From contig OZ059900.1 of assembly GCA_964057225.1 (NCBI GenBank), positions 14,198,001 to 14,262,000 on the forward strand: DNA of 64,000 bases, read 5' to 3'. Below, one piece after another: positions 1 through 64,000 of this stretch; within the stretch, counting starts at the first letter, position 1, and the number at the start of each line of letters is the position of its first letter. The stretch comes from Auanema rhodensis (taxonomy: Eukaryota > Animalia > Nematoda). The position numbers and the translations under genes are program-made. The notes beneath the pieces are model-generated. The model saw nothing but the letters and a program-made list of their open reading frames with translations, did no database searches and was not told the DNA's origin.

Positions 1-2574
1 AGTCGATTTCCCTCCTACTGATCCTTGACGACTAGTTGGCGTTGTTGAAGTGGTTGTTGCTTTTGTAGAACCATTGGTTTTAGCATTTTTTCCATCTCTA
101 TTCGCAGCATTTTCCGCCTTGAAACATGATTATAAGCTGAGAACATATTTTTCAATAAAACGAACTTTTGCATTTGTTCTTTCCCGATCCCAAAATTGTC
201 TTAAATGTCGTCTGAGAATTTTTCCACAAGTGCTACGTGGTATTTCCGGTATGAAGAATACTCCGCCGCGCAACTCTTTGAATGTTGCTATTTTACCTGA
301 TACATATTGTCTTACTTCAGCGGAAGCTAAGAGTGGATGTCCAGGGTTTTTGACAACAAAAGCAGCCGGAACCTTAATATCAACAAACAGCATATTGAAT
401 TACTCATCTTCCACGTACTTCTCCAGAAACATGATCTTGACGTCCAACTACAGCGCAGTCATCAATTCCTGGATGAGCGCGAAGAATTAGTTCTACTTCG
501 GACGGGCATACCTAAACCAAAAATAAATAAAAAATGTTGTCTTTTTCAGCCGTAACCAGTGTTCCTTTATATTTTATTATATCTTTAATTCGATCCATAA
601 TATATATTTTTCCTGATTCATCATAATAAGCAGCATCTCCTGTATAAATGAACATTTTTAGTTTTTATAAAAACCTTACCTGTCTTTACATAACCGTTTG
701 AATCTAATAGCTCTCCTGTGGCTTTCTGATTCTTAAAATATGTTGGCACGACCTGTGGTCCCATTATCAATAATTGTCCTGGCTTTCTCGGTTGACAAAT
801 AGTTTTATTTTCCCAGTTCACAATCTTATAAAGATTTGGAATTAATTTTGATTTCCTTTATTCTTACTTTGATTAGCATTCCAGGTAATGGATGACCAAC
901 ACTAGACAACGTTTCACTTTCATAAGGAGGTAATGTACTCAAACCTCCCAATTCAGTCATTCCATATGCTAAATAACAAATTTTGTTCAAGAAAAAAAGC
1001 GAAAGTTATACTTTGTCGTAAATCTTTTATTTGTAACCTTTCTTTTGCTTGATGCAATCTATTTGAATCAATCGGTGCTCCACCTACTAGTACGCTACGT
1101 AATTGAGGAACAGTAATATCTTTCATGCATGCTTCTGTGGAAAGCCAGTGAATCATGGATGGTGTTATATGAGCAACATTAATCTAAAAGTGAAATGTGT
1201 ATTAGTTCAAGAAACACTCAACTATATTACCTGCATATTCATTAGTGCGTCCATAAGAGTTTTTGGTTGTACTTTAGATAACATATACACAACAGCTCCA
1301 TTTACAAGAGCATAATATGCAGACATGGCTCCAAATATATGTGACAGAGCTAATGGTAATAAAAAACGTTCTTTTGGCTGAACAGGTCCGTAAAGTGGTA
1401 AGCTCATCTGCTGGATGTTGATAATCAACGATTTATGAGCTAATTCACATGCCTAAAGTATTGTGCATAACTGCCTTTATCCAAATATCTACTCACTTTA
1501 GGAAGTCCTGTTGTTCCACTTGTAAAAAAGATAAGCATTGGATTTACCGCCGTCATGGATTCAGAGATATTAGTCGTATCTTGTGAATCATTCTCAATGT
1601 CATCATTCTCCTTTTCCTGAAATTGCTCATTCACGCTCACAGATCATATTTATAAAAAAACAAACTATTTTCGCACCGTCATCTGAGTTTTGTGATATTT
1701 TTTCTTCGTTATCTACTGGAATTCTATAATTAAAATTTTTAGATTTGAAACAGTTTTTTCTTGAATTTTTAAAAAAACTACGAACGGTAATGCTGCCGAT
1801 GATTGTTCTTTTTTCATGACTGGCCTGAAAAGTAGCATTTTTAAAAAAAGTTAAATTTGTTCTTTACCGTTTGCGTTCTTCATTTGCAATTGATTCTGAA
1901 GTCAAAACATCGTCAATAACTCGAATATGTTTTATCCGGCCACCAGTTCTCATTTGAGCTTTTCTTCGTACATCATCAGCCTAAACTATTACCAATATTA
2001 CAAAATTACGGAACAAGTCTACCTTCTGCATAAATTGAGATTCAACTATCAAATGAGTAGCTTCACTCAAGTCTACTAGTTGCCAAATATCATCTACACC
2101 AAAAAATAGTTCACAGCTTTCAATTAAAGCTACTCACCTACTGAATTATAACCGTTAACAACAACTCCAGAACAACCAATTATAGCGCATGCAAGATGAA
2201 TAAATATTGACTGCCCTAAAGAAAAAAAAAGATTTTTTTGAAACTTTTGTTTCAAACCTGTTGTTCCTGTTATTACGGCAACTCGGCTATTAGTTGTAAC
2301 CTGAATTTAAATTTGCTAAGAAAATTATGAATGAGAACCTGTATTTCCTTGAGACGTGATACGCACATATCGCACCAGCCACGAATTTCGGAATACCGCC
2401 ACTGTTTTCCAGTATCGACATCTACCTTCAAATTTGAAAAAAGTACAATAAAATTCGTATTAATACCATAGCAAGATGACTTCCATGAGATGCTATTTTA
2501 TTAAAAAAATAATCAGTGAAGCTTTGATAGTTCACTTTATCCCAGTAAATCTGGAACGGATTTTGAATTTCCAT
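1..2574 (-). CDS. AMP-binding acyl-CoA synthetase, firefly luciferase/4-coumarate-CoA ligase-like (probable mec-18-like); multi-exon, 3' end beyond the left edge
   Basis: Manual splicing across about 14 short GT-AG introns gives the N-terminus [24 protein letters not shown] (ATG at 2574). Adenylate-forming enzyme motifs [37 protein letters not shown] and [11 protein letters not shown] are present. A C-terminal extension is still open at position 1. Confidence 0.9.
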
Positions 2575-2682
2575 TGTATATGTGCTTTGTGACTGGAGCG
2601 GAGAGAACTCGAAGACAGAGTAAATAACTGACTGAATGAAATGGTCAGAATAAGTACGCTGTATTCGCTCCTCCTTTGTTTA

Positions 2683-2690
2683 AAATGCAT
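2683..2690. promoter_or_regulatory. AAATGCAT, candidate UNC-86/MEC-3 (POU/LIM) touch-neuron element
   Basis: Lies about 110 bp upstream of the synthetase ATG. A related CAT-N5-AATTGCAT is on the minus strand near 2789-2804. Short motif in AT-rich DNA. Confidence 0.3.
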
Positions 2691-3413
2691 GCATGATATT
2701 AAGAGAGGACGACATGACAAGTAAAGTGTACAAAAGATGTGACAGGAAGTTGTTTGCATTAATAACTATAGCGTTTTAAGATGCTCAGCATGCAATTCTA
2801 AGATGATGTCTTCAGATTAATCATTTTCTTTTGTTGTACAAAGTTTTATGTCCTAGAAAATCGAAAAATAAAATTTTCGACAGAAGTTGAACTTCAATTC
2901 TTTTATGGAGTTTCTAAATTTTTACATTGATTCTAAAAAATTCAGGATTTGATGATATCGTTTGAAGAACTGGCTACCTTGTTTGCACAAATATGGATGG
3001 TCGCTAGTTGCACCTGTCGTTTAAAAAGAAGTAAATCGCTGTCACACTTGAGCTGCATTACTACTGATCCTTGGATTGACGAACAATTAATCGAGTGTAG
3101 TAAATTAGCTCTGTAAGCTAAATTTTTTTCAATAATTAGTTTTACTGTTCAGCGATCGTGAAATGACTGAACAACAATCTGAAATAGACAATTTCGCTGA
3201 CAGCATGGACAGTTTATTAAACGAAAAAGCAGAATTTTGAAAAACTGTCGTATGTTTTATTTGTTTGTATGTTGTATGAAAAGTGTTGTATGTTTCATTT
3301 GTTTAATATACATATATTAATTTTTAGAACAAACTTCTTTATATTTATTACAATGTTTTTGCAACGTTCAACGTATAGAATAACATAAAAAGTGAAGCTA
3401 TTTTGAGTGTTTA

Positions 3414-5821
3414 TTAAATATTTGTTTCTTTGTATACGAAACATGGAATTACGAAAGAATCACCTTGCCTTCTCGGTACCATTTTCCTATTTATAATGTT
3501 TCCACTGATTTTGACATAGCTGTGGCCATAAAGTGTAGGCCGGTCATAGCTTTTATTTTGCACTATATATCCATCACGTTCAGTGATATCGTCTGGCAAT
3601 ACCTAGATATGATACATGCTGGTGTCATAAAAATCATGGTGATTACAACGTTACCTTTATATTATTTTCTTTAACAAGTTTGGCTACATTGGGACTTAAC
3701 GGTTCATATAAAATATTTTTTTGTTGATATTGTAAGTCAGCTAATATATAATCAACACCTAATTCTCTTGCTTGTTTTGAATTGAGAACCGCACCACGTA
3801 CTAAAGAACAGAATAATAACTATTTTTCAATTTTAACCACCTTGTACTAATTTTCCACCAGCTGTTTTAATGACTTCGATGCCTGTATGTTTCAATATAT
3901 GTTCACCAACTTGTAGTCCTCTGAATTTATAAGAGCTTGAAATTAAAAAAAAACTATTACGTCATGACTGCTCCTTTGGCATCCTCCATTTTGCTGCCAA
4001 GGTAATGTATTTTCCGAATATATTCTGTGCCTGCCAAGTCGATACACATTGTCGCTCTAATTGAGATATAATAAAAATAATAATAATTCAAAAAAAAAAC
4101 TAACAAAGATAAACCAAAAATTATGTAAGCCATAGTGAAAAACATATAAACTTGCTCCGTTGGAACAATATCACCAAACCCTAATAAAAAAAATAAAAAA
4201 GTTATTTAAGAAAAACTCTTACCTACAGTAGCCATTGTAATAAAGCAAAAATAAAATGCTTCAAAATATTGCAAGTCTTCCCATTCCTGATTGTTTTAGA
4301 TTAAAATATCAAATGACTAAACTATTTTACTTTAAACAGAAAACCGCCAATAGCTGTGTATGCTAAAATTGCAAAAAGAACCATAAAAACAGGTATTCTT
4401 AATTCATCTTCCTCGGAATCCGAATCACTTGCCATATCATCTAGATTGATAGAACCAGCCTACATATCATGAAATTTGTATTACATTATATGAGAGTACT
4501 TTTGATGAGCCCAAATCACTGGCTTGGCTTGCCGAACGACCAGGATGAGTAGAAAATCGTTTAGAATGATTTCGGATTTTGGCACTTATCTAAAAATAAA
4601 AAATATATAAACTACAAAAAAATTATATATATTTATATATATATGTATAATTTTTCTGAATTTTATATTGTTATATTTTATTTTTATTTGAAAACAGTTA
4701 AAATGGAGTACAGCAGTAGTTTCATGAATTTTTGATAAGATCTCTCTTTGCATGTGATAATATATTATTGTTTAGTTGAATGTTCGCTATTTACTTTTTC
4801 ATGAATTTCTCAGATGAGCATAAAATTTTTGAAAGGCAGAAATTATTCATCAAAATGTGGAGACGAGCATTTTAAATACCTTGCGTTTGAAAGAGCGATA
4901 GAAACGATAGAGAAAGCTGAGGAATTCTGACAAGAATTTTCCTATATCCGCTATTGTTACCAAAAGTAAAGGAATTCCAAATAAAGCAAAAATAATACAA
5001 GCTACTCGCCCAGGCGTAGTGGTTGGAACTAGATTTCCATATCCTAAACATTTTAATTAGTCATTGCTGTTTATATGTTTTTCTTGTTTCAATTATAACA
5101 AACCTATAGTTGTAATAACTGTTGTCGCAAAAAAAATGCTGTTAGGAAAAGTCCATAATAATCCAGATCCTTTGGTTTTGTTTGTTAAATGAGCTTCATT
5201 TATAAATTGGTTCCTGTATGAAATGAAAATGTTTTTGACCAAATTCTCAAAATATTCCTGATTAATAGAATTGAAAGCCTCTTTGGAAATTCGATTATCT
5301 GAATCCTAAACAAAATGATAATGAAGCATTAAATCTGAAAATGCACTTGTGTAATATTCCAAATATGTTCTTGAAAATCATCACGCAGTCCAAATATAGT
5401 TCGCAATTCAATATCTCTTTGCTATAGCAATTACATTCAATCAATTAAAATGTTTAAAAACTTACTATTAACTCGTTAGGGCCTTCTATGGCGTGAAATA
5501 TAGTAGCGCCCATCATTAAATATGCAAATAACAATAACACGAGACCGACATGAGGTAAAATTCTTTTCGCATACTGATTATATCATTTTATGAATGTTTT
5601 TAAACTAATATTTTACCTTGATATATTTTCTTTCTCGTGTTTCAAGATCGGTCTCATCATCTGATATGGGTGGGCCAGAAGCTGTTAAATCCAATTCCAT
5701 TGGTATTTCATGTAAAGACGAACTTAGACTATCAGACCCCTGGCATAAGAATGAACTTTAAAACATGAAATGAATGCTTAAGGACTACCATATCAAAACT
5801 ATCATCAGTAGTCGTATACAT
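3414..5821 (-). CDS. TWK-family two-pore-domain (K2P) potassium channel, multi-exon (possibly twk-28-like)
   Basis: Spliced exons give TM1 (ILPHVGLVLLLFAYLMMGATIFHAIEG), pore 1 (WTFPNSIFFATTVITTIGYGNLVP), TM2 (FALFGIPLLLVTIADIGKFL), pore 2 (FYFCFITMATVGFGDIVP) and TM4 (YIIFGLSLATMCIDL). Stop at 3414. The start MYTTTDDSFDM at 5821 is tentative, and upstream exons are possible. Confidence 0.9.
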
Positions 5822-6703
5822 TTTCTTCGTATCAGTAATGAAAAATATTAGAAAAAAACTGGAATTTAGATTTAAATTAATATATATTGTGAGAATGTTT
5901 GTAAAATAACTAAAAAAAGCCAAAAAATGTAATAATAGAATGCAATATGTTAGTGCCTAGTGCTAATGATTATCCAACAACTGGCATCAAAATGTTCGAT
6001 ATATTTGACTGGTCTCAAGAGTTACACTTCTATTGGTTGCTGTTGGCCATCTCCTACAAATCTATTCTGACATTCAGCTGTCCGTGTAATAGGCACCTAG
6101 AATTTAATGTCAATGTTATAACTTAAAATTGTTGATTTTTGTCAATAGAAGATAGCCTTTGTGCTGACAATTCAGGATTCATAACATTTAGTTGAAAATT
6201 AAACTTTTTTTTGTTAAATTGTGTCTATATGTGTAATATCATATGCTGTCGGTAATCAAATTAAATAGAAAATGAATAAATGAGAAAAAAAAGGTGAAAA
6301 ACAAATAATTTTCTTTAGAACTTAAAATGATGAACATAGCCATCTAAACCAATTTATATAAAAACTTCAAATTACCAGAATTTATTATATTTATTGTGAA
6401 TTATAAGTCCAAACATTGATTGTTGGCTAATCTTTATTAGTTCTTACTATGTTTTTCAAACACATTGCACAAAACCCTTTAGTTCATATAATAAAAATAA
6501 TTTGTAGAATGTAATAATAGCAATTCAATCAGTTTCATTTTTGTCAAGAAAACAGTTTAGTATTATGTGGATAGATGATACATTGAGAAGGAAGTAATAA
6601 TTATAAACTATTTATTTCTTAATTTCACATTTTTTTCATATTGTTATAATATAAAAATACTTTTTTCTGAATGAAAAAAGAAATACTTTGTAAATTCTCA
6701 AGC

Positions 6704-9700
6704 TTACATTCCACAGAAGTTGACTCTTCTAAAAAAGAAAAATACATGAAAATAAGTTAGCATAATACTTACGAATTTGTTAATTGTTGAATGAAATTTA
6801 CTCCATAATTGTTAAGATCTCCATCATCCGGCGAATAATATAAGCAATTGCTCGACATTATGTTATCTAAGACTTGGTTTGATTCCTAAAAACTAGTCTT
6901 TTGCTTGGCAATGATGATCTGGCTATACCATATTAAGAGCTATTGTCGCAAATCCAAATGATCCACTTTTACGTAAAGAGTACAAGAGTTGTCCTGGGTC
7001 AGAGTCAGTTGGTCTGTAACATTAAAGTATATTATACGAGAACAAATTTGAAAAGCTACTGAGTGCCCGTGAGATATACTATCAGGTGGCGTACAGGTTT
7101 TGATCTATAGCCATAGTTAGGATCAGTAAAGTGATCGATGGCCATTTGGACGGCGCTTAAATTTTAAAAAGTTTTAAACGTCTGAACAATTACTCAGAGA
7201 ACTAACGCTGTTAAGTTTTGTCCTGGAACGTTTAAAAAGCTCAAACCATTTAGTTTCTGAACTAAATCGTCGTGAGTTTTTGTAGAATTTAAATCAAATC
7301 CTATATGAGGCTGATCAGCCAATGTCTCCACTCCAACCTAAAAAAAATATTAGTAAATGACTGAGCACTGTATTTATGCGTACTTGAGCGTATGTAGATG
7401 ATAATTTATAACGCTCAGTAACAATTCCTGCAAAAGAAATAAACGCATTGAACGTCTCTTGGTGTATCGCAGAAGAAGAATCAATCAAGAATAATAAGTC
7501 CACAGGATTGTTATTGAATGTTCTCACAGGAGGTGCTAAAGTTAAATATATTACGAGAAATTAATTTGAAATTCAACGTTTAGGTTTTGGAGCATCGTTC
7601 ACAGGTGATGTTCTGAAAATTCTTCGGAAGTTTTCTCCAGTCGAGTCGATACCATAAATGATTGTTTTCAAAAACTATAATAATATTTGTATGGGGAACA
7701 TCAAGTCCATCTTACCCGTGATTGGGCGACAAATGGTTTTACTCCATACCATTCAAAAGAACAACTTGATTCACGTCGTTTCAGAGATGTAGTATGTATA
7801 AGCCCCATCCATGGATCAACAAACTTGAAAAGAAGTTGCTTTCCAAAAAAATCTAATGTGATAAATTTTCAATACCTGTACATAAGTTAATGAACCGTTG
7901 ACTAAATTGTTAGCATGCACAACAATTGTGTTATTTTTCCCTAAAAAAATTTAGTATACTATGTAGAAGATCTAAAGGTTACAGAAAACAGGCATGGCAT
8001 AAGCATCATCACGGGTTGCTCCGTCATAGGCATCAGCTGTAGAATCAACGTATCCAGGGAAAATCTTTGAAAAATTTTAAATAAGAGTATTATATGCATT
8101 ATTACCTCAATTGTTGAGCGAGCCCTAATGTTAATCATACATGTGTTGTTTTGGCCCCCTGTAAGGGAAAAACGATATGTTCCAATAAGCGATGAATCGA
8201 CGTTGACCACTCCCAAATAATTAGTATCACTTGATGGAAGAATACTATTGGGGAGTGGAACAAGCTCTCCTTTTGGATCTGTTAATTGGATTACTGGAGC
8301 TGGATCAGTTTGGGGAATAACAAAATCAATTGTGAAATCTGTCATTCCATTTTCGACCTAAATCATATTTTATTAAAGCATAGAACGATAATACAATACT
8401 TGGAAAATAATTTCTTCCTCAGTGCATCGATTACTTTCGAAAAATTCAACTCCTGAAGAACTATAAATAGTAGGAAGGTACTTCATTAAAAAGTCAGATA
8501 TCTCGGTTACTGACATCTACAATACAGTATTTAATAAAGAGGAAAAACACTTGAACAGAAAAGGGGAAATTTAATTGTTTTACCGTGAAAATGTTTCCGT
8601 CAGAGTATTGCTCAGCAAAATACATCGCTTTAGCTCCCGGTGAGTCCCAACCTTCGCCACATGGAGAACTAATTGGCAACACAAAATTGATCTGTTTTAA
8701 TAAGTTATCATGCGTGGTAGTTTTTTACGTTACCTGTACTCTTGATTGCTGAAGAATAGTAGAAATTTCATCAACTAAAACACTATCTTCTGGAGAAGAT
8801 CTAGTAATAACAAGAACAACCGAGTCTGGGTTATTAAAGTCTGGATGAGTGAGAGTATTTTTCAATACTTCCATTATTGGCCTTGGACAATCTTAATAGA
8901 AATTGTGATACAGTTTATACATCAGGATTTACTTGGTGAGCAGTTGTTACCAGGACAACTCATTAAGGGAATGTCGTTCAATGCCTTAACTATGTCATCG
9001 GAATTTGTTGAGCTCACAATATTGTACCACTGGTCTTTATTACTTGCTGAAAAATCCAGTAATTATGTTCAATAAATGATTAAGCTAACCGGAATCAAAA
9101 GGATAAAAAATATAGTTGCTGAACCATCCAGCAGTCGTAGGGTCATTTTTTATGTTGTTTAACGCTTGTGTCAAATTATTTTGTAATTGCGAAATAGCAC
9201 CGCCCATATTAAATGATGTTTCTAGCAGAATTGCTAATGTTTTACCCGTATCTTTGAAGTTATACGGATAAGAAGGTTCACACATTGCTGAAAAATATGA
9301 AACGTGAAATTTTCAATATGAAATCGTACGTGTTTCGCAGAATTTTCCTGTATATCCTCCCGTGCATTGGCATGTCAAGGAATTCTCCAACAATACTCCA
9401 CCATTCTGACACACTGGCAGAATGCAACGAGCTCCAACGTAGTCTTGTGTACACACACAGAACCCATTGTAATAAAAACCTCCATTCATGCAAACAGAAG
9501 CTGAAAAAATAAACACATTTTTTTCATGTTCTTGCCGCATCGTACCAAATGTTTTGCATTCGAAATTGGAATATCTCTCAAAGGGATAGCCCAACTGATC
9601 AATTCCTGAGAATTTAATGAAAAATTGACTATTATCCTTGCAGGAAAACGATTCAGAAATCATTTCAAAGTTGCAGAATCTGAAGCAGAATTTGTATCAT

Positions 9701-12700
9701 TCATTTTTTGTTGGAAAAAGACCTGTTTGAAAGTTGTAAGGCGTTGGTTAAACTGTTATTGCTGCCAAAAATAGCATAATTAAGACGAGCTTCCATTGTA
9801 GGATTTACATCATATTGGAATGGAGGCAACATGTCAGCATGCGCAACCAGATAATTAGAACCTGAAAAATACTTGTTATCATTATCACAAAATAAACTAA
9901 ACTTGAATCGATGTTTGCTTCACTCTCTGGGAAATCATTGTGAGGATCTTGAACGAAGCCAAAGTTTATCTGTAGCCAAAAAAATAAAAATCATTTTGAT
10001 TTTAAAAAAACCATAATTTGAGATTGCGTTCTTATTTGAGCCATACATCCGTCCTTACCACCTTTAATATCAATTTGATATCTTCCACCAGGCAATGTAT
10101 CTGAAAAAGCATTGAATCATTATAAAATTATTATTTTTAAACTTACTATCTCCAGGAGCGTTTGGATTATACCTCAAGGTCTGACAGGCTTTAAGTTTTT
10201 TTAACGAACAATCAATATTTTTCCAGCAGTTATCGGAAGAAAGTGCAACGCAATCCGTATTTGGATCGTTTGTTGGGAAACCGGGGCACCAATTTGTGTA
10301 ATGATTCTAATAAATTCAATAAACAAGACTTCATAAATAAGTGAACACCTCGAGATTAGAAGCATGGTTTCCTTCAGGAATATCCCAAACCCAAGAATTA
10401 TTATGACGACGCAAACCTATCCAAATCTCCATATTTACAACCTGACCTACAAGTAAAAGTTAAGATGATTAGGGCTATGTGGCGTACTGTTCACATAGTC
10501 CTGTTTGCTCTGATCGTATATATCTATTAAAGAGCCCTGGTATAAATGACACTCCAGTGAGGCTTCGTTCCAGCTTTTGGGTCCTCCGTTAAACAAATAA
10601 CACATTTGTTCACGGTAATTCCATTGCTGAGGAATAGTAGGACATGCTTCAAAGCATTTTTGTGAATCAGAAAAAACATAATTGACTTACAAGGTAATAA
10701 AAGACGAGCATTTAAATTATTTTCATTTATCAATGAAACTTCCAAGCTCTGTTGTTCGCCATTAGGTGTAGTAACTACTACAGATGTCAAGTTGCTGCCA
10801 GTTACAGCTAAATTATACTTTATTTAATTTATTCTACTCAGTTATAAAATACTTACCAATACTTAGTGAATTAGCTAAATTATCGACAGCGAAAAATCCT
10901 GTATAGTTTGAGCAATCATTTTGTCCTACATATCCCACAACTTGTGATCGATACATTGTATTCATATAAAGCAAAAGCGATTGAATTTTCGAAGTATAGT
11001 AAATGAATCCGCCTGATTCTTCGGAGAATTCCCTTATATAAGAAGGAAACTGGCCATCACCAGACCCTGTGCACATATTTCCTGAGCCAACCAGATTTAT
11101 GGTAATCTTTTTGGATAATAGACTAGTAATTTTCAGGTTGACGTCAAAGTCATCAGGGCCGTCGGAATCGGCAAACACATATACGTGTGAATTCTTCTCG
11201 GATAATGAAAGTGCACTTCTTAATCCTGCTTCGATCTGAACAGAACAACCCTAAAATTATGTATCTTAATTTTGAAAAAAAATTCAGAGACAAACTGTTT
11301 CTTCCACAGTGTATGAACTGAAATTCGTAGACACTTTAACAATAGCGCTAATGAAATCGCTAGGATACTCGGAATTAACAAGAATATTTGAGGCTAAAAA
11401 AGTAAAATTTTGATTGATTTGAAAAAGAAATTACATTTGGCATTTACAATCACAACAATCCAGGATTTAATCCAGGTATTGGAAATATATTGATTATCTC
11501 TTACAAAATCGCTAACCCCATTTGCTAATTGTGTCCATACATCCTGAAATATAGAATCAGAGGCAAATAAAGAATATTTTCAAACTTTCATAGTGCTTCG
11601 AGTAGATACGACCCATGTCATTGATTGTTCCTCAAAATTGAGAGATGGAGATGGATTTTTCGTCGTGCATGCATCTAAAATATCGGTACAGTGTTTTTAT
11701 GTTAAATATTCATACAAAGTTCGCAGAATGTTCCTGAAGTTCCAGTAGGACAAATACAGTAACTTCCTGCAGGTGTTCCACCATTTTGACAAACTATTTG
11801 CTCGCAACTGTTTAAATAAAATTACTGAATGATAAGAGTTTCTTGCTTACTAGTTTCCATTAAAACCAACACGACAAAAACAGGTTTCATTCAATTTCAC
11901 ACCACCATTTTGGCAAGAGTCAGGAGGAGAAACTGTTGTTGGTACTATAATATAATAAGTTTTTATGTAAAGTTGAACTGAAAACTCTACTCAATGAGCA
12001 ATATCCAATTGTTGTTCTTTGTATTGTATATCCTTTATTATCATCTGCATACAGCTGTAAAAGTAATACTAGTTAAAATATATTTGTAATTTCTTACAGT
12101 AGCATAGAATTGTTGATCGGGGAATTCACAAAAGTCTGCTACTCCAAAATAAAGTTGATAACCACATCCGTCTCTCCAAATACCTGAAATGCTTGTTTCA
12201 TTCAACTTGCTATGAATAAAACAATAGTACCACTAGAATAATACATGGGTTTTTGATATTGGTTATCATTTTGGTTCAAATTAGTGGTAATTGTGAGTTC
12301 GGCAAATAATCTATAAGGATCGCTCGAAATACTCAGGCCATTCAAGTGAGCAACAAAATGTATATTTTTACCTGTAATTTGAACATTATATTAGAATATT
12401 AAAAATCACTTTACCAACAACAGGCTCTGAGTCAATAGCATCAATCGAATCATCTGTTGTGGTTGCAAAAAAGAATTCGAAGTCTGAACGACTCAAAACT
12501 CGAACAGAGCATGCAGAATCGCCTTCCTTAACAAATTTTTAAAATTATGTAAGAAAAATAGCTTTTTACATTGATTCCTGAAACATGCATCAAATATTCT
12601 CCTGGAATTACATCTGTTATTTCAAAAAAGTTGTCATAATTGTCTGAAAATATTGGGAGAGCTTTTGTTTGATTCCCTGATGGATCCACAACATCTAGAT

Positions 12701-15511
12701 TAATGTTATCTGGAAAACAATTTTATTGATCAATTTTAGTAGGGAGCACATACTTCCTGTGATTACAATATAAACATCTCTTGCTGTTGAATCTATTAAA
12801 AATGATCTATATCCATTAGTAGAGCATTGAATCATATCATCAGCTAGTACTTGGTTCATAGAATATGTTGACGTGATAATAGCTAATTTGAGAACCTAAA
12901 AATAACACATTTACATCTAGCTCAAGTATGGCCAAAACAAACGTTTTGAAGGTTTGCTGGAGTGGATGGACGGAAAGAAAGTCCACCACTGTATTGGGCA
13001 GCATTATTGATGGCAAGATATTTCACATCCATTGTATCAAGTTCACAAGAATCTTGTGGTAATATAAAGCTATATATCTGAAAATACTTTTTTTCGATGG
13101 CATCTAACAGATGATTGCAAACCGGGAATTTTCTACGAGAATTAGCTTCAGTAACCTTTCTCCAATTCTGATAATCTTGGGCTACAGCATCGGTGATGAA
13201 TAATATGGGTGAATTATCAAAGATTTCCTAACATAAAATGTATAAAAAAATAACAAGTAGTTTTTGAGACCTGTACAAAAACACTATAAATTGCGTCAAA
13301 TGAGGTGTCGCTACAAGAAACAACATCTTGAGCAGTTTTTTTCAAGTTTTTCAAATCCGAAAGGAAATTGGCATAATTACTGTACGAAGTTGGTTTATAT
13401 GCTGAAGTTATTTGTTATTAGTTTTAAAAACAGGAAATACTCACTTCCATTGTTGAAACGAACTAATACGTAGTCAGCATACACATCTTCTCCAGCATAC
13501 GCACTCTTACTATACTGTAAAAAGATGAATGCTATTTTTAATTAAATTGTTCACCCACTGCATCTGTAACCGCCGCGATAATGCTATCATAATAATGTTT
13601 CATTGAAACTGTATTACGAATGACAACTATAAGTGACCTCTTGTCCAATAAGAAAGATCCATAGTTTTCCACACATTCTACTGCAATAAAAAGATTAGAT
13701 AGTTCCAGTTTCAATACACACAATGCTGGCAATTATCTCCTTTGAAGTTTTCAGAACATTCACAAGTTAATCCATCAGAGCTTGGTATGCCACCATTCAT
13801 ACAGTTTAGCTTTAAATTGTTTGATTATCAACAATAAAATGTAACGTTGTACTTTCTCACACTGACGGCCAGTGAAAAGTTCAGGACAGAAACACGAGGC
13901 CTCTGCAGTTCCACTGTTCAGAAGATAGCCATTGTTTGAGCATTGCGATGGAGGACCAACTGTTGGAATTGAAGTTGTTGTTGGAGGTTCTTAAAAAATG
14001 TGACATATACGAATTTCCTGTATTTTCAAACCATAACAAGAAAAACGACCAGATCTACGGAAAGAAAATCCAGAAGAATCAATTCCGTCTACCTATAATA
14101 TGGATTATTAAAAGAATCAGTTTAACTCTAACGTACGCTCCAGGCATAAAAATTATCTTTGCTACAAGTGAACTGTCCGGCAAACTGTTCATATGCACAT
14201 CCAAATCTAGATGTTAAAGTTGAGCGATAAATAATACTTCCCGTATTATCATTTCGAAGTGTTACAGTACGAGCATCTATTTTAATTGGAAAAAATGAAC
14301 AAATGTGTAAAAAGGTCTAGCAAACATCCTGGAGCAGATAAGTTGTCTGTATGAGCAACAAAGTACATAGGAAGCCCATCAATGGCGCTGTCTGCATAAG
14401 GAATATCATCCTCCTGGGGTGAGAGCGAGAAACCTTGATTCACATTTAAATCAGAAAACGCCTGAATTAAATAGTCATTCGATAATTATTAAATTTAGAT
14501 AAATTTTCTATAATACTCAATGTTAAGAACCAATATTAGAAATTCAAACACTTTTCTTCACACTTGGCGGTGAACAAGGGGCATTTGTTATATTAGCTCA
14601 TTGATAGCTGGATATTTTACGACTGTCAATAAAGATAAAATTGATATAATGTCACAAGGCTTATCATTCAATTATGTTAAAGCAGCTTCATACATGTAAG
14701 ATATTTGAAAACACATCATTGTCTTGATGTAAAGCAATTTTTACACTGTTTGTCAAACCTTTATGGATACGTGGCAGCTTTTAGTTGGCATTCCCGCGGT
14801 ATCAACTGTCAGTTGATAAGCTCCTGGAGAAAATGTATCAAATCTTAAAAGAAAACATATTCAGAACACTTTACAAAATTTACTGTTTATAGCATTGTTC
14901 ATTTTTGCTTCCGCCCTCTCCATTCAACAACATTCCTATATAAGACTGCTCAATTGATATTTAAAACGAAACTACCATTAGCATCAGATAGACTAATACT
15001 ACAACTTGGACCATCAGTAACCACTTCGATCATAAACGCTCTACTTGAGTTATCCAATGGAACGTAATATCTAAAATTCGAAAAAAAAAACTTTTCTGCA
15101 AAAAAAGCAAAGTTTCATACTTCCCAGAGCAACCACTAGGCAAGTGTATAGTATCTACTTCTTTCATAGAGGATGCTGTTCGCTGTACATTTCCTAATGA
15201 AGAACATATGGCTAAAACAACTTATAATACAAAAAGAAAACAAAAATAAAATTACACGATTTTCACAAAATTGACCAGTATAACCAGGGTCGCAGGTTGA
15301 TGATAATCCAAATGTAGAAAAAATTGATCTTTTCAAGCGTAAATGAAACGGTTCATAATCCGTTAAATCATCATAATAGTTTGGGTGAGTACGGTGGGAA
15401 AAAAAGCACTCTTGGAAAGAATATGAGAAAAAAAATTGTATACATAATAATACCTGCTTCGTGTACATAGAGCTTTATTAGTAGCAGAATCACCAGGTAC
15501 CGAAACCACAT
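6704..15511 (-). CDS. Large secreted multidomain protein with EGF repeats, vWA-like domains, MD-like domains and a C-type lectin domain (irg-7-like family); many short introns
   Basis: Signal peptide MWFRYLVILLLIKLYVHEA (ATG at 15511) and a furin-like LRLKRS. Repeated EGF motifs (CDPGYTGQFCE, CMNGG..C.C, CQNGG), vWA starts (LAILLETSFNM, VDLLFLIDSSSAI) and CTL motifs (IWIGLRRHNNSWVWD). Stop TAA at 6704-6706 after NFCGM. I did not check every intron. Confidence 0.85.
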
Positions 15512-15540
15512 CTCTTCGTCGTACCAAATGAAGAGACTAC

Positions 15541-15580
15541 CTTATATCTCTATCAGAGTAATAGATTTAGAACTGATAAC
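15541..15580 (-). promoter_or_regulatory. Compact promoter of the lectin gene: TATA-like box plus two GATA sites (ELT-2-type intestinal elements)
   Basis: GATATAAG on the minus strand about 30 nt upstream of the ATG, CTGATAG (minus, about 15550-15556) and ACTGATAA (plus, 15572-15579). Confidence 0.5.
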
Positions 15581-15921
15581 ACTGCCTACAGCGGGTAATA
15601 AAAGAAGGCGTGCCCATCTTTCATTGTTACTAATTGCAATTTTAAAACACTTCATCAATAATAAATTTATGCAAGGCAATAAGAATTTGTACTCACAAAA
15701 CTCAAAACAGATACTGAATATGAGAATAAGATTTTGAACAGAATATTTATTATCCTGAACAACATTTAATTGACAAAGTTTCGAAAGATTGGAATAAAAA
15801 TTCTTAGCTGAACTATATTCATTGATTCTATAACAAATACGATATGTTCACCAGAGTACAGTTTGAAAAACGCGATAACTTATCATATAACATATATTAT
15901 ATTAATTCCCAAAACGAGATA

Positions 15922-18839
15922 TCAACTTGTGAAAAGAACGAGTAACGTTTTGGTTGCTTGTGCAAGTTGAAAAGCTGCATTACAAGTGTCAGTGCTGTTA
16001 AGATTGGGAGAGTTGCATTTGCAACACAATTTCTGGAATAGAAAGCGTATGAAGAAGTGGAAATTTCTTATAGTAACCGCTAAACAGTCCCACATATTCT
16101 CAACAGCTTGGGCAACATGAGTTATCTTGATTTCAGGTGGTATATAGTTGATAATTTCCAAAACATGCTCTCCTATCTAAAACGTAGAACTTCAACTTCA
16201 GTAGTGCACTTTCTCTTTTACAATTTCGGCATGAGTAGTTGCAGACGCAGGCTGCAAACCTACCTGCGAATCTTGAACTAATCGTCTAATTTGCACAGTT
16301 AACTGCTCCGTCGCACGTATAAGATTTTCAGGGAAAACTGAAATTTGATGTATGTATATCAGACAATCAGAAATAAATATTAACTCGAATTATCTTTGGG
16401 TACGGATGATTCCATTCGATAGTGGCTCATACCTTTTTTTTCTCTGAAAAGTCTTTCATCCTTGCAAAAATCTCTATTCATTAAACAACCTTGTGATTGA
16501 TGTATGCTGATTGTCCGAATTTGGCATCAAATCAGTGCAAGACGTTTTATCCTTTTCACCTAACTTACTGAACCGCACTAAAAAATAACTTTTCTTTTAA
16601 CTGTTTTGAGTTGTCGAATAAACCTGAGACATCTGGTGACTTGTTAATCACTGGCAAACCCTTCTTTGGAAAAACTGTATGCACTTGAATGAATGTGATT
16701 TGTATTTAAGTACCATACCATCACTATTGCTATTTGCTTTCACATTCTGTTGATTGTTCTTCGAAACACCAATGTTCGATGTTTCGTACGTGGACTGATT
16801 CTTCAAAATACATCAAAAATTAAACTTCTCTTACGAAACAATTCTGAATAACCTGCAATCTGATTTCTGCTAAAGTTGCAGCAATGGCTTTTTTATTGTC
16901 CATCATTTCTCTAAGTAAATTGAATGTATAGAAACTTGAATGAAGTCAAACCGTTTCAAGTTATCATATGCAGAAGATAACAACTGTAGACGATCAACTA
17001 GAATTTCGATATTTTGAGCACAGCGTACATGTCCAATATTGATCGGACATTTATTTGTTTCAAGCTCTGTATTTCCTTCCCTGAACTCATTTATATCTAC
17101 CTTAAGCTTCAATGCCTTGATGCTGCGGTCAACTTCTGGTACGATATCGTATTCAACATCATCATCACTGCACAGTGGTTATTACATATTTTCAATTACA
17201 AATCATGAATAAACTTACTTATACAAGTGGGCACTTGTACACATCTCACTTGAAGAAACTTTGAAAACACTAGAAACTGTAGATGCAGTTATTATTCGGT
17301 TTTGACATTCCTAGAAATGCATTTAAGATAATCTCATAAAATTTGTCCAAACTGTGAGTATGTTGAGAACAAAAAACGAAAATTGTTGGCCATCCAGCTT
17401 GGCAATCTTTTGCCGGCACTGATTTCGTAGTGCTGAATAAAACGGTATGAGCTGTAAGTTATTTATAAATATATATATAAACTAGATGCAATTAAACCGG
17501 CAAAAATGGTACTGAGTATGCATCTTTCACAATGTTACGTTCGGTTCTAGATCTTATCCAATCTTGTAAAACTTGCCTTCTATCAATCTTCAAGAGAATA
17601 TTATAGAATTCTAATTTTCAACTTTACTTCATCGTAAACATCTTGAACTATTTTCAATAACTGTTCGTCAGTACAGTCATTTATTTTGCTTCTTAAATCG
17701 GCTAATGTCTGTGATTGCTGATACGTGTTAATCATTTCAGGAATAAGATATGATTGAACCTTGAACAAAAGCAATGCTTCAGTATTCAAAAGATTTGCAA
17801 AAACTCACATCATGTCTTGGTTTCCGGCCTATGAGAAATAAGGATAACTGATCAGTCAAATAGTGTGATAGTTCATCCAATCTCACAATGGCTATTTTCT
17901 TAAACGAAATGTATATTAAAACAAGCCATGATAAAGACATTAACATTATTTCTGAGAGCAGCTAGATCTCGAGGAGTTTGATTGTCTTTGTTCAATGCTA
18001 AAGGATCGGCGCCATATAGAAACAATAACTCTATCTGAATCAATCGTTGTTATGCTTTACATAGAAAAGATGAGTTTGTTTTACTTGAAGGTTTTGTCCT
18101 TCCCGCGCAGCAATATGTAAACAACTATTTTCTGTCTCGGCTTCACATGAAAAAGGATCCGCTCCAAGCGCAAGCAATCTAACAATGAATTATAAATGTA
18201 GGAGCAATGTGCCTGCTTGCTAAACCGTAATGTAGTTTCCACATGACCAGTTCGCACACATGCTAATAATTGCTTATTTATATCATCCGCTTCTTCATCA
18301 ATATTTTTTTTAGTAAAAGCTTCTTCTAGGTACTTTGAGAAAATAAAATCTTCTTTTATGGGTACGGTAGGATCACTGTAATTTATTTCATTTACTTTCA
18401 AGGCATAATTATTCACGTTGGTATGGGTTTTCTTCCAAATTTAGAGTTAGTTGAATTTGGAATTATACTTTCCCAAATACGATTAGAGCCGTTTCTGGAA
18501 AAAAATTTAAAATTTCATTAGGACAAAACTGTTGAAAATTCGAGTTAATTCACCGATATAGATATTGCATAAGTTCTAACTGGCTACCGTCCCAATGGCC
18601 ATATTTCAGCGAACGAATTATGGAAATATGTCGACCTGAAACTTTCAGTTCACAAATATATTCTAAAGCAATAACTGAACCTAAATTTAAATGAATTGAG
18701 CAGCAGTCGTCACAAAGCATAACTCCTCTATTGAGTGATGCCCAATGACACTCGACTGAAGAACAATCACAGCAAATATAGCCTGTACCACCTGGATAAT
18801 AGTATAGTGATGAAATTAACAAAAACACTTACAATCCAT
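15922..18839 (-). CDS. git-1: GIT-family ArfGAP scaffold (ArfGAP Zn finger, ankyrin repeats, Spa2-homology domains, paxillin-binding C-terminus), copy 1
   Basis: Spliced: MDCGTGYICCDCSSVECHWASLNRGVMLCDDCCSIHLNLGRHIS..NGSNRIWE..PIKEDFIFSKY..QLLACVRTGHVETTLRLLALGADP..CLHIAAREGQ..DVYDEIDRRQ..RNQCRQKIAKL..AFQLAQATKTLLVLFTS*. Domain order matches GIT1/GIT2. Confidence 0.92.
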
Positions 18840-19139
18840 CTGTAATTCTTTGGAGTTAAAAGTAATTTTTTGTAGAACAATAATGAATACGTATTTTGTT
18901 TTTTAAATAAATCAACGTCAACTCAATTATAGTTTATATCTGTTTTGAAAAACTTCAAACTATGCACAATATTTACGTCAATAAGTATTGCAAGGTGTAA
19001 TTCACGATTCTATTATTAAAACATAAAAGAAGTTTCATATTAAGAATTACGAGACGCTATGAGTAAGTTCGTTTAGATTAAGGTTTCAGCAGTGTAATGT
19101 GAATCACGGAATTTAATCTTATTCAATTTTCATAATCGA

Positions 19140-19220
19140 TCAAAAACCTATTATATGCTCCCTGAGATCATGAGCAGTGTTCATAATCGGATAGTTTGTT
19201 TTGTTGAGGCTAAGCCTGGC
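19140..19220 (-). pseudogene. Probable orphan terminal exon of an upstream neighbour gene, repeated in each full unit (+3495n)
   Basis: TTTCAG acceptor at 19221-19226, followed by the open frame ARLSLNKTNYPIMNTAHDLREHIIGF*. The unit boundary lies right at this acceptor. Confidence 0.45.
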
Positions 19221-19416
19221 CTGAAATTTTGAACAGAATATTTATTATCCTGAACAACATTTAATTGACAAAGTTTCGAAAGATTGGAATAAAAATTCTT
19301 AGCTGAACTATATTCATTGATTCTATAACAAATACGATATGTTCACCAGAGTACAGTTTGAAAAACGCGATAACTTATCATATAACATATATTATATTAA
19401 TTCCCAAAACAAGATA

Positions 19417-22334
19417 TCAACTTGTGAAAAGAACGAGTAACGTTTTGGTTGCTTGTGCAAGTTGAAAAGCTGCATTACAAGTGTCAGTGCTGTTAAGATT
19501 GGGAGAGTTGCATTTGCAACACAATTTCTGGAATAGAAAGCTTATGAAGAAGTGGAAATTTCTTATAGTAACCGCTAAACAGTCCCACATATTCTCAACA
19601 GCTTGGGCAACATGAGTTATCTTGATTTCAGGTGGTATATAGTTGATAATTTCCAAAACATGCTCTCCTATCTAAAACGTAGAACTTCAACTTCAGTAGT
19701 GCACTTTCTCTTTTACAATTTCTGCATGAGTAGTTGCAGACGCAGGCTGCAAACCTATCTGCGAATCTTGAACTAATCGTCTAATTTGCACAGTTAACTG
19801 CTCCGTCGCACGTATAAGATTTTCAGGGAAAACTGAAATTTGATGTATGTATATCAGACAATCACAAATAAATATTAACTCGAATTATCTTTGGGTACGG
19901 ATGATTCCATTCGATAGTGGCTCATACCTTTTTTTTCTCTGAAAAGTCTTTCATCCTTGCAAAAATCTCTATTCATTAAACAACCTTGTGATTGATGTAT
20001 GCTGATTGTCCGAATTTGGCACCAAATCAGTGAAAGACGTTTTATCCTTTTCACCTAACTTACTGAACCGCACTAAAAAATAACTTTTCTTTTAACTGTT
20101 TTGAGTTGTCGAATAAACCTGAGACATCTGGTGACTTGTTAATCACTGGCAAACCCTTCTTTGGAAAAACTGTATGCACTTGAATGAATGTGATTTGTAT
20201 TTAAGTACCATACCATCACTATTGCTATTTGATTTCACATTCTGTTGATTGTTCTTCGAAACACCAATGTTCGATGTTTCGTACGTGGACTGATTCTTCA
20301 AAATATATCAAAAATTAAACTTCTCTTACGAAACAATTCTGAATAACCTGCAATCTGATTTCTGCTAAAGTTGCAGCAATGGCTTTTTTATTGTCCATCA
20401 TTTCTCTAAGTAAATTGAATGTATAGAAACTTGAATGAAGTCAAACCGTTTCAAGTTATCATATGCAGAAGATAACAACTGTAGACGATCAACTAGAATT
20501 TCGATATTTTGAGCACAGCGTACATGTCCAATATTGATCGGACATTTATTTGTTTCAAGCTCTGTATTTCCTTCCCTGAACTCATTTATATCTACCTTAA
20601 GCTTCAATGCCTTGATGCTGCGGTCAACTTCTGGTACGATATCGTATTCAACATCATCATCACTGCACAGTGGTTATTACATATTTTCAATTACAAATCA
20701 TGAATAAACTTACTTATACAAGTGGGCACTTGTACACATCTCACTTGAAGAAACTTTGAAAACACTAGAAACTGTAGATGCAGTTATTATTCGGTTTTGA
20801 CATTCCTAGAAATGCATTTAAGATAATCTCATAAAATTTGTCCAAACTGTGAGTATGTTGAGAACAAAAAACGAAAATTGTTGGCCATCCAGCTTGGCAA
20901 TCTTTTGCCGGCACTGATTTCGTAGTGCTGAATAAAACGGTATGAGCTGTAAGTTATTTATAAATATATATATAAACTAGATGCAATTAAACCGGCAAAA
21001 ATGGTACTGAGTATGCATCTTTCACAATGTTACGTTCGGTTCTAGATCTTATCCAATCTTGTAAAACTTGCCTTCTATCAATCTTCAAGAGAATATTATA
21101 GAATTCTAATTTTCAACTTTACTTCATCGTAAACATCTTGAACTATTTTCAATAACTGTTCGTCAGTACAGTCATTTATTTTGCTTCTTAAATCGGCTAA
21201 TGTCTGTGATTGCTGATACGTGTTAATCATTTCAGGAATAAGATATGATTGAACCTTGAACAAAAGCAATGCTTCAGTATTCAAAAGATTTGCAAAAACT
21301 CACATCATGTCTTGGTTTCCGGCCTATGAGAAATAAGGATAACTGATCAGTCAAATAGTGTGATAGTTCATCCAATCTCACAATGGCTATTTTCTTAAAC
21401 GAAATGTATATTAAAACAAGCCATGATAAAGACATTAACATTATTTCTGAGAGCAGCTAGATCTCGAGGAGTTTGATTGTCTTTGTTCAATGCTAAAGGA
21501 TCGGCGCCATATAGAAACAATAACTCTATCTGAATCAATCGTTGTTATGCTTTACATAGAAAAGATGAGTTTGTTTTACTTGAAGGTTTTGTCCTTCCCG
21601 CGCAGCAATATGTAAACAACTATTTTCTGTCTCGGCTTCACATGAAAAAGGATCCGCTCCAAGCGCAAGCAATCTAACAATGAATTATAAATGTAGGAGC
21701 AATGTGCCTGCTTGCTAAACCGTAATGTAGTTTCCACATGACCAGTTCGCACACATGCTAATAATTGCTTATTTATATCATCCGCTTCTTCATCAATATT
21801 TTTTTTAGTAAAAGCTTCTTCTAGGTACTTTGAGAAAATAAAATCTTCTTTTATGGGTACGGTAGGATCACTGTAACTTATTTCATTTACTTTCAAGGCA
21901 TAATTATTCACGTTGGTATGGGTTTTCTTCCAAATTTAGAGTTAGTTGAATTCGGAATTATACTTTCCCAAATACGATTAGAGCCGTTTCTGGAAAAAAA
22001 TTTAAAATTTCATTAGGACAAAACTGTTGAAAATTCGAGTTAATTCACCGATATAGATATTGCATAAGTTCTAACTGGCTACCGTCCCAATGGCCATATT
22101 TCAGCGAACGAATTATGGAAATATGTCGACCTGAAACTTTCAGTTCACAAATATATTCTAAAGCAATAACTGAACCTAAATTTAAATGAATTGAGCAGCA
22201 GTCGTCACAAAGCATAACTCCTCTATTGAGTGATGCCCAATGACACTCGACTGAAGAACAATCACAGCAAATATAGCCTGTACCACCTGGATAATAGTAT
22301 AGTGATGAAATTAACAAAAACACTTACAATCCAT
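19417..22334 (-). CDS. git-1: GIT-family ArfGAP, copy 2
   Basis: Copy 1 +3495, with six private substitutions at 19758-20306. No frameshift seen. Confidence 0.9.
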
Positions 22335-22911
22335 CTGTAATTCTTTGGAGTTAAAAGTAATTTTTTGTAGAACAATAATGAATACGTATTTTGTTTTTTA
22401 AATAAATCAACGTCAACTCAATTATAGTTTATATCTGTTTTGAAAAACTTCAAACTATGCACAATATTTACGTCAATAAGTATTGCAAGGTGTAATTCAC
22501 GATTCTATTATTAAAACATAAAAGAAGTTTCATATTAAGAATTACGAGACGCTATGAGTAAGTTCGTTTAGATTAAGGTTTCAGCAGTGTAATGTGAATC
22601 ACGGAATTTAATCTTATTCAATTTTCATAATCGATCAAAAACCTATTATATGCTCCCTGAGATCATGAGCAGTGTTCATAATCGGATAGTTTGTTTTGTT
22701 GAGGCTAAGCCTGGCCTGAAATTTTGAACAGAATATTTATTATCCTGAACAACATTTAATTGACAAAGTTTCGAAAGATTGGAATAAAAATTCTTAGCTG
22801 AACTATATTCATTGATTCTATAACAAATACGATATGTTCACCAGAGTACAGTTTGAAAAACGCGATAACTTATCATATAACATATATTATATTAATTCCC
22901 AAAACAAGATA

Positions 22912-25829
22912 TCAACTTGTGAAAAGAACGAGTAACGTTTTGGTTGCTTGTGCAAGTTGAAAAGCTGCATTACAAGTGTCAGTGCTGTTAAGATTGGGAG
23001 AGTTGCATTTGCAACACAATTTCTGGAATAGAAAGCTTATGAAGAAGTGGAAATTTCTTATAGTAACCGCTAAACAGTCCCACATATTCTCAACAGCTTG
23101 GGCAACATGAGTTATCTTGATTTCAGGTGGTATATAGTTGATAATTTCCAAAACATGCTCTCCTATCTAAAACGTAGAACTTCAACTTCAGTAGTGCACT
23201 TTCTCTTTTACAATTTCTGCATGAGTAGTTGCAGACGCAGGCTGCAAACCTACCTGCGAATCTTGAACTAATCGTCTAATTTGCACAGTTAACTGCTCCG
23301 TCGCACGTATAAGATTTTCAGGGAAAACTGAAATTTGATGTATGTATATCAGACAATCAGAAATAAATATTAACTCGAATTATCTTTGGGTACGGATGAT
23401 TCCATTCGATAGTGGCTCATACCTTTTTTTTCTCTGAAAAGTCTTTCATCCTTGCAAAAATCTCTATTCATTAAACAACCTTGTGATTGATGTATGCTGA
23501 TTGTCCGAATTTGGCATCAAATCAGTGCAAGACGTTTTATCCTTTTCACCTAACTTACTGAACCGCACTAAAAAATAACTTTTCTTTTAACTGTTTTGAG
23601 TTGTCGAATAAACCTGAGACATCTGGTGACTTGTTAATCACTGGCAAACCCTTCTTTGGAAAAACTGTATGCACTTGAATGAATGTGATTTGTATTTAAG
23701 TACCATACCATCACTATTGCTATTTGCTTTCACATTCTGTTGATTGTTCTTCGAAACACCAATGTTCGATGTTTCGTACGTGGACTGATTCTTCAAAATA
23801 CATCAAAAATTAAACTTCTCTTACGAAACAATTCTGAATAACCTGCAATCTGATTTCTGCTAAAGTTGCAGCAATGGCTTTTTTATTGTCCATCATTTCT
23901 CTAAGTAAATTGAATGTATAGAAACTTGAATGAAGTCAAACCGTTTCAAGTTATCATATGCAGAAGATAACAACTGTAGACGATCAACTAGAATTTCGAT
24001 ATTTTGAGCACAGCGTACATGTCCAATATTGATCGGACATTTATTTGTTTCAAGCTCTGTATTTCCTTCCCTGAACTCATTTATATCTACCTTAAGCTTC
24101 AATGCCTTGATGCTGCGGTCAACTTCTGGTACGATATCGTATTCAACATCATCATCACTGCACAGTGGTTATTACATATTTTCAATTACAAATCATGAAT
24201 AAACTTACTTATACAAGTGGGCACTTGTACACATCTCACTTGAAGAAACTTTGAAAACACTAGAAACTGTAGATGCAGTTATTATTCGGTTTTGACATTC
24301 CTAGAAATGCATTTAAGATAATCTCATAAAATTTGTCCAAACTGTGAGTATGTTGAGAACAAAAAACGAAAATTGTTGGCCATCCAGCTTGGCAATCTTT
24401 TGCCGGCACTGATTTCGTAGTGCTGAATAAAACGGTATGAGCTGTAAGTTATTTATAAATATATATATAAACTAGATGCAATTAAACCGGCAAAAATGGT
24501 ACTGAGTATGCATCTTTCACAATGTTACGTTCGGTTCTAGATCTTATCCAATCTTGTAAAACTTGCCTTCTATCAATCTTCAAGAGAATATTATAGAATT
24601 CTAATTTTCAACTTTACTTCATCGTAAACATCTTGAACTATTTTCAATAACTGTTCGTCAGTACAGTCATTTATTTTGCTTCTTAAATCGGCTAATGTCT
24701 GTGATTGCTGATACGTGTTAATCATTTCAGGAATAAGATATGATTGAACCTTGAACAAAAGCAATGCTTCAGTATTCAAAAGATTTGCAAAAACTCACAT
24801 CATGTCTTGGTTTCCGGCCTATGAGAAATAAGGATAACTGATCAGTCAAATAGTGTGATAGTTCATCCAATCTCACAATGGCTATTTTCTTAAACGAAAT
24901 GTATATTAAAACAAGCCATGATAAAGACATTAACATTATTTCTGAGAGCAGCTAGATCTCGAGGAGTTTGATTGTCTTTGTTCAATGCTAAAGGATCGGC
25001 GCCATATAGAAACAATAACTCTATCTGAATCAATCGTTGTTATGCTTTACATAGAAAAGATGAGTTTGTTTTACTTGAAGGTTTTGTCCTTCCCGCGCAG
25101 CAATATGTAAACAACTATTTTCTGTCTCGGCTTCACATGAAAAAGGATCCGCTCCAAGCGCAAGCAATCTAACAATGAATTATAAATGTAGGAGCAATGT
25201 GCCTGCTTGCTAAACCGTAATGTAGTTTCCACATGACCAGTTCGCACACATGCTAATAATTGCTTATTTATATCATCCGCTTCTTCATCAATATTTTTTT
25301 TAGTAAAAGCTTCTTCTAGGTACTTTGAGAAAATAAAATCTTCTTTTATGGGTACGGTAGGATCACTGTAACTTATTTCATTTACTTTCAAGGCATAATT
25401 ATTCACGTTGGTATGGGTTTTCTTCCAAATTTAGAGTTAGTTGAATTCGGAATTATACTTTCCCAAATACGATTAGAGCCGTTTCTGGAAAAAAATTTAA
25501 AATTTCATTAGGACAAAACTGTTGAAAATTCGAGTTAATTCACCGATATAGATATTGCATAAGTTCTAACTGGCTACCGTCCCAATGGCCATATTTCAGC
25601 GAACGAATTATGGAAATATGTCGACCTGAAACTTTCAGTTCACAAATATATTCTAAAGCAATAACTGAACCTAAATTTAAATGAATTGAGCAGCAGTCGT
25701 CACAAAGCATAACTCCTCTATTGAGTGATGCCCAATGACACTCGACTGAAGAACAATCACAGCAAATATAGCCTGTACCACCTGGATAATAGTATAGTGA
25801 TGAAATTAACAAAAACACTTACAATCCAT
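22912..25829 (-). CDS. git-1: GIT-family ArfGAP, copy 3
   Basis: Near-identical tandem copy. Confidence 0.9.
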
Positions 25830-26406
25830 CTGTAATTCTTTGGAGTTAAAAGTAATTTTTTGTAGAACAATAATGAATACGTATTTTGTTTTTTAAATAA
25901 ATCAACGTCAACTCAATTATAGTTTATATCTGTTTTGAAAAACTTCAAACTATGCACAATATTTACGTCAATAAGTATTGCAAGGTGTAATTCACGATTC
26001 TATTATTAAAACATAAAAGAAGTTTCATATTAAGAATTACGAGACGCTATGAGTAAGTTCGTTTAGATTAAGGTTTCAGCAGTGTAATGTGAATCACGGA
26101 ATTTAATCTTATTCAATTTTCATAATCGATCAAAAACCTATTATATGCTCCCTGAGATCATGAGCAGTGTTCATAATCGGATAGTTTGTTTTGTTGAGGC
26201 TAAGCCTGGCCTGAAATTTTGAACAGAATATTTATTATCCTGAACAACATTTAATTGACAAAGTTTCGAAAGATTGGAATAAAAATTCTTAGCTGAACTA
26301 TATTCATTGATTCTATAACAAATACGATATGTTCACCAGAGTACAGTTTGAAAAACGCGATAACTTATCATATAACATATATTATATTAATTCCCAAAAC
26401 AAGATA

Positions 26407-29324
26407 TCAACTTGTGAAAAGAACGAGTAACGTTTTGGTTGCTTGTGCAAGTTGAAAAGCTGCATTACAAGTGTCAGTGCTGTTAAGATTGGGAGAGTTG
26501 CATTTGCAACACAATTTCTGGAATAGAAAGCTTATGAAGAAGTGGAAATTTCTTATAGTAACCGCTAAACAGTCCCACATATTCTCAACAGCTTGGGCAA
26601 CATGAGTTATCTTGATTTCAGGTGGTATATAGTTGATAATTTCCAAAACATGCTCTCCTATCTAAAACGTAGAACTTCAACTTCAGTAGTGCACTTTCTC
26701 TTTTACAATTTCTGCATGAGTAGTTGCAGACGCAGGCTGCAAACCTACCTGCGAATCTTGAACTAATCGTCTAATTTGCACAGTTAACTGCTCCGTCGCA
26801 CGTATAAGATTTTCAGGGAAAACTGAAATTTGATGTATGTATATCAGACAATCAGAAATAAATATTAACTCGAATTATCTTTGGGTACGGATGATTCCAT
26901 TCGATAGTGGCTCATACCTTTTTTTTCTCTGAAAAGTCTTTCATCCTTGCAAAAATCTCTATTCATTAAACAACCTTGTGATTGATGTATGCTGATTGTC
27001 CGAATTTGGCATCAAATCAGTGCAAGACGTTTTATCCTTTTCACCTAACTTACTGAACCGCACTAAAAAATAACTTTTCTTTTAACTGTTTTGAGTTGTC
27101 GAATAAACCTGAGACATCTGGTGACTTGTTAATCACTGGCAAACCCTTCTTTGGAAAAACTGTATGCACTTGAATGAATGTGATTTGTATTTAAGTACCA
27201 TACCATCACTATTGCTATTTGCTTTCACATTCTGTTGATTGTTCTTCGAAACACCAATGTTCGATGTTTCGTACGTGGACTGATTCTTCAAAATACATCA
27301 AAAATTAAACTTCTCTTACGAAACAATTCTGAATAACCTGCAATCTGATTTCTGCTAAAGTTGCAGCAATGGCTTTTTTATTGTCCATCATTTCTCTAAG
27401 TAAATTGAATGTATAGAAACTTGAATGAAGTCAAACCGTTTCAAGTTATCATATGCAGAAGATAACAACTGTAGACGATCAACTAGAATTTCGATATTTT
27501 GAGCACAGCGTACATGTCCAATATTGATCGGACATTTATTTGTTTCAAGCTCTGTATTTCCTTCCCTGAACTCATTTATATCTACCTTAAGCTTCAATGC
27601 CTTGATGCTGCGGTCAACTTCTGGTACGATATCGTATTCAACATCATCATCACTGCACAGTGGTTATTACATATTTTCAATTACAAATCATGAATAAACT
27701 TACTTATACAAGTGGGCACTTGTACACATCTCACTTGAAGAAACTTTGAAAACACTAGAAACTGTAGATGCAGTTATTATTCGGTTTTGACATTCCTAGA
27801 AATGCATTTAAGATAATCTCATAAAATTTGTCCAAACTGTGAGTATGTTGAGAACAAAAAACGAAAATTGTTGGCCATCCAGCTTGGCAATCTTTTGCCG
27901 GCACTGATTTCGTAGTGCTGAATAAAACGGTATGAGCTGTAAGTTATTTATAAATATATATATAAACTAGATGCAATTAAACCGGCAAAAATGGTACTGA
28001 GTATGCATCTTTCACAATGTTACGTTCGGTTCTAGATCTTATCCAATCTTGTAAAACTTGCCTTCTATCAATCTTCAAGAGAATATTATAGAATTCTAAT
28101 TTTCAACTTTACTTCATCGTAAACATCTTGAACTATTTTCAATAACTGTTCGTCAGTACAGTCATTTATTTTGCTTCTTAAATCGGCTAATGTCTGTGAT
28201 TGCTGATACGTGTTAATCATTTCAGGAATAAGATATGATTGAACCTTGAACAAAAGCAATGCTTCAGTATTCAAAAGATTTGCAAAAACTCACATCATGT
28301 CTTGGTTTCCGGCCTATGAGAAATAAGGATAACTGATCAGTCAAATAGTGTGATAGTTCATCCAATCTCACAATGGCTATTTTCTTAAACGAAATGTATA
28401 TTAAAACAAGCCATGATAAAGACATTAACATTATTTCTGAGAGCAGCTAGATCTCGAGGAGTTTGATTGTCTTTGTTCAATGCTAAAGGATCGGCGCCAT
28501 ATAGAAACAATAACTCTATCTGAATCAATCGTTGTTATGCTTTACATAGAAAAGATGAGTTTGTTTTACTTGAAGGTTTTGTCCTTCCCGCGCAGCAATA
28601 TGTAAACAACTATTTTCTGTCTCGGCTTCACATGAAAAAGGATCCGCTCCAAGCGCAAGCAATCTAACAATGAATTATAAATGTAGGAGCAATGTGCCTG
28701 CTTGCTAAACCGTAATGTAGTTTCCACATGACCAGTTCGCACACATGCTAATAATTGCTTATTTATATCATCCGCTTCTTCATCAATATTTTTTTTAGTA
28801 AAAGCTTCTTCTAGGTACTTTGAGAAAATAAAATCTTCTTTTATGGGTACGGTAGGATCACTGTAATTTATTTCATTTACTTTCAAGGCATAATTATTCA
28901 CGTTGGTATGGGTTTTCTTCCAAATTTAGAGTTAGTTGAATTTGGAATTATACTTTCCCAAATACGATTAGAGCCGTTTCTGGAAAAAAATTTAAAATTT
29001 CATTAGGACAAAACTGTTGAAAATTCGAGTTAATTCACCGATATAGATATTGCATAAGTTCTAACTGGCTACCGTCCCAATGGCCATATTTCAGCGAACG
29101 AATTATGGAAATATGTCGACCTGAAACTTTCAGTTCACAAATATATTCTAAAGCAATAACTGAACCTAAATTTAAATGAATTGAGCAGCAGTCGTCACAA
29201 AGCATAACTCCTCTATTGAGTGATGCCCAATGACACTCGACTGAAGAACAATCACAGCAAATATAGCCTGTACCACCTGGATAATAGTATAGTGATGAAA
29301 TTAACAAAAACACTTACAATCCAT
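26407..29324 (-). CDS. git-1: GIT-family ArfGAP, copy 4
   Basis: Near-identical tandem copy. Confidence 0.9.
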
Positions 29325-29901
29325 CTGTAATTCTTTGGAGTTAAAAGTAATTTTTTGTAGAACAATAATGAATACGTATTTTGTTTTTTAAATAAATCAA
29401 CGTCAACTCAATTATAGTTTATATCTGTTTTGAAAAACTTCAAACTATGCACAATATTTACGTCAATAAGTATTGCAAGGTGTAATTCACGATTCTATTA
29501 TTAAAACATAAAAGAAGTTTCATATTAAGAATTACGAGACGCTATGAGTAAGTTCGTTTAGATTAAGGTTTCAGCAGTGTAATGTGAATCACGGAATTTA
29601 ATCTTATTCAATTTTCATAATCGATCAAAAACCTATTATATGCTCCCTGAGATCATGAGCAGTGTTCATAATCGGATAGTTTGTTTTGTTGAGGCTAAGC
29701 CTGGCCTGAAATTTTGAACAGAATATTTATTATCCTGAACAACATTTAATTGACAAAGTTTCGAAAGATTGGAATAAAAATTCTTAGCTGAACTATATTC
29801 ATTGATTCTATAACAAATACGATATGTTCACCAGAGTACAGTTTGAAAAACGCGATAACTTATCATATAACATATATTATATTAATTCCCAAAACAAGAT
29901 A

Positions 29902-32819
29902 TCAACTTGTGAAAAGAACGAGTAACGTTTTGGTTGCTTGTGCAAGTTGAAAAGCTGCATTACAAGTGTCAGTGCTGTTAAGATTGGGAGAGTTGCATTT
30001 GCAACACAATTTCTGGAATAGAAAGCTTATGAAGAAGTGGAAATTTCTTATAGTAACCGCTAAACAGTCCCACATATTCTCAACAGCTTGGGCAACATGA
30101 GTTATCTTGATTTCAGGTGGTATATAGTTGATAATTTCCAAAACATGCTCTCCTATCTAAAACGTAGAACTTCAACTTCAGTAGTGCACTTTCTCTTTTA
30201 CAATTTCTGCATGAGTAGTTGCAGACGCAGGCTGCAAACCTACCTGCGAATCTTGAACTAATCGTCTAATTTGCACAGTTAACTGCTCCGTCGCACGTAT
30301 AAGATTTTCAGGGAAAACTGAAATTTGATGTATGTATATCAGACAATCAGAAATAAATATTAACTCGAATTATCTTTGGGTACGGATGATTCCATTCGAT
30401 AGTGGCTCATACCTTTTTTTTCTCTGAAAAGTCTTTCATCCTTGCAAAAATCTCTATTCATTAAACAACCTTGTGATTGATGTATGCTGATTGTCCGAAT
30501 TTGGCATCAAATCAGTGCAAGACGTTTTATCCTTTTCACCTAACTTACTGAACCGCACTAAAAAATAACTTTTCTTTTAACTGTTTTGAGTTGTCGAATA
30601 AACCTGAGACATCTGGTGACTTGTTAATCACTGGCAAACCCTTCTTTGGAAAAACTGTATGCACTTGAATGAATGTGATTTGTATTTAAGTACCATACCA
30701 TCACTATTGCTATTTGCTTTCACATTCTGTTGATTGTTCTTCGAAACACCAATGTTCGATGTTTCGTACGTGGACTGATTCTTCAAAATACATCAAAAAT
30801 TAAACTTCTCTTACGAAACAATTCTGAATAACCTGCAATCTGATTTCTGCTAAAGTTGCAGCAATGGCTTTTTTATTGTCCATCATTTCTCTAAGTAAAT
30901 TGAATGTATAGAAACTTGAATGAAGTCAAACCGTTTCAAGTTATCATATGCAGAAGATAACAACTGTAGACGATCAACTAGAATTTCGATATTTTGAGCA
31001 CAGCGTACATGTCCAATATTGATCGGACATTTATTTGTTTCAAGCTCTGTATTTCCTTCCCTGAACTCATTTATATCTACCTTAAGCTTCAATGCCTTGA
31101 TGCTGCGGTCAACTTCTGGTACGATATCGTATTCAACATCATCATCACTGCACAGTGGTTATTACATATTTTCAATTACAAATCATGAATAAACTTACTT
31201 ATACAAGTGGGCACTTGTACACATCTCACTTGAAGAAACTTTGAAAACACTAGAAACTGTAGATGCAGTTATTATTCGGTTTTGACATTCCTAGAAATGC
31301 ATTTAAGATAATCTCATAAAATTTGTCCAAACTGTGAGTATGTTGAGAACAAAAAACGAAAATTGTTGGCCATCCAGCTTGGCAATCTTTTGCCGGCACT
31401 GATTTCGTAGTGCTGAATAAAACGGTATGAGCTGTAAGTTATTTATAAATATATATATAAACTAGATGCAATTAAACCGGCAAAAATGGTACTGAGTATG
31501 CATCTTTCACAATGTTACGTTCGGTTCTAGATCTTATCCAATCTTGTAAAACTTGCCTTCTATCAATCTTCAAGAGAATATTATAGAATTCTAATTTTCA
31601 ACTTTACTTCATCGTAAACATCTTGAACTATTTTCAATAACTGTTCGTCAGTACAGTCATTTATTTTGCTTCTTAAATCGGCTAATGTCTGTGATTGCTG
31701 ATACGTGTTAATCATTTCAGGAATAAGATATGATTGAACCTTGAACAAAAGCAATGCTTCAGTATTCAAAAGATTTGCAAAAACTCACATCATGTCTTGG
31801 TTTCCGGCCTATGAGAAATAAGGATAACTGATCAGTCAAATAGTGTGATAGTTCATCCAATCTCACAATGGCTATTTTCTTAAACGAAATGTATATTAAA
31901 ACAAGCCATGATAAAGACATTAACATTATTTCTGAGAGCAGCTAGATCTCGAGGAGTTTGATTGTCTTTGTTCAATGCTAAAGGATCGGCGCCATATAGA
32001 AACAATAACTCTATCTGAATCAATCGTTGTTATGCTTTACATAGAAAAGATGAGTTTGTTTTACTTGAAGGTTTTGTCCTTCCCGCGCAGCAATATGTAA
32101 ACAACTATTTTCTGTCTCGGCTTCACATGAAAAAGGATCCGCTCCAAGCGCAAGCAATCTAACAATGAATTATAAATGTAGGAGCAATGTGCCTGCTTGC
32201 TAAACCGTAATGTAGTTTCCACATGACCAGTTCGCACACATGCTAATAATTGCTTATTTATATCATCCGCTTCTTCATCAATATTTTTTTTAGTAAAAGC
32301 TTCTTCTAGGTACTTTGAGAAAATAAAATCTTCTTTTATGGGTACGGTAGGATCACTGTAACTTATTTCATTTACTTTCAAGGCATAATTATTCACGTTG
32401 GTATGGGTTTTCTTCCAAATTTAGAGTTAGTTGAATTTGGAATTATACTTTCCCAAATACGATTAGAGCCGTTTCTGGAAAAAAATTTAAAATTTCATTA
32501 GGACAAAACTGTTGAAAATTCGAGTTAATTCACCGATATAGATATTGCATAAGTTCTAACTGGCTACCGTCCCAATGGCCATATTTCAGCGAACGAATTA
32601 TGGAAATATGTCGACCTGAAACTTTCAGTTCACAAATATATTCTAAAGCAATAACTGAACCTAAATTTAAATGAATTGAGCAGCAGTCGTCACAAAGCAT
32701 AACTCCTCTATTGAGTGATGCCCAATGACACTCGACTGAAGAACAATCACAGCAAATATAGCCTGTACCACCTGGATAATAGTATAGTGATGAAATTAAC
32801 AAAAACACTTACAATCCAT
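29902..32819 (-). CDS. git-1: GIT-family ArfGAP, copy 5
   Basis: Near-identical tandem copy. Confidence 0.9.
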
Positions 32820-33396
32820 CTGTAATTCTTTGGAGTTAAAAGTAATTTTTTGTAGAACAATAATGAATACGTATTTTGTTTTTTAAATAAATCAACGTCA
32901 ACTCAATTATAGTTTATATCTGTTTTGAAAAACTTCAAACTATGCACAATATTTACGTCAATAAGTATTGCAAGGTGTAATTCACGATTCTATTATTAAA
33001 ACATAAAAGAAGTTTCATATTAAGAATTACGAGACGCTATGAGTAAGTTCGTTTAGATTAAGGTTTCAGCAGTGTAATGTGAATCACGGAATTTAATCTT
33101 ATTCAATTTTCATAATCGATCAAAAACCTATTATATGCTCCCTGAGATCATGAGCAGTGTTCATAATCGGATAGTTTGTTTTGTTGAGGCTAAGCCTGGC
33201 CTGAAATTTTGAACAGAATATTTATTATCCTGAACAACATTTAATTGACAAAGTTTCGAAAGATTGGAATAAAAATTCTTAGCTGAACTATATTCATTGA
33301 TTCTATAACAAATACGATATGTTCACCAGAGTACAGTTTGAAAAACGCGATAACTTATCATATAACATATATTATATTAATTCCCAAAACAAGATA

Positions 33397-36314
33397 TCAA
33401 CTTGTGAAAAGAACGAGTAACGTTTTGGTTGCTTGTGCAAGTTGAAAAGCTGCATTACAAGTGTCAGTGCTGTTAAGATTGGGAGAGTTGCATTTGCAAC
33501 ACAATTTCTGGAATAGAAAGCTTATGAAGAAGTGGAAATTTCTTATAGTAACCGCTAAACAGTCCCACATATTCTCAACAGCTTGGGCAACATGAGTTAT
33601 CTTGATTTCAGGTGGTATATAGTTGATAATTTCCAAAACATGCTCTCCTATCTAAAACGTAGAACTTCAACTTCAGTAGTGCACTTTCTCTTTTACAATT
33701 TCTGCATGAGTAGTTGCAGACGCAGGCTGCAAACCTACCTGCGAATCTTGAACTAATCGTCTAATTTGCACAGTTAACTGCTCCGTCGCACGTATAAGAT
33801 TTTCAGGGAAAACTGAAATTTGATGTATGTATATCAGACAATCAGAAATAAATATTAACTCGAATTATCTTTGGGTACGGATGATTCCATTCGATAGTGG
33901 CTCATACCTTTTTTTTCTCTGAAAAGTCTTTCATCCTTGCAAAAATCTCTATTCATTAAACAACCTTGTGATTGATGTATGCTGATTGTCCGAATTTGGC
34001 ATCAAATCAGTGCAAGACGTTTTATCCTTTTCACCTAACTTACTGAACCGCACTAAAAAATAACTTTTCTTTTAACTGTTTTGAGTTGTCGAATAAACCT
34101 GAGACATCTGGTGACTTGTTAATCACTGGCAAACCCTTCTTTGGAAAAACTGTATGCACTTGAATGAATGTGATTTGTATTTAAGTACCATACCATCACT
34201 ATTGCTATTTGCTTTCACATTCTGTTGATTGTTCTTCGAAACACCAATGTTCGATGTTTCGTACGTGGACTGATTCTTCAAAATACATCAAAAATTAAAC
34301 TTCTCTTACGAAACAATTCTGAATAACCTGCAATCTGATTTCTGCTAAAGTTGCAGCAATGGCTTTTTTATTGTCCATCATTTCTCTAAGTAAATTGAAT
34401 GTATAGAAACTTGAATGAAGTCAAACCGTTTCAAGTTATCATATGCAGAAGATAACAACTGTAGACGATCAACTAGAATTTCGATATTTTGAGCACAGCG
34501 TACATGTCCAATATTGATCGGACATTTATTTGTTTCAAGCTCTGTATTTCCTTCCCTGAACTCATTTATATCTACCTTAAGCTTCAATGCCTTGATGCTG
34601 CGGTCAACTTCTGGTACGATATCGTATTCAACATCATCATCACTGCACAGTGGTTATTACATATTTTCAATTACAAATCATGAATAAACTTACTTATACA
34701 AGTGGGCACTTGTACACATCTCACTTGAAGAAACTTTGAAAACACTAGAAACTGTAGATGCAGTTATTATTCGGTTTTGACATTCCTAGAAATGCATTTA
34801 AGATAATCTCATAAAATTTGTCCAAACTGTGAGTATGTTGAGAACAAAAAACGAAAATTGTTGGCCATCCAGCTTGGCAATCTTTTGCCGGCACTGATTT
34901 CGTAGTGCTGAATAAAACGGTATGAGCTGTAAGTTATTTATAAATATATATATAAACTAGATGCAATTAAACCGGCAAAAATGGTACTGAGTATGCATCT
35001 TTCACAATGTTACGTTCGGTTCTAGATCTTATCCAATCTTGTAAAACTTGCCTTCTATCAATCTTCAAGAGAATATTATAGAATTCTAATTTTCAACTTT
35101 ACTTCATCGTAAACATCTTGAACTATTTTCAATAACTGTTCGTCAGTACAGTCATTTATTTTGCTTCTTAAATCGGCTAATGTCTGTGATTGCTGATACG
35201 TGTTAATCATTTCAGGAATAAGATATGATTGAACCTTGAACAAAAGCAATGCTTCAGTATTCAAAAGATTTGCAAAAACTCACATCATGTCTTGGTTTCC
35301 GGCCTATGAGAAATAAGGATAACTGATCAGTCAAATAGTGTGATAGTTCATCCAATCTCACAATGGCTATTTTCTTAAACGAAATGTATATTAAAACAAG
35401 CCATGATAGAGACATTAACATTATTTCTGAGAGCAGCTAGATCTCGAGGAGTTTGATTGTCTTTGTTCAATGCTAAAGGATCGGCGCCATATAGAAACAA
35501 TAACTCTATCTGAATCAATCGTTGTTATGCTTTACATAGAAAAGATGAATTTGTTTTACTTGAAGGTTTTGTCCTTCCCGCGCAGCAATATGTAAACAAC
35601 TATTTTCTGTCTCGGCTTCACATGAAAAAGGATCCGCTCCAAGCGCAAGCAATCTAACAATGAATTATAAATGTAGGAGCAATGTGCCTGCTTGCTAAAC
35701 CGTAATGTAGTTTCCACATGACCAGTTCGCACACATGCTAATAATTGCTTATTTATATCATCCGCTTCTTCATCAATATTTTTTTTAGTAAAAGCTTCTT
35801 CTAGGTACTTTGAGAAAATAAAATCTTCTTTTATGGGTACGGTAGGATCACTGTAACTTATTTCATTTACTTTCAAGGCATAATTATTCACGTTGGTATG
35901 GGTTTTCTTCCAAATTTAGAGTTAGTTGAATTTGGAATTATACTTTCCCAAATACGATTAGAGCCGTTTCTGGAAAAAAATTTAAAATTTCATTAGGACA
36001 AAACTGTTGAAAATTCGAGTTAATTCACCGATATAGATATTGCATAAGTTCTAACTGGCTACCGTCCCAATGGCCATATTTCAGCGAACGAATTATGGAA
36101 ATATGTCGACCTGAAACTTTCAGTTCACAAATATATTCTAAAGCAATAACTGAACCTAAATTTAAATGAATTGAGCAGCAGTCGTCACAAAGCATAACTC
36201 CTCTATTGAGTGATGCCCAATGACACTCGACTGAAGAACAATCACAGCAAATATAGCCTGTACCACCTGGATAATAGTATAGTGATGAAATTAACAAAAA
36301 CACTTACAATCCAT
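33397..36314 (-). CDS. git-1: GIT-family ArfGAP, copy 6
   Basis: Near-identical tandem copy. Confidence 0.9.
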
Positions 36315-36891
36315 CTGTAATTCTTTGGAGTTAAAAGTAATTTTTTGTAGAACAATAATGAATACGTATTTTGTTTTTTAAATAAATCAACGTCAACTCA
36401 ATTATAGTTTATATCTGTTTTGAAAAACTTCAAACTATGCACAATATTTACGTCAATAAGTATTGCAAGGTGTAATTCACGATTCTATTATTAAAACATA
36501 AAAGAAGTTTCATATTAAGAATTACGAGACGCTATGAGTAAGTTCGTTTAGATTAAGGTTTCAGCAGTGTAATGTGAATCACGGAATTTAATCTTATTCA
36601 ATTTTCATAATCGATCAAAAACCTATTATATGCTCCCTGAGATCATGAGCAGTGTTCATAATCGGATAGTTTGTTTTGTTGAGGCTAAGCCTGGCCTGAA
36701 ATTTTGAACAGAATATTTATTATCCTGAACAACATTTAATTGACAAAGTTTCGAAAGATTGGAATAAAAATTCTTAGCTGAACTATATTCATTGATTCTA
36801 TAACAAATACGATATGTTCACCAGAGTACAGTTTGAAAAACGCGATAACTTATCATATAACATATATTATATTAATTCCCAAAACAAGATA

Positions 36892-39341
36892 TCAACTTGT
36901 GAAAAGAACGAGTAACGTTTTGGTTGCTTGTGCAAGTTGAAAAGCTGCATTACAAGTGTCAGTGCTGTTAAGATTGGGAGAGTTGCATTTGCAACACAAT
37001 TTCTGGAATAGAAAGCTTATGAAGAAGTGGAAATTTCTTATAGTAACCGCTAAACAGTCCCACATATTCTCAACAGCTTGGGCAACATGAGTTATCTTGA
37101 TTTCAGGTGGTATATAGTTGATAATTTCCAAAACATGCTCTCCTATCTAAAACGTAGAACTTCAACTTCAGTAGTGCACTTTCTCTTTTACAATTTCTGC
37201 ATGAGTAGTTGCAGACGCAGGCTGCAAACCTACCTGCGAATCTTGAACTAATCGTCTAATTTGCACAGTTAACTGCTCCGTCGCACGTATAAGATTTTCA
37301 GGGAAAACTGAAATTTGATGTATGTATATCAGACAATCAGAAATAAATATTAACTCGAATTATCTTTGGGTACGGATGATTCCATTCGATAGTGGCTCAT
37401 ACCTTTTTTTTCTCTGAAAAGTCTTTCATCCTTGCAAAAATCTCTATTCATTAAACAACCTTGTGATTGATGTATGCTGATTGTCCGAATTTGGCATCAA
37501 ATCAGTGCAAGACGTTTTATCCTTTTCACCTAACTTACTGAACCGCACTAAAAAATAACTTTTCTTTTAACTGTTTTGAGTTGTCGAATAAACCTGAGAC
37601 ATCTGGTGACTTGTTAATCACTGGCAAACCCTTCTTTGGAAAAACTGTATGCACTTGAATGAATGTGATTTGTATTTAAGTACCATACCATCACTATTGC
37701 TATTTGCTTTCACATTCTGTTGATTGTTCTTCGAAACACCAATGTTCGATGTTTCGTACGTGGACTGATTCTTCAAAATACATCAAAAATTAAACTTCTC
37801 TTACGAAACAATTCTGAATAACCTGCAATCTGATTTCTGCTAAAGTTGCAGCAATGGCTTTTTTATTGTCCATCATTTCTCTAAGTAAATTGAATGTATA
37901 GAAACTTGAATGAAGTCAAACCGTTTCAAGTTATCATATGCAGAAGATAACAACTGTAGACGATCAACTAGAATTTCGATATTTTGAGCACAGCGTACAT
38001 GTCCAATATTGATCGGACATTTATTTGTTTCAAGCTCTGTATTTCCTTCCCTGAACTCATTTATATCTACCTTAAGCTTCAATGCCTTGATGCTGCGGTC
38101 AACTTCTGGTACGATATCGTATTCAACATCATCATCACTGCACAGTGGTTATTACATATTTTCAATTACAAATCATGAATAAACTTACTTATACAAGTGG
38201 GCACTTGTACACATCTCACTTGAAGAAACTTTGAAAACACTAGAAACTGTAGATGCAGTTATTATTCGGTTTTGACATTCCTAGAAATGCATTTAAGATA
38301 ATCTCATAAAATTTGTCCAAACTGTGAGTATGTTGAGAACAAAAAACGAAAATTGTTGGCCATCCAGCTTGGCAATCTTTTGCCGGCACTGATTTCGTAG
38401 TGCTGAATAAAACGGTATGAGCTGTAAGTTATTTATAAATATATATATAAACTAGATGCAATTAAACCGGCAAAAATGGTACTGAGTATGCATCTTTCAC
38501 AATGTTACGTTCGGTTCTAGATCTTATCCAATCTTGTAAAACTTGCCTTCTATCAATCTTCAAGAGAATATTATAGAATTCTAATTTTCAACTTTACTTC
38601 ATCGTAAACATCTTGAACTATTTTCAATAACTGTTCGTCAGTACAGTCATTTATTTTGCTTCTTAAATCGGCTAATGTCTGTGATTGCTGATACGTGTTA
38701 ATCATTTCAGGAATAAGATATGATTGAACCTTGAACAAAAGCAATGCTTCAGTATTCAAAAGATTTGCAAAAACTCACATCATGTCTTGGTTTCCAGCCT
38801 ATGAGAAATAAGGATAACTGATCAGTCAAATAGTGTGATAGTTCATCCAATCTCACAATGGCTATTTTCTTAAACGAAATGTATATTAAAACAAGCCATG
38901 ATAGAGACATTAACATTATTTCTGAGAGCAGCTAGATCTCGAGGAGTTTGATTGTCTTTGTTCAATGCTAAAGGATCGGCGCCATATAGAAACAATAACT
39001 CTATCTGAATCAATCGTTGTTATGCTTTACATAGAAAAGATGAATTTGTTTTACTTGAAGGTTTTGTCCTTCCCGCGCAGCAATATGTAAACAACTATTT
39101 TCTGTCTCGGCTTCACATGAAAAAGGATCCGCTCCAAGCGCAAGCAATCTAACAATGAATTATAAATGTAGGAGCAATGTGCCTGCTTGCTAAACCGTAA
39201 TGTAGTTTCCACATGACCAGTTCGCACACATGCTAATAATTGCTTATTTATATCATCCGCTTCTTCATCAATATTTTTTTTAGTAAAAGCTTCTTCTAGG
39301 TACTTTGAGAAAATAAAATCTTCTTTTATGGGTACGGTAGG
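36892..39341 (-). pseudogene. git-1: 5'-truncated git-1, copy 7 (lacks start codon, Zn finger and upstream region)
   Basis: Homology stops inside the PTVPIKEDF exon at 39341, just before the tRNA array. Also carries CGG>TGG (R>W) at 38796. Confidence 0.85.
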
Positions 39342-39521
39342 CAAACTCTTGCCTTCTATCAATCTCCTAGAGAAAAAAAAAATCAAAAATCTCAAATCAC
39401 TTTTGAAAAAACAGAAAGTTCAAAACAACCTTTTTTCTAATAATTATCTTTTTTATCCGACTTTTGGAAGAAAACAAAAATAGCATAACATTCAATAACG
39501 ATGAATCAGAACAAAAACATT

Positions 39522-39593
39522 CTCCCCGGCCGGGAATTGAACCCGGGTCTTGCATGTGACAGACGCGGATACTCACCATTATACTACCGAGGA
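39522..39593 (-). tRNA. tRNA-Asp(GTC), copy 1, edge variant with 2 substitutions (D-loop and anticodon stem)
   Basis: 72-nt cloverleaf, anticodon GTC. Confidence 0.85.
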
Positions 39594-39960
39594 TTGAATT
39601 TGCACTTAGAAACTTTCATTAAGAGTGTGAGTTTGAATTATAGTAGAAAAATGAAACACTGTCTCTAACATATATTGATTTATGGCCTACTTTACTCAAA
39701 GAGCTAATTGAAGTTTGGTGTTACAATGAACAATTGATTAACGCTGACGTTTCAATTTTTTTCATCGTAATTAAGATAGAACATTTAAATTAAATAGAAA
39801 TGTTTGAAAATTTAAAAAAAAATCACAAGCTCAAATCACTTTTGAAAAAGCAGAAAGTTTAAAACAATCTTTTTTCTAATAATTATCGTTTTAATTCGAC
39901 TTTTGGAAGAAAACAAAATAAGCATAACATTCAATAACGATGAATCAGAACAAAAACATT

Positions 39961-40032
39961 CTCCCCGGCCGGGAATTGAACCCGGGTCTCGCATGTGACA
40001 GACGCGGATACTCACCACTATACTACCGAGGA
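39961..40032 (-). tRNA. tRNA-Asp(GTC)
   Basis: TCCTCGGTAGTATAGTGGTGAGTATCCGCGTCTGTCACATGCGAGACCCGGGTTCAATTCCCGGCCGGGGAG. Acceptor TCCTCGG/CCGGGGA, anticodon loop CTGTCAC, T-arm CCGGG-TTCAATT-CCCGG, discriminator G. Confidence 0.97.
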
Positions 40033-40399
40033 TTGAATTTGCACTTAGAAACTTTCATTAAGAGTGTGAGTTTGAATTATAGTAGAAAAATGAAACACTG
40101 TCTCTAACATATCTTGATTTATGGCCTACTTTACTCAAAGAGCTAATTGAAGTTTGGTGTTACAATGAACAATTGATTAACGCTGACGTTTCAATTTTTT
40201 TCATCGTAATTAAGATAGAACATTTAAATTAAATAGAAATGTTTGAAAATTTAAAAAAAAATCACAAGCTCAAATCACTTTTGAAAAAGCAGAAAGTTTA
40301 AAACAATCTTTTTTCTAATAATTATCGTTTTTATCCGACTTTTTGAAGAAAACAAAAATAGCATAACATTCAATAACGATGAATCAGAACAAAAACATT

Positions 40400-40471
40400 C
40401 TCCCCGGCCGGGAATTGAACCCGGGTCTCGCATGTGACAGACGCGGATACTCACCACTATACTACCGAGGA
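40400..40471 (-). tRNA. tRNA-Asp(GTC)
   Basis: Array consensus copy. Confidence 0.95.
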
Positions 40472-40838
40472 TTGAATTTGCACTTAGAAACTTTCATTAA
40501 GAGTGTGAGTTTGAAATATAGTAGAAAAATGAAACACTGTCTCTAACATATATTGATTTATGGCCTACTTTACTCAAAGAGCTAATTGAAGTTTGGTGTT
40601 AAAATGAACAATTGATTAACGCTGACGTTCCATTTTTTTTCATCGTAATTGAGATAGAATACTTAAATTAAATGGAAATGTTTAACAATTTAGAAAAAAA
40701 ACACAAGCTCAAATCACTTTTGAAAAAACAGAAAGTTTAAAATAACCTTTTTTCTAATAATTATATTTTTTATCCGACTTTTGGAAGAAAAGAAAAATAG
40801 CATAACATTCAATAACGATGAATCAGAACAAAAACATT

Positions 40839-40910
40839 CTCCCCGGCCGGGAATTGAACCCGGGTCTCGCATGTGACAGACGCGGATACTCACCACTATA
40901 CTACCGAGGA
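40839..40910 (-). tRNA. tRNA-Asp(GTC)
   Basis: Array consensus copy. Confidence 0.95.
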
Positions 40911-41277
40911 TTTAATTTGCACTTAGAAACTTTCATTAAGAGTGTGAGTTTGAAATATAGTAGAAAAATGAAACACTGTCTCTAACATATCTTGATTTAT
41001 AGCCTACTTTACTCAAAGAGCTAATTGAAGTTTGGTGTTACAATGAACAATTGATTAACGCTGACGTTTCAATTTTTTTCATCGTAATTAAGATAGAACA
41101 TTTAAATTAAACAGAAATGTTTGAAAATTTAAAAAAAAATCACAAGCTCAAATCACTTTTGAAAAAACAGAAAGTTTAAAACAACCTTTTTTCTAATAAT
41201 TATCGTCTTTATCCGACTTTTGGAAGAAAAGAAAAATAGCATAACATTCAATAACGATGAATCAGAACAAAAACATT

Positions 41278-41349
41278 CTCCCCGGCCGGGAATTGAACCC
41301 GGGTCTCGCATGTGACAGACGCGGATACTCACCACTATACTACCGAGGA
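41278..41349 (-). tRNA. tRNA-Asp(GTC)
   Basis: Array consensus copy. Confidence 0.95.
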
Positions 41350-41716
41350 TTTAATTTGCACTTAGAAACTTTCATTAAGAGTGTGAGTTTGAATTAAAGT
41401 AGAAAAATGAAACACTGTCTCTAACATATCTTGATTTATGGCCTACTTTACTCAAAGAGCTAATTGAAGTTTGGTGTTACAATGAACAATTGATTAACGC
41501 TGACGTTTCAATTTTTTTCATCGTAATTAAGATAGAACATTTAAATTGAATAGAAATGTTTGAAAATTTAAAAAAAAATCACAAGCTCAAATCACTTTTG
41601 AAAAAGCAGAAAGTTTAAAACAATCTTTTTTCTAATAATTATCGTTTTTATCCGACTTTTTGAAGAAAACAAAAATAGCATAACATTCAATAACGATGAA
41701 TCAGAACAAAAACATT

Positions 41717-41788
41717 CTCCCCGGCCGGGAATTGAACCCGGGTCTCGCATGTGACAGACGCGGATACTCACCACTATACTACCGAGGA
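41717..41788 (-). tRNA. tRNA-Asp(GTC)
   Basis: Array consensus copy. Confidence 0.95.
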
Positions 41789-42155
41789 TTGAATTTGCAC
41801 TTAGAAACTTTCATTAAGAGTGTGAGTTTGAAATATAGTAGAAAAATGAAACACTGTCTCTAACATATATTGATTTATGGCCTACTTTACTCAAAGAGCT
41901 AATTGAAGTTTGGTGTTAAAATGAACAATTGATTAACGCTGACGTTCCATTTTTTTTCATCGTAATTGAGATAGAATACTTAAATTAAATGGAAATGTTT
42001 AACAATTTAGAAAAAAAACACAAGCTCAAATCACTTTTGAAAAAACAGAAAGTTTAAAATAACCTTTTTTCTAATAATTATATTTTTTATCCGACTTTTG
42101 GAAGAAAAGAAAAATAGCATAACATTCAATAACGATGAATCAGAACAAAAACATT

Positions 42156-42227
42156 CTCCCCGGCCGGGAATTGAACCCGGGTCTCGCATGTGACAGACGC
42201 GGATACTCACCACTATACTACCGAGGA
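42156..42227 (-). tRNA. tRNA-Asp(GTC)
   Basis: Array consensus copy. Confidence 0.95.
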
Positions 42228-42594
42228 TTTAATTTGCACTTAGAAACTTTCATTAAGAGTGTGAGTTTGAATTAAAGTAGAAAAATGAAACACTGTCTCT
42301 AACATATCTTGATTTATGGCCTACTTTACTCAAAGAGCTAATTGAAGTTTGGTGTTACAATGAACAATTGATTAACGCTGACGTTTCAATTTTTTTCATC
42401 GTAATTAAGATAGAACATTTAAATTAAACAGAAATGTTTGAAAATTTAAAAAAAAATCACAAGCTCAAATCACTTTTGAAAAAACAGAAAGTTTAAAACA
42501 ACCTTTTTTCTAATAATTATCGTCTTTATCCGACTTTTGGAAGAAAAGAAAAATAGCATAACATTCAATAACGATGAATCAGAACAAAAACATT

Positions 42595-42666
42595 CTCCCC
42601 GGCCGGGAATTGAACCCGGGTCTCGCATGTGACAGACGCGGATACTCACCACTATACTACCGAGGA
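42595..42666 (-). tRNA. tRNA-Asp(GTC)
   Basis: Array consensus copy. Confidence 0.95.
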
Positions 42667-43032
42667 TTTAATTTGCACTTAGAAACTTTCATTAAGAGTG
42701 TGAGTTTGAATTAAAGTAGAAAAATGAAACACTGTCTCTAACATATCTTGATTTATGGCCTACTTTACTCAAAGAGCTAATTGAAGTTTGGTGTTAGAAT
42801 GAACGATTGATTAACGCTGACGTTTCAATTTTTTTCATCGTAATTGAGATAGAACATTTAAATTAAATGGAAATGTTTAACAATTTAGAAAAAAAACACA
42901 AGCTCAAATCACTTTTGAAAAAACAGAAAGTTTAAAACAACCTTTTTCTAATAATTATCTTTTTTATCCGACTTTTGGAAAAAAACAAAAATAGCATAAC
43001 ATTCAATAACGATGAATCAGAACAAAAACATT

Positions 43033-43104
43033 CTCCCCGGCCGGGAATTGAACCCGGGTCTCGCATGTGACAGACGCGGATACTCACCACTATACTACCG
43101 AGGA
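43033..43104 (-). tRNA. tRNA-Asp(GTC)
   Basis: Array consensus copy. Confidence 0.95.
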
Positions 43105-43471
43105 TTGAATTTGCACTTAGAAACTTTCATTAAGAGTGTGAGTTTGAAATATAGTAGAAAAATGAAACACTGTCTCTAACATATATTGATTTATGGCCTA
43201 CTTTACTCAAAGAGCTAATTGAAGTTTGGTGTTAAAATGAACAATTGATTAACGTTGACGTTCCGTTTTTTTTCATCGTAATTAAGATAGAACACTTAAA
43301 TTAAATAGAAATGTTTGAAAATTTAAAAAAAAATCACAAGCTCAAATCACTTTTGAAAAAGCAGAAAGTTTAAAATAACCTTTTTTCTAATAATTATCTT
43401 TTTAATTCGACTTTTGGAAGAAAACAAAAATAGCATAACATTCAATAACGATGAATCAGAACAAAAACATT

Positions 43472-43543
43472 CTCCCCGGCCGGGAATTGAACCCGGGTCT
43501 CGCATGTGACAGACGCGGATACTCACCACTATACTACCGAGGA
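43472..43543 (-). tRNA. tRNA-Asp(GTC)
   Basis: Array consensus copy. Confidence 0.95.
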
Positions 43544-43910
43544 TTTAATTTGCACTTAGAAACTTTCATTAAGAGTGTGAGTTTGAATTAAAGTAGAAAA
43601 ATGAAACACTGTCTCTAACATATCTTGATTTATGGCCTACTTTACTCAAAGAGCTAATTGAAGTTTGGTGTTAGAATGAACGATTGATTAACGCTGACGT
43701 TTCAATTTTTTTCATCGTAATTGAGATAGAATACTTAAATTAAATGAAAATGTTTAACAATTTAGAAAAAAAACACAAGCTCAAATCACTTTTGAAAAAA
43801 CAGAAAGTTTAAAATAACCTTTTTTCTAATAATTATATTTTTTATCCGACTTTTGGAAGAAAACAAAAATAGCATAACATTCAATAACGATGAATCAGAA
43901 CAAAAACATT

Positions 43911-43982
43911 CTCCCCGGCCGGGAATTGAACCCGGGTCTCGCATGTGACAGACGCGGATACTCACCACTATACTACCGAGGA
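43911..43982 (-). tRNA. tRNA-Asp(GTC)
   Basis: Array consensus copy. Confidence 0.95.
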
Positions 43983-44349
43983 TTTAATTTGCACTTAGAA
44001 ACTTTCATTAAGAGTGTGAGTTTGAATTAAAGTAGAAAAATGAAACACTGTCTCTAACATATCTTGATTTATGGCCTACTTTACTCAAAGAGCTAATTGA
44101 AGTTTGGTGTTACAATGAACAATTGATTAACGCTGACGTTTCAATTTTTTTCATCGTAATTAAGATAGAACATTTAAATTAAACAGAAATGTTTGAAAAT
44201 TTAAAAAAAAATCACAAGCTCAAATCACTTTTGAAAAAACAGAAAGTTTAAAACAACCTTTTTTCTAATAATTATCGTCTTTATCCGACTTTTGGAAGAA
44301 AAGAAAAATAGCATAACATTCAATAACGATGAATCAGAACAAAAACATT

Positions 44350-44421
44350 CTCCCCGGCCGGGAATTGAACCCGGGTCTCGCATGTGACAGACGCGGATAC
44401 TCACCACTATACTACCGAGGA
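44350..44421 (-). tRNA. tRNA-Asp(GTC)
   Basis: Array consensus copy. Confidence 0.95.
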
Positions 44422-44787
44422 TTTAATTTGCACTTAGAAACTTTCATTAAGAGTGTGAGTTTGAATTAAAGTAGAAAAATGAAACACTGTCTCTAACATA
44501 TCTTGATTTATGGCCTACTTTACTCAAAGAGCTAATTGAAGTTTGGTGTTAGAATGAACGATTGATTAACGCTGACGTTTCAATTTTTTTCATCGTAATT
44601 GAGATAGAACATTTAAATTAAATGGAAATGTTTAACAATTTAGAAAAAAAACACAAGCTCAAATCACTTTTGAAAAAACAGAAAGTTTAAAACAACCTTT
44701 TTCTAATAATTATCTTTTTTATCCGACTTTTGGAAAAAAACAAAAATAGCATAACATTCAATAACGATGAATCAGAACAAAAACATT

Positions 44788-44859
44788 CTCCCCGGCCGGG
44801 AATTGAACCCGGGTCTCGCATGTGACAGACGCGGATACTCACCACTATACTACCGAGGA
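44788..44859 (-). tRNA. tRNA-Asp(GTC)
   Basis: Array consensus copy. Confidence 0.95.
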
Positions 44860-45226
44860 TTGAATTTGCACTTAGAAACTTTCATTAAGAGTGTGAGTTT
44901 GAAATATAGTAGAAAAATGAAACACTGTCTCTAACATATATTGATTTATGGCCTACTTTACTCAAAGAGCTAATTGAAGTTTGGTGTTAAAATGAACAAT
45001 TGATTAACGTTGACGTTCCGTTTTTTTTCATCGTAATTAAGATAGAACACTTAAATTAAATAGAAATGTTTGAAAATTTAAAAAAAAATCACAAGCTCAA
45101 ATCACTTTTGAAAAAGCAGAAAGTTTAAAATAACCTTTTTTCTAATAATTATCTTTTTAATTCGACTTTTGGAAGAAAACAAAAATAGCATAACATTCAA
45201 TAACGATGAATCAGAACAAAAACATT

Positions 45227-45298
45227 CTCCCCGGCCGGGAATTGAACCCGGGTCTCGCATGTGACAGACGCGGATACTCACCACTATACTACCGAGGA
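45227..45298 (-). tRNA. tRNA-Asp(GTC)
   Basis: Array consensus copy. Confidence 0.95.
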
Positions 45299-45665
45299 TT
45301 GAATTTGCACTTAGAAACTTTCATTAAGAGTGTGAGTTTGAAATATAGTAGAAAAATGAAACACTGTCTCTAACATATATTGATTTATGGCCTACTTTAC
45401 TCAAAGAGCTAATTGAAGTTTGGTGTTAAAATGAACAATTGATTAACGCTGACGTTCCATTTTTTTTCATCGTAATTGAGATAGAATACTTAAATTAAAT
45501 GGAAATGTTTAACAATTTAAAAAAAAATCACAAGCTCAAATCACTTTTGAAAAAACAGAAAGTTTAAAACAACCTTTTTTCTAATAATTATCGTCTTTAT
45601 CCGACTTTTGGAAGAAAAGAAAAATAGCATAACATTCAATAACGATGAATCAGAACAAAAACATT

Positions 45666-45737
45666 CTCCCCGGCCGGGAATTGAACCCGGGTCTCGCATG
45701 TGACAGACGCGGATACCCACCACTATACTACCGAGGA
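45666..45737 (-). tRNA. tRNA-Asp(GTC), D-arm A>G variant
   Basis: GTGGGTATC instead of GTGAGTATC. Confidence 0.9.
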
Positions 45738-46103
45738 TTTAATTTGCACTTAGAAACTTTCATTAAGAGTGTGAGTTTGAATTAAAGTAGAAAAATGAAA
45801 CACTGTCTCTAACATATCTTGATTTATGGCCTACTTTACTCAAAGAGCTAATTGAAGTTTGGTGTTAGAATGAACGATTGATTAACGCTGACGTTTCAAT
45901 TTTTTTCATCGTAATTGAGATAGAACATTTAAATTAAATGGAAATGTTTAACAATTTAGAAAAAAAACACAAGCTCAAATCACTTTTGAAAAAACAGAAA
46001 GTTTAAAACAACCTTTTTCTAATAATTATCTTTTTTATCCGACTTTTGGAAAAAAACAAAAATAGCATAACATTCAATAACGATGAATCAGAACAAAAAC
46101 ATT

Positions 46104-46175
46104 CTCCCCGGCCGGGAATTGAACCCGGGTCTCGCATGTGACAGACGCGGATACTCACCACTATACTACCGAGGA
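46104..46175 (-). tRNA. tRNA-Asp(GTC)
   Basis: Array consensus copy. Confidence 0.95.
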
Positions 46176-46542
46176 TTGAATTTGCACTTAGAAACTTTCA
46201 TTGAGAGTGTGAGTTTGAATTAAAGTAGAAAAATGAAACACTGTCTCTAAGATATCTTGATTTATGGCCTACTTTACTCAAAGAGCTAATTGAAGTTTGG
46301 TGTTAAAATGAACCATTGATTAACGCTGACGTTCCATTTTTTTTCATCGTAATTGAGATAGAATACTTAAATTAAATGGAAATGTTTAACAATTTAGAAA
46401 AAAAACACAAGCTCAAATCACTTTTGAAAAAACAGAAAGTTTAAAATAACCTTTTTTCTAATAATTATATTTTTTATCCGACTTTTGGAAGAAAACAAAA
46501 ATAGCATAACATTCAATAACGATGAATCAGAACAAAAACATT

Positions 46543-46614
46543 CTCCCCGGCCGGGAATTGAACCCGGGTCTCGCATGTGACAGACGCGGATACTCACCAC
46601 TATACTACCGAGGA
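46543..46614 (-). tRNA. tRNA-Asp(GTC)
   Basis: Array consensus copy. Confidence 0.95.
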
Positions 46615-46981
46615 TTTAATTTGCACTTAGAAACTTTCATTAAGAGTGTGAGTTTGAAATATAGTAGAAAAATGAAACACTGTCTCTAACATATCTTGAT
46701 TTATGGCCTACTTTACTCAAAGAGCTAATTGAAGTTTGGTGTTACAATGAACAATTGATTAACGCTGACGTTCCATTTTTTTTCATCGTAATTGAGATAG
46801 AATACTTAAATTAAATGGAAATGTTTAACAATTTAAAAAAAAATCACAAGCTCAAATCACTTTTGAAAAAACAGAAAGTTTAAAACAACCTTTTTTCTAA
46901 TAATTATCGTCTTTATCCGACTTTTGGAAGAAAAGAAAAATAGCATAACATTCAATAACGATGAATCAGAACAAAAACATT

Positions 46982-47053
46982 CTCCCCGGCCGGGAATTGA
47001 ACCCGGGTCTCGCATGTGACAGACGCGGATACCCACCACTATACTACCGAGGA
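46982..47053 (-). tRNA. tRNA-Asp(GTC), D-arm A>G variant
   Basis: Same variant as the copy at 45666. Confidence 0.9.
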
Positions 47054-47419
47054 TTTAATTTGCACTTAGAAACTTTCATTAAGAGTGTGAGTTTGAATTA
47101 AAGTAGAAAAATGAAACACTATCTCTAACATATCTTGATTTATGGCCTACTTTACTCAAAGAGCTAATTGAAGTTTGGTGTTAGAATGAACGATTGATTA
47201 ACGCTGACGTTTCAATTTTTTTCATCGTAATTGAGATAGAACATTTAAATTAAATGGAAATGTTTAACAATTTAGAAAAAAAACACAAGCTCAAATCACT
47301 TTTGAAAAAACAGAAAGTTTAAAACAACCTTTTTCTAATAATTATCTTTTTTATCCGACTTTTGGAAAAAAACAAAAATAGCATAACATTCAATAACGAT
47401 GAATCAGAACAAAAACATT

Positions 47420-47491
47420 CTCCCCGGCCGGGAATTGAACCCGGGTCTCGCATGTGACAGACGCGGATACTCACCACTATACTACCGAGGA
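47420..47491 (-). tRNA. tRNA-Asp(GTC)
   Basis: Array consensus copy. Confidence 0.95.
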
Positions 47492-47858
47492 TTGAATTTG
47501 CACTTAGAAACTTTCATTGAGAGTGTGAGTTTGAATTAAAGTAGAAAAATGAAACACTGTCTCTAAGATATCTTGATTTATGGCCTACTTTACTTAAAGA
47601 GCTAATTGAAGTTTGGTGTTAAAATGAACAATTGATTAACGCTGACGTTCCATTTTTTTTCATCGTAATTGAGATAGAATACTTAAATTAAATGGAAATG
47701 TTTAACAATTTAGAAAAAAAACACAAGCTCAAATCACTTTTGAAAAAACAGAAAGTTTAAAATAACCTTTTTTCTAATAATTATATTTTTTATCCGACTT
47801 TTGGAAGAAAACAAAAATAGCATAACATTCAATAACGATGAATCAGAACAAAAACATT

Positions 47859-47930
47859 CTCCCCGGCCGGGAATTGAACCCGGGTCTCGCATGTGACAGA
47901 CGCGGATACTCACCACTATACTACCGAGGA
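47859..47930 (-). tRNA. tRNA-Asp(GTC)
   Basis: Array consensus copy. Confidence 0.95.
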
Positions 47931-48297
47931 TTTAATTTGCACTTAGAAACTTTCATTAAGAGTGTGAGTTTGAAATATAGTAGAAAAATGAAACACTGTC
48001 TCTAACATATCTTGATTTATGGCCTACTTTACTCAAAGAGCTAATTGAAGTTTGGTGTTACAATGAACAATTGATTAACGCTGACGTTTCAATTTTTTTC
48101 ATCGTAATTAAGATAGAACATTTAAATTAAACAGAAATGTTTGAAAATTTAAAAAAAAATCACAAGCTCAAATCACTTTTGAAAAAACAGAAAGTTTAAA
48201 ACAACCTTTTTTCTAATAATTATCGTCTTTATCCGACTTTTGGAAGAAAAGAAAAATAGCATAACATTCAATAACGATGAATCAGAACAAAAACATT

Positions 48298-48369
48298 CTC
48301 CCCGGCCGGGAATTGAACCCGGGTCTCGCATGTGACAGACGCGGATACTCACCACTATACTACCGAGGA
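48298..48369 (-). tRNA. tRNA-Asp(GTC)
   Basis: Array consensus copy. Confidence 0.95.
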
Positions 48370-48735
48370 TTTAATTTGCACTTAGAAACTTTCATTAAGA
48401 GTGTGAGTTTGAATTAAAGTAGAAAAATGAAACACTGTCTCTAACATATCTTGATTTATGGCCTACTTTACTCAAAGAGCTAATTGAAGTTTGGTGTTAG
48501 AATGAACGATTGATTAACGCTGACGTTTCAATTTTTTTCATCGTAATTGAGATAGAAAATTTAAATTAAATGGAAATGTTTAACAATTTAGAAAAAAAAC
48601 ACAAGCTCAAATCACTTTTGAAAAAACAGAAAGTTTAAAACAACCTTTTTCTAATAATTATCTTTTTTATCCGACTTTTGGAAAAAAACAAAAATAGCAT
48701 AACATTCAATAACGATGAATCAGAACAAAAACATT

Positions 48736-48807
48736 CTCCCCGGCCGGGAATTGAACCCGGGTCTTGCATGTGACAGACGCGGATACTCACCACTATACTA
48801 CCGAGGA
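48736..48807 (-). tRNA. tRNA-Asp(GTC), anticodon-stem variant
   Basis: ATGCAAGAC instead of ATGCGAGAC. Confidence 0.85.
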
Positions 48808-49174
48808 TTGAATTTGCACTTAGAAACTTTCATTAAGAGTGTGAGTTTGAAATATAGTAGAAAAATGAAACACTGTCTCTAACATATATTGATTTATGGC
48901 CTACTTTACTCAAAGAGCTAATTGAAGTTTGGTGTTAAAATGAACAATTGATTAACGTTGACGTTCCGTTTTTTTTCATCGTAATTAAGATAGAACACTT
49001 AAATTAAATAGAAATGTTTGAAAATTTAAAAAAAAATCACAAGCTCAAATCACTTTTGAAAAAGCAGAAAGTTTAAAATAACCTTTTTTCTAATAATTAT
49101 CTTTTTAATTCGACTTTTGGAAGAAAACAAAATAAGCATAACATTCAATAACGATGAATCAGAACAAAAACATT

Positions 49175-49246
49175 CTCCCCGGCCGGGAATTGAACCCGGG
49201 TCTCGCATGTGACAGACGCGGATACTCACCACTATACTACCGAGGA
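49175..49246 (-). tRNA. tRNA-Asp(GTC)
   Basis: Array consensus copy. Confidence 0.95.
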
Positions 49247-49613
49247 TTGAATTTGCACTTAGAAACTTTCATTGAGAGTGTGAGTTTGAATTAAAGTAGA
49301 AAAATGAAACACTGTCTCTAAGATATCTTGATTTATGGCCTACTTTACTCAAAGAGCTAATTGAAGTTTGGTGTTAAAATGAACAATTGATTAACGCTGA
49401 CGTTCCATTTTTTTTCATCGTAATTGAGATAGAATACTTAAATTAAATGGAAATGTTTAACAATTTAGAAAAAAAACACAAGCTCAAATCACTTTTGAAA
49501 AAACAGAAAGTTTAAAATAACCTTTTTTCTAATAATTATATTTTTTATCCGACTTTTGGAAGAAAACAAAAATAGCATAACATTCAATAACGATGAATCA
49601 GAACAAAAACATT

Positions 49614-49685
49614 CTCCCCGGCCGGGAATTGAACCCGGGTCTCGCATGTGACAGACGCGGATACTCACCACTATACTACCGAGGA
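49614..49685 (-). tRNA. tRNA-Asp(GTC)
   Basis: Array consensus copy. Confidence 0.95.
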
Positions 49686-50052
49686 TTTAATTTGCACTTA
49701 GAAACTTTCATTAAGAGTGTGAGTTTGAAATATAGTAGAAAAATGAAACACTGTCTCTAACATATCTTGATTTATGGCCTACTTTACTCAAAGAGCTAAT
49801 TGAAGTTTGGTGTTACAATGAACAATTGATTAACGCTGACGTTTCAATTTTTTTCATCGTAATTAAGATAGAACATTTAAATTAAACAGAAAAGTTTGAA
49901 AATTTAAAAAAAAATCACAAGCTCAAATCACTTTTGAAAAAACAGAAAGTTTAAAACAACCTTTTTTCTAATAATTATCGTCTTTATCCGACTTTTGGAA
50001 GAAAAGAAAAATAGCATAACATTCAATAACGATGAATCAGAACAAAAACATT

Positions 50053-50124
50053 CTTCCCGGCCGGCAATTGAACCCGGGTCTCGCATGTGACAGACGCGGA
50101 TACTCACCACTATACTACCGAGGA
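50053..50124 (-). tRNA. tRNA-Asp(GTC), likely impaired (T-stem and acceptor-stem substitutions)
   Basis: 3' end reads CAATTGCCGGCCGGGAAG. Confidence 0.75.
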
Positions 50125-50490
50125 TTTAATTTGCACTTAGAAACTTTCATTAAGAGTGTGAGTTTGAATTAAAGTAGAAAAATGAAACACTGTCTCTAAC
50201 ATATCTTGATTTATGGCCTACTTTACTCAAAGAGCTAATTGAAGTTTGGTGTTAGAATGAACGATTGATTAACGCTGACGTTTCAATTTTTTTCATCGTA
50301 ATTGAGATAGAACATTTAAATTAAATGGAAATGTTTAACAATTTAGAAAAAAAACACAAGCTCAAATCACTTTTGAAAAAACAGAAAGTTTAAAACAACC
50401 TTTTTCTAATAATTATCTTTTTTATCCGACTTTTGGAAAAAAACAAAAATAGCATAACATTCAATAACGATGAATCAGAACAAAAACATT

Positions 50491-50562
50491 CTCCCCGGCC
50501 GGGAATTGAACCCGGGTCTCGCATGTGACAGACGCGGATACTCACCACTATACTACCGAGGA
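50491..50562 (-). tRNA. tRNA-Asp(GTC)
   Basis: Array consensus copy. Confidence 0.95.
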
Positions 50563-50929
50563 TTGAATTTGCACTTAGAAACTTTCATTAAGAGTGTGAG
50601 TTTGAAATATAGTAGAAAAATGAAACACTGTCTCTAACATATATTGATTTATGGCCTACTTTACTCAAAGAGCTAATTGAAGTTTGGTGTTAAAATGAAC
50701 AATTGATTAACGTTGACGTTCCGTTTTTTTTCATTGTAATTAAGATAGAACACTTAAATTAAATAGAAATGTTTGAAAATTTAAAAAAAAATCACAAGCT
50801 CAAATCACTTTTGAAAAAGCAGAAAGTTTAAAATAACCTTTTTTCTAATAATTATCGTTTTAATTCGACTTTTGGAAGAAAACAAAATAAGCATAACATT
50901 CAATAACGATGAATCAGAACAAAAACATT

Positions 50930-51001
50930 CTCCCCGGCCGGGAATTGAACCCGGGTCTCGCATGTGACAGACGCGGATACTCACCACTATACTACCGAGG
51001 A
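50930..51001 (-). tRNA. tRNA-Asp(GTC)
   Basis: Array consensus copy. Confidence 0.95.
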
Positions 51002-51368
51002 TTGAATTTGCACTTAGAAACTTTCATTGAGAGTGTGAGTTTGAATTAAAGTAGAAAAATGAAACACTGTCTCTAACATATATTGATTTATGGCCTACTT
51101 TACTCAAAGAGCTAATTGAAGTTTGGTGTTAAAATGAACAATTGATTAACGCTGACGTTCCATTTTTTTTCATCGTAATTGAGATAGAATACTTAAATTA
51201 AATGGAAATGTTTAACAATTTAGAAAAAAAACACAAGCTCAAATCACTTTTGAAAAAACAGAAAGTTTAAAATAACCTTTTTTCTAATAATTATATTTTT
51301 TATCCGACTTTTGGAAGAAAACAAAAATAGCATAACATTCAATAACGATGAATCAGAACAAAAACATT

Positions 51369-51440
51369 CTCCCCGGCCGGGAATTGAACCCGGGTCTCGC
51401 ATGTGACAGACGCGGATACTCACCACTATACTACCGAGGA
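51369..51440 (-). tRNA. tRNA-Asp(GTC)
   Basis: Array consensus copy. Confidence 0.95.
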
Positions 51441-51807
51441 TTTAATTTGCACTTAGAAACTTTCATTAAGAGTGTGAGTTTGAAATATAGTAGAAAAATG
51501 AAACACTGTCTCTAACATATCTTGATTTATGGCCTACTTTACTCAAAGAGCTAATTGAAGTTTGGTGTTACAATGAACAATTGATTAACGCTGACGTTTC
51601 AATTTTTTTCATCGTAATTAAGATAGAACATTTAAATTAAACAGAAAAGTTTGAAAATTTAAAAAAAAATCACAAGCTCAAATCACTTTTGAAAAAACAG
51701 AAAGTTTAAAACAACCTTTTTTCTAATAATTATCGTCTTTATCCGACTTTTGGAAGAAAACAAAAATAGCATAACATTCAATAACGATGAATCAGAACAA
51801 AAACATT

Positions 51808-51879
51808 CTCCCCGGCCGGGAATTGAACCCGGGTCTCGCATGTGACAGACGCGGATACTCACCACTATACTACCGAGGA
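51808..51879 (-). tRNA. tRNA-Asp(GTC)
   Basis: Array consensus copy. Confidence 0.95.
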
Positions 51880-52246
51880 TTGAATTTGCACTTAGAAACT
51901 TTCATTAAGAGTGTGAGTTTGAAATATAGTAGAAAAATGAAACACTGTCTCTAACATATATTGATTTATGGCCTACTTTACTCAAAGAGCTAATTGAAGT
52001 TTGGTGTTAAAATGAACAATTGATTAACGTTGACGTTCCGTTTTTTTTCATCGTAATTAAGATAGAACACTTAAATTAAATAGAAATGTTTGAAAATTTA
52101 AAAAAAAATCACAAGCTCAAATCACTTTTGAAAAAGCAGAAAGTTTAAAATAACCTTTTTTCTAATAATTATCGTTTTAATTCGACTTTTGGAAGAAAAC
52201 AAAATAAGCATAACATTCAATAACGATGAATCAGAACAAAAACATT

Positions 52247-52318
52247 CTCCCCGGCCGGGAATTGAACCCGGGTCTCGCATGTGACAGACGCGGATACTCA
52301 CCACTATACTACCGAGGA
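52247..52318 (-). tRNA. tRNA-Asp(GTC)
   Basis: Array consensus copy. Confidence 0.95.
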
Positions 52319-52685
52319 TTGAATTTGCACTTAGAAACTTTCATTGAGAGTGTGAGTTTGAATTAAAGTAGAAAAATGAAACACTGTCTCTAAGATATCT
52401 TGATTTATGGCCTACTTTACTCAAAGAGCTAATTGAAGTTTGGTGTTAAAATGAACAATTGATTAACGCTGACGTTCCATTTTTTTTCATCGTAATTGAG
52501 ATAGAATACTTAAATTAAATGGAAATGTTTAACAATTTAGAAAAAAAACACAAGCTCAAATCACTTTTGAAAAAACAGAAAGTTTAAAATAACCTTTTTT
52601 CTAATAATTATATTTTTTATCCGACTTTTGGAAGAAAACAAAAATAGCATAACATTCAATAACGATGAATCAGAACAAAAACATT

Positions 52686-52757
52686 CTCCCCGGCCGGGAA
52701 TTGAACCCGGGTCTCGCATGTGACAGACGCGGATACTCACCACTATACTACCGAGGA
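52686..52757 (-). tRNA. tRNA-Asp(GTC)
   Basis: Array consensus copy. Confidence 0.95.
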
Positions 52758-53124
52758 TTTAATTTGCACTTAGAAACTTTCATTAAGAGTGTGAGTTTGA
52801 AATATAGTAGAAAAATGAAACACTGTCTCTAACATATCTTGATTTATGGCCTACTTTACTCAAAGAGCTAATTGAAGTTTGGTGTTACAATGAACAATTG
52901 ATTAACGCTGACGTTTCAATTTTTTTCATCGTAATTAAGATAGAACATTTAAATTAAACAGAAAAGTTTGAAAATTTAAAAAAAAATCACAAGCTCAAAT
53001 CACTTTTGAAAAAACAGAAAGTTTAAAACAACCTTTTTTCTAATAATTATCGTCTTTATCCGACTTTTGGAAGAAAAGAAAAATAGCATAACATTCAATA
53101 ACGATGAATCAGAACAAAAACATT

Positions 53125-53196
53125 CTCCCCGGCCGGGAATTGAACCCGGGTCTCGCATGTGACAGACGCGGATACTCACCACTATACTACCGAGGA
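53125..53196 (-). tRNA. tRNA-Asp(GTC)
   Basis: Array consensus copy. Confidence 0.95.
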
Positions 53197-53562
53197 TTTA
53201 ATTTGCACTTAGAAACTTTCATTAAGAGTGTGAGTTTGAATTAAAGTAGAAAAATGAAACACTGTCTCTAACATATCTTGATTTATGGCCTACTTTACTC
53301 AAAGAGCTAATTGAAGTTTGGTGTTAGAATGAACGATTGATTAACGCTGACGTTTCAATTTTTTTCATCGTAATTGAGATAGAACATTTAAATTAAATGG
53401 AAATGTTTAACAATTTAGAAAAAAAACACAAGCTCAAATCACTTTTGAAAAAACAGAAAGTTTAAAACAACCTTTTTCTAATAATTATCTTTTTTATCCG
53501 ACTTTTGGAAAAAAACAAAAATAGCATAACATTCAATAACGATGAATCAGAACAAAAACATT

Positions 53563-53634
53563 CTTTCCGGCCGGGAATTGAACCCGGGTCTCGCATGTGA
53601 CAGACGCGGATACTCACCACTATACTACCGAGGA
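53563..53634 (-). tRNA. tRNA-Asp(GTC), acceptor-stem double variant
   Basis: 3' end reads CCGGAAAG. Confidence 0.75.
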
Positions 53635-54001
53635 TTGAATTTGCACTTAGAAACTTTCATTAAGAGTGTGAGTTTGAAATATAGTAGAAAAATGAAACAC
53701 TGTCTCTAACATATATTGATTTATGGCCTACTTTACTCAAAGAGCTAATTGAAGTTTGGTGTTAAAATGAACAATTGATTAACGTTGACGTTCCGTTTTT
53801 TTTCATCGTAATTAAGATAGAACACTTAAATTAAATAGAAATGTTTGAAAATTTAAAAAAAAATCACAAGCTCAAATCACTTTTGAAAAAGCAGAAAGTT
53901 TAAAATAACCTTTTTTCTAATAATTATCTTTTTAATTCGACTTTTGGAAGAAAACAAAAATAGCATAACATTCAATAACGATGAATCAGAACAAAAACAT
54001 T

Positions 54002-54073
54002 CTCCCCGTCCGGGAATTGAACCCGGGTCTCGCATGTGACAGACGCGGATACTCACCACTATACTACCGAGGA
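54002..54073 (-). tRNA. tRNA-Asp(GTC), acceptor-stem variant
   Basis: 3' end reads CCCGGACGGGGAG. Confidence 0.8.
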
Positions 54074-54440
54074 TTGAATTTGCACTTAGAAACTTTCATT
54101 AAGAGTGTGAGTTTGAAATATAGTAGAAAAATGAAACACTGTCTCTAACATATATTGATTTATGGCCTACTTTACTCAAAGAGCTAATTGAAGTTTGGTG
54201 TTAAAATGAACAATTGATTAACGCTGACGTTCCATTTTTTTTCATCGTAATTGAGATAGAATACTTAAATTAAATGGAAATGTTTAACAATTTAAAAAAA
54301 AATCACAAGCTCAAATCACTTTTGAAAAAACAGAAAGTTTAAAACAACCTTTTTTCTAATAATTATCGTCTTTATCCGACTTTTGGAAGAAAAGAAAAAT
54401 AGCATAACATTCAATAACGATGAATCAGAACAAAAACATT

Positions 54441-54512
54441 CTCCCCGGCCGGGAATTGAACCCGGGTCTCGCATGTGACAGACGCGGATACTCACCACTA
54501 TACTACCGAGGA
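54441..54512 (-). tRNA. tRNA-Asp(GTC)
   Basis: Array consensus copy. Confidence 0.95.
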
Positions 54513-54878
54513 TTTAATTTGCACTTAGAAACTTTCATTAAGAGTGTGAGTTTGAATTAAAGTAGAAAAATGAAACACTGTCTCTAACATATCTTGATTT
54601 ATGGCCTACTTTACTCAAAGAGCTAATTGAAGTTTGGTGTTAGAATGAACGATTGATTAACGCTGACGTTTCAATTTTTTTCATCGTAATTGAGATAGAA
54701 CATTTAAATTAAATGGAAATGTTTAACAATTTAGAAAAAAAACACAAGCTCAAATCACTTTTGAAAAAACAGAAAGTTTAAAACAACCTTTTTCTAATAA
54801 TTATCTTTTTTATCCGACTTTTGGAAAAAAACAAAAATAGCATAACATTCAATAACGATGAATCAGAACAAAAACATT

Positions 54879-54950
54879 CTCCCCGGCCGGGAATTGAACC
54901 CGGGTCTCGCATGTGACAGACGCGGATACTCACCACTATACTACCGAGGA
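54879..54950 (-). tRNA. tRNA-Asp(GTC)
   Basis: Array consensus copy. Confidence 0.95.
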
Positions 54951-55316
54951 TTGAATTTGCACTTAGAAACTTTCATTAAGAGTGTGAGTTTGAAATATAG
55001 TAGAAAAATGAAACACTGTCTCTAACATATATTGATTTATGGCCTACTTTACTCAAAGAGCTAATTGAAGTTTGGTGTTAAAATGAACAATTGATTAACG
55101 TTGACGTTCCGTTTTTTTTCATCGTAATTAAGATAGAACACTTAAATTAAATAGAAATGTTTGAAAATTTAAAAAAAAATCACAAGCTCAAATCACTTTT
55201 GAAAAAACAGAAAGTTTAAAACAACCTTTTTCTAATAATTATCTTTTTTATCCGACTTTTGGAAAAAAACAAAAATAGCATAACATTCAATAACGATGAA
55301 TCAGAACAAAAACATT

Positions 55317-55388
55317 CTCCCCGGCCGGGAATTGAACCCGGGTCTCGCATGTGACAGACGCGGATACTCACCACTATACTACCGAGGA
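55317..55388 (-). tRNA. tRNA-Asp(GTC)
   Basis: Array consensus copy. Confidence 0.95.
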
Positions 55389-55755
55389 TTGAATTTGCAC
55401 TTAGAAACTTTCATTGAGAGTGTGAGTTTGAATTAAAGTAGAAAAATGAAACACTGTCTCTAAGATATCTTGATTTATGGCCTACTTTACTCAAAGAGCT
55501 AATTGAAGTTTGGTGTTAGAATGAACAATTGATTAACGCTGACGTTCCATTTTTTTTTATCGTAATTGAGATAGAATACTTAAATTAAATGAAAATGTTT
55601 AACAATTTAGAAAAAAAACACAAGCTCAAATCAATTTTGAAAAAACAGAAAGTTTAAAATAACCTTTTTTCTAATAATTATCTTTTTAATTCGACTTTTG
55701 GAAGAAAACAAAAATAGCATAACATTCAATAACGATGAATCAGAACAAAAACATT

Positions 55756-55827
55756 CTCCCCGGCCGGGAATTGAACCCGGGTCTCGCATGTGACAGACGC
55801 GGATACTCACCACTATACTACCGAGGA
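55756..55827 (-). tRNA. tRNA-Asp(GTC)
   Basis: Array consensus copy. Confidence 0.95.
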
Positions 55828-56194
55828 TTGAATTTGCACTTAGAAACTTTCATTAAGAGTGTGAGTTTGAAATATAGTAGAAAAATGAAACACTGTCTCT
55901 AACATATATTGATTTATGGCCTACTTTACTCAAAGAGCTAATTGAAGTTTGGTGTTAAAATGAACAATTGATTAACGCTGACGTTCCGTTTTTTTTCATC
56001 GTAATTAAGATAGAACACTTAAATTAAATAGAAATGTTTGAAAATTTAAAAAAAAATCACAAGCTCAAATCACTTTTGAAAAAACGGAAAGTTTAAAACA
56101 ACCTTTTTTCTAATAATTATCGTCTTTATCCGACTTTTGGAAGAAAAGAAAAATAGCATAACATTCAATAACGATGAATCAGAACAAAAACATT

Positions 56195-56266
56195 CTCCCC
56201 GGCCGGGAATTGAACCCGGGTCTCGCATGTGACAGACGAGGATACTCACCACTATACTACCGAGGA
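56195..56266 (-). tRNA. tRNA-Asp(GTC), anticodon-stem G>T variant
   Basis: CCTCGTCTGTC instead of CCGCGTCTGTC. Confidence 0.85.
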
Positions 56267-56633
56267 TTGAATTTGCACTTAGAAACTTTCATTAAGAGTG
56301 TGAGTTTGAATTATAGTAGAAAAATGAAACACTGTCTCTAACATATATTGATTTATGGCCTACTTTACTCAAAGAGCTAATTGAAGTTTGGTGTTAAAAT
56401 GAACAATTGATTAACGCTGACGTTCCATTTTTTTTCATCGTAATTGAGATAGAATACTTAAATTAAATGGAAATGTTTAACAATTTAAAAAAAAATCACA
56501 AGCTCAAATCACTTTTGAAAAAACAGAAAGTTTAAAACAACCTTTTTTCTAATAATTATCGTCTTTATCCGACTTTTGGAAGAAAAGAAAAATAGCATAA
56601 CATTCAATAACGATGAATCAGAACAAAAACATT

Positions 56634-56705
56634 CTCCCCGGCCGGGAATTGAACCCGGGTCTCGCATGTGACAGACGCGGATACTCACCACTATACTACC
56701 GAGGA
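56634..56705 (-). tRNA. tRNA-Asp(GTC)
   Basis: Array consensus copy. Confidence 0.95.
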
Positions 56706-57071
56706 TTTAATTTGCACTTAGAAACTTTCATTAAGAGTGTGAGTTTGAATTAAAGTAGAAAAATGAAACACTGTCTCTAACATATCTTGATTTATGGCCT
56801 ACTTTACTCAAAGAGCTAATTGAAGTTTGGTGTTAGAATGAACGATTGATTAACGCTGACGTTTCAATTTTTTTCATCGTAATTGAGATAGAACATTTAA
56901 ATTAAATGGAAATGTTTAACAATTTAGAAAAAAAACACAAGCTCAAATCACTTTTGAAAAAACAGAAAGTTTAAAACAACCTTTTTCTAATAATTATCTT
57001 TTTTATCCGACTTTTGGAAAAAAACAAAAATAGCATAACATTCAATAACGATGAATCAGAACAAAAACATT

Positions 57072-57143
57072 CTCCCCGGCCGGGAATTGAACCCGGGTCT
57101 CGCATGTGACAGACGCGGATACTCACCACTATACTACCGAGGA
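57072..57143 (-). tRNA. tRNA-Asp(GTC)
   Basis: Array consensus copy. Confidence 0.95.
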
Positions 57144-57510
57144 TTGAATTTGCACTTAGAAACTTTCATTAAGAGTGTGAGTTTGAAATATAGTAGAAAA
57201 ATGAAACACTGTCTCTAACATATATTGATTTATGGCCTACTGTACTCAAAGAGCTAATTGAAGTTTGGTGTTAAAATGAACAATTGATTAACGTTGACGT
57301 TCCGTTTTTTTTCATCGTAATTAAGATAGAACACTTAAATTAAATAGAAATGTTTGAAAATTTAAAAAAAAATCACAAGCTCAAATCACTTTTGAAAAAG
57401 CAGAAAGTTTAAAATAACCTTTTTTCTAATAATTATCTTTTTAATTCGACTTTTGGAAGAAAACAAAATAAGCATAACATTCAATAACGATGAATCAGAA
57501 CAAAAACATT

Positions 57511-57582
57511 CTCCCCGGCCGGGAATTGAACCCGGGTCTCGCATGTGACAGACGCGGATACTCACCACTATACTACCGAGGA
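57511..57582 (-). tRNA. tRNA-Asp(GTC)
   Basis: Array consensus copy. Confidence 0.95.
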
Positions 57583-57948
57583 TTGAATTTGCACTTAGAA
57601 ACTTTCATTAAGAGTGTGAGTTTGAATTAAAGTAGAAAAATGAAACACTGTCTCTAACATATCTTGATTTATGGCCTACTTTACTCAAAGAGCTAATTGA
57701 AGTTTGGTGTTAGAATGAACGATTGATTAACGCTGACGTTTCAATTTTTTTCATCGTAATTGAGATAGAACATTTAAATTAAATGGAAATGTTTAACAAT
57801 TTAGAAAAAAAACACAAGCTCAAATCACTTTTGAAAAAACAGAAAGTTTAAAACAACCTTTTTCTAATAATTATCTTTTTTATCCGACTTTTGGAAAAAA
57901 ACAAAAATAGCATAACATTCAATAACGATGAATCAGAACAAAAACATT

Positions 57949-58020
57949 CTCCCCGGCCGGGAATTGAACCCGGGTCTCGCATGTGACAGACGCGGATACT
58001 CACCACTATACTACCGAGGA
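57949..58020 (-). tRNA. tRNA-Asp(GTC)
   Basis: Array consensus copy. Confidence 0.95.
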
Positions 58021-58387
58021 TTGAATTTGCACTTAGAAACTTTCATTGAGAGTGTGAGTTTGAATTAAAGTAGAAAAATGAAACACTGTCTCTAAGATAT
58101 CTTGACTTATGGCCTACTTTACTCAAAGAGCTAATTGAAGTTTGGTGTTAAAATGAACAATTGATTAACGCTGACGTTCCATTTTTTTTCATCGTAATTG
58201 AGATAGAATACTTAAATTAAATGGAAATGTTTAACAATTTAGAAAAAAAACACAAGCTCAAATCACTTTTGAAAAAACAGAAAGTTTAAAATAACCTTTT
58301 TTCTAATAATTATATTTTTTATCCGACTTTTGGAAGAAAACAAAAATAGCATAACATTCAATAACGATGAATCAGAACAAAAACATT

Positions 58388-58459
58388 CTCCCCGGCCGGG
58401 AATTGAACCCGGGTCTCGCATGTGACAGACGCGGATACTCACCACTATACTACCGAGGA
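58388..58459 (-). tRNA. tRNA-Asp(GTC)
   Basis: Array consensus copy. Confidence 0.95.
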
Positions 58460-58826
58460 TTTAATTTGCACTTAGAAACTTTCATTAAGAGTGTGAGTTT
58501 GAAATATAGTAGAAAAATGAAACACTGTCTCTAACATATCTTGATTTATGGCCTACTTTACTCAAAGAGCTAATTGAAGTTTGGTGTTACAATGAACAAT
58601 TGATTAACGCTGACGTTTCAATTTTTTTCATCGTAATTAAGATAGAACATTTAAATTAAACAGAAATGTTTGAAAATTTAAAAAAAAATCACAAGCTCGA
58701 ATCACTTTTGAAAAAACAGAAAGTTTAAAACAACCTTTTTTCTAATAATTATCGTCTTTATCCGACTTTTGGAAGAAAAGAAAAATAGCATAACATTCAA
58801 TAACGATGAATCAGAACAAAAACATT

Positions 58827-58898
58827 CTCCCCGGCCGGGAATTGAACCCGGGTCTCGCATGTGACAGACGCGGATACTCACCACTATACTACCGAGGA
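58827..58898 (-). tRNA. tRNA-Asp(GTC)
   Basis: Array consensus copy. Confidence 0.95.
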
Positions 58899-59264
58899 TT
58901 TAATTTGCACTTAGAAACTTTCATTAAGAGTGTGAGTTTGAATTAAAGTAGAAAAATGAAACACTGTCTCTAACATATCTTGATTTATGGCCTACTTTAC
59001 TCAAAGAGCTAATTGAAGTTTGGTGTTAGAATGAACGATTGATTAACGCTGACGTTTCAATTTTTTTCATCGTAATTGAGATAGAACATTTAAATTAAAT
59101 GGAAATGTTTAACAATTTAGAAAAAAAACACAAGCTCAAATCACTTTTGAAAAAACAGAAAGTTTAAAACAACCTTTTTCTAATAATTATCTTTTTTATC
59201 CGACTTTTGGAAAAAAACAAAAATAGCATAACATTCAATAACGATGAATCAGAACAAAAACATT

Positions 59265-59336
59265 CTCCCCGGCCGGGAATTGAACCCGGGTCTCGCATGT
59301 GACAGACGCGGATACTCACCACTATACTACCGAGGA
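59265..59336 (-). tRNA. tRNA-Asp(GTC)
   Basis: Array consensus copy. Confidence 0.95.
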
Positions 59337-59703
59337 TTGAATTTGCACTTAGAAACTTTCATTAAGAGTGTGAGTTTGAAATATAGTAGAAAAATGAAAC
59401 ACTGTCTCTAACATATATTGATTTATGGCCTACTTTACTCAAAGAGCTAATTGAAGTTTGGTGTTAAAATGAACAATTGATTAACGTTGACGTTCCGTTT
59501 TTTTTCATCGTAATTAAGATAGAACACTTAAATTAAATAGAAATGTTTGAAAATTTAAAAAAAAATCACAAGCTCAAATCACTTTTGAAAAAGCAGAAAG
59601 TTTAAAATAACCTTTTTTCTAATAATTATCTTTTTAATTCGACTTTTGGAAGAAAACAAAATAAGCATAACATTCAATAACGATGAATCAGAACAAAAAC
59701 ATT

Positions 59704-59775
59704 CTCCCCGGCCGGGAATTGAACCCGGGTCTCGCATGTGACAGACGCGGATACTCACCACTATACTACCGAGGA
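59704..59775 (-). tRNA. tRNA-Asp(GTC)
   Basis: Array consensus copy. Confidence 0.95.
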
Positions 59776-60140
59776 TTGAATTTGCACTTAGAAACTTTCA
59801 TTGAGAGTGTGAGTTTGAATTAAAGTAGAAAAATGAAACACTGTCTCTAAGATATCTTGATTTATGGCCTACTTTACTCAAAGAGCTAATTGAAGTTTGG
59901 TGTTAGAATGAACAATTGATTAACGCTGACGTTCCGTTTTTTCATCGTAATTAAGATAGAACACTTAAATTAAATAGAAATGTTTGAAAATTTAAAAAAA
60001 AATCACAAGCTCAAATCACTTTTGAAAAAACAGAAAGTTTAAAACAACCTTTTTTCTAATAATTATCGTCTTTATCCGACTTTTGGAAGAAAAGAAAAAT
60101 AGCATAACATTCAATAACGATGAATCAGAACAAAAACATT

Positions 60141-60212
60141 CTCCCCGGCCGGGAATTGAACCCGGGTCTCGCATGTGACAGACGCGGATACTCACCACTA
60201 TACTACCGAGGA
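60141..60212 (-). tRNA. tRNA-Asp(GTC)
   Basis: Array consensus copy. Confidence 0.95.
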
Positions 60213-60579
60213 TTGAATTTGCACTTAGAAACTTTCATTAAGAGTGTGAGTTTGAAATATAGTAGAAAAATGAAACACTGTCTCTAACATATATTGATTT
60301 ATGGCCTACTTTACTCAAAGAGCTAATTGAAGTTTGGTGTTAGAATGAACAATTGATTAACGCTGACGTTCCATTTTTTTTTATCGTAATTGAGATAGAA
60401 TACTTAAATTAAATGAAAATGTTTAACAATTTAGAAAAAAAACACAAGCTCAAATCAATTTTGAAAAAACAGAAAGTTTAAAATAACCTTTTTTCTAATA
60501 ATTATCTTTTTAATTCGACTTTTGGAAGAAAACAAAAATAGCATAACATTCAATAACGATGAATCAGAACAAAAACATT

Positions 60580-60651
60580 CTCCCCGGCCGGGAATTGAAC
60601 CCGGGTCTCGCATGTGACAGACGCGGATACTCACCACTATACTACCGAGGA
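60580..60651 (-). tRNA. tRNA-Asp(GTC)
   Basis: Array consensus copy. Confidence 0.95.
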
Positions 60652-61018
60652 TTGAATTTGCACTTAGAAACTTTCATTAAGAGTGTGAGTTTGAAATATA
60701 GTAGAAAAATGAAACACTGTCTCTAACATATATTGATTTATGGCCTACTTTACTCAAAGAGCTAATTGAAGTTTGGTGTTAAAATGAACAATTGATTAAC
60801 GCTGACGTTCCGTTTTTTTTCATCGTAATTAAGATAGAACACTTAAATTAAATAGAAATGTTTGAAAATTTAAAAAAAAATCACAAGCTCAAATCACTTT
60901 TGAAAAAACAGAAAGTTTAAAACAACCTTTTTTCTAATAATTATCGTCTTTATCCGACTTTTGGAAGAAAAGAAAAATAGCATAACATTCAATAACGATG
61001 AATCAGAACAAAAACATT

Positions 61019-61090
61019 CTCCCCGGCCGGGAATTGAACCCGGGTCTCGCATGTGACAGACGAGGATACTCACCACTATACTACCGAGGA
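61019..61090 (-). tRNA. tRNA-Asp(GTC), anticodon-stem G>T variant
   Basis: Same variant as the copy at 56195. Confidence 0.85.
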
Positions 61091-61457
61091 TTGAATTTGC
61101 ACTTAGAAACTTTCATTAAGAGTGTGAGTTTGAAATATAGTAGAAAAATGAAACACTGTCTCTAACATATATTGATTTATGGCCTACTTTACTCCAAGAG
61201 CTAATTGAAGTTTGGTGTTAAAATGAACAATTGATTAACGCTGACGTTCCATTTTTTTTCATCGTAATTGAGATAGAATACTTAAATTAAATGGAAATGT
61301 TTAACAATTTAAAAAAAAATCACAAGCTCAAATCACTTTTGAAAAAACAGAAAGTTTAAAACAACCTTTTTTCTAATAATTATCGTCTTTATCCGACTTT
61401 TGGAAGAAAAGAAAAATAGCATAACATTCAATAACGATGAATCAGAACAAAAACATT

Positions 61458-61529
61458 CTCCCCGGCCGGGAATTGAACCCGGGTCTCGCATGTGACAGAC
61501 GCGGATACTCACCACTATACTACCGAGGA
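61458..61529 (-). tRNA. tRNA-Asp(GTC)
   Basis: Array consensus copy. Confidence 0.95.
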
Positions 61530-61895
61530 TTTAATTTGCACTTAGAAATTTTCATTAAGAGTGTGAGTTTGAATTAAAGTAGAAAAATGAAACACTGTCT
61601 CTAACATATCTTGATTTATGGCCTACTTTACTCAAAGAGCTAATTGAAGTTTGGTGTTAGAATGAACGATTGATTAACGCTGACGTTTCAATTTTTTTCA
61701 TCGTAATTGAGATAGAACATTTAAATTAAATGGAAATGTTTAACAATTTAGAAAAAAAACACAAGCTCAAATCACTTTTGAAAAAACAGAAAGTTTAAAA
61801 CAACCTTTTTCTAATAATTATCTTTTTTATCCGACTTTTGGAAAAAAACAAAAATAGCATAACATTCAATAACGATGAATCAGAACAAAAACATT

Positions 61896-61967
61896 CTCCC
61901 CGGCCGGGAATTGAACCCGGGTCTCGCATGTGACAGACGCGGATACTCACCACTATACTACCGAGGA
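61896..61967 (-). tRNA. tRNA-Asp(GTC)
   Basis: Array consensus copy. Confidence 0.95.
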
Positions 61968-62334
61968 TTGAATTTGCACTTAGAAACTTTCATTAAGAGT
62001 GTGAGTTTGAAATATAGTAGAAAAATGAAACACTGTCTCTAACATATATTGATTTCTGGCCTACTTTACTCAAAGAGCTAATTGAAGTTTGGTGTTAAAA
62101 TGAACAATTGATTAACGTTGACGTTCCGTTTTTTTTCATCGTAATTAAGATAGAACACTTAAATTAAATAGAAATGTTTGAAAATTTAAAAAAAAATCAC
62201 AAGCTCAAATCACTTTTGAAAAAGCAGAAAGTTTAAAATAACCTTTTTTCTAATAATTATCTTTTTAATTCGACTTTTGGAAGAAAACAAAATAAGCATA
62301 ACATTCAATAACGATGAATCAGAACAAAAACATT

Positions 62335-62406
62335 CTCCCCGGCCGGGAATTGAACCCGGGTCTCGCATGTGACAGACGCGGATACTCACCACTATACTAC
62401 CGAGGA
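62335..62406 (-). tRNA. tRNA-Asp(GTC)
   Basis: Array consensus copy. Confidence 0.95.
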
Positions 62407-62772
62407 TTGAATTTGCACTTAGAAACTTTCATTGAGAGTGTGAGTTTGAATTAAAGTAGAAAAATGAAACACTGTCTCTAAGATATCTTGATTTATGGCC
62501 TACTTTACTCAAAGAGCTAATTGAAGTTTGGTGTTAGAATGAACAATTGATTAACGCTGACGTTCCATTTTTTTTTATCGTAATTGAGATAGAATACTTA
62601 AATTAAATGAAAATGTTTAACAATTTAGAAAAAAAACACAAGCTCAAATCACTTTTGAAAAAACAGAAAGTTTAAAACAACCTTTTTCTAATAATTATCT
62701 TTTTTATCCGACTTTTGGAAAAAAACAAAAATAGCATAACATTCAATAACGATGAATCAGAACAAAAACATT

Positions 62773-62844
62773 CTCCCCGGCCGGGAATTGAACCCGGGTC
62801 TCGCATGTGACAGACGCGGATACTCACCACTATACTACCGAGGA
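62773..62844 (-). tRNA. tRNA-Asp(GTC)
   Basis: Array consensus copy. Confidence 0.95.
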
Positions 62845-63211
62845 TTGAATTTGCACTTAGAAACTTTCATTAAGAGTGTGAGTTTGAAATATAGTAGAAA
62901 AATGAAACACTGTCTCTAACATATATTGATTTATGGCCTACTTTACTCAAAGAGCTAATTGAAGTTTGGTGTTAAAATGAACAATTGATTAACGTTGACG
63001 TTCCGTTTTTTTTCATCGTAATTAAGATAGAACACTTAAATTAAATAGAAATGTTTAAAAATTTAAAAAAAAATCACAAGCTCAAATCACTTTTGAAAAA
63101 GCAGAAAGTTTAAAATAACCTTTTTTCTAATAATTATCTTTTTAATTCGACTTTTGGAAGAAAACAAAATAAGCATAACATTCAATAACGATGAATCAGA
63201 ACAAAAACATT

Positions 63212-63283
63212 CTCCCCGGCCGGGAATTGAACCCAGGTCTCGCATGTGACAGACGCGGATACTCACCACTATACTACCGAGGA
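63212..63283 (-). tRNA. tRNA-Asp(GTC), T-stem C>T variant
   Basis: GACCTGGGTTC instead of GACCCGGGTTC. Confidence 0.88.
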
Positions 63284-63650
63284 TTGAATTTGCACTTAGA
63301 AACTTTCATTAAGAGTGTGAGTTTGAAATATAGTAGAAAAATGAAACACTGTCTCTAACATATATTGATTTATGGCCTACTTTACTCAAAGAGCTAATTG
63401 AAGTTTGGTGTTACAATGAACAATTGATTAACGCTGACGTTTCAATTTTTTTCATCGTAATTAAGATAGAACATTTAAATTAAACAGAAATGTTTGAAAA
63501 TTTAAAAAAAAATCACAAGCTCAAATCACTTTTGAAAAAACAGAAAGTTTAAAACAACCTTTTTTCTAATAATTATCGTCTTTATCCGACTTTTGGAAGA
63601 AAAGAAAAATAGCATAACATTCAATAACGATGAATCAGAACAAAAACATT

Positions 63651-63722
63651 CTCCCCGGCCGGGAATTGAACCCGGGTCTCGCATGTGACAGACGCGGATA
63701 CTCACCACTATACTACCGAGGA
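63651..63722 (-). tRNA. tRNA-Asp(GTC), copy 56
   Basis: Array consensus copy. Confidence 0.95.
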
Positions 63723-64000
63723 TTTAATTTGCACTTAGAAACTTTCATTAAGAGTGTGAGTTTGAATTAAAGTAGAAAAATGAAACACTGTCTCTAACAT
63801 ATCTTGATTTATGGCCTACTTTACTCAAAGAGCTAATTGAAGTTTGGTGTTAGAATGAACGATTGATTAACGCTGACGTTTCAATTTTTTTCATCGTAAT
63901 TGAGATAGAACATTTAAATTAAATGGAAATGTTTAACAATTTAGAAAAAAAACACAAGCTCAAATCACTTTTGAAAAAACAGAAAGTTTAAAACAACCTT

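Follow-up and report, generated by a model that had tools for sequence, protein, structure and literature searches.

Is a long tandem array of a single tRNA gene in the nematode Auanema a set of usable genes, or a satellite that has merely captured one? The array lies in a 64-kb stretch of DNA, referred to below as the window. We propose, with somewhat better than even confidence, that it is a locally amplified block of Pol III tRNA-Asp(GTC) genes in the form of a 439-bp satellite, most likely within eliminated DNA of the X chromosome and transcribable in the germ line. The array, the gene anatomy, the pattern of variation and the genomic context were observed directly; the eliminated status and any transcription we infer.

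Organization of the tRNA-Asp array

TRF detected a single array at 39374..64000, with a period of 439 bp, 56.1 copies, 95% matches and 0% indels, which continues beyond the window end. Within it ARAGORN identified 56 tRNA-Asp(GTC) genes, one in each 439/438-bp unit, and Rfam and the gene spacing gave the same picture. Every gene is on the minus strand, an orientation to be added to the earlier description. The distance from gene to gene was 439 bp in 40 cases, 438 bp in 14 and 437 bp in one. The locus is a satellite, a long head-to-tail array of a monomer of fixed length (437-439 bp). Both programs bear out the earlier note, which had described at least 56 head-to-tail tRNA-Asp copies reaching the window edge and a 438/439-bp monomer with a single 72-nt tRNA-Asp(GTC). 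In a full monomer, such as that at 39594..40032 (minus strand), the tRNA gene is followed by an AT-rich spacer of 367 nt (26% GC), in which no further recognisable RNA family or ORF was found and for which no similarity was detected to the other sequences compared. A partial monomer (39374..39593, minus strand) forms the edge; the array terminus (39374) falls within the spacer poly-T tract, and the tRNA copy of this edge monomer (39522-39593) carries two mutations (G15A, G43A). A 32-nt filler (39342..39373, minus strand), a near copy of 17567-17598, separates the array from the neighbouring truncated git-1 unit.

The consensus tRNA-Asp(GTC) gene (72 nt; for example 39961..40032, minus strand) has standard pairing at 21/21 cloverleaf pairs, and G10-U25 is present. 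ARAGORN called the anticodon GTC and Asp in 56/56 copies, and all 56 exceeded the 29-bit gathering score of Rfam RF00005, with 46 at 55.4 bits and the lowest at 40.7. By direct reading of the sequence, the A box TAGTATAGTGG was located at tRNA positions 8-18 (40015..40025, minus strand) and the B box GGTTCAATTCC at positions 51-61 (39972..39982, minus strand). The consensus sequences of the type-2 Pol III promoter are TRGCNNAGTGG for the A box and GGTTCGANTCC for the B box; each box of the array gene agrees at 10 of 11 positions and stands at its canonical position. A T5 Pol III terminator is present at +5 to +9 of the trailer (39952..39956, minus strand). The trailer AATGTTTTTG is invariant across 55 monomers, and the initial 28 nt on the 3' side of the tRNA showed no variation in 55/55. 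CCA is not encoded. As judged from these elements, the unit retains all that a type-2 Pol III gene needs, namely both promoter boxes, a cloverleaf showing features of Asp identity and T5, and the predicted pre-tRNA would carry the array-specific leader AAAUUCAA and trailer AAUG.

The earlier statement that the tRNA genes are intact holds for the 46 of 56 copies that are identical, and has to be qualified for the other 10 (18%), which carry one or two substitutions. Likewise, the A and B boxes and the T5 terminator are present as described, with one copy showing a change, C60G, in the B box and T-stem. A tRNA-derived SINE, whose tRNA-related head lacks a terminator and is joined to a body and a tail, and a satellite derived from such a SINE were considered; both were ruled out by the full-length tRNA and the immediate T5 terminator.

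Variation among monomers

Distinct sequences were found for 44 of the 55 full monomers. Monomers shared 95.6% identity with their direct neighbours (lag 1), against 96.9% for lag 3 and 96.6% for lag 4, and thus adjacent monomers are the least alike. Four to five subtypes are interleaved in a loose 3-4-monomer order, and chimeric monomers are present; the higher similarity of non-adjacent monomers is that of a higher-order arrangement, but the order is loose and there is no strict higher-order repeat. As so many monomers are distinct, these data argue against over-expansion by the assembler, and the array appears to be a real satellite without assembler stutter. The opposite view, that a few tRNA-Asp copies were multiplied in assembly, could draw on the near identity of the adjoining 3,495-bp units (0-9 differences), but is hardly credible given the structured subtype order and the chimeras. 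In addition, a preprint of August 2026 on the A. rhodense genome (Gonzalez de la Rosa et al., bioRxiv 10.64898/2026.08.27.747507) describes that HiFi reads map uniquely in repeat blocks owing to small-scale variation.

Variation is distributed unevenly along the monomer. Nucleotide diversity was 0.0055 for the tRNA versus 0.041 for the spacer, and the 100 nt from tRNA position 1 was the least variable of 439 circular windows, with 11 minor-allele counts against a median of 142. Spacer variants that had spread to at least four copies numbered 34, and none was located within the tRNA or the next 40 nt; the resulting gap of 115 nt, covering the tRNA and its 3' flank, is devoid of variants with at least four copies (P ~0.001). 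The tRNA, together with about 40 nt on its 3' side, is therefore the least variable part of the monomer. Mutations do occur in the tRNA segment, at least as frequently as in the spacer: the substitutions of the 10 variant copies fall at nine positions, six of them breaking a stem pair, and 8 of the 72 tRNA columns carry rare variants, mostly stem-breaking. Damaging mutations are, however, confined to one or two copies each and none has spread through the array. Since tRNA mutations arise but have not spread, this pattern suggests present or recent constraint on the tRNA and its 3' flank. Part of the low tRNA diversity could stem from selection in a few ancestral copies before the latest expansion. 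Comparison with an environmental tRNA-Asp showed exactly three compensatory pair differences, with pairing kept at 100%, in agreement with a cloverleaf that would have been kept by evolution. Rare mutations at G/C sites were found at 7/43 in the tRNA versus 7/97; this excess is not significant (P = 0.13) and gives no independent sign of transcription.

These observations bear on a rival explanation, that a tRNA-Asp gene was caught in a slippage-expanded unit within DNA destined for elimination and now hitch-hikes as an inert, chromatin-silenced satellite with no input into the tRNA pool, its uniformity reflecting recent expansion and homogenisation. We consider this possible but somewhat unlikely. 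The substituted copies, mostly with broken stems, fit it, as do the model of the preprint, in which weak selection lets repeats accumulate in eliminated DNA, and the enrichment of H3K27me3 on lagging DNA before elimination in A. rhodense (10.64898/2026.08.27.747507). It leaves unexplained, however, why spacer variants have spread and those of the tRNA and the next 40 nt have not, despite rare mutations there. Nor would ectopic conversion by tRNA genes dispersed elsewhere account for the invariant 3' flank, which is specific to the array, and among 19,554 tRNA loci of A. rhodense only 215 are pseudogenes (10.64898/2026.08.27.747507). The silence of clustered tRNA genes with intact promoters in Arabidopsis (PMC7544208) is, like H3K27me3, consistent with a silent array.

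Flanking genes and elimination motifs

The array adjoins a block of 3,495-bp units, 6.8 copies in tandem (15731..39372, minus strand), each unit including a whole git-1/GIT2-like gene with ArfGap, ANK, SHD and GIT1_C; in the final copy the 5' end is cut off where the tRNA array begins. Farther from the array are two single-copy genes on the minus strand, an irg-7-like gene (about 6763-15300) and a K2P channel gene (4877-5826). The flank proteins matched the Irg-7 domain family and nematode GIT homologues, which supports a nematode origin. This single-copy flank (4877..15300, minus strand) is collinear with Auanema sp. JU1783, and the collinearity extends exon by exon through git-1, the irg-7-like gene and the K2P channel gene; by this comparison the syntenic orthologue is the git-1 copy adjoining irg-7.

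At the junctions of the git-1 units we found six identical copies of the palindrome GGCTAAGCC. The first of these 29-nt degenerate palindromes, GTTTTGTTGAGGCTAAGCCTGGCCTGAAA, is an SFE-like elimination motif at 19198..19226 (unstranded); five more identical motifs, centred at 22707, 26202, 29697, 33192 and 36687 (22693..36701, unstranded), follow at a spacing of 3,495 bp and cover 13,980 bp from first to last. They stand 2.7-20 kb proximal to the tRNA array. Sites of the form GGCNNNGCC occur in the 64 kb only at these six junction palindromes, with 0.97 expected. A core of SFE and the priming of telomeres have been described in O. tipulae, and the motif at 19198-19226 is proposed as a candidate site of somatic breakage and telomere addition. 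A second palindromic site, AATAAAAGAAGGCGTGCCCATCTTTCATT (15597..15625, unstranded; centre 15611), is located just beyond the first git-1 unit; it has 10/14 arm pairs, and its core is GGCNNNGCC with one mismatch, CCC where GCC is expected.

This context agrees with the preprint on A. rhodense, which lists tandem tRNA arrays among germline-restricted repeats (units of 167-504 nt, RNA-gene density <20%), and reports that eliminated DNA holds GIT2 in six tandem copies, besides a somatic paralogue, and that there are five SFEs of identical score at 3.5-kb spacing within 14 kb on X (10.64898/2026.08.27.747507). The 439-bp unit and its density of 72/439 (16.4%) fall within both ranges, and the neighbouring six GIT2 copies and 3.5-kb-spaced SFE motifs match its description of eliminated DNA. 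Taken with the collinearity with Auanema sp. JU1783, these two matches make A. rhodense a very likely source of the sequence. Eliminated DNA was there distinguished by a whole-animal read depth of 29x versus 146-236x for retained DNA. Most likely the present array is one of the 'several tRNA loci' of the preprint, and almost certainly it is located on the X chromosome. From the GIT2 copies and SFE spacing of the flank, and from the tRNA arrays listed in the preprint, the array most likely belongs to the DNA discarded from somatic cells, the side that is lost being judged by gene content. Germline-limited DNA, one of three suggestions in the earlier note, is favoured on the strength of these matches. 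The novelty implied there was overstated, since arrays of such kind were already reported in this genome; the existence of such germline tRNA arrays is already known. The main text of the preprint differs from the present analysis in giving no isotype, monomer anatomy, variation analysis, higher-order structure or expression.

The counts of motifs and genes fit a second layout too, with the array retained in the soma. The eliminated segment would then be the git-1 block only, corresponding to the small ('very small'), non-repetitive central-X region of the preprint, with its right bound at 36687 and its left bound at 15611 or beyond the window; the array would begin one of two somatic X-derived chromosomes and serve ordinary translation. 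The eliminated piece would then contain five identical motifs (19212-33192), with a span of 13,980 bp, together with six full copies of git-1, an equal fit by count, and both X-derived somatic chromosomes keep large repeat blocks (10.64898/2026.08.27.747507). We nevertheless judge this layout unlikely. It would leave the soma with only a 5'-truncated git-1, although the copy adjoining irg-7 is the syntenic orthologue, and the site at 15611 carries the CCC-for-GCC change, which reduced motif function to ~11% in O. tipulae. With a left bound beyond the window, the irg-7-like and K2P genes would be lost, yet they are absent from the notable eliminated genes of the preprint, which groups tRNA arrays with germline-restricted repeats (10.64898/2026.08.27.747507). 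Furthermore, the probe for XR-1, a retained repeat, had no match within the 64-kb window.

A possible role in the germ line

If the array is eliminated, as we favour, it would lie on X about 20 kb distal to a break site of programmed DNA elimination, and would persist in the germ line and the early embryo, its loss from somatic cells starting at about the 12-cell stage. Amplification may have taken place in this compartment, where selection against repeats is weak, and growth and continuing reshuffling by unequal exchange or replication slippage between monomers would produce the interleaved subtypes and chimeric monomers. Many copies may be transcribable in the germ line, providing a germline-only dosage of tRNA-Asp genes; the germline or oocyte tRNA stockpile suggested earlier would be compatible with constraint on the tRNA segment.

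In Xenopus, the oocyte-type 5S rRNA and tandem tRNA families comprise very many Pol III genes in tandem, whose products are required during oogenesis and early development, and the switch between oocyte and somatic types depends on chromatin and transcription factors, the DNA being kept in all cells. The Auanema array may be likened to these families, with germline-specific use as a candidate function. A bolder version, in which thousands of tRNA genes form a germline-only Pol III battery used in the gonad and first divisions and then deleted somatically, is put forward tentatively and is rather unlikely as it stands. If true, it would correspond in function to the oocyte-type 5S genes of Xenopus, with tissue-specific tRNA gene dosage set by DNA elimination and not by chromatin, and would show for the first time that a repeat block in the eliminated DNA of a nematode confers a selective benefit.

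Alternatively, hundreds of phased, TFIIIC-bound B boxes might act in cis, forming a chromatin boundary or, as the earlier note also suggested, a block that loads condensin, or might constitute an X-specific element for meiotic pairing or the unusual X inheritance of Auanema, with tRNA output being secondary. The array does adjoin the proposed break site and a boundary between genes and repeats, most copies have both boxes intact, a contribution of X-specific repeat blocks to partner choice is raised as a speculation in the preprint (10.64898/2026.08.27.747507), and the human 1q23.3 tRNA repeat was proposed as a boundary element (PMC4041453). Such a structural role is nonetheless improbable in our view, since the constraint extends past the B box to the entire tRNA and to the 3' flank with its terminator, as a transcribed gene would predict.

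Comparison with other tRNA arrays

The human repeat is likewise a copy-number-variable tandem unit with tRNA genes, but its unit is 7.3 kb, GC-rich, with a CTCF site, and present in 9-43 copies; it is neither a short AT-rich satellite nor germline-restricted (PMC4041453). The silent Arabidopsis clusters share with the Auanema array extra isoacceptor copies in tandem and conserved Pol III cis-elements, but are repressed by DNA methylation and present in every cell (PMC7544208), whereas the difference between soma and germ line proposed for Auanema is physical loss of DNA. In Entamoeba, almost all tRNA genes are organized in long head-to-tail arrays, with 25 unit types; a unit has up to five genes, with microsatellite-like short tandem repeats between them, and the arrays occupy >10% of the genome (PMC2652664). 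The Auanema array resembles these in having a tRNA gene as the repeating unit, but has one gene per unit without internal short repeats, and belongs to an animal in which tRNA arrays are found mainly in DNA discarded by somatic cells. Assignment to the Entamoeba type was rejected, TRF showing only the 439-bp period inside the array. An environmental contig (JGI B570J14230_10005159) contains a perfect tandem repeat with a tRNA-Asp(GTC) 92% identical to that of the array; its unit, in contrast, measures 2,360 bp and carries three tRNA genes, one for Asp, one for Met and a third of 89 nt, its spacers are unrelated to those of Auanema, and the contig holds 2.2 copies.

Organization of the tRNA-Asp array

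Tandem Repeats Finder identified a single array in the window, at 39374-64000, with a period of 439 bp (56.1 copies, 95% matches, no indels) and continuing past the window end. ARAGORN detected 56 tRNA-Asp(GTC) genes in the window, all on the minus strand, and all 56 copies scored above the gathering score of the Rfam tRNA model (55.4 bits in 46 copies; minimum, 40.7). The spacing between genes was 439 bp in 40 cases, 438 bp in 14 cases and 437 bp in one. The tandem units and tRNA genes claimed in the earlier note were reproduced by these three programs, and its description of the array was correct with two exceptions: the strand had been left out, and some copies are not intact.

Read on the minus strand, the unit opens with the 72-nt tRNA, in which 21/21 cloverleaf pairs are standard. 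Both the A box (TAGTATAGTGG, tRNA positions 8-18) and the B box (GGTTCAATTCC, tRNA positions 51-61) agree at 10 of 11 positions with the textbook consensus for type-2 Pol III promoters. The G10-U25 pair is present, the anticodon is GUC, and CCA is not encoded. A T5 terminator is located at +5 to +9 in the trailer AATGTTTTTG, and the pre-tRNA of the array is predicted to carry a leader ending in AAAUUCAA and the trailer AAUGUUUUU. Judged by the sequence criteria tested, each copy is a nuclear tRNA-Asp gene. The remaining 367 nt form an AT-rich spacer with a GC content of 26%, against 60% for the tRNA. No other Rfam family was detected in the spacer of four monomers up to E = 1, the weak matches overlapping the tRNA, and BLAST of the monomer gave no spacer similarity in the rest of the window or in any comparison locus. 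The spacer sequence GTGTTTCA matches, at 7 of 8 positions, the upstream core of C. elegans piRNA genes; it was dropped as a piRNA promoter, being without a suitably spaced 5' U context. A sigma-70 promoter scan was also set aside, as it has no relevance for a eukaryotic Pol III gene.

The 55 full monomers comprise 44 distinct sequences. Neighboring monomers are the least similar (95.6%), and identity is maximal at lag 3 (96.9%) and lag 4 (96.6%). Four or five subtypes, including the 438-bp form, recur in loose order, and chimeric monomers are present. The array is therefore a satellite with loose higher-order structure. Distinct, loosely ordered and chimeric monomers match unequal exchange rather than duplication of a few copies by the assembler; over-expansion during assembly is unlikely, since both the monomer diversity and the subtype order differ from what assembler-made duplicates would give.

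Sequence variation within the array

The tRNA is identical in 46 of the 56 copies, for which the earlier description of the genes as intact stands; ten copies differ by one or two substitutions, which affect nine positions in all. A stem pair is broken at six of these positions and becomes G-U at one, and the other two are D-loop positions. No tRNA variant is found in more than two copies. In the spacer, variants shared by at least four monomers were observed at 34 columns. Nucleotide diversity was 0.0055 for the tRNA versus 0.041 for the spacer, and the least variable of 439 circular windows was the 100 nt starting at tRNA position 1 (minor-allele counts of 11 versus a median of 142). None of the 34 common variants falls in a 115-nt stretch made up of the tRNA and the ~40 nt that follow it, a gap with P ~0.001 under random placement. 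Rare variants, in contrast, were not depleted in the tRNA (8/72 columns versus 53/367 in the spacer). As rare variants are undepleted and common ones absent, mutation arises in the tRNA but fails to spread. This pattern is expected if copies with damaged genes, or arrays rich in them, are disfavored. Conversion from dispersed tRNA-Asp genes is insufficient alone to account for it, because the invariance reaches the array-specific 3' flank. The odds ratio for rare mutations at G/C sites is 2.5 in favor of the tRNA (7/43, against 7/97 in the spacer) and is not significant (P = 0.13); we therefore make no claim of transcription-associated mutagenesis.

The stretch free of common variants on the 3' side of the tRNA covers monomer columns 73-112, about 40 nt (e.g. 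39921-39960, minus strand), and that on the 5' side just 2 nt, with a common variant at −3. The greater uniformity of the 3' flank, relative to the 5' flank bound by TFIIIB, is unexplained. The sole double mutant (G15A and G43A) is the copy at 39522-39593, which lies at the proximal array edge in a partial monomer terminating in the poly-T tract of the spacer. No edge effect on divergence was observed across the full monomers.

The git-1 block and its relatives

Immediately proximal to the array, the region 15731-39372 consists of 6.8 copies of a 3,495-bp unit with 0-9 differences between copies. Each unit carries a complete minus-strand gene of GIT type (git-1), with ArfGap, ankyrin repeats, Spa2-homology domain and GIT1_C; the last copy loses its 5' end at the tRNA array. 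Six alleles are common to the first two units, as against the other five. The 32-nt joint between the cut git-1 copy and the array (39342-39373) is a near copy (~28/32) of 17567-17598, a git-1 intron/exon boundary, and presumably represents a templated insertion of the type made by polymerase-theta-mediated end joining. Further left are located an irg-7-like gene (VWA, EGF and Ig_Irg-7 domains) and then a K2P channel gene. At the left window edge, 130-393 on the minus strand is the terminal exon of an AMP-binding (acyl-CoA synthetase-like) gene.

A protein search with one window exon, run under a length filter and with no annotated proteins for this species, gave no hits. A search with the ArfGap exon gave GIT homologues of just 45-66% identity, mostly from nematodes. 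When 200 GIT proteins were ranked by tblastn against the git-1 unit, Pristionchus and Auanema came at the top with ~37-41% identity, and none of the 200 was near-identical; the exact product of one window ORF had no database record. In Auanema sp. JU1783 (CALQYR020007273.1), positions 10001-22157 of the locus are collinear, exon by exon, with window positions 4877-19300 for git-1, the irg-7-like gene and the K2P channel gene, with amino-acid identities of 50-96% and ~72% nucleotide identity for the channel gene. A nuclear-receptor gene takes the place of the window's repeats in JU1783. No tRNA gene was found within 10 kb of git-1 in either JU1783 or Pristionchus pacificus, indicating that the array is lineage-specific at this locus.

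Putative elimination motifs at the git-1 unit junctions

The related motif of programmed DNA elimination (SFE) in O. tipulae has a conserved GGC-NNN-GCC core, which primes telomere addition. The core GGCNNNGCC occurs six times in the window versus 0.97 expected, and all six sites read GGCTAAGCC, for which 0.04 is expected. They start at 19208, 22703, 26198, 29693, 33188 and 36683, one at each git-1 unit junction. A palindrome scan at ≥11/14 arm pairs overlooked these SFE-like sites, which were recovered by the search for the core. No GGCNNNGCC site was found within 10 kb of JU1783 git-1. If one motif acts as the break site, the five remaining motifs span 13,980 bp.

The first site forms a 29-nt palindrome at 19198-19226, followed by five more at 3,495-bp steps. 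Its end coincides with the duplication boundary: homology at lag 3495 begins at 15731, that is, 19226 minus 3495. Within the core, CTAAGCCT corresponds to 8 nt of the telomere strand, (GCCTAA)n. It is conceivable that breakage at the motif is connected with how the tandem duplication arose. Another palindrome, AATAAAAGAAGGCGTGCCCATCTTTCATT, is more symmetrical (10/14 arm pairs, core GGCGTGCCC); it is located at 15597-15625, ~120 nt outside the first git-1 unit, and could be an elimination motif that is weak or no longer active. The window contains no telomere repeats.

For Auanema rhodense, a preprint dated 28 August 2026 annotated 19,554 tRNA loci, only 215 of them pseudogenes (10.64898/2026.08.27.747507). 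Its germline-restricted repeats are partly arrays of 5S rRNA, 'several' tRNA loci and U2, and the RNA-gene density in such arrays is always <20% per 10 kb (10.64898/2026.08.27.747507); the tRNA density of the window array is 72/439, or 16.4%. Going by matching descriptions rather than alignment, the window very probably belongs to the A. rhodense X chromosome (GCA_964057225.1), at an elimination boundary. The FISH probes AT-1, XR-1, XT-1 and XT-2 of the preprint have no match in the window; the monomer thus lies outside these families, and the probes are uninformative as to whether it is retained or eliminated.

Position of the array relative to the probable break

The break is likely to occur at the first motif (center 19212), with the array on the eliminated side. 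Somatic cells would then keep the syntenic genes together with the first git-1 copy, which is full-length, and would lose five full and one truncated git-1 copies, five spare motifs and the tRNA-Asp array. The alternative is that the git-1 block alone is the central-X eliminated region, described as 'very small' and non-repetitive (10.64898/2026.08.27.747507), and the array a retained block. Both layouts fit the motif and copy counts. We prefer loss of the array because the soma would keep an intact git-1 at its ancestral position. For a retained array, the left boundary available in the window (center 15611) has CCC for GCC, a change that lowered function to ~11% in O. tipulae, and a boundary further left would remove single-copy genes that are conserved and go unmentioned in the preprint. 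The preprint also counts tRNA arrays among germline-restricted repeats (10.64898/2026.08.27.747507).

Possible use of the array

Work on programmed DNA elimination has yet to explain the large germline-only genome fractions of animals, and eliminated repeats in A. rhodense are currently viewed as an epiphenomenon of weak selection (10.64898/2026.08.27.747507). The tRNA mutations that arose without spreading hint at selection within DNA that the soma probably discards. We propose that a functional tRNA-Asp gene became part of a unit, which would have expanded by unequal exchange in DNA destined for elimination, and that the copies are still Pol III-competent, as predicted from their sequence. 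The constraint seen on the tRNA together with the flank that bears its terminator would imply present or recent use of the copies; the most plausible setting is the germ line and the first cleavages, since the array DNA, if eliminated, exists only there. Expression of the copies in the germ line only is rather doubtful. The main rival is an inert hitch-hiker satellite, supported by the weak-selection model and the H3K27me3 observation of the preprint (10.64898/2026.08.27.747507) and by the silence of tDNA clusters in Arabidopsis. A structural role, as TFIIIC boundary, in condensin loading or in X-specific pairing, is possible; it would predict constraint on the B box only, contrary to the constraint observed.

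Unlike anonymous satellites, the array has a known gene product and a built-in promoter, and is a handy test case. Its unique leader and trailer would separate array transcripts from those of dispersed tRNA-Asp genes, making its function easy to test. With expressed copies, DNA elimination would in effect switch tRNA gene dosage; with silent ones, the array would illustrate the extent to which amplification can carry along a functional Pol III gene as a passive passenger.

Comparison with known tRNA arrays

The existence of this kind of array is already known, the nearest relatives being the tRNA arrays reported in the A. rhodense genome (10.64898/2026.08.27.747507). New here are the isotype, the unit anatomy, the higher-order structure, the exact relation to break-site motifs and the evidence of tRNA mutations arising without spreading. 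An Entamoeba-type array was excluded, as the window array lacks internal short repeats and has a single gene per unit, and a SINE-derived satellite was excluded by the complete tRNA gene with its own terminator. The likeness to Arabidopsis clusters and to the human 1q23.3 tRNA repeat is limited to tandem tRNA DNA.

In metagenomes, the exact 72-nt tRNA had no match, and a degenerate tRNA query retrieved only an unrelated three-tRNA tandem unit. The window tRNA differs from the tRNA-Asp of this environmental contig at six positions, which make up exactly three compensatory pairs with 100% pairing, indicating that the cloverleaf has been maintained by evolution. The environmental unit is a perfect 2,360-bp tandem repeat from a eukaryote, found on two JGI contigs (B570J14230_10005159, 1-5164, and B570J29638_100641) and present in only 2.2 copies on the former. 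Its three tRNA genes are an 89-nt gene, which is probably intron-bearing, Asp-GTC and Met-CAT.
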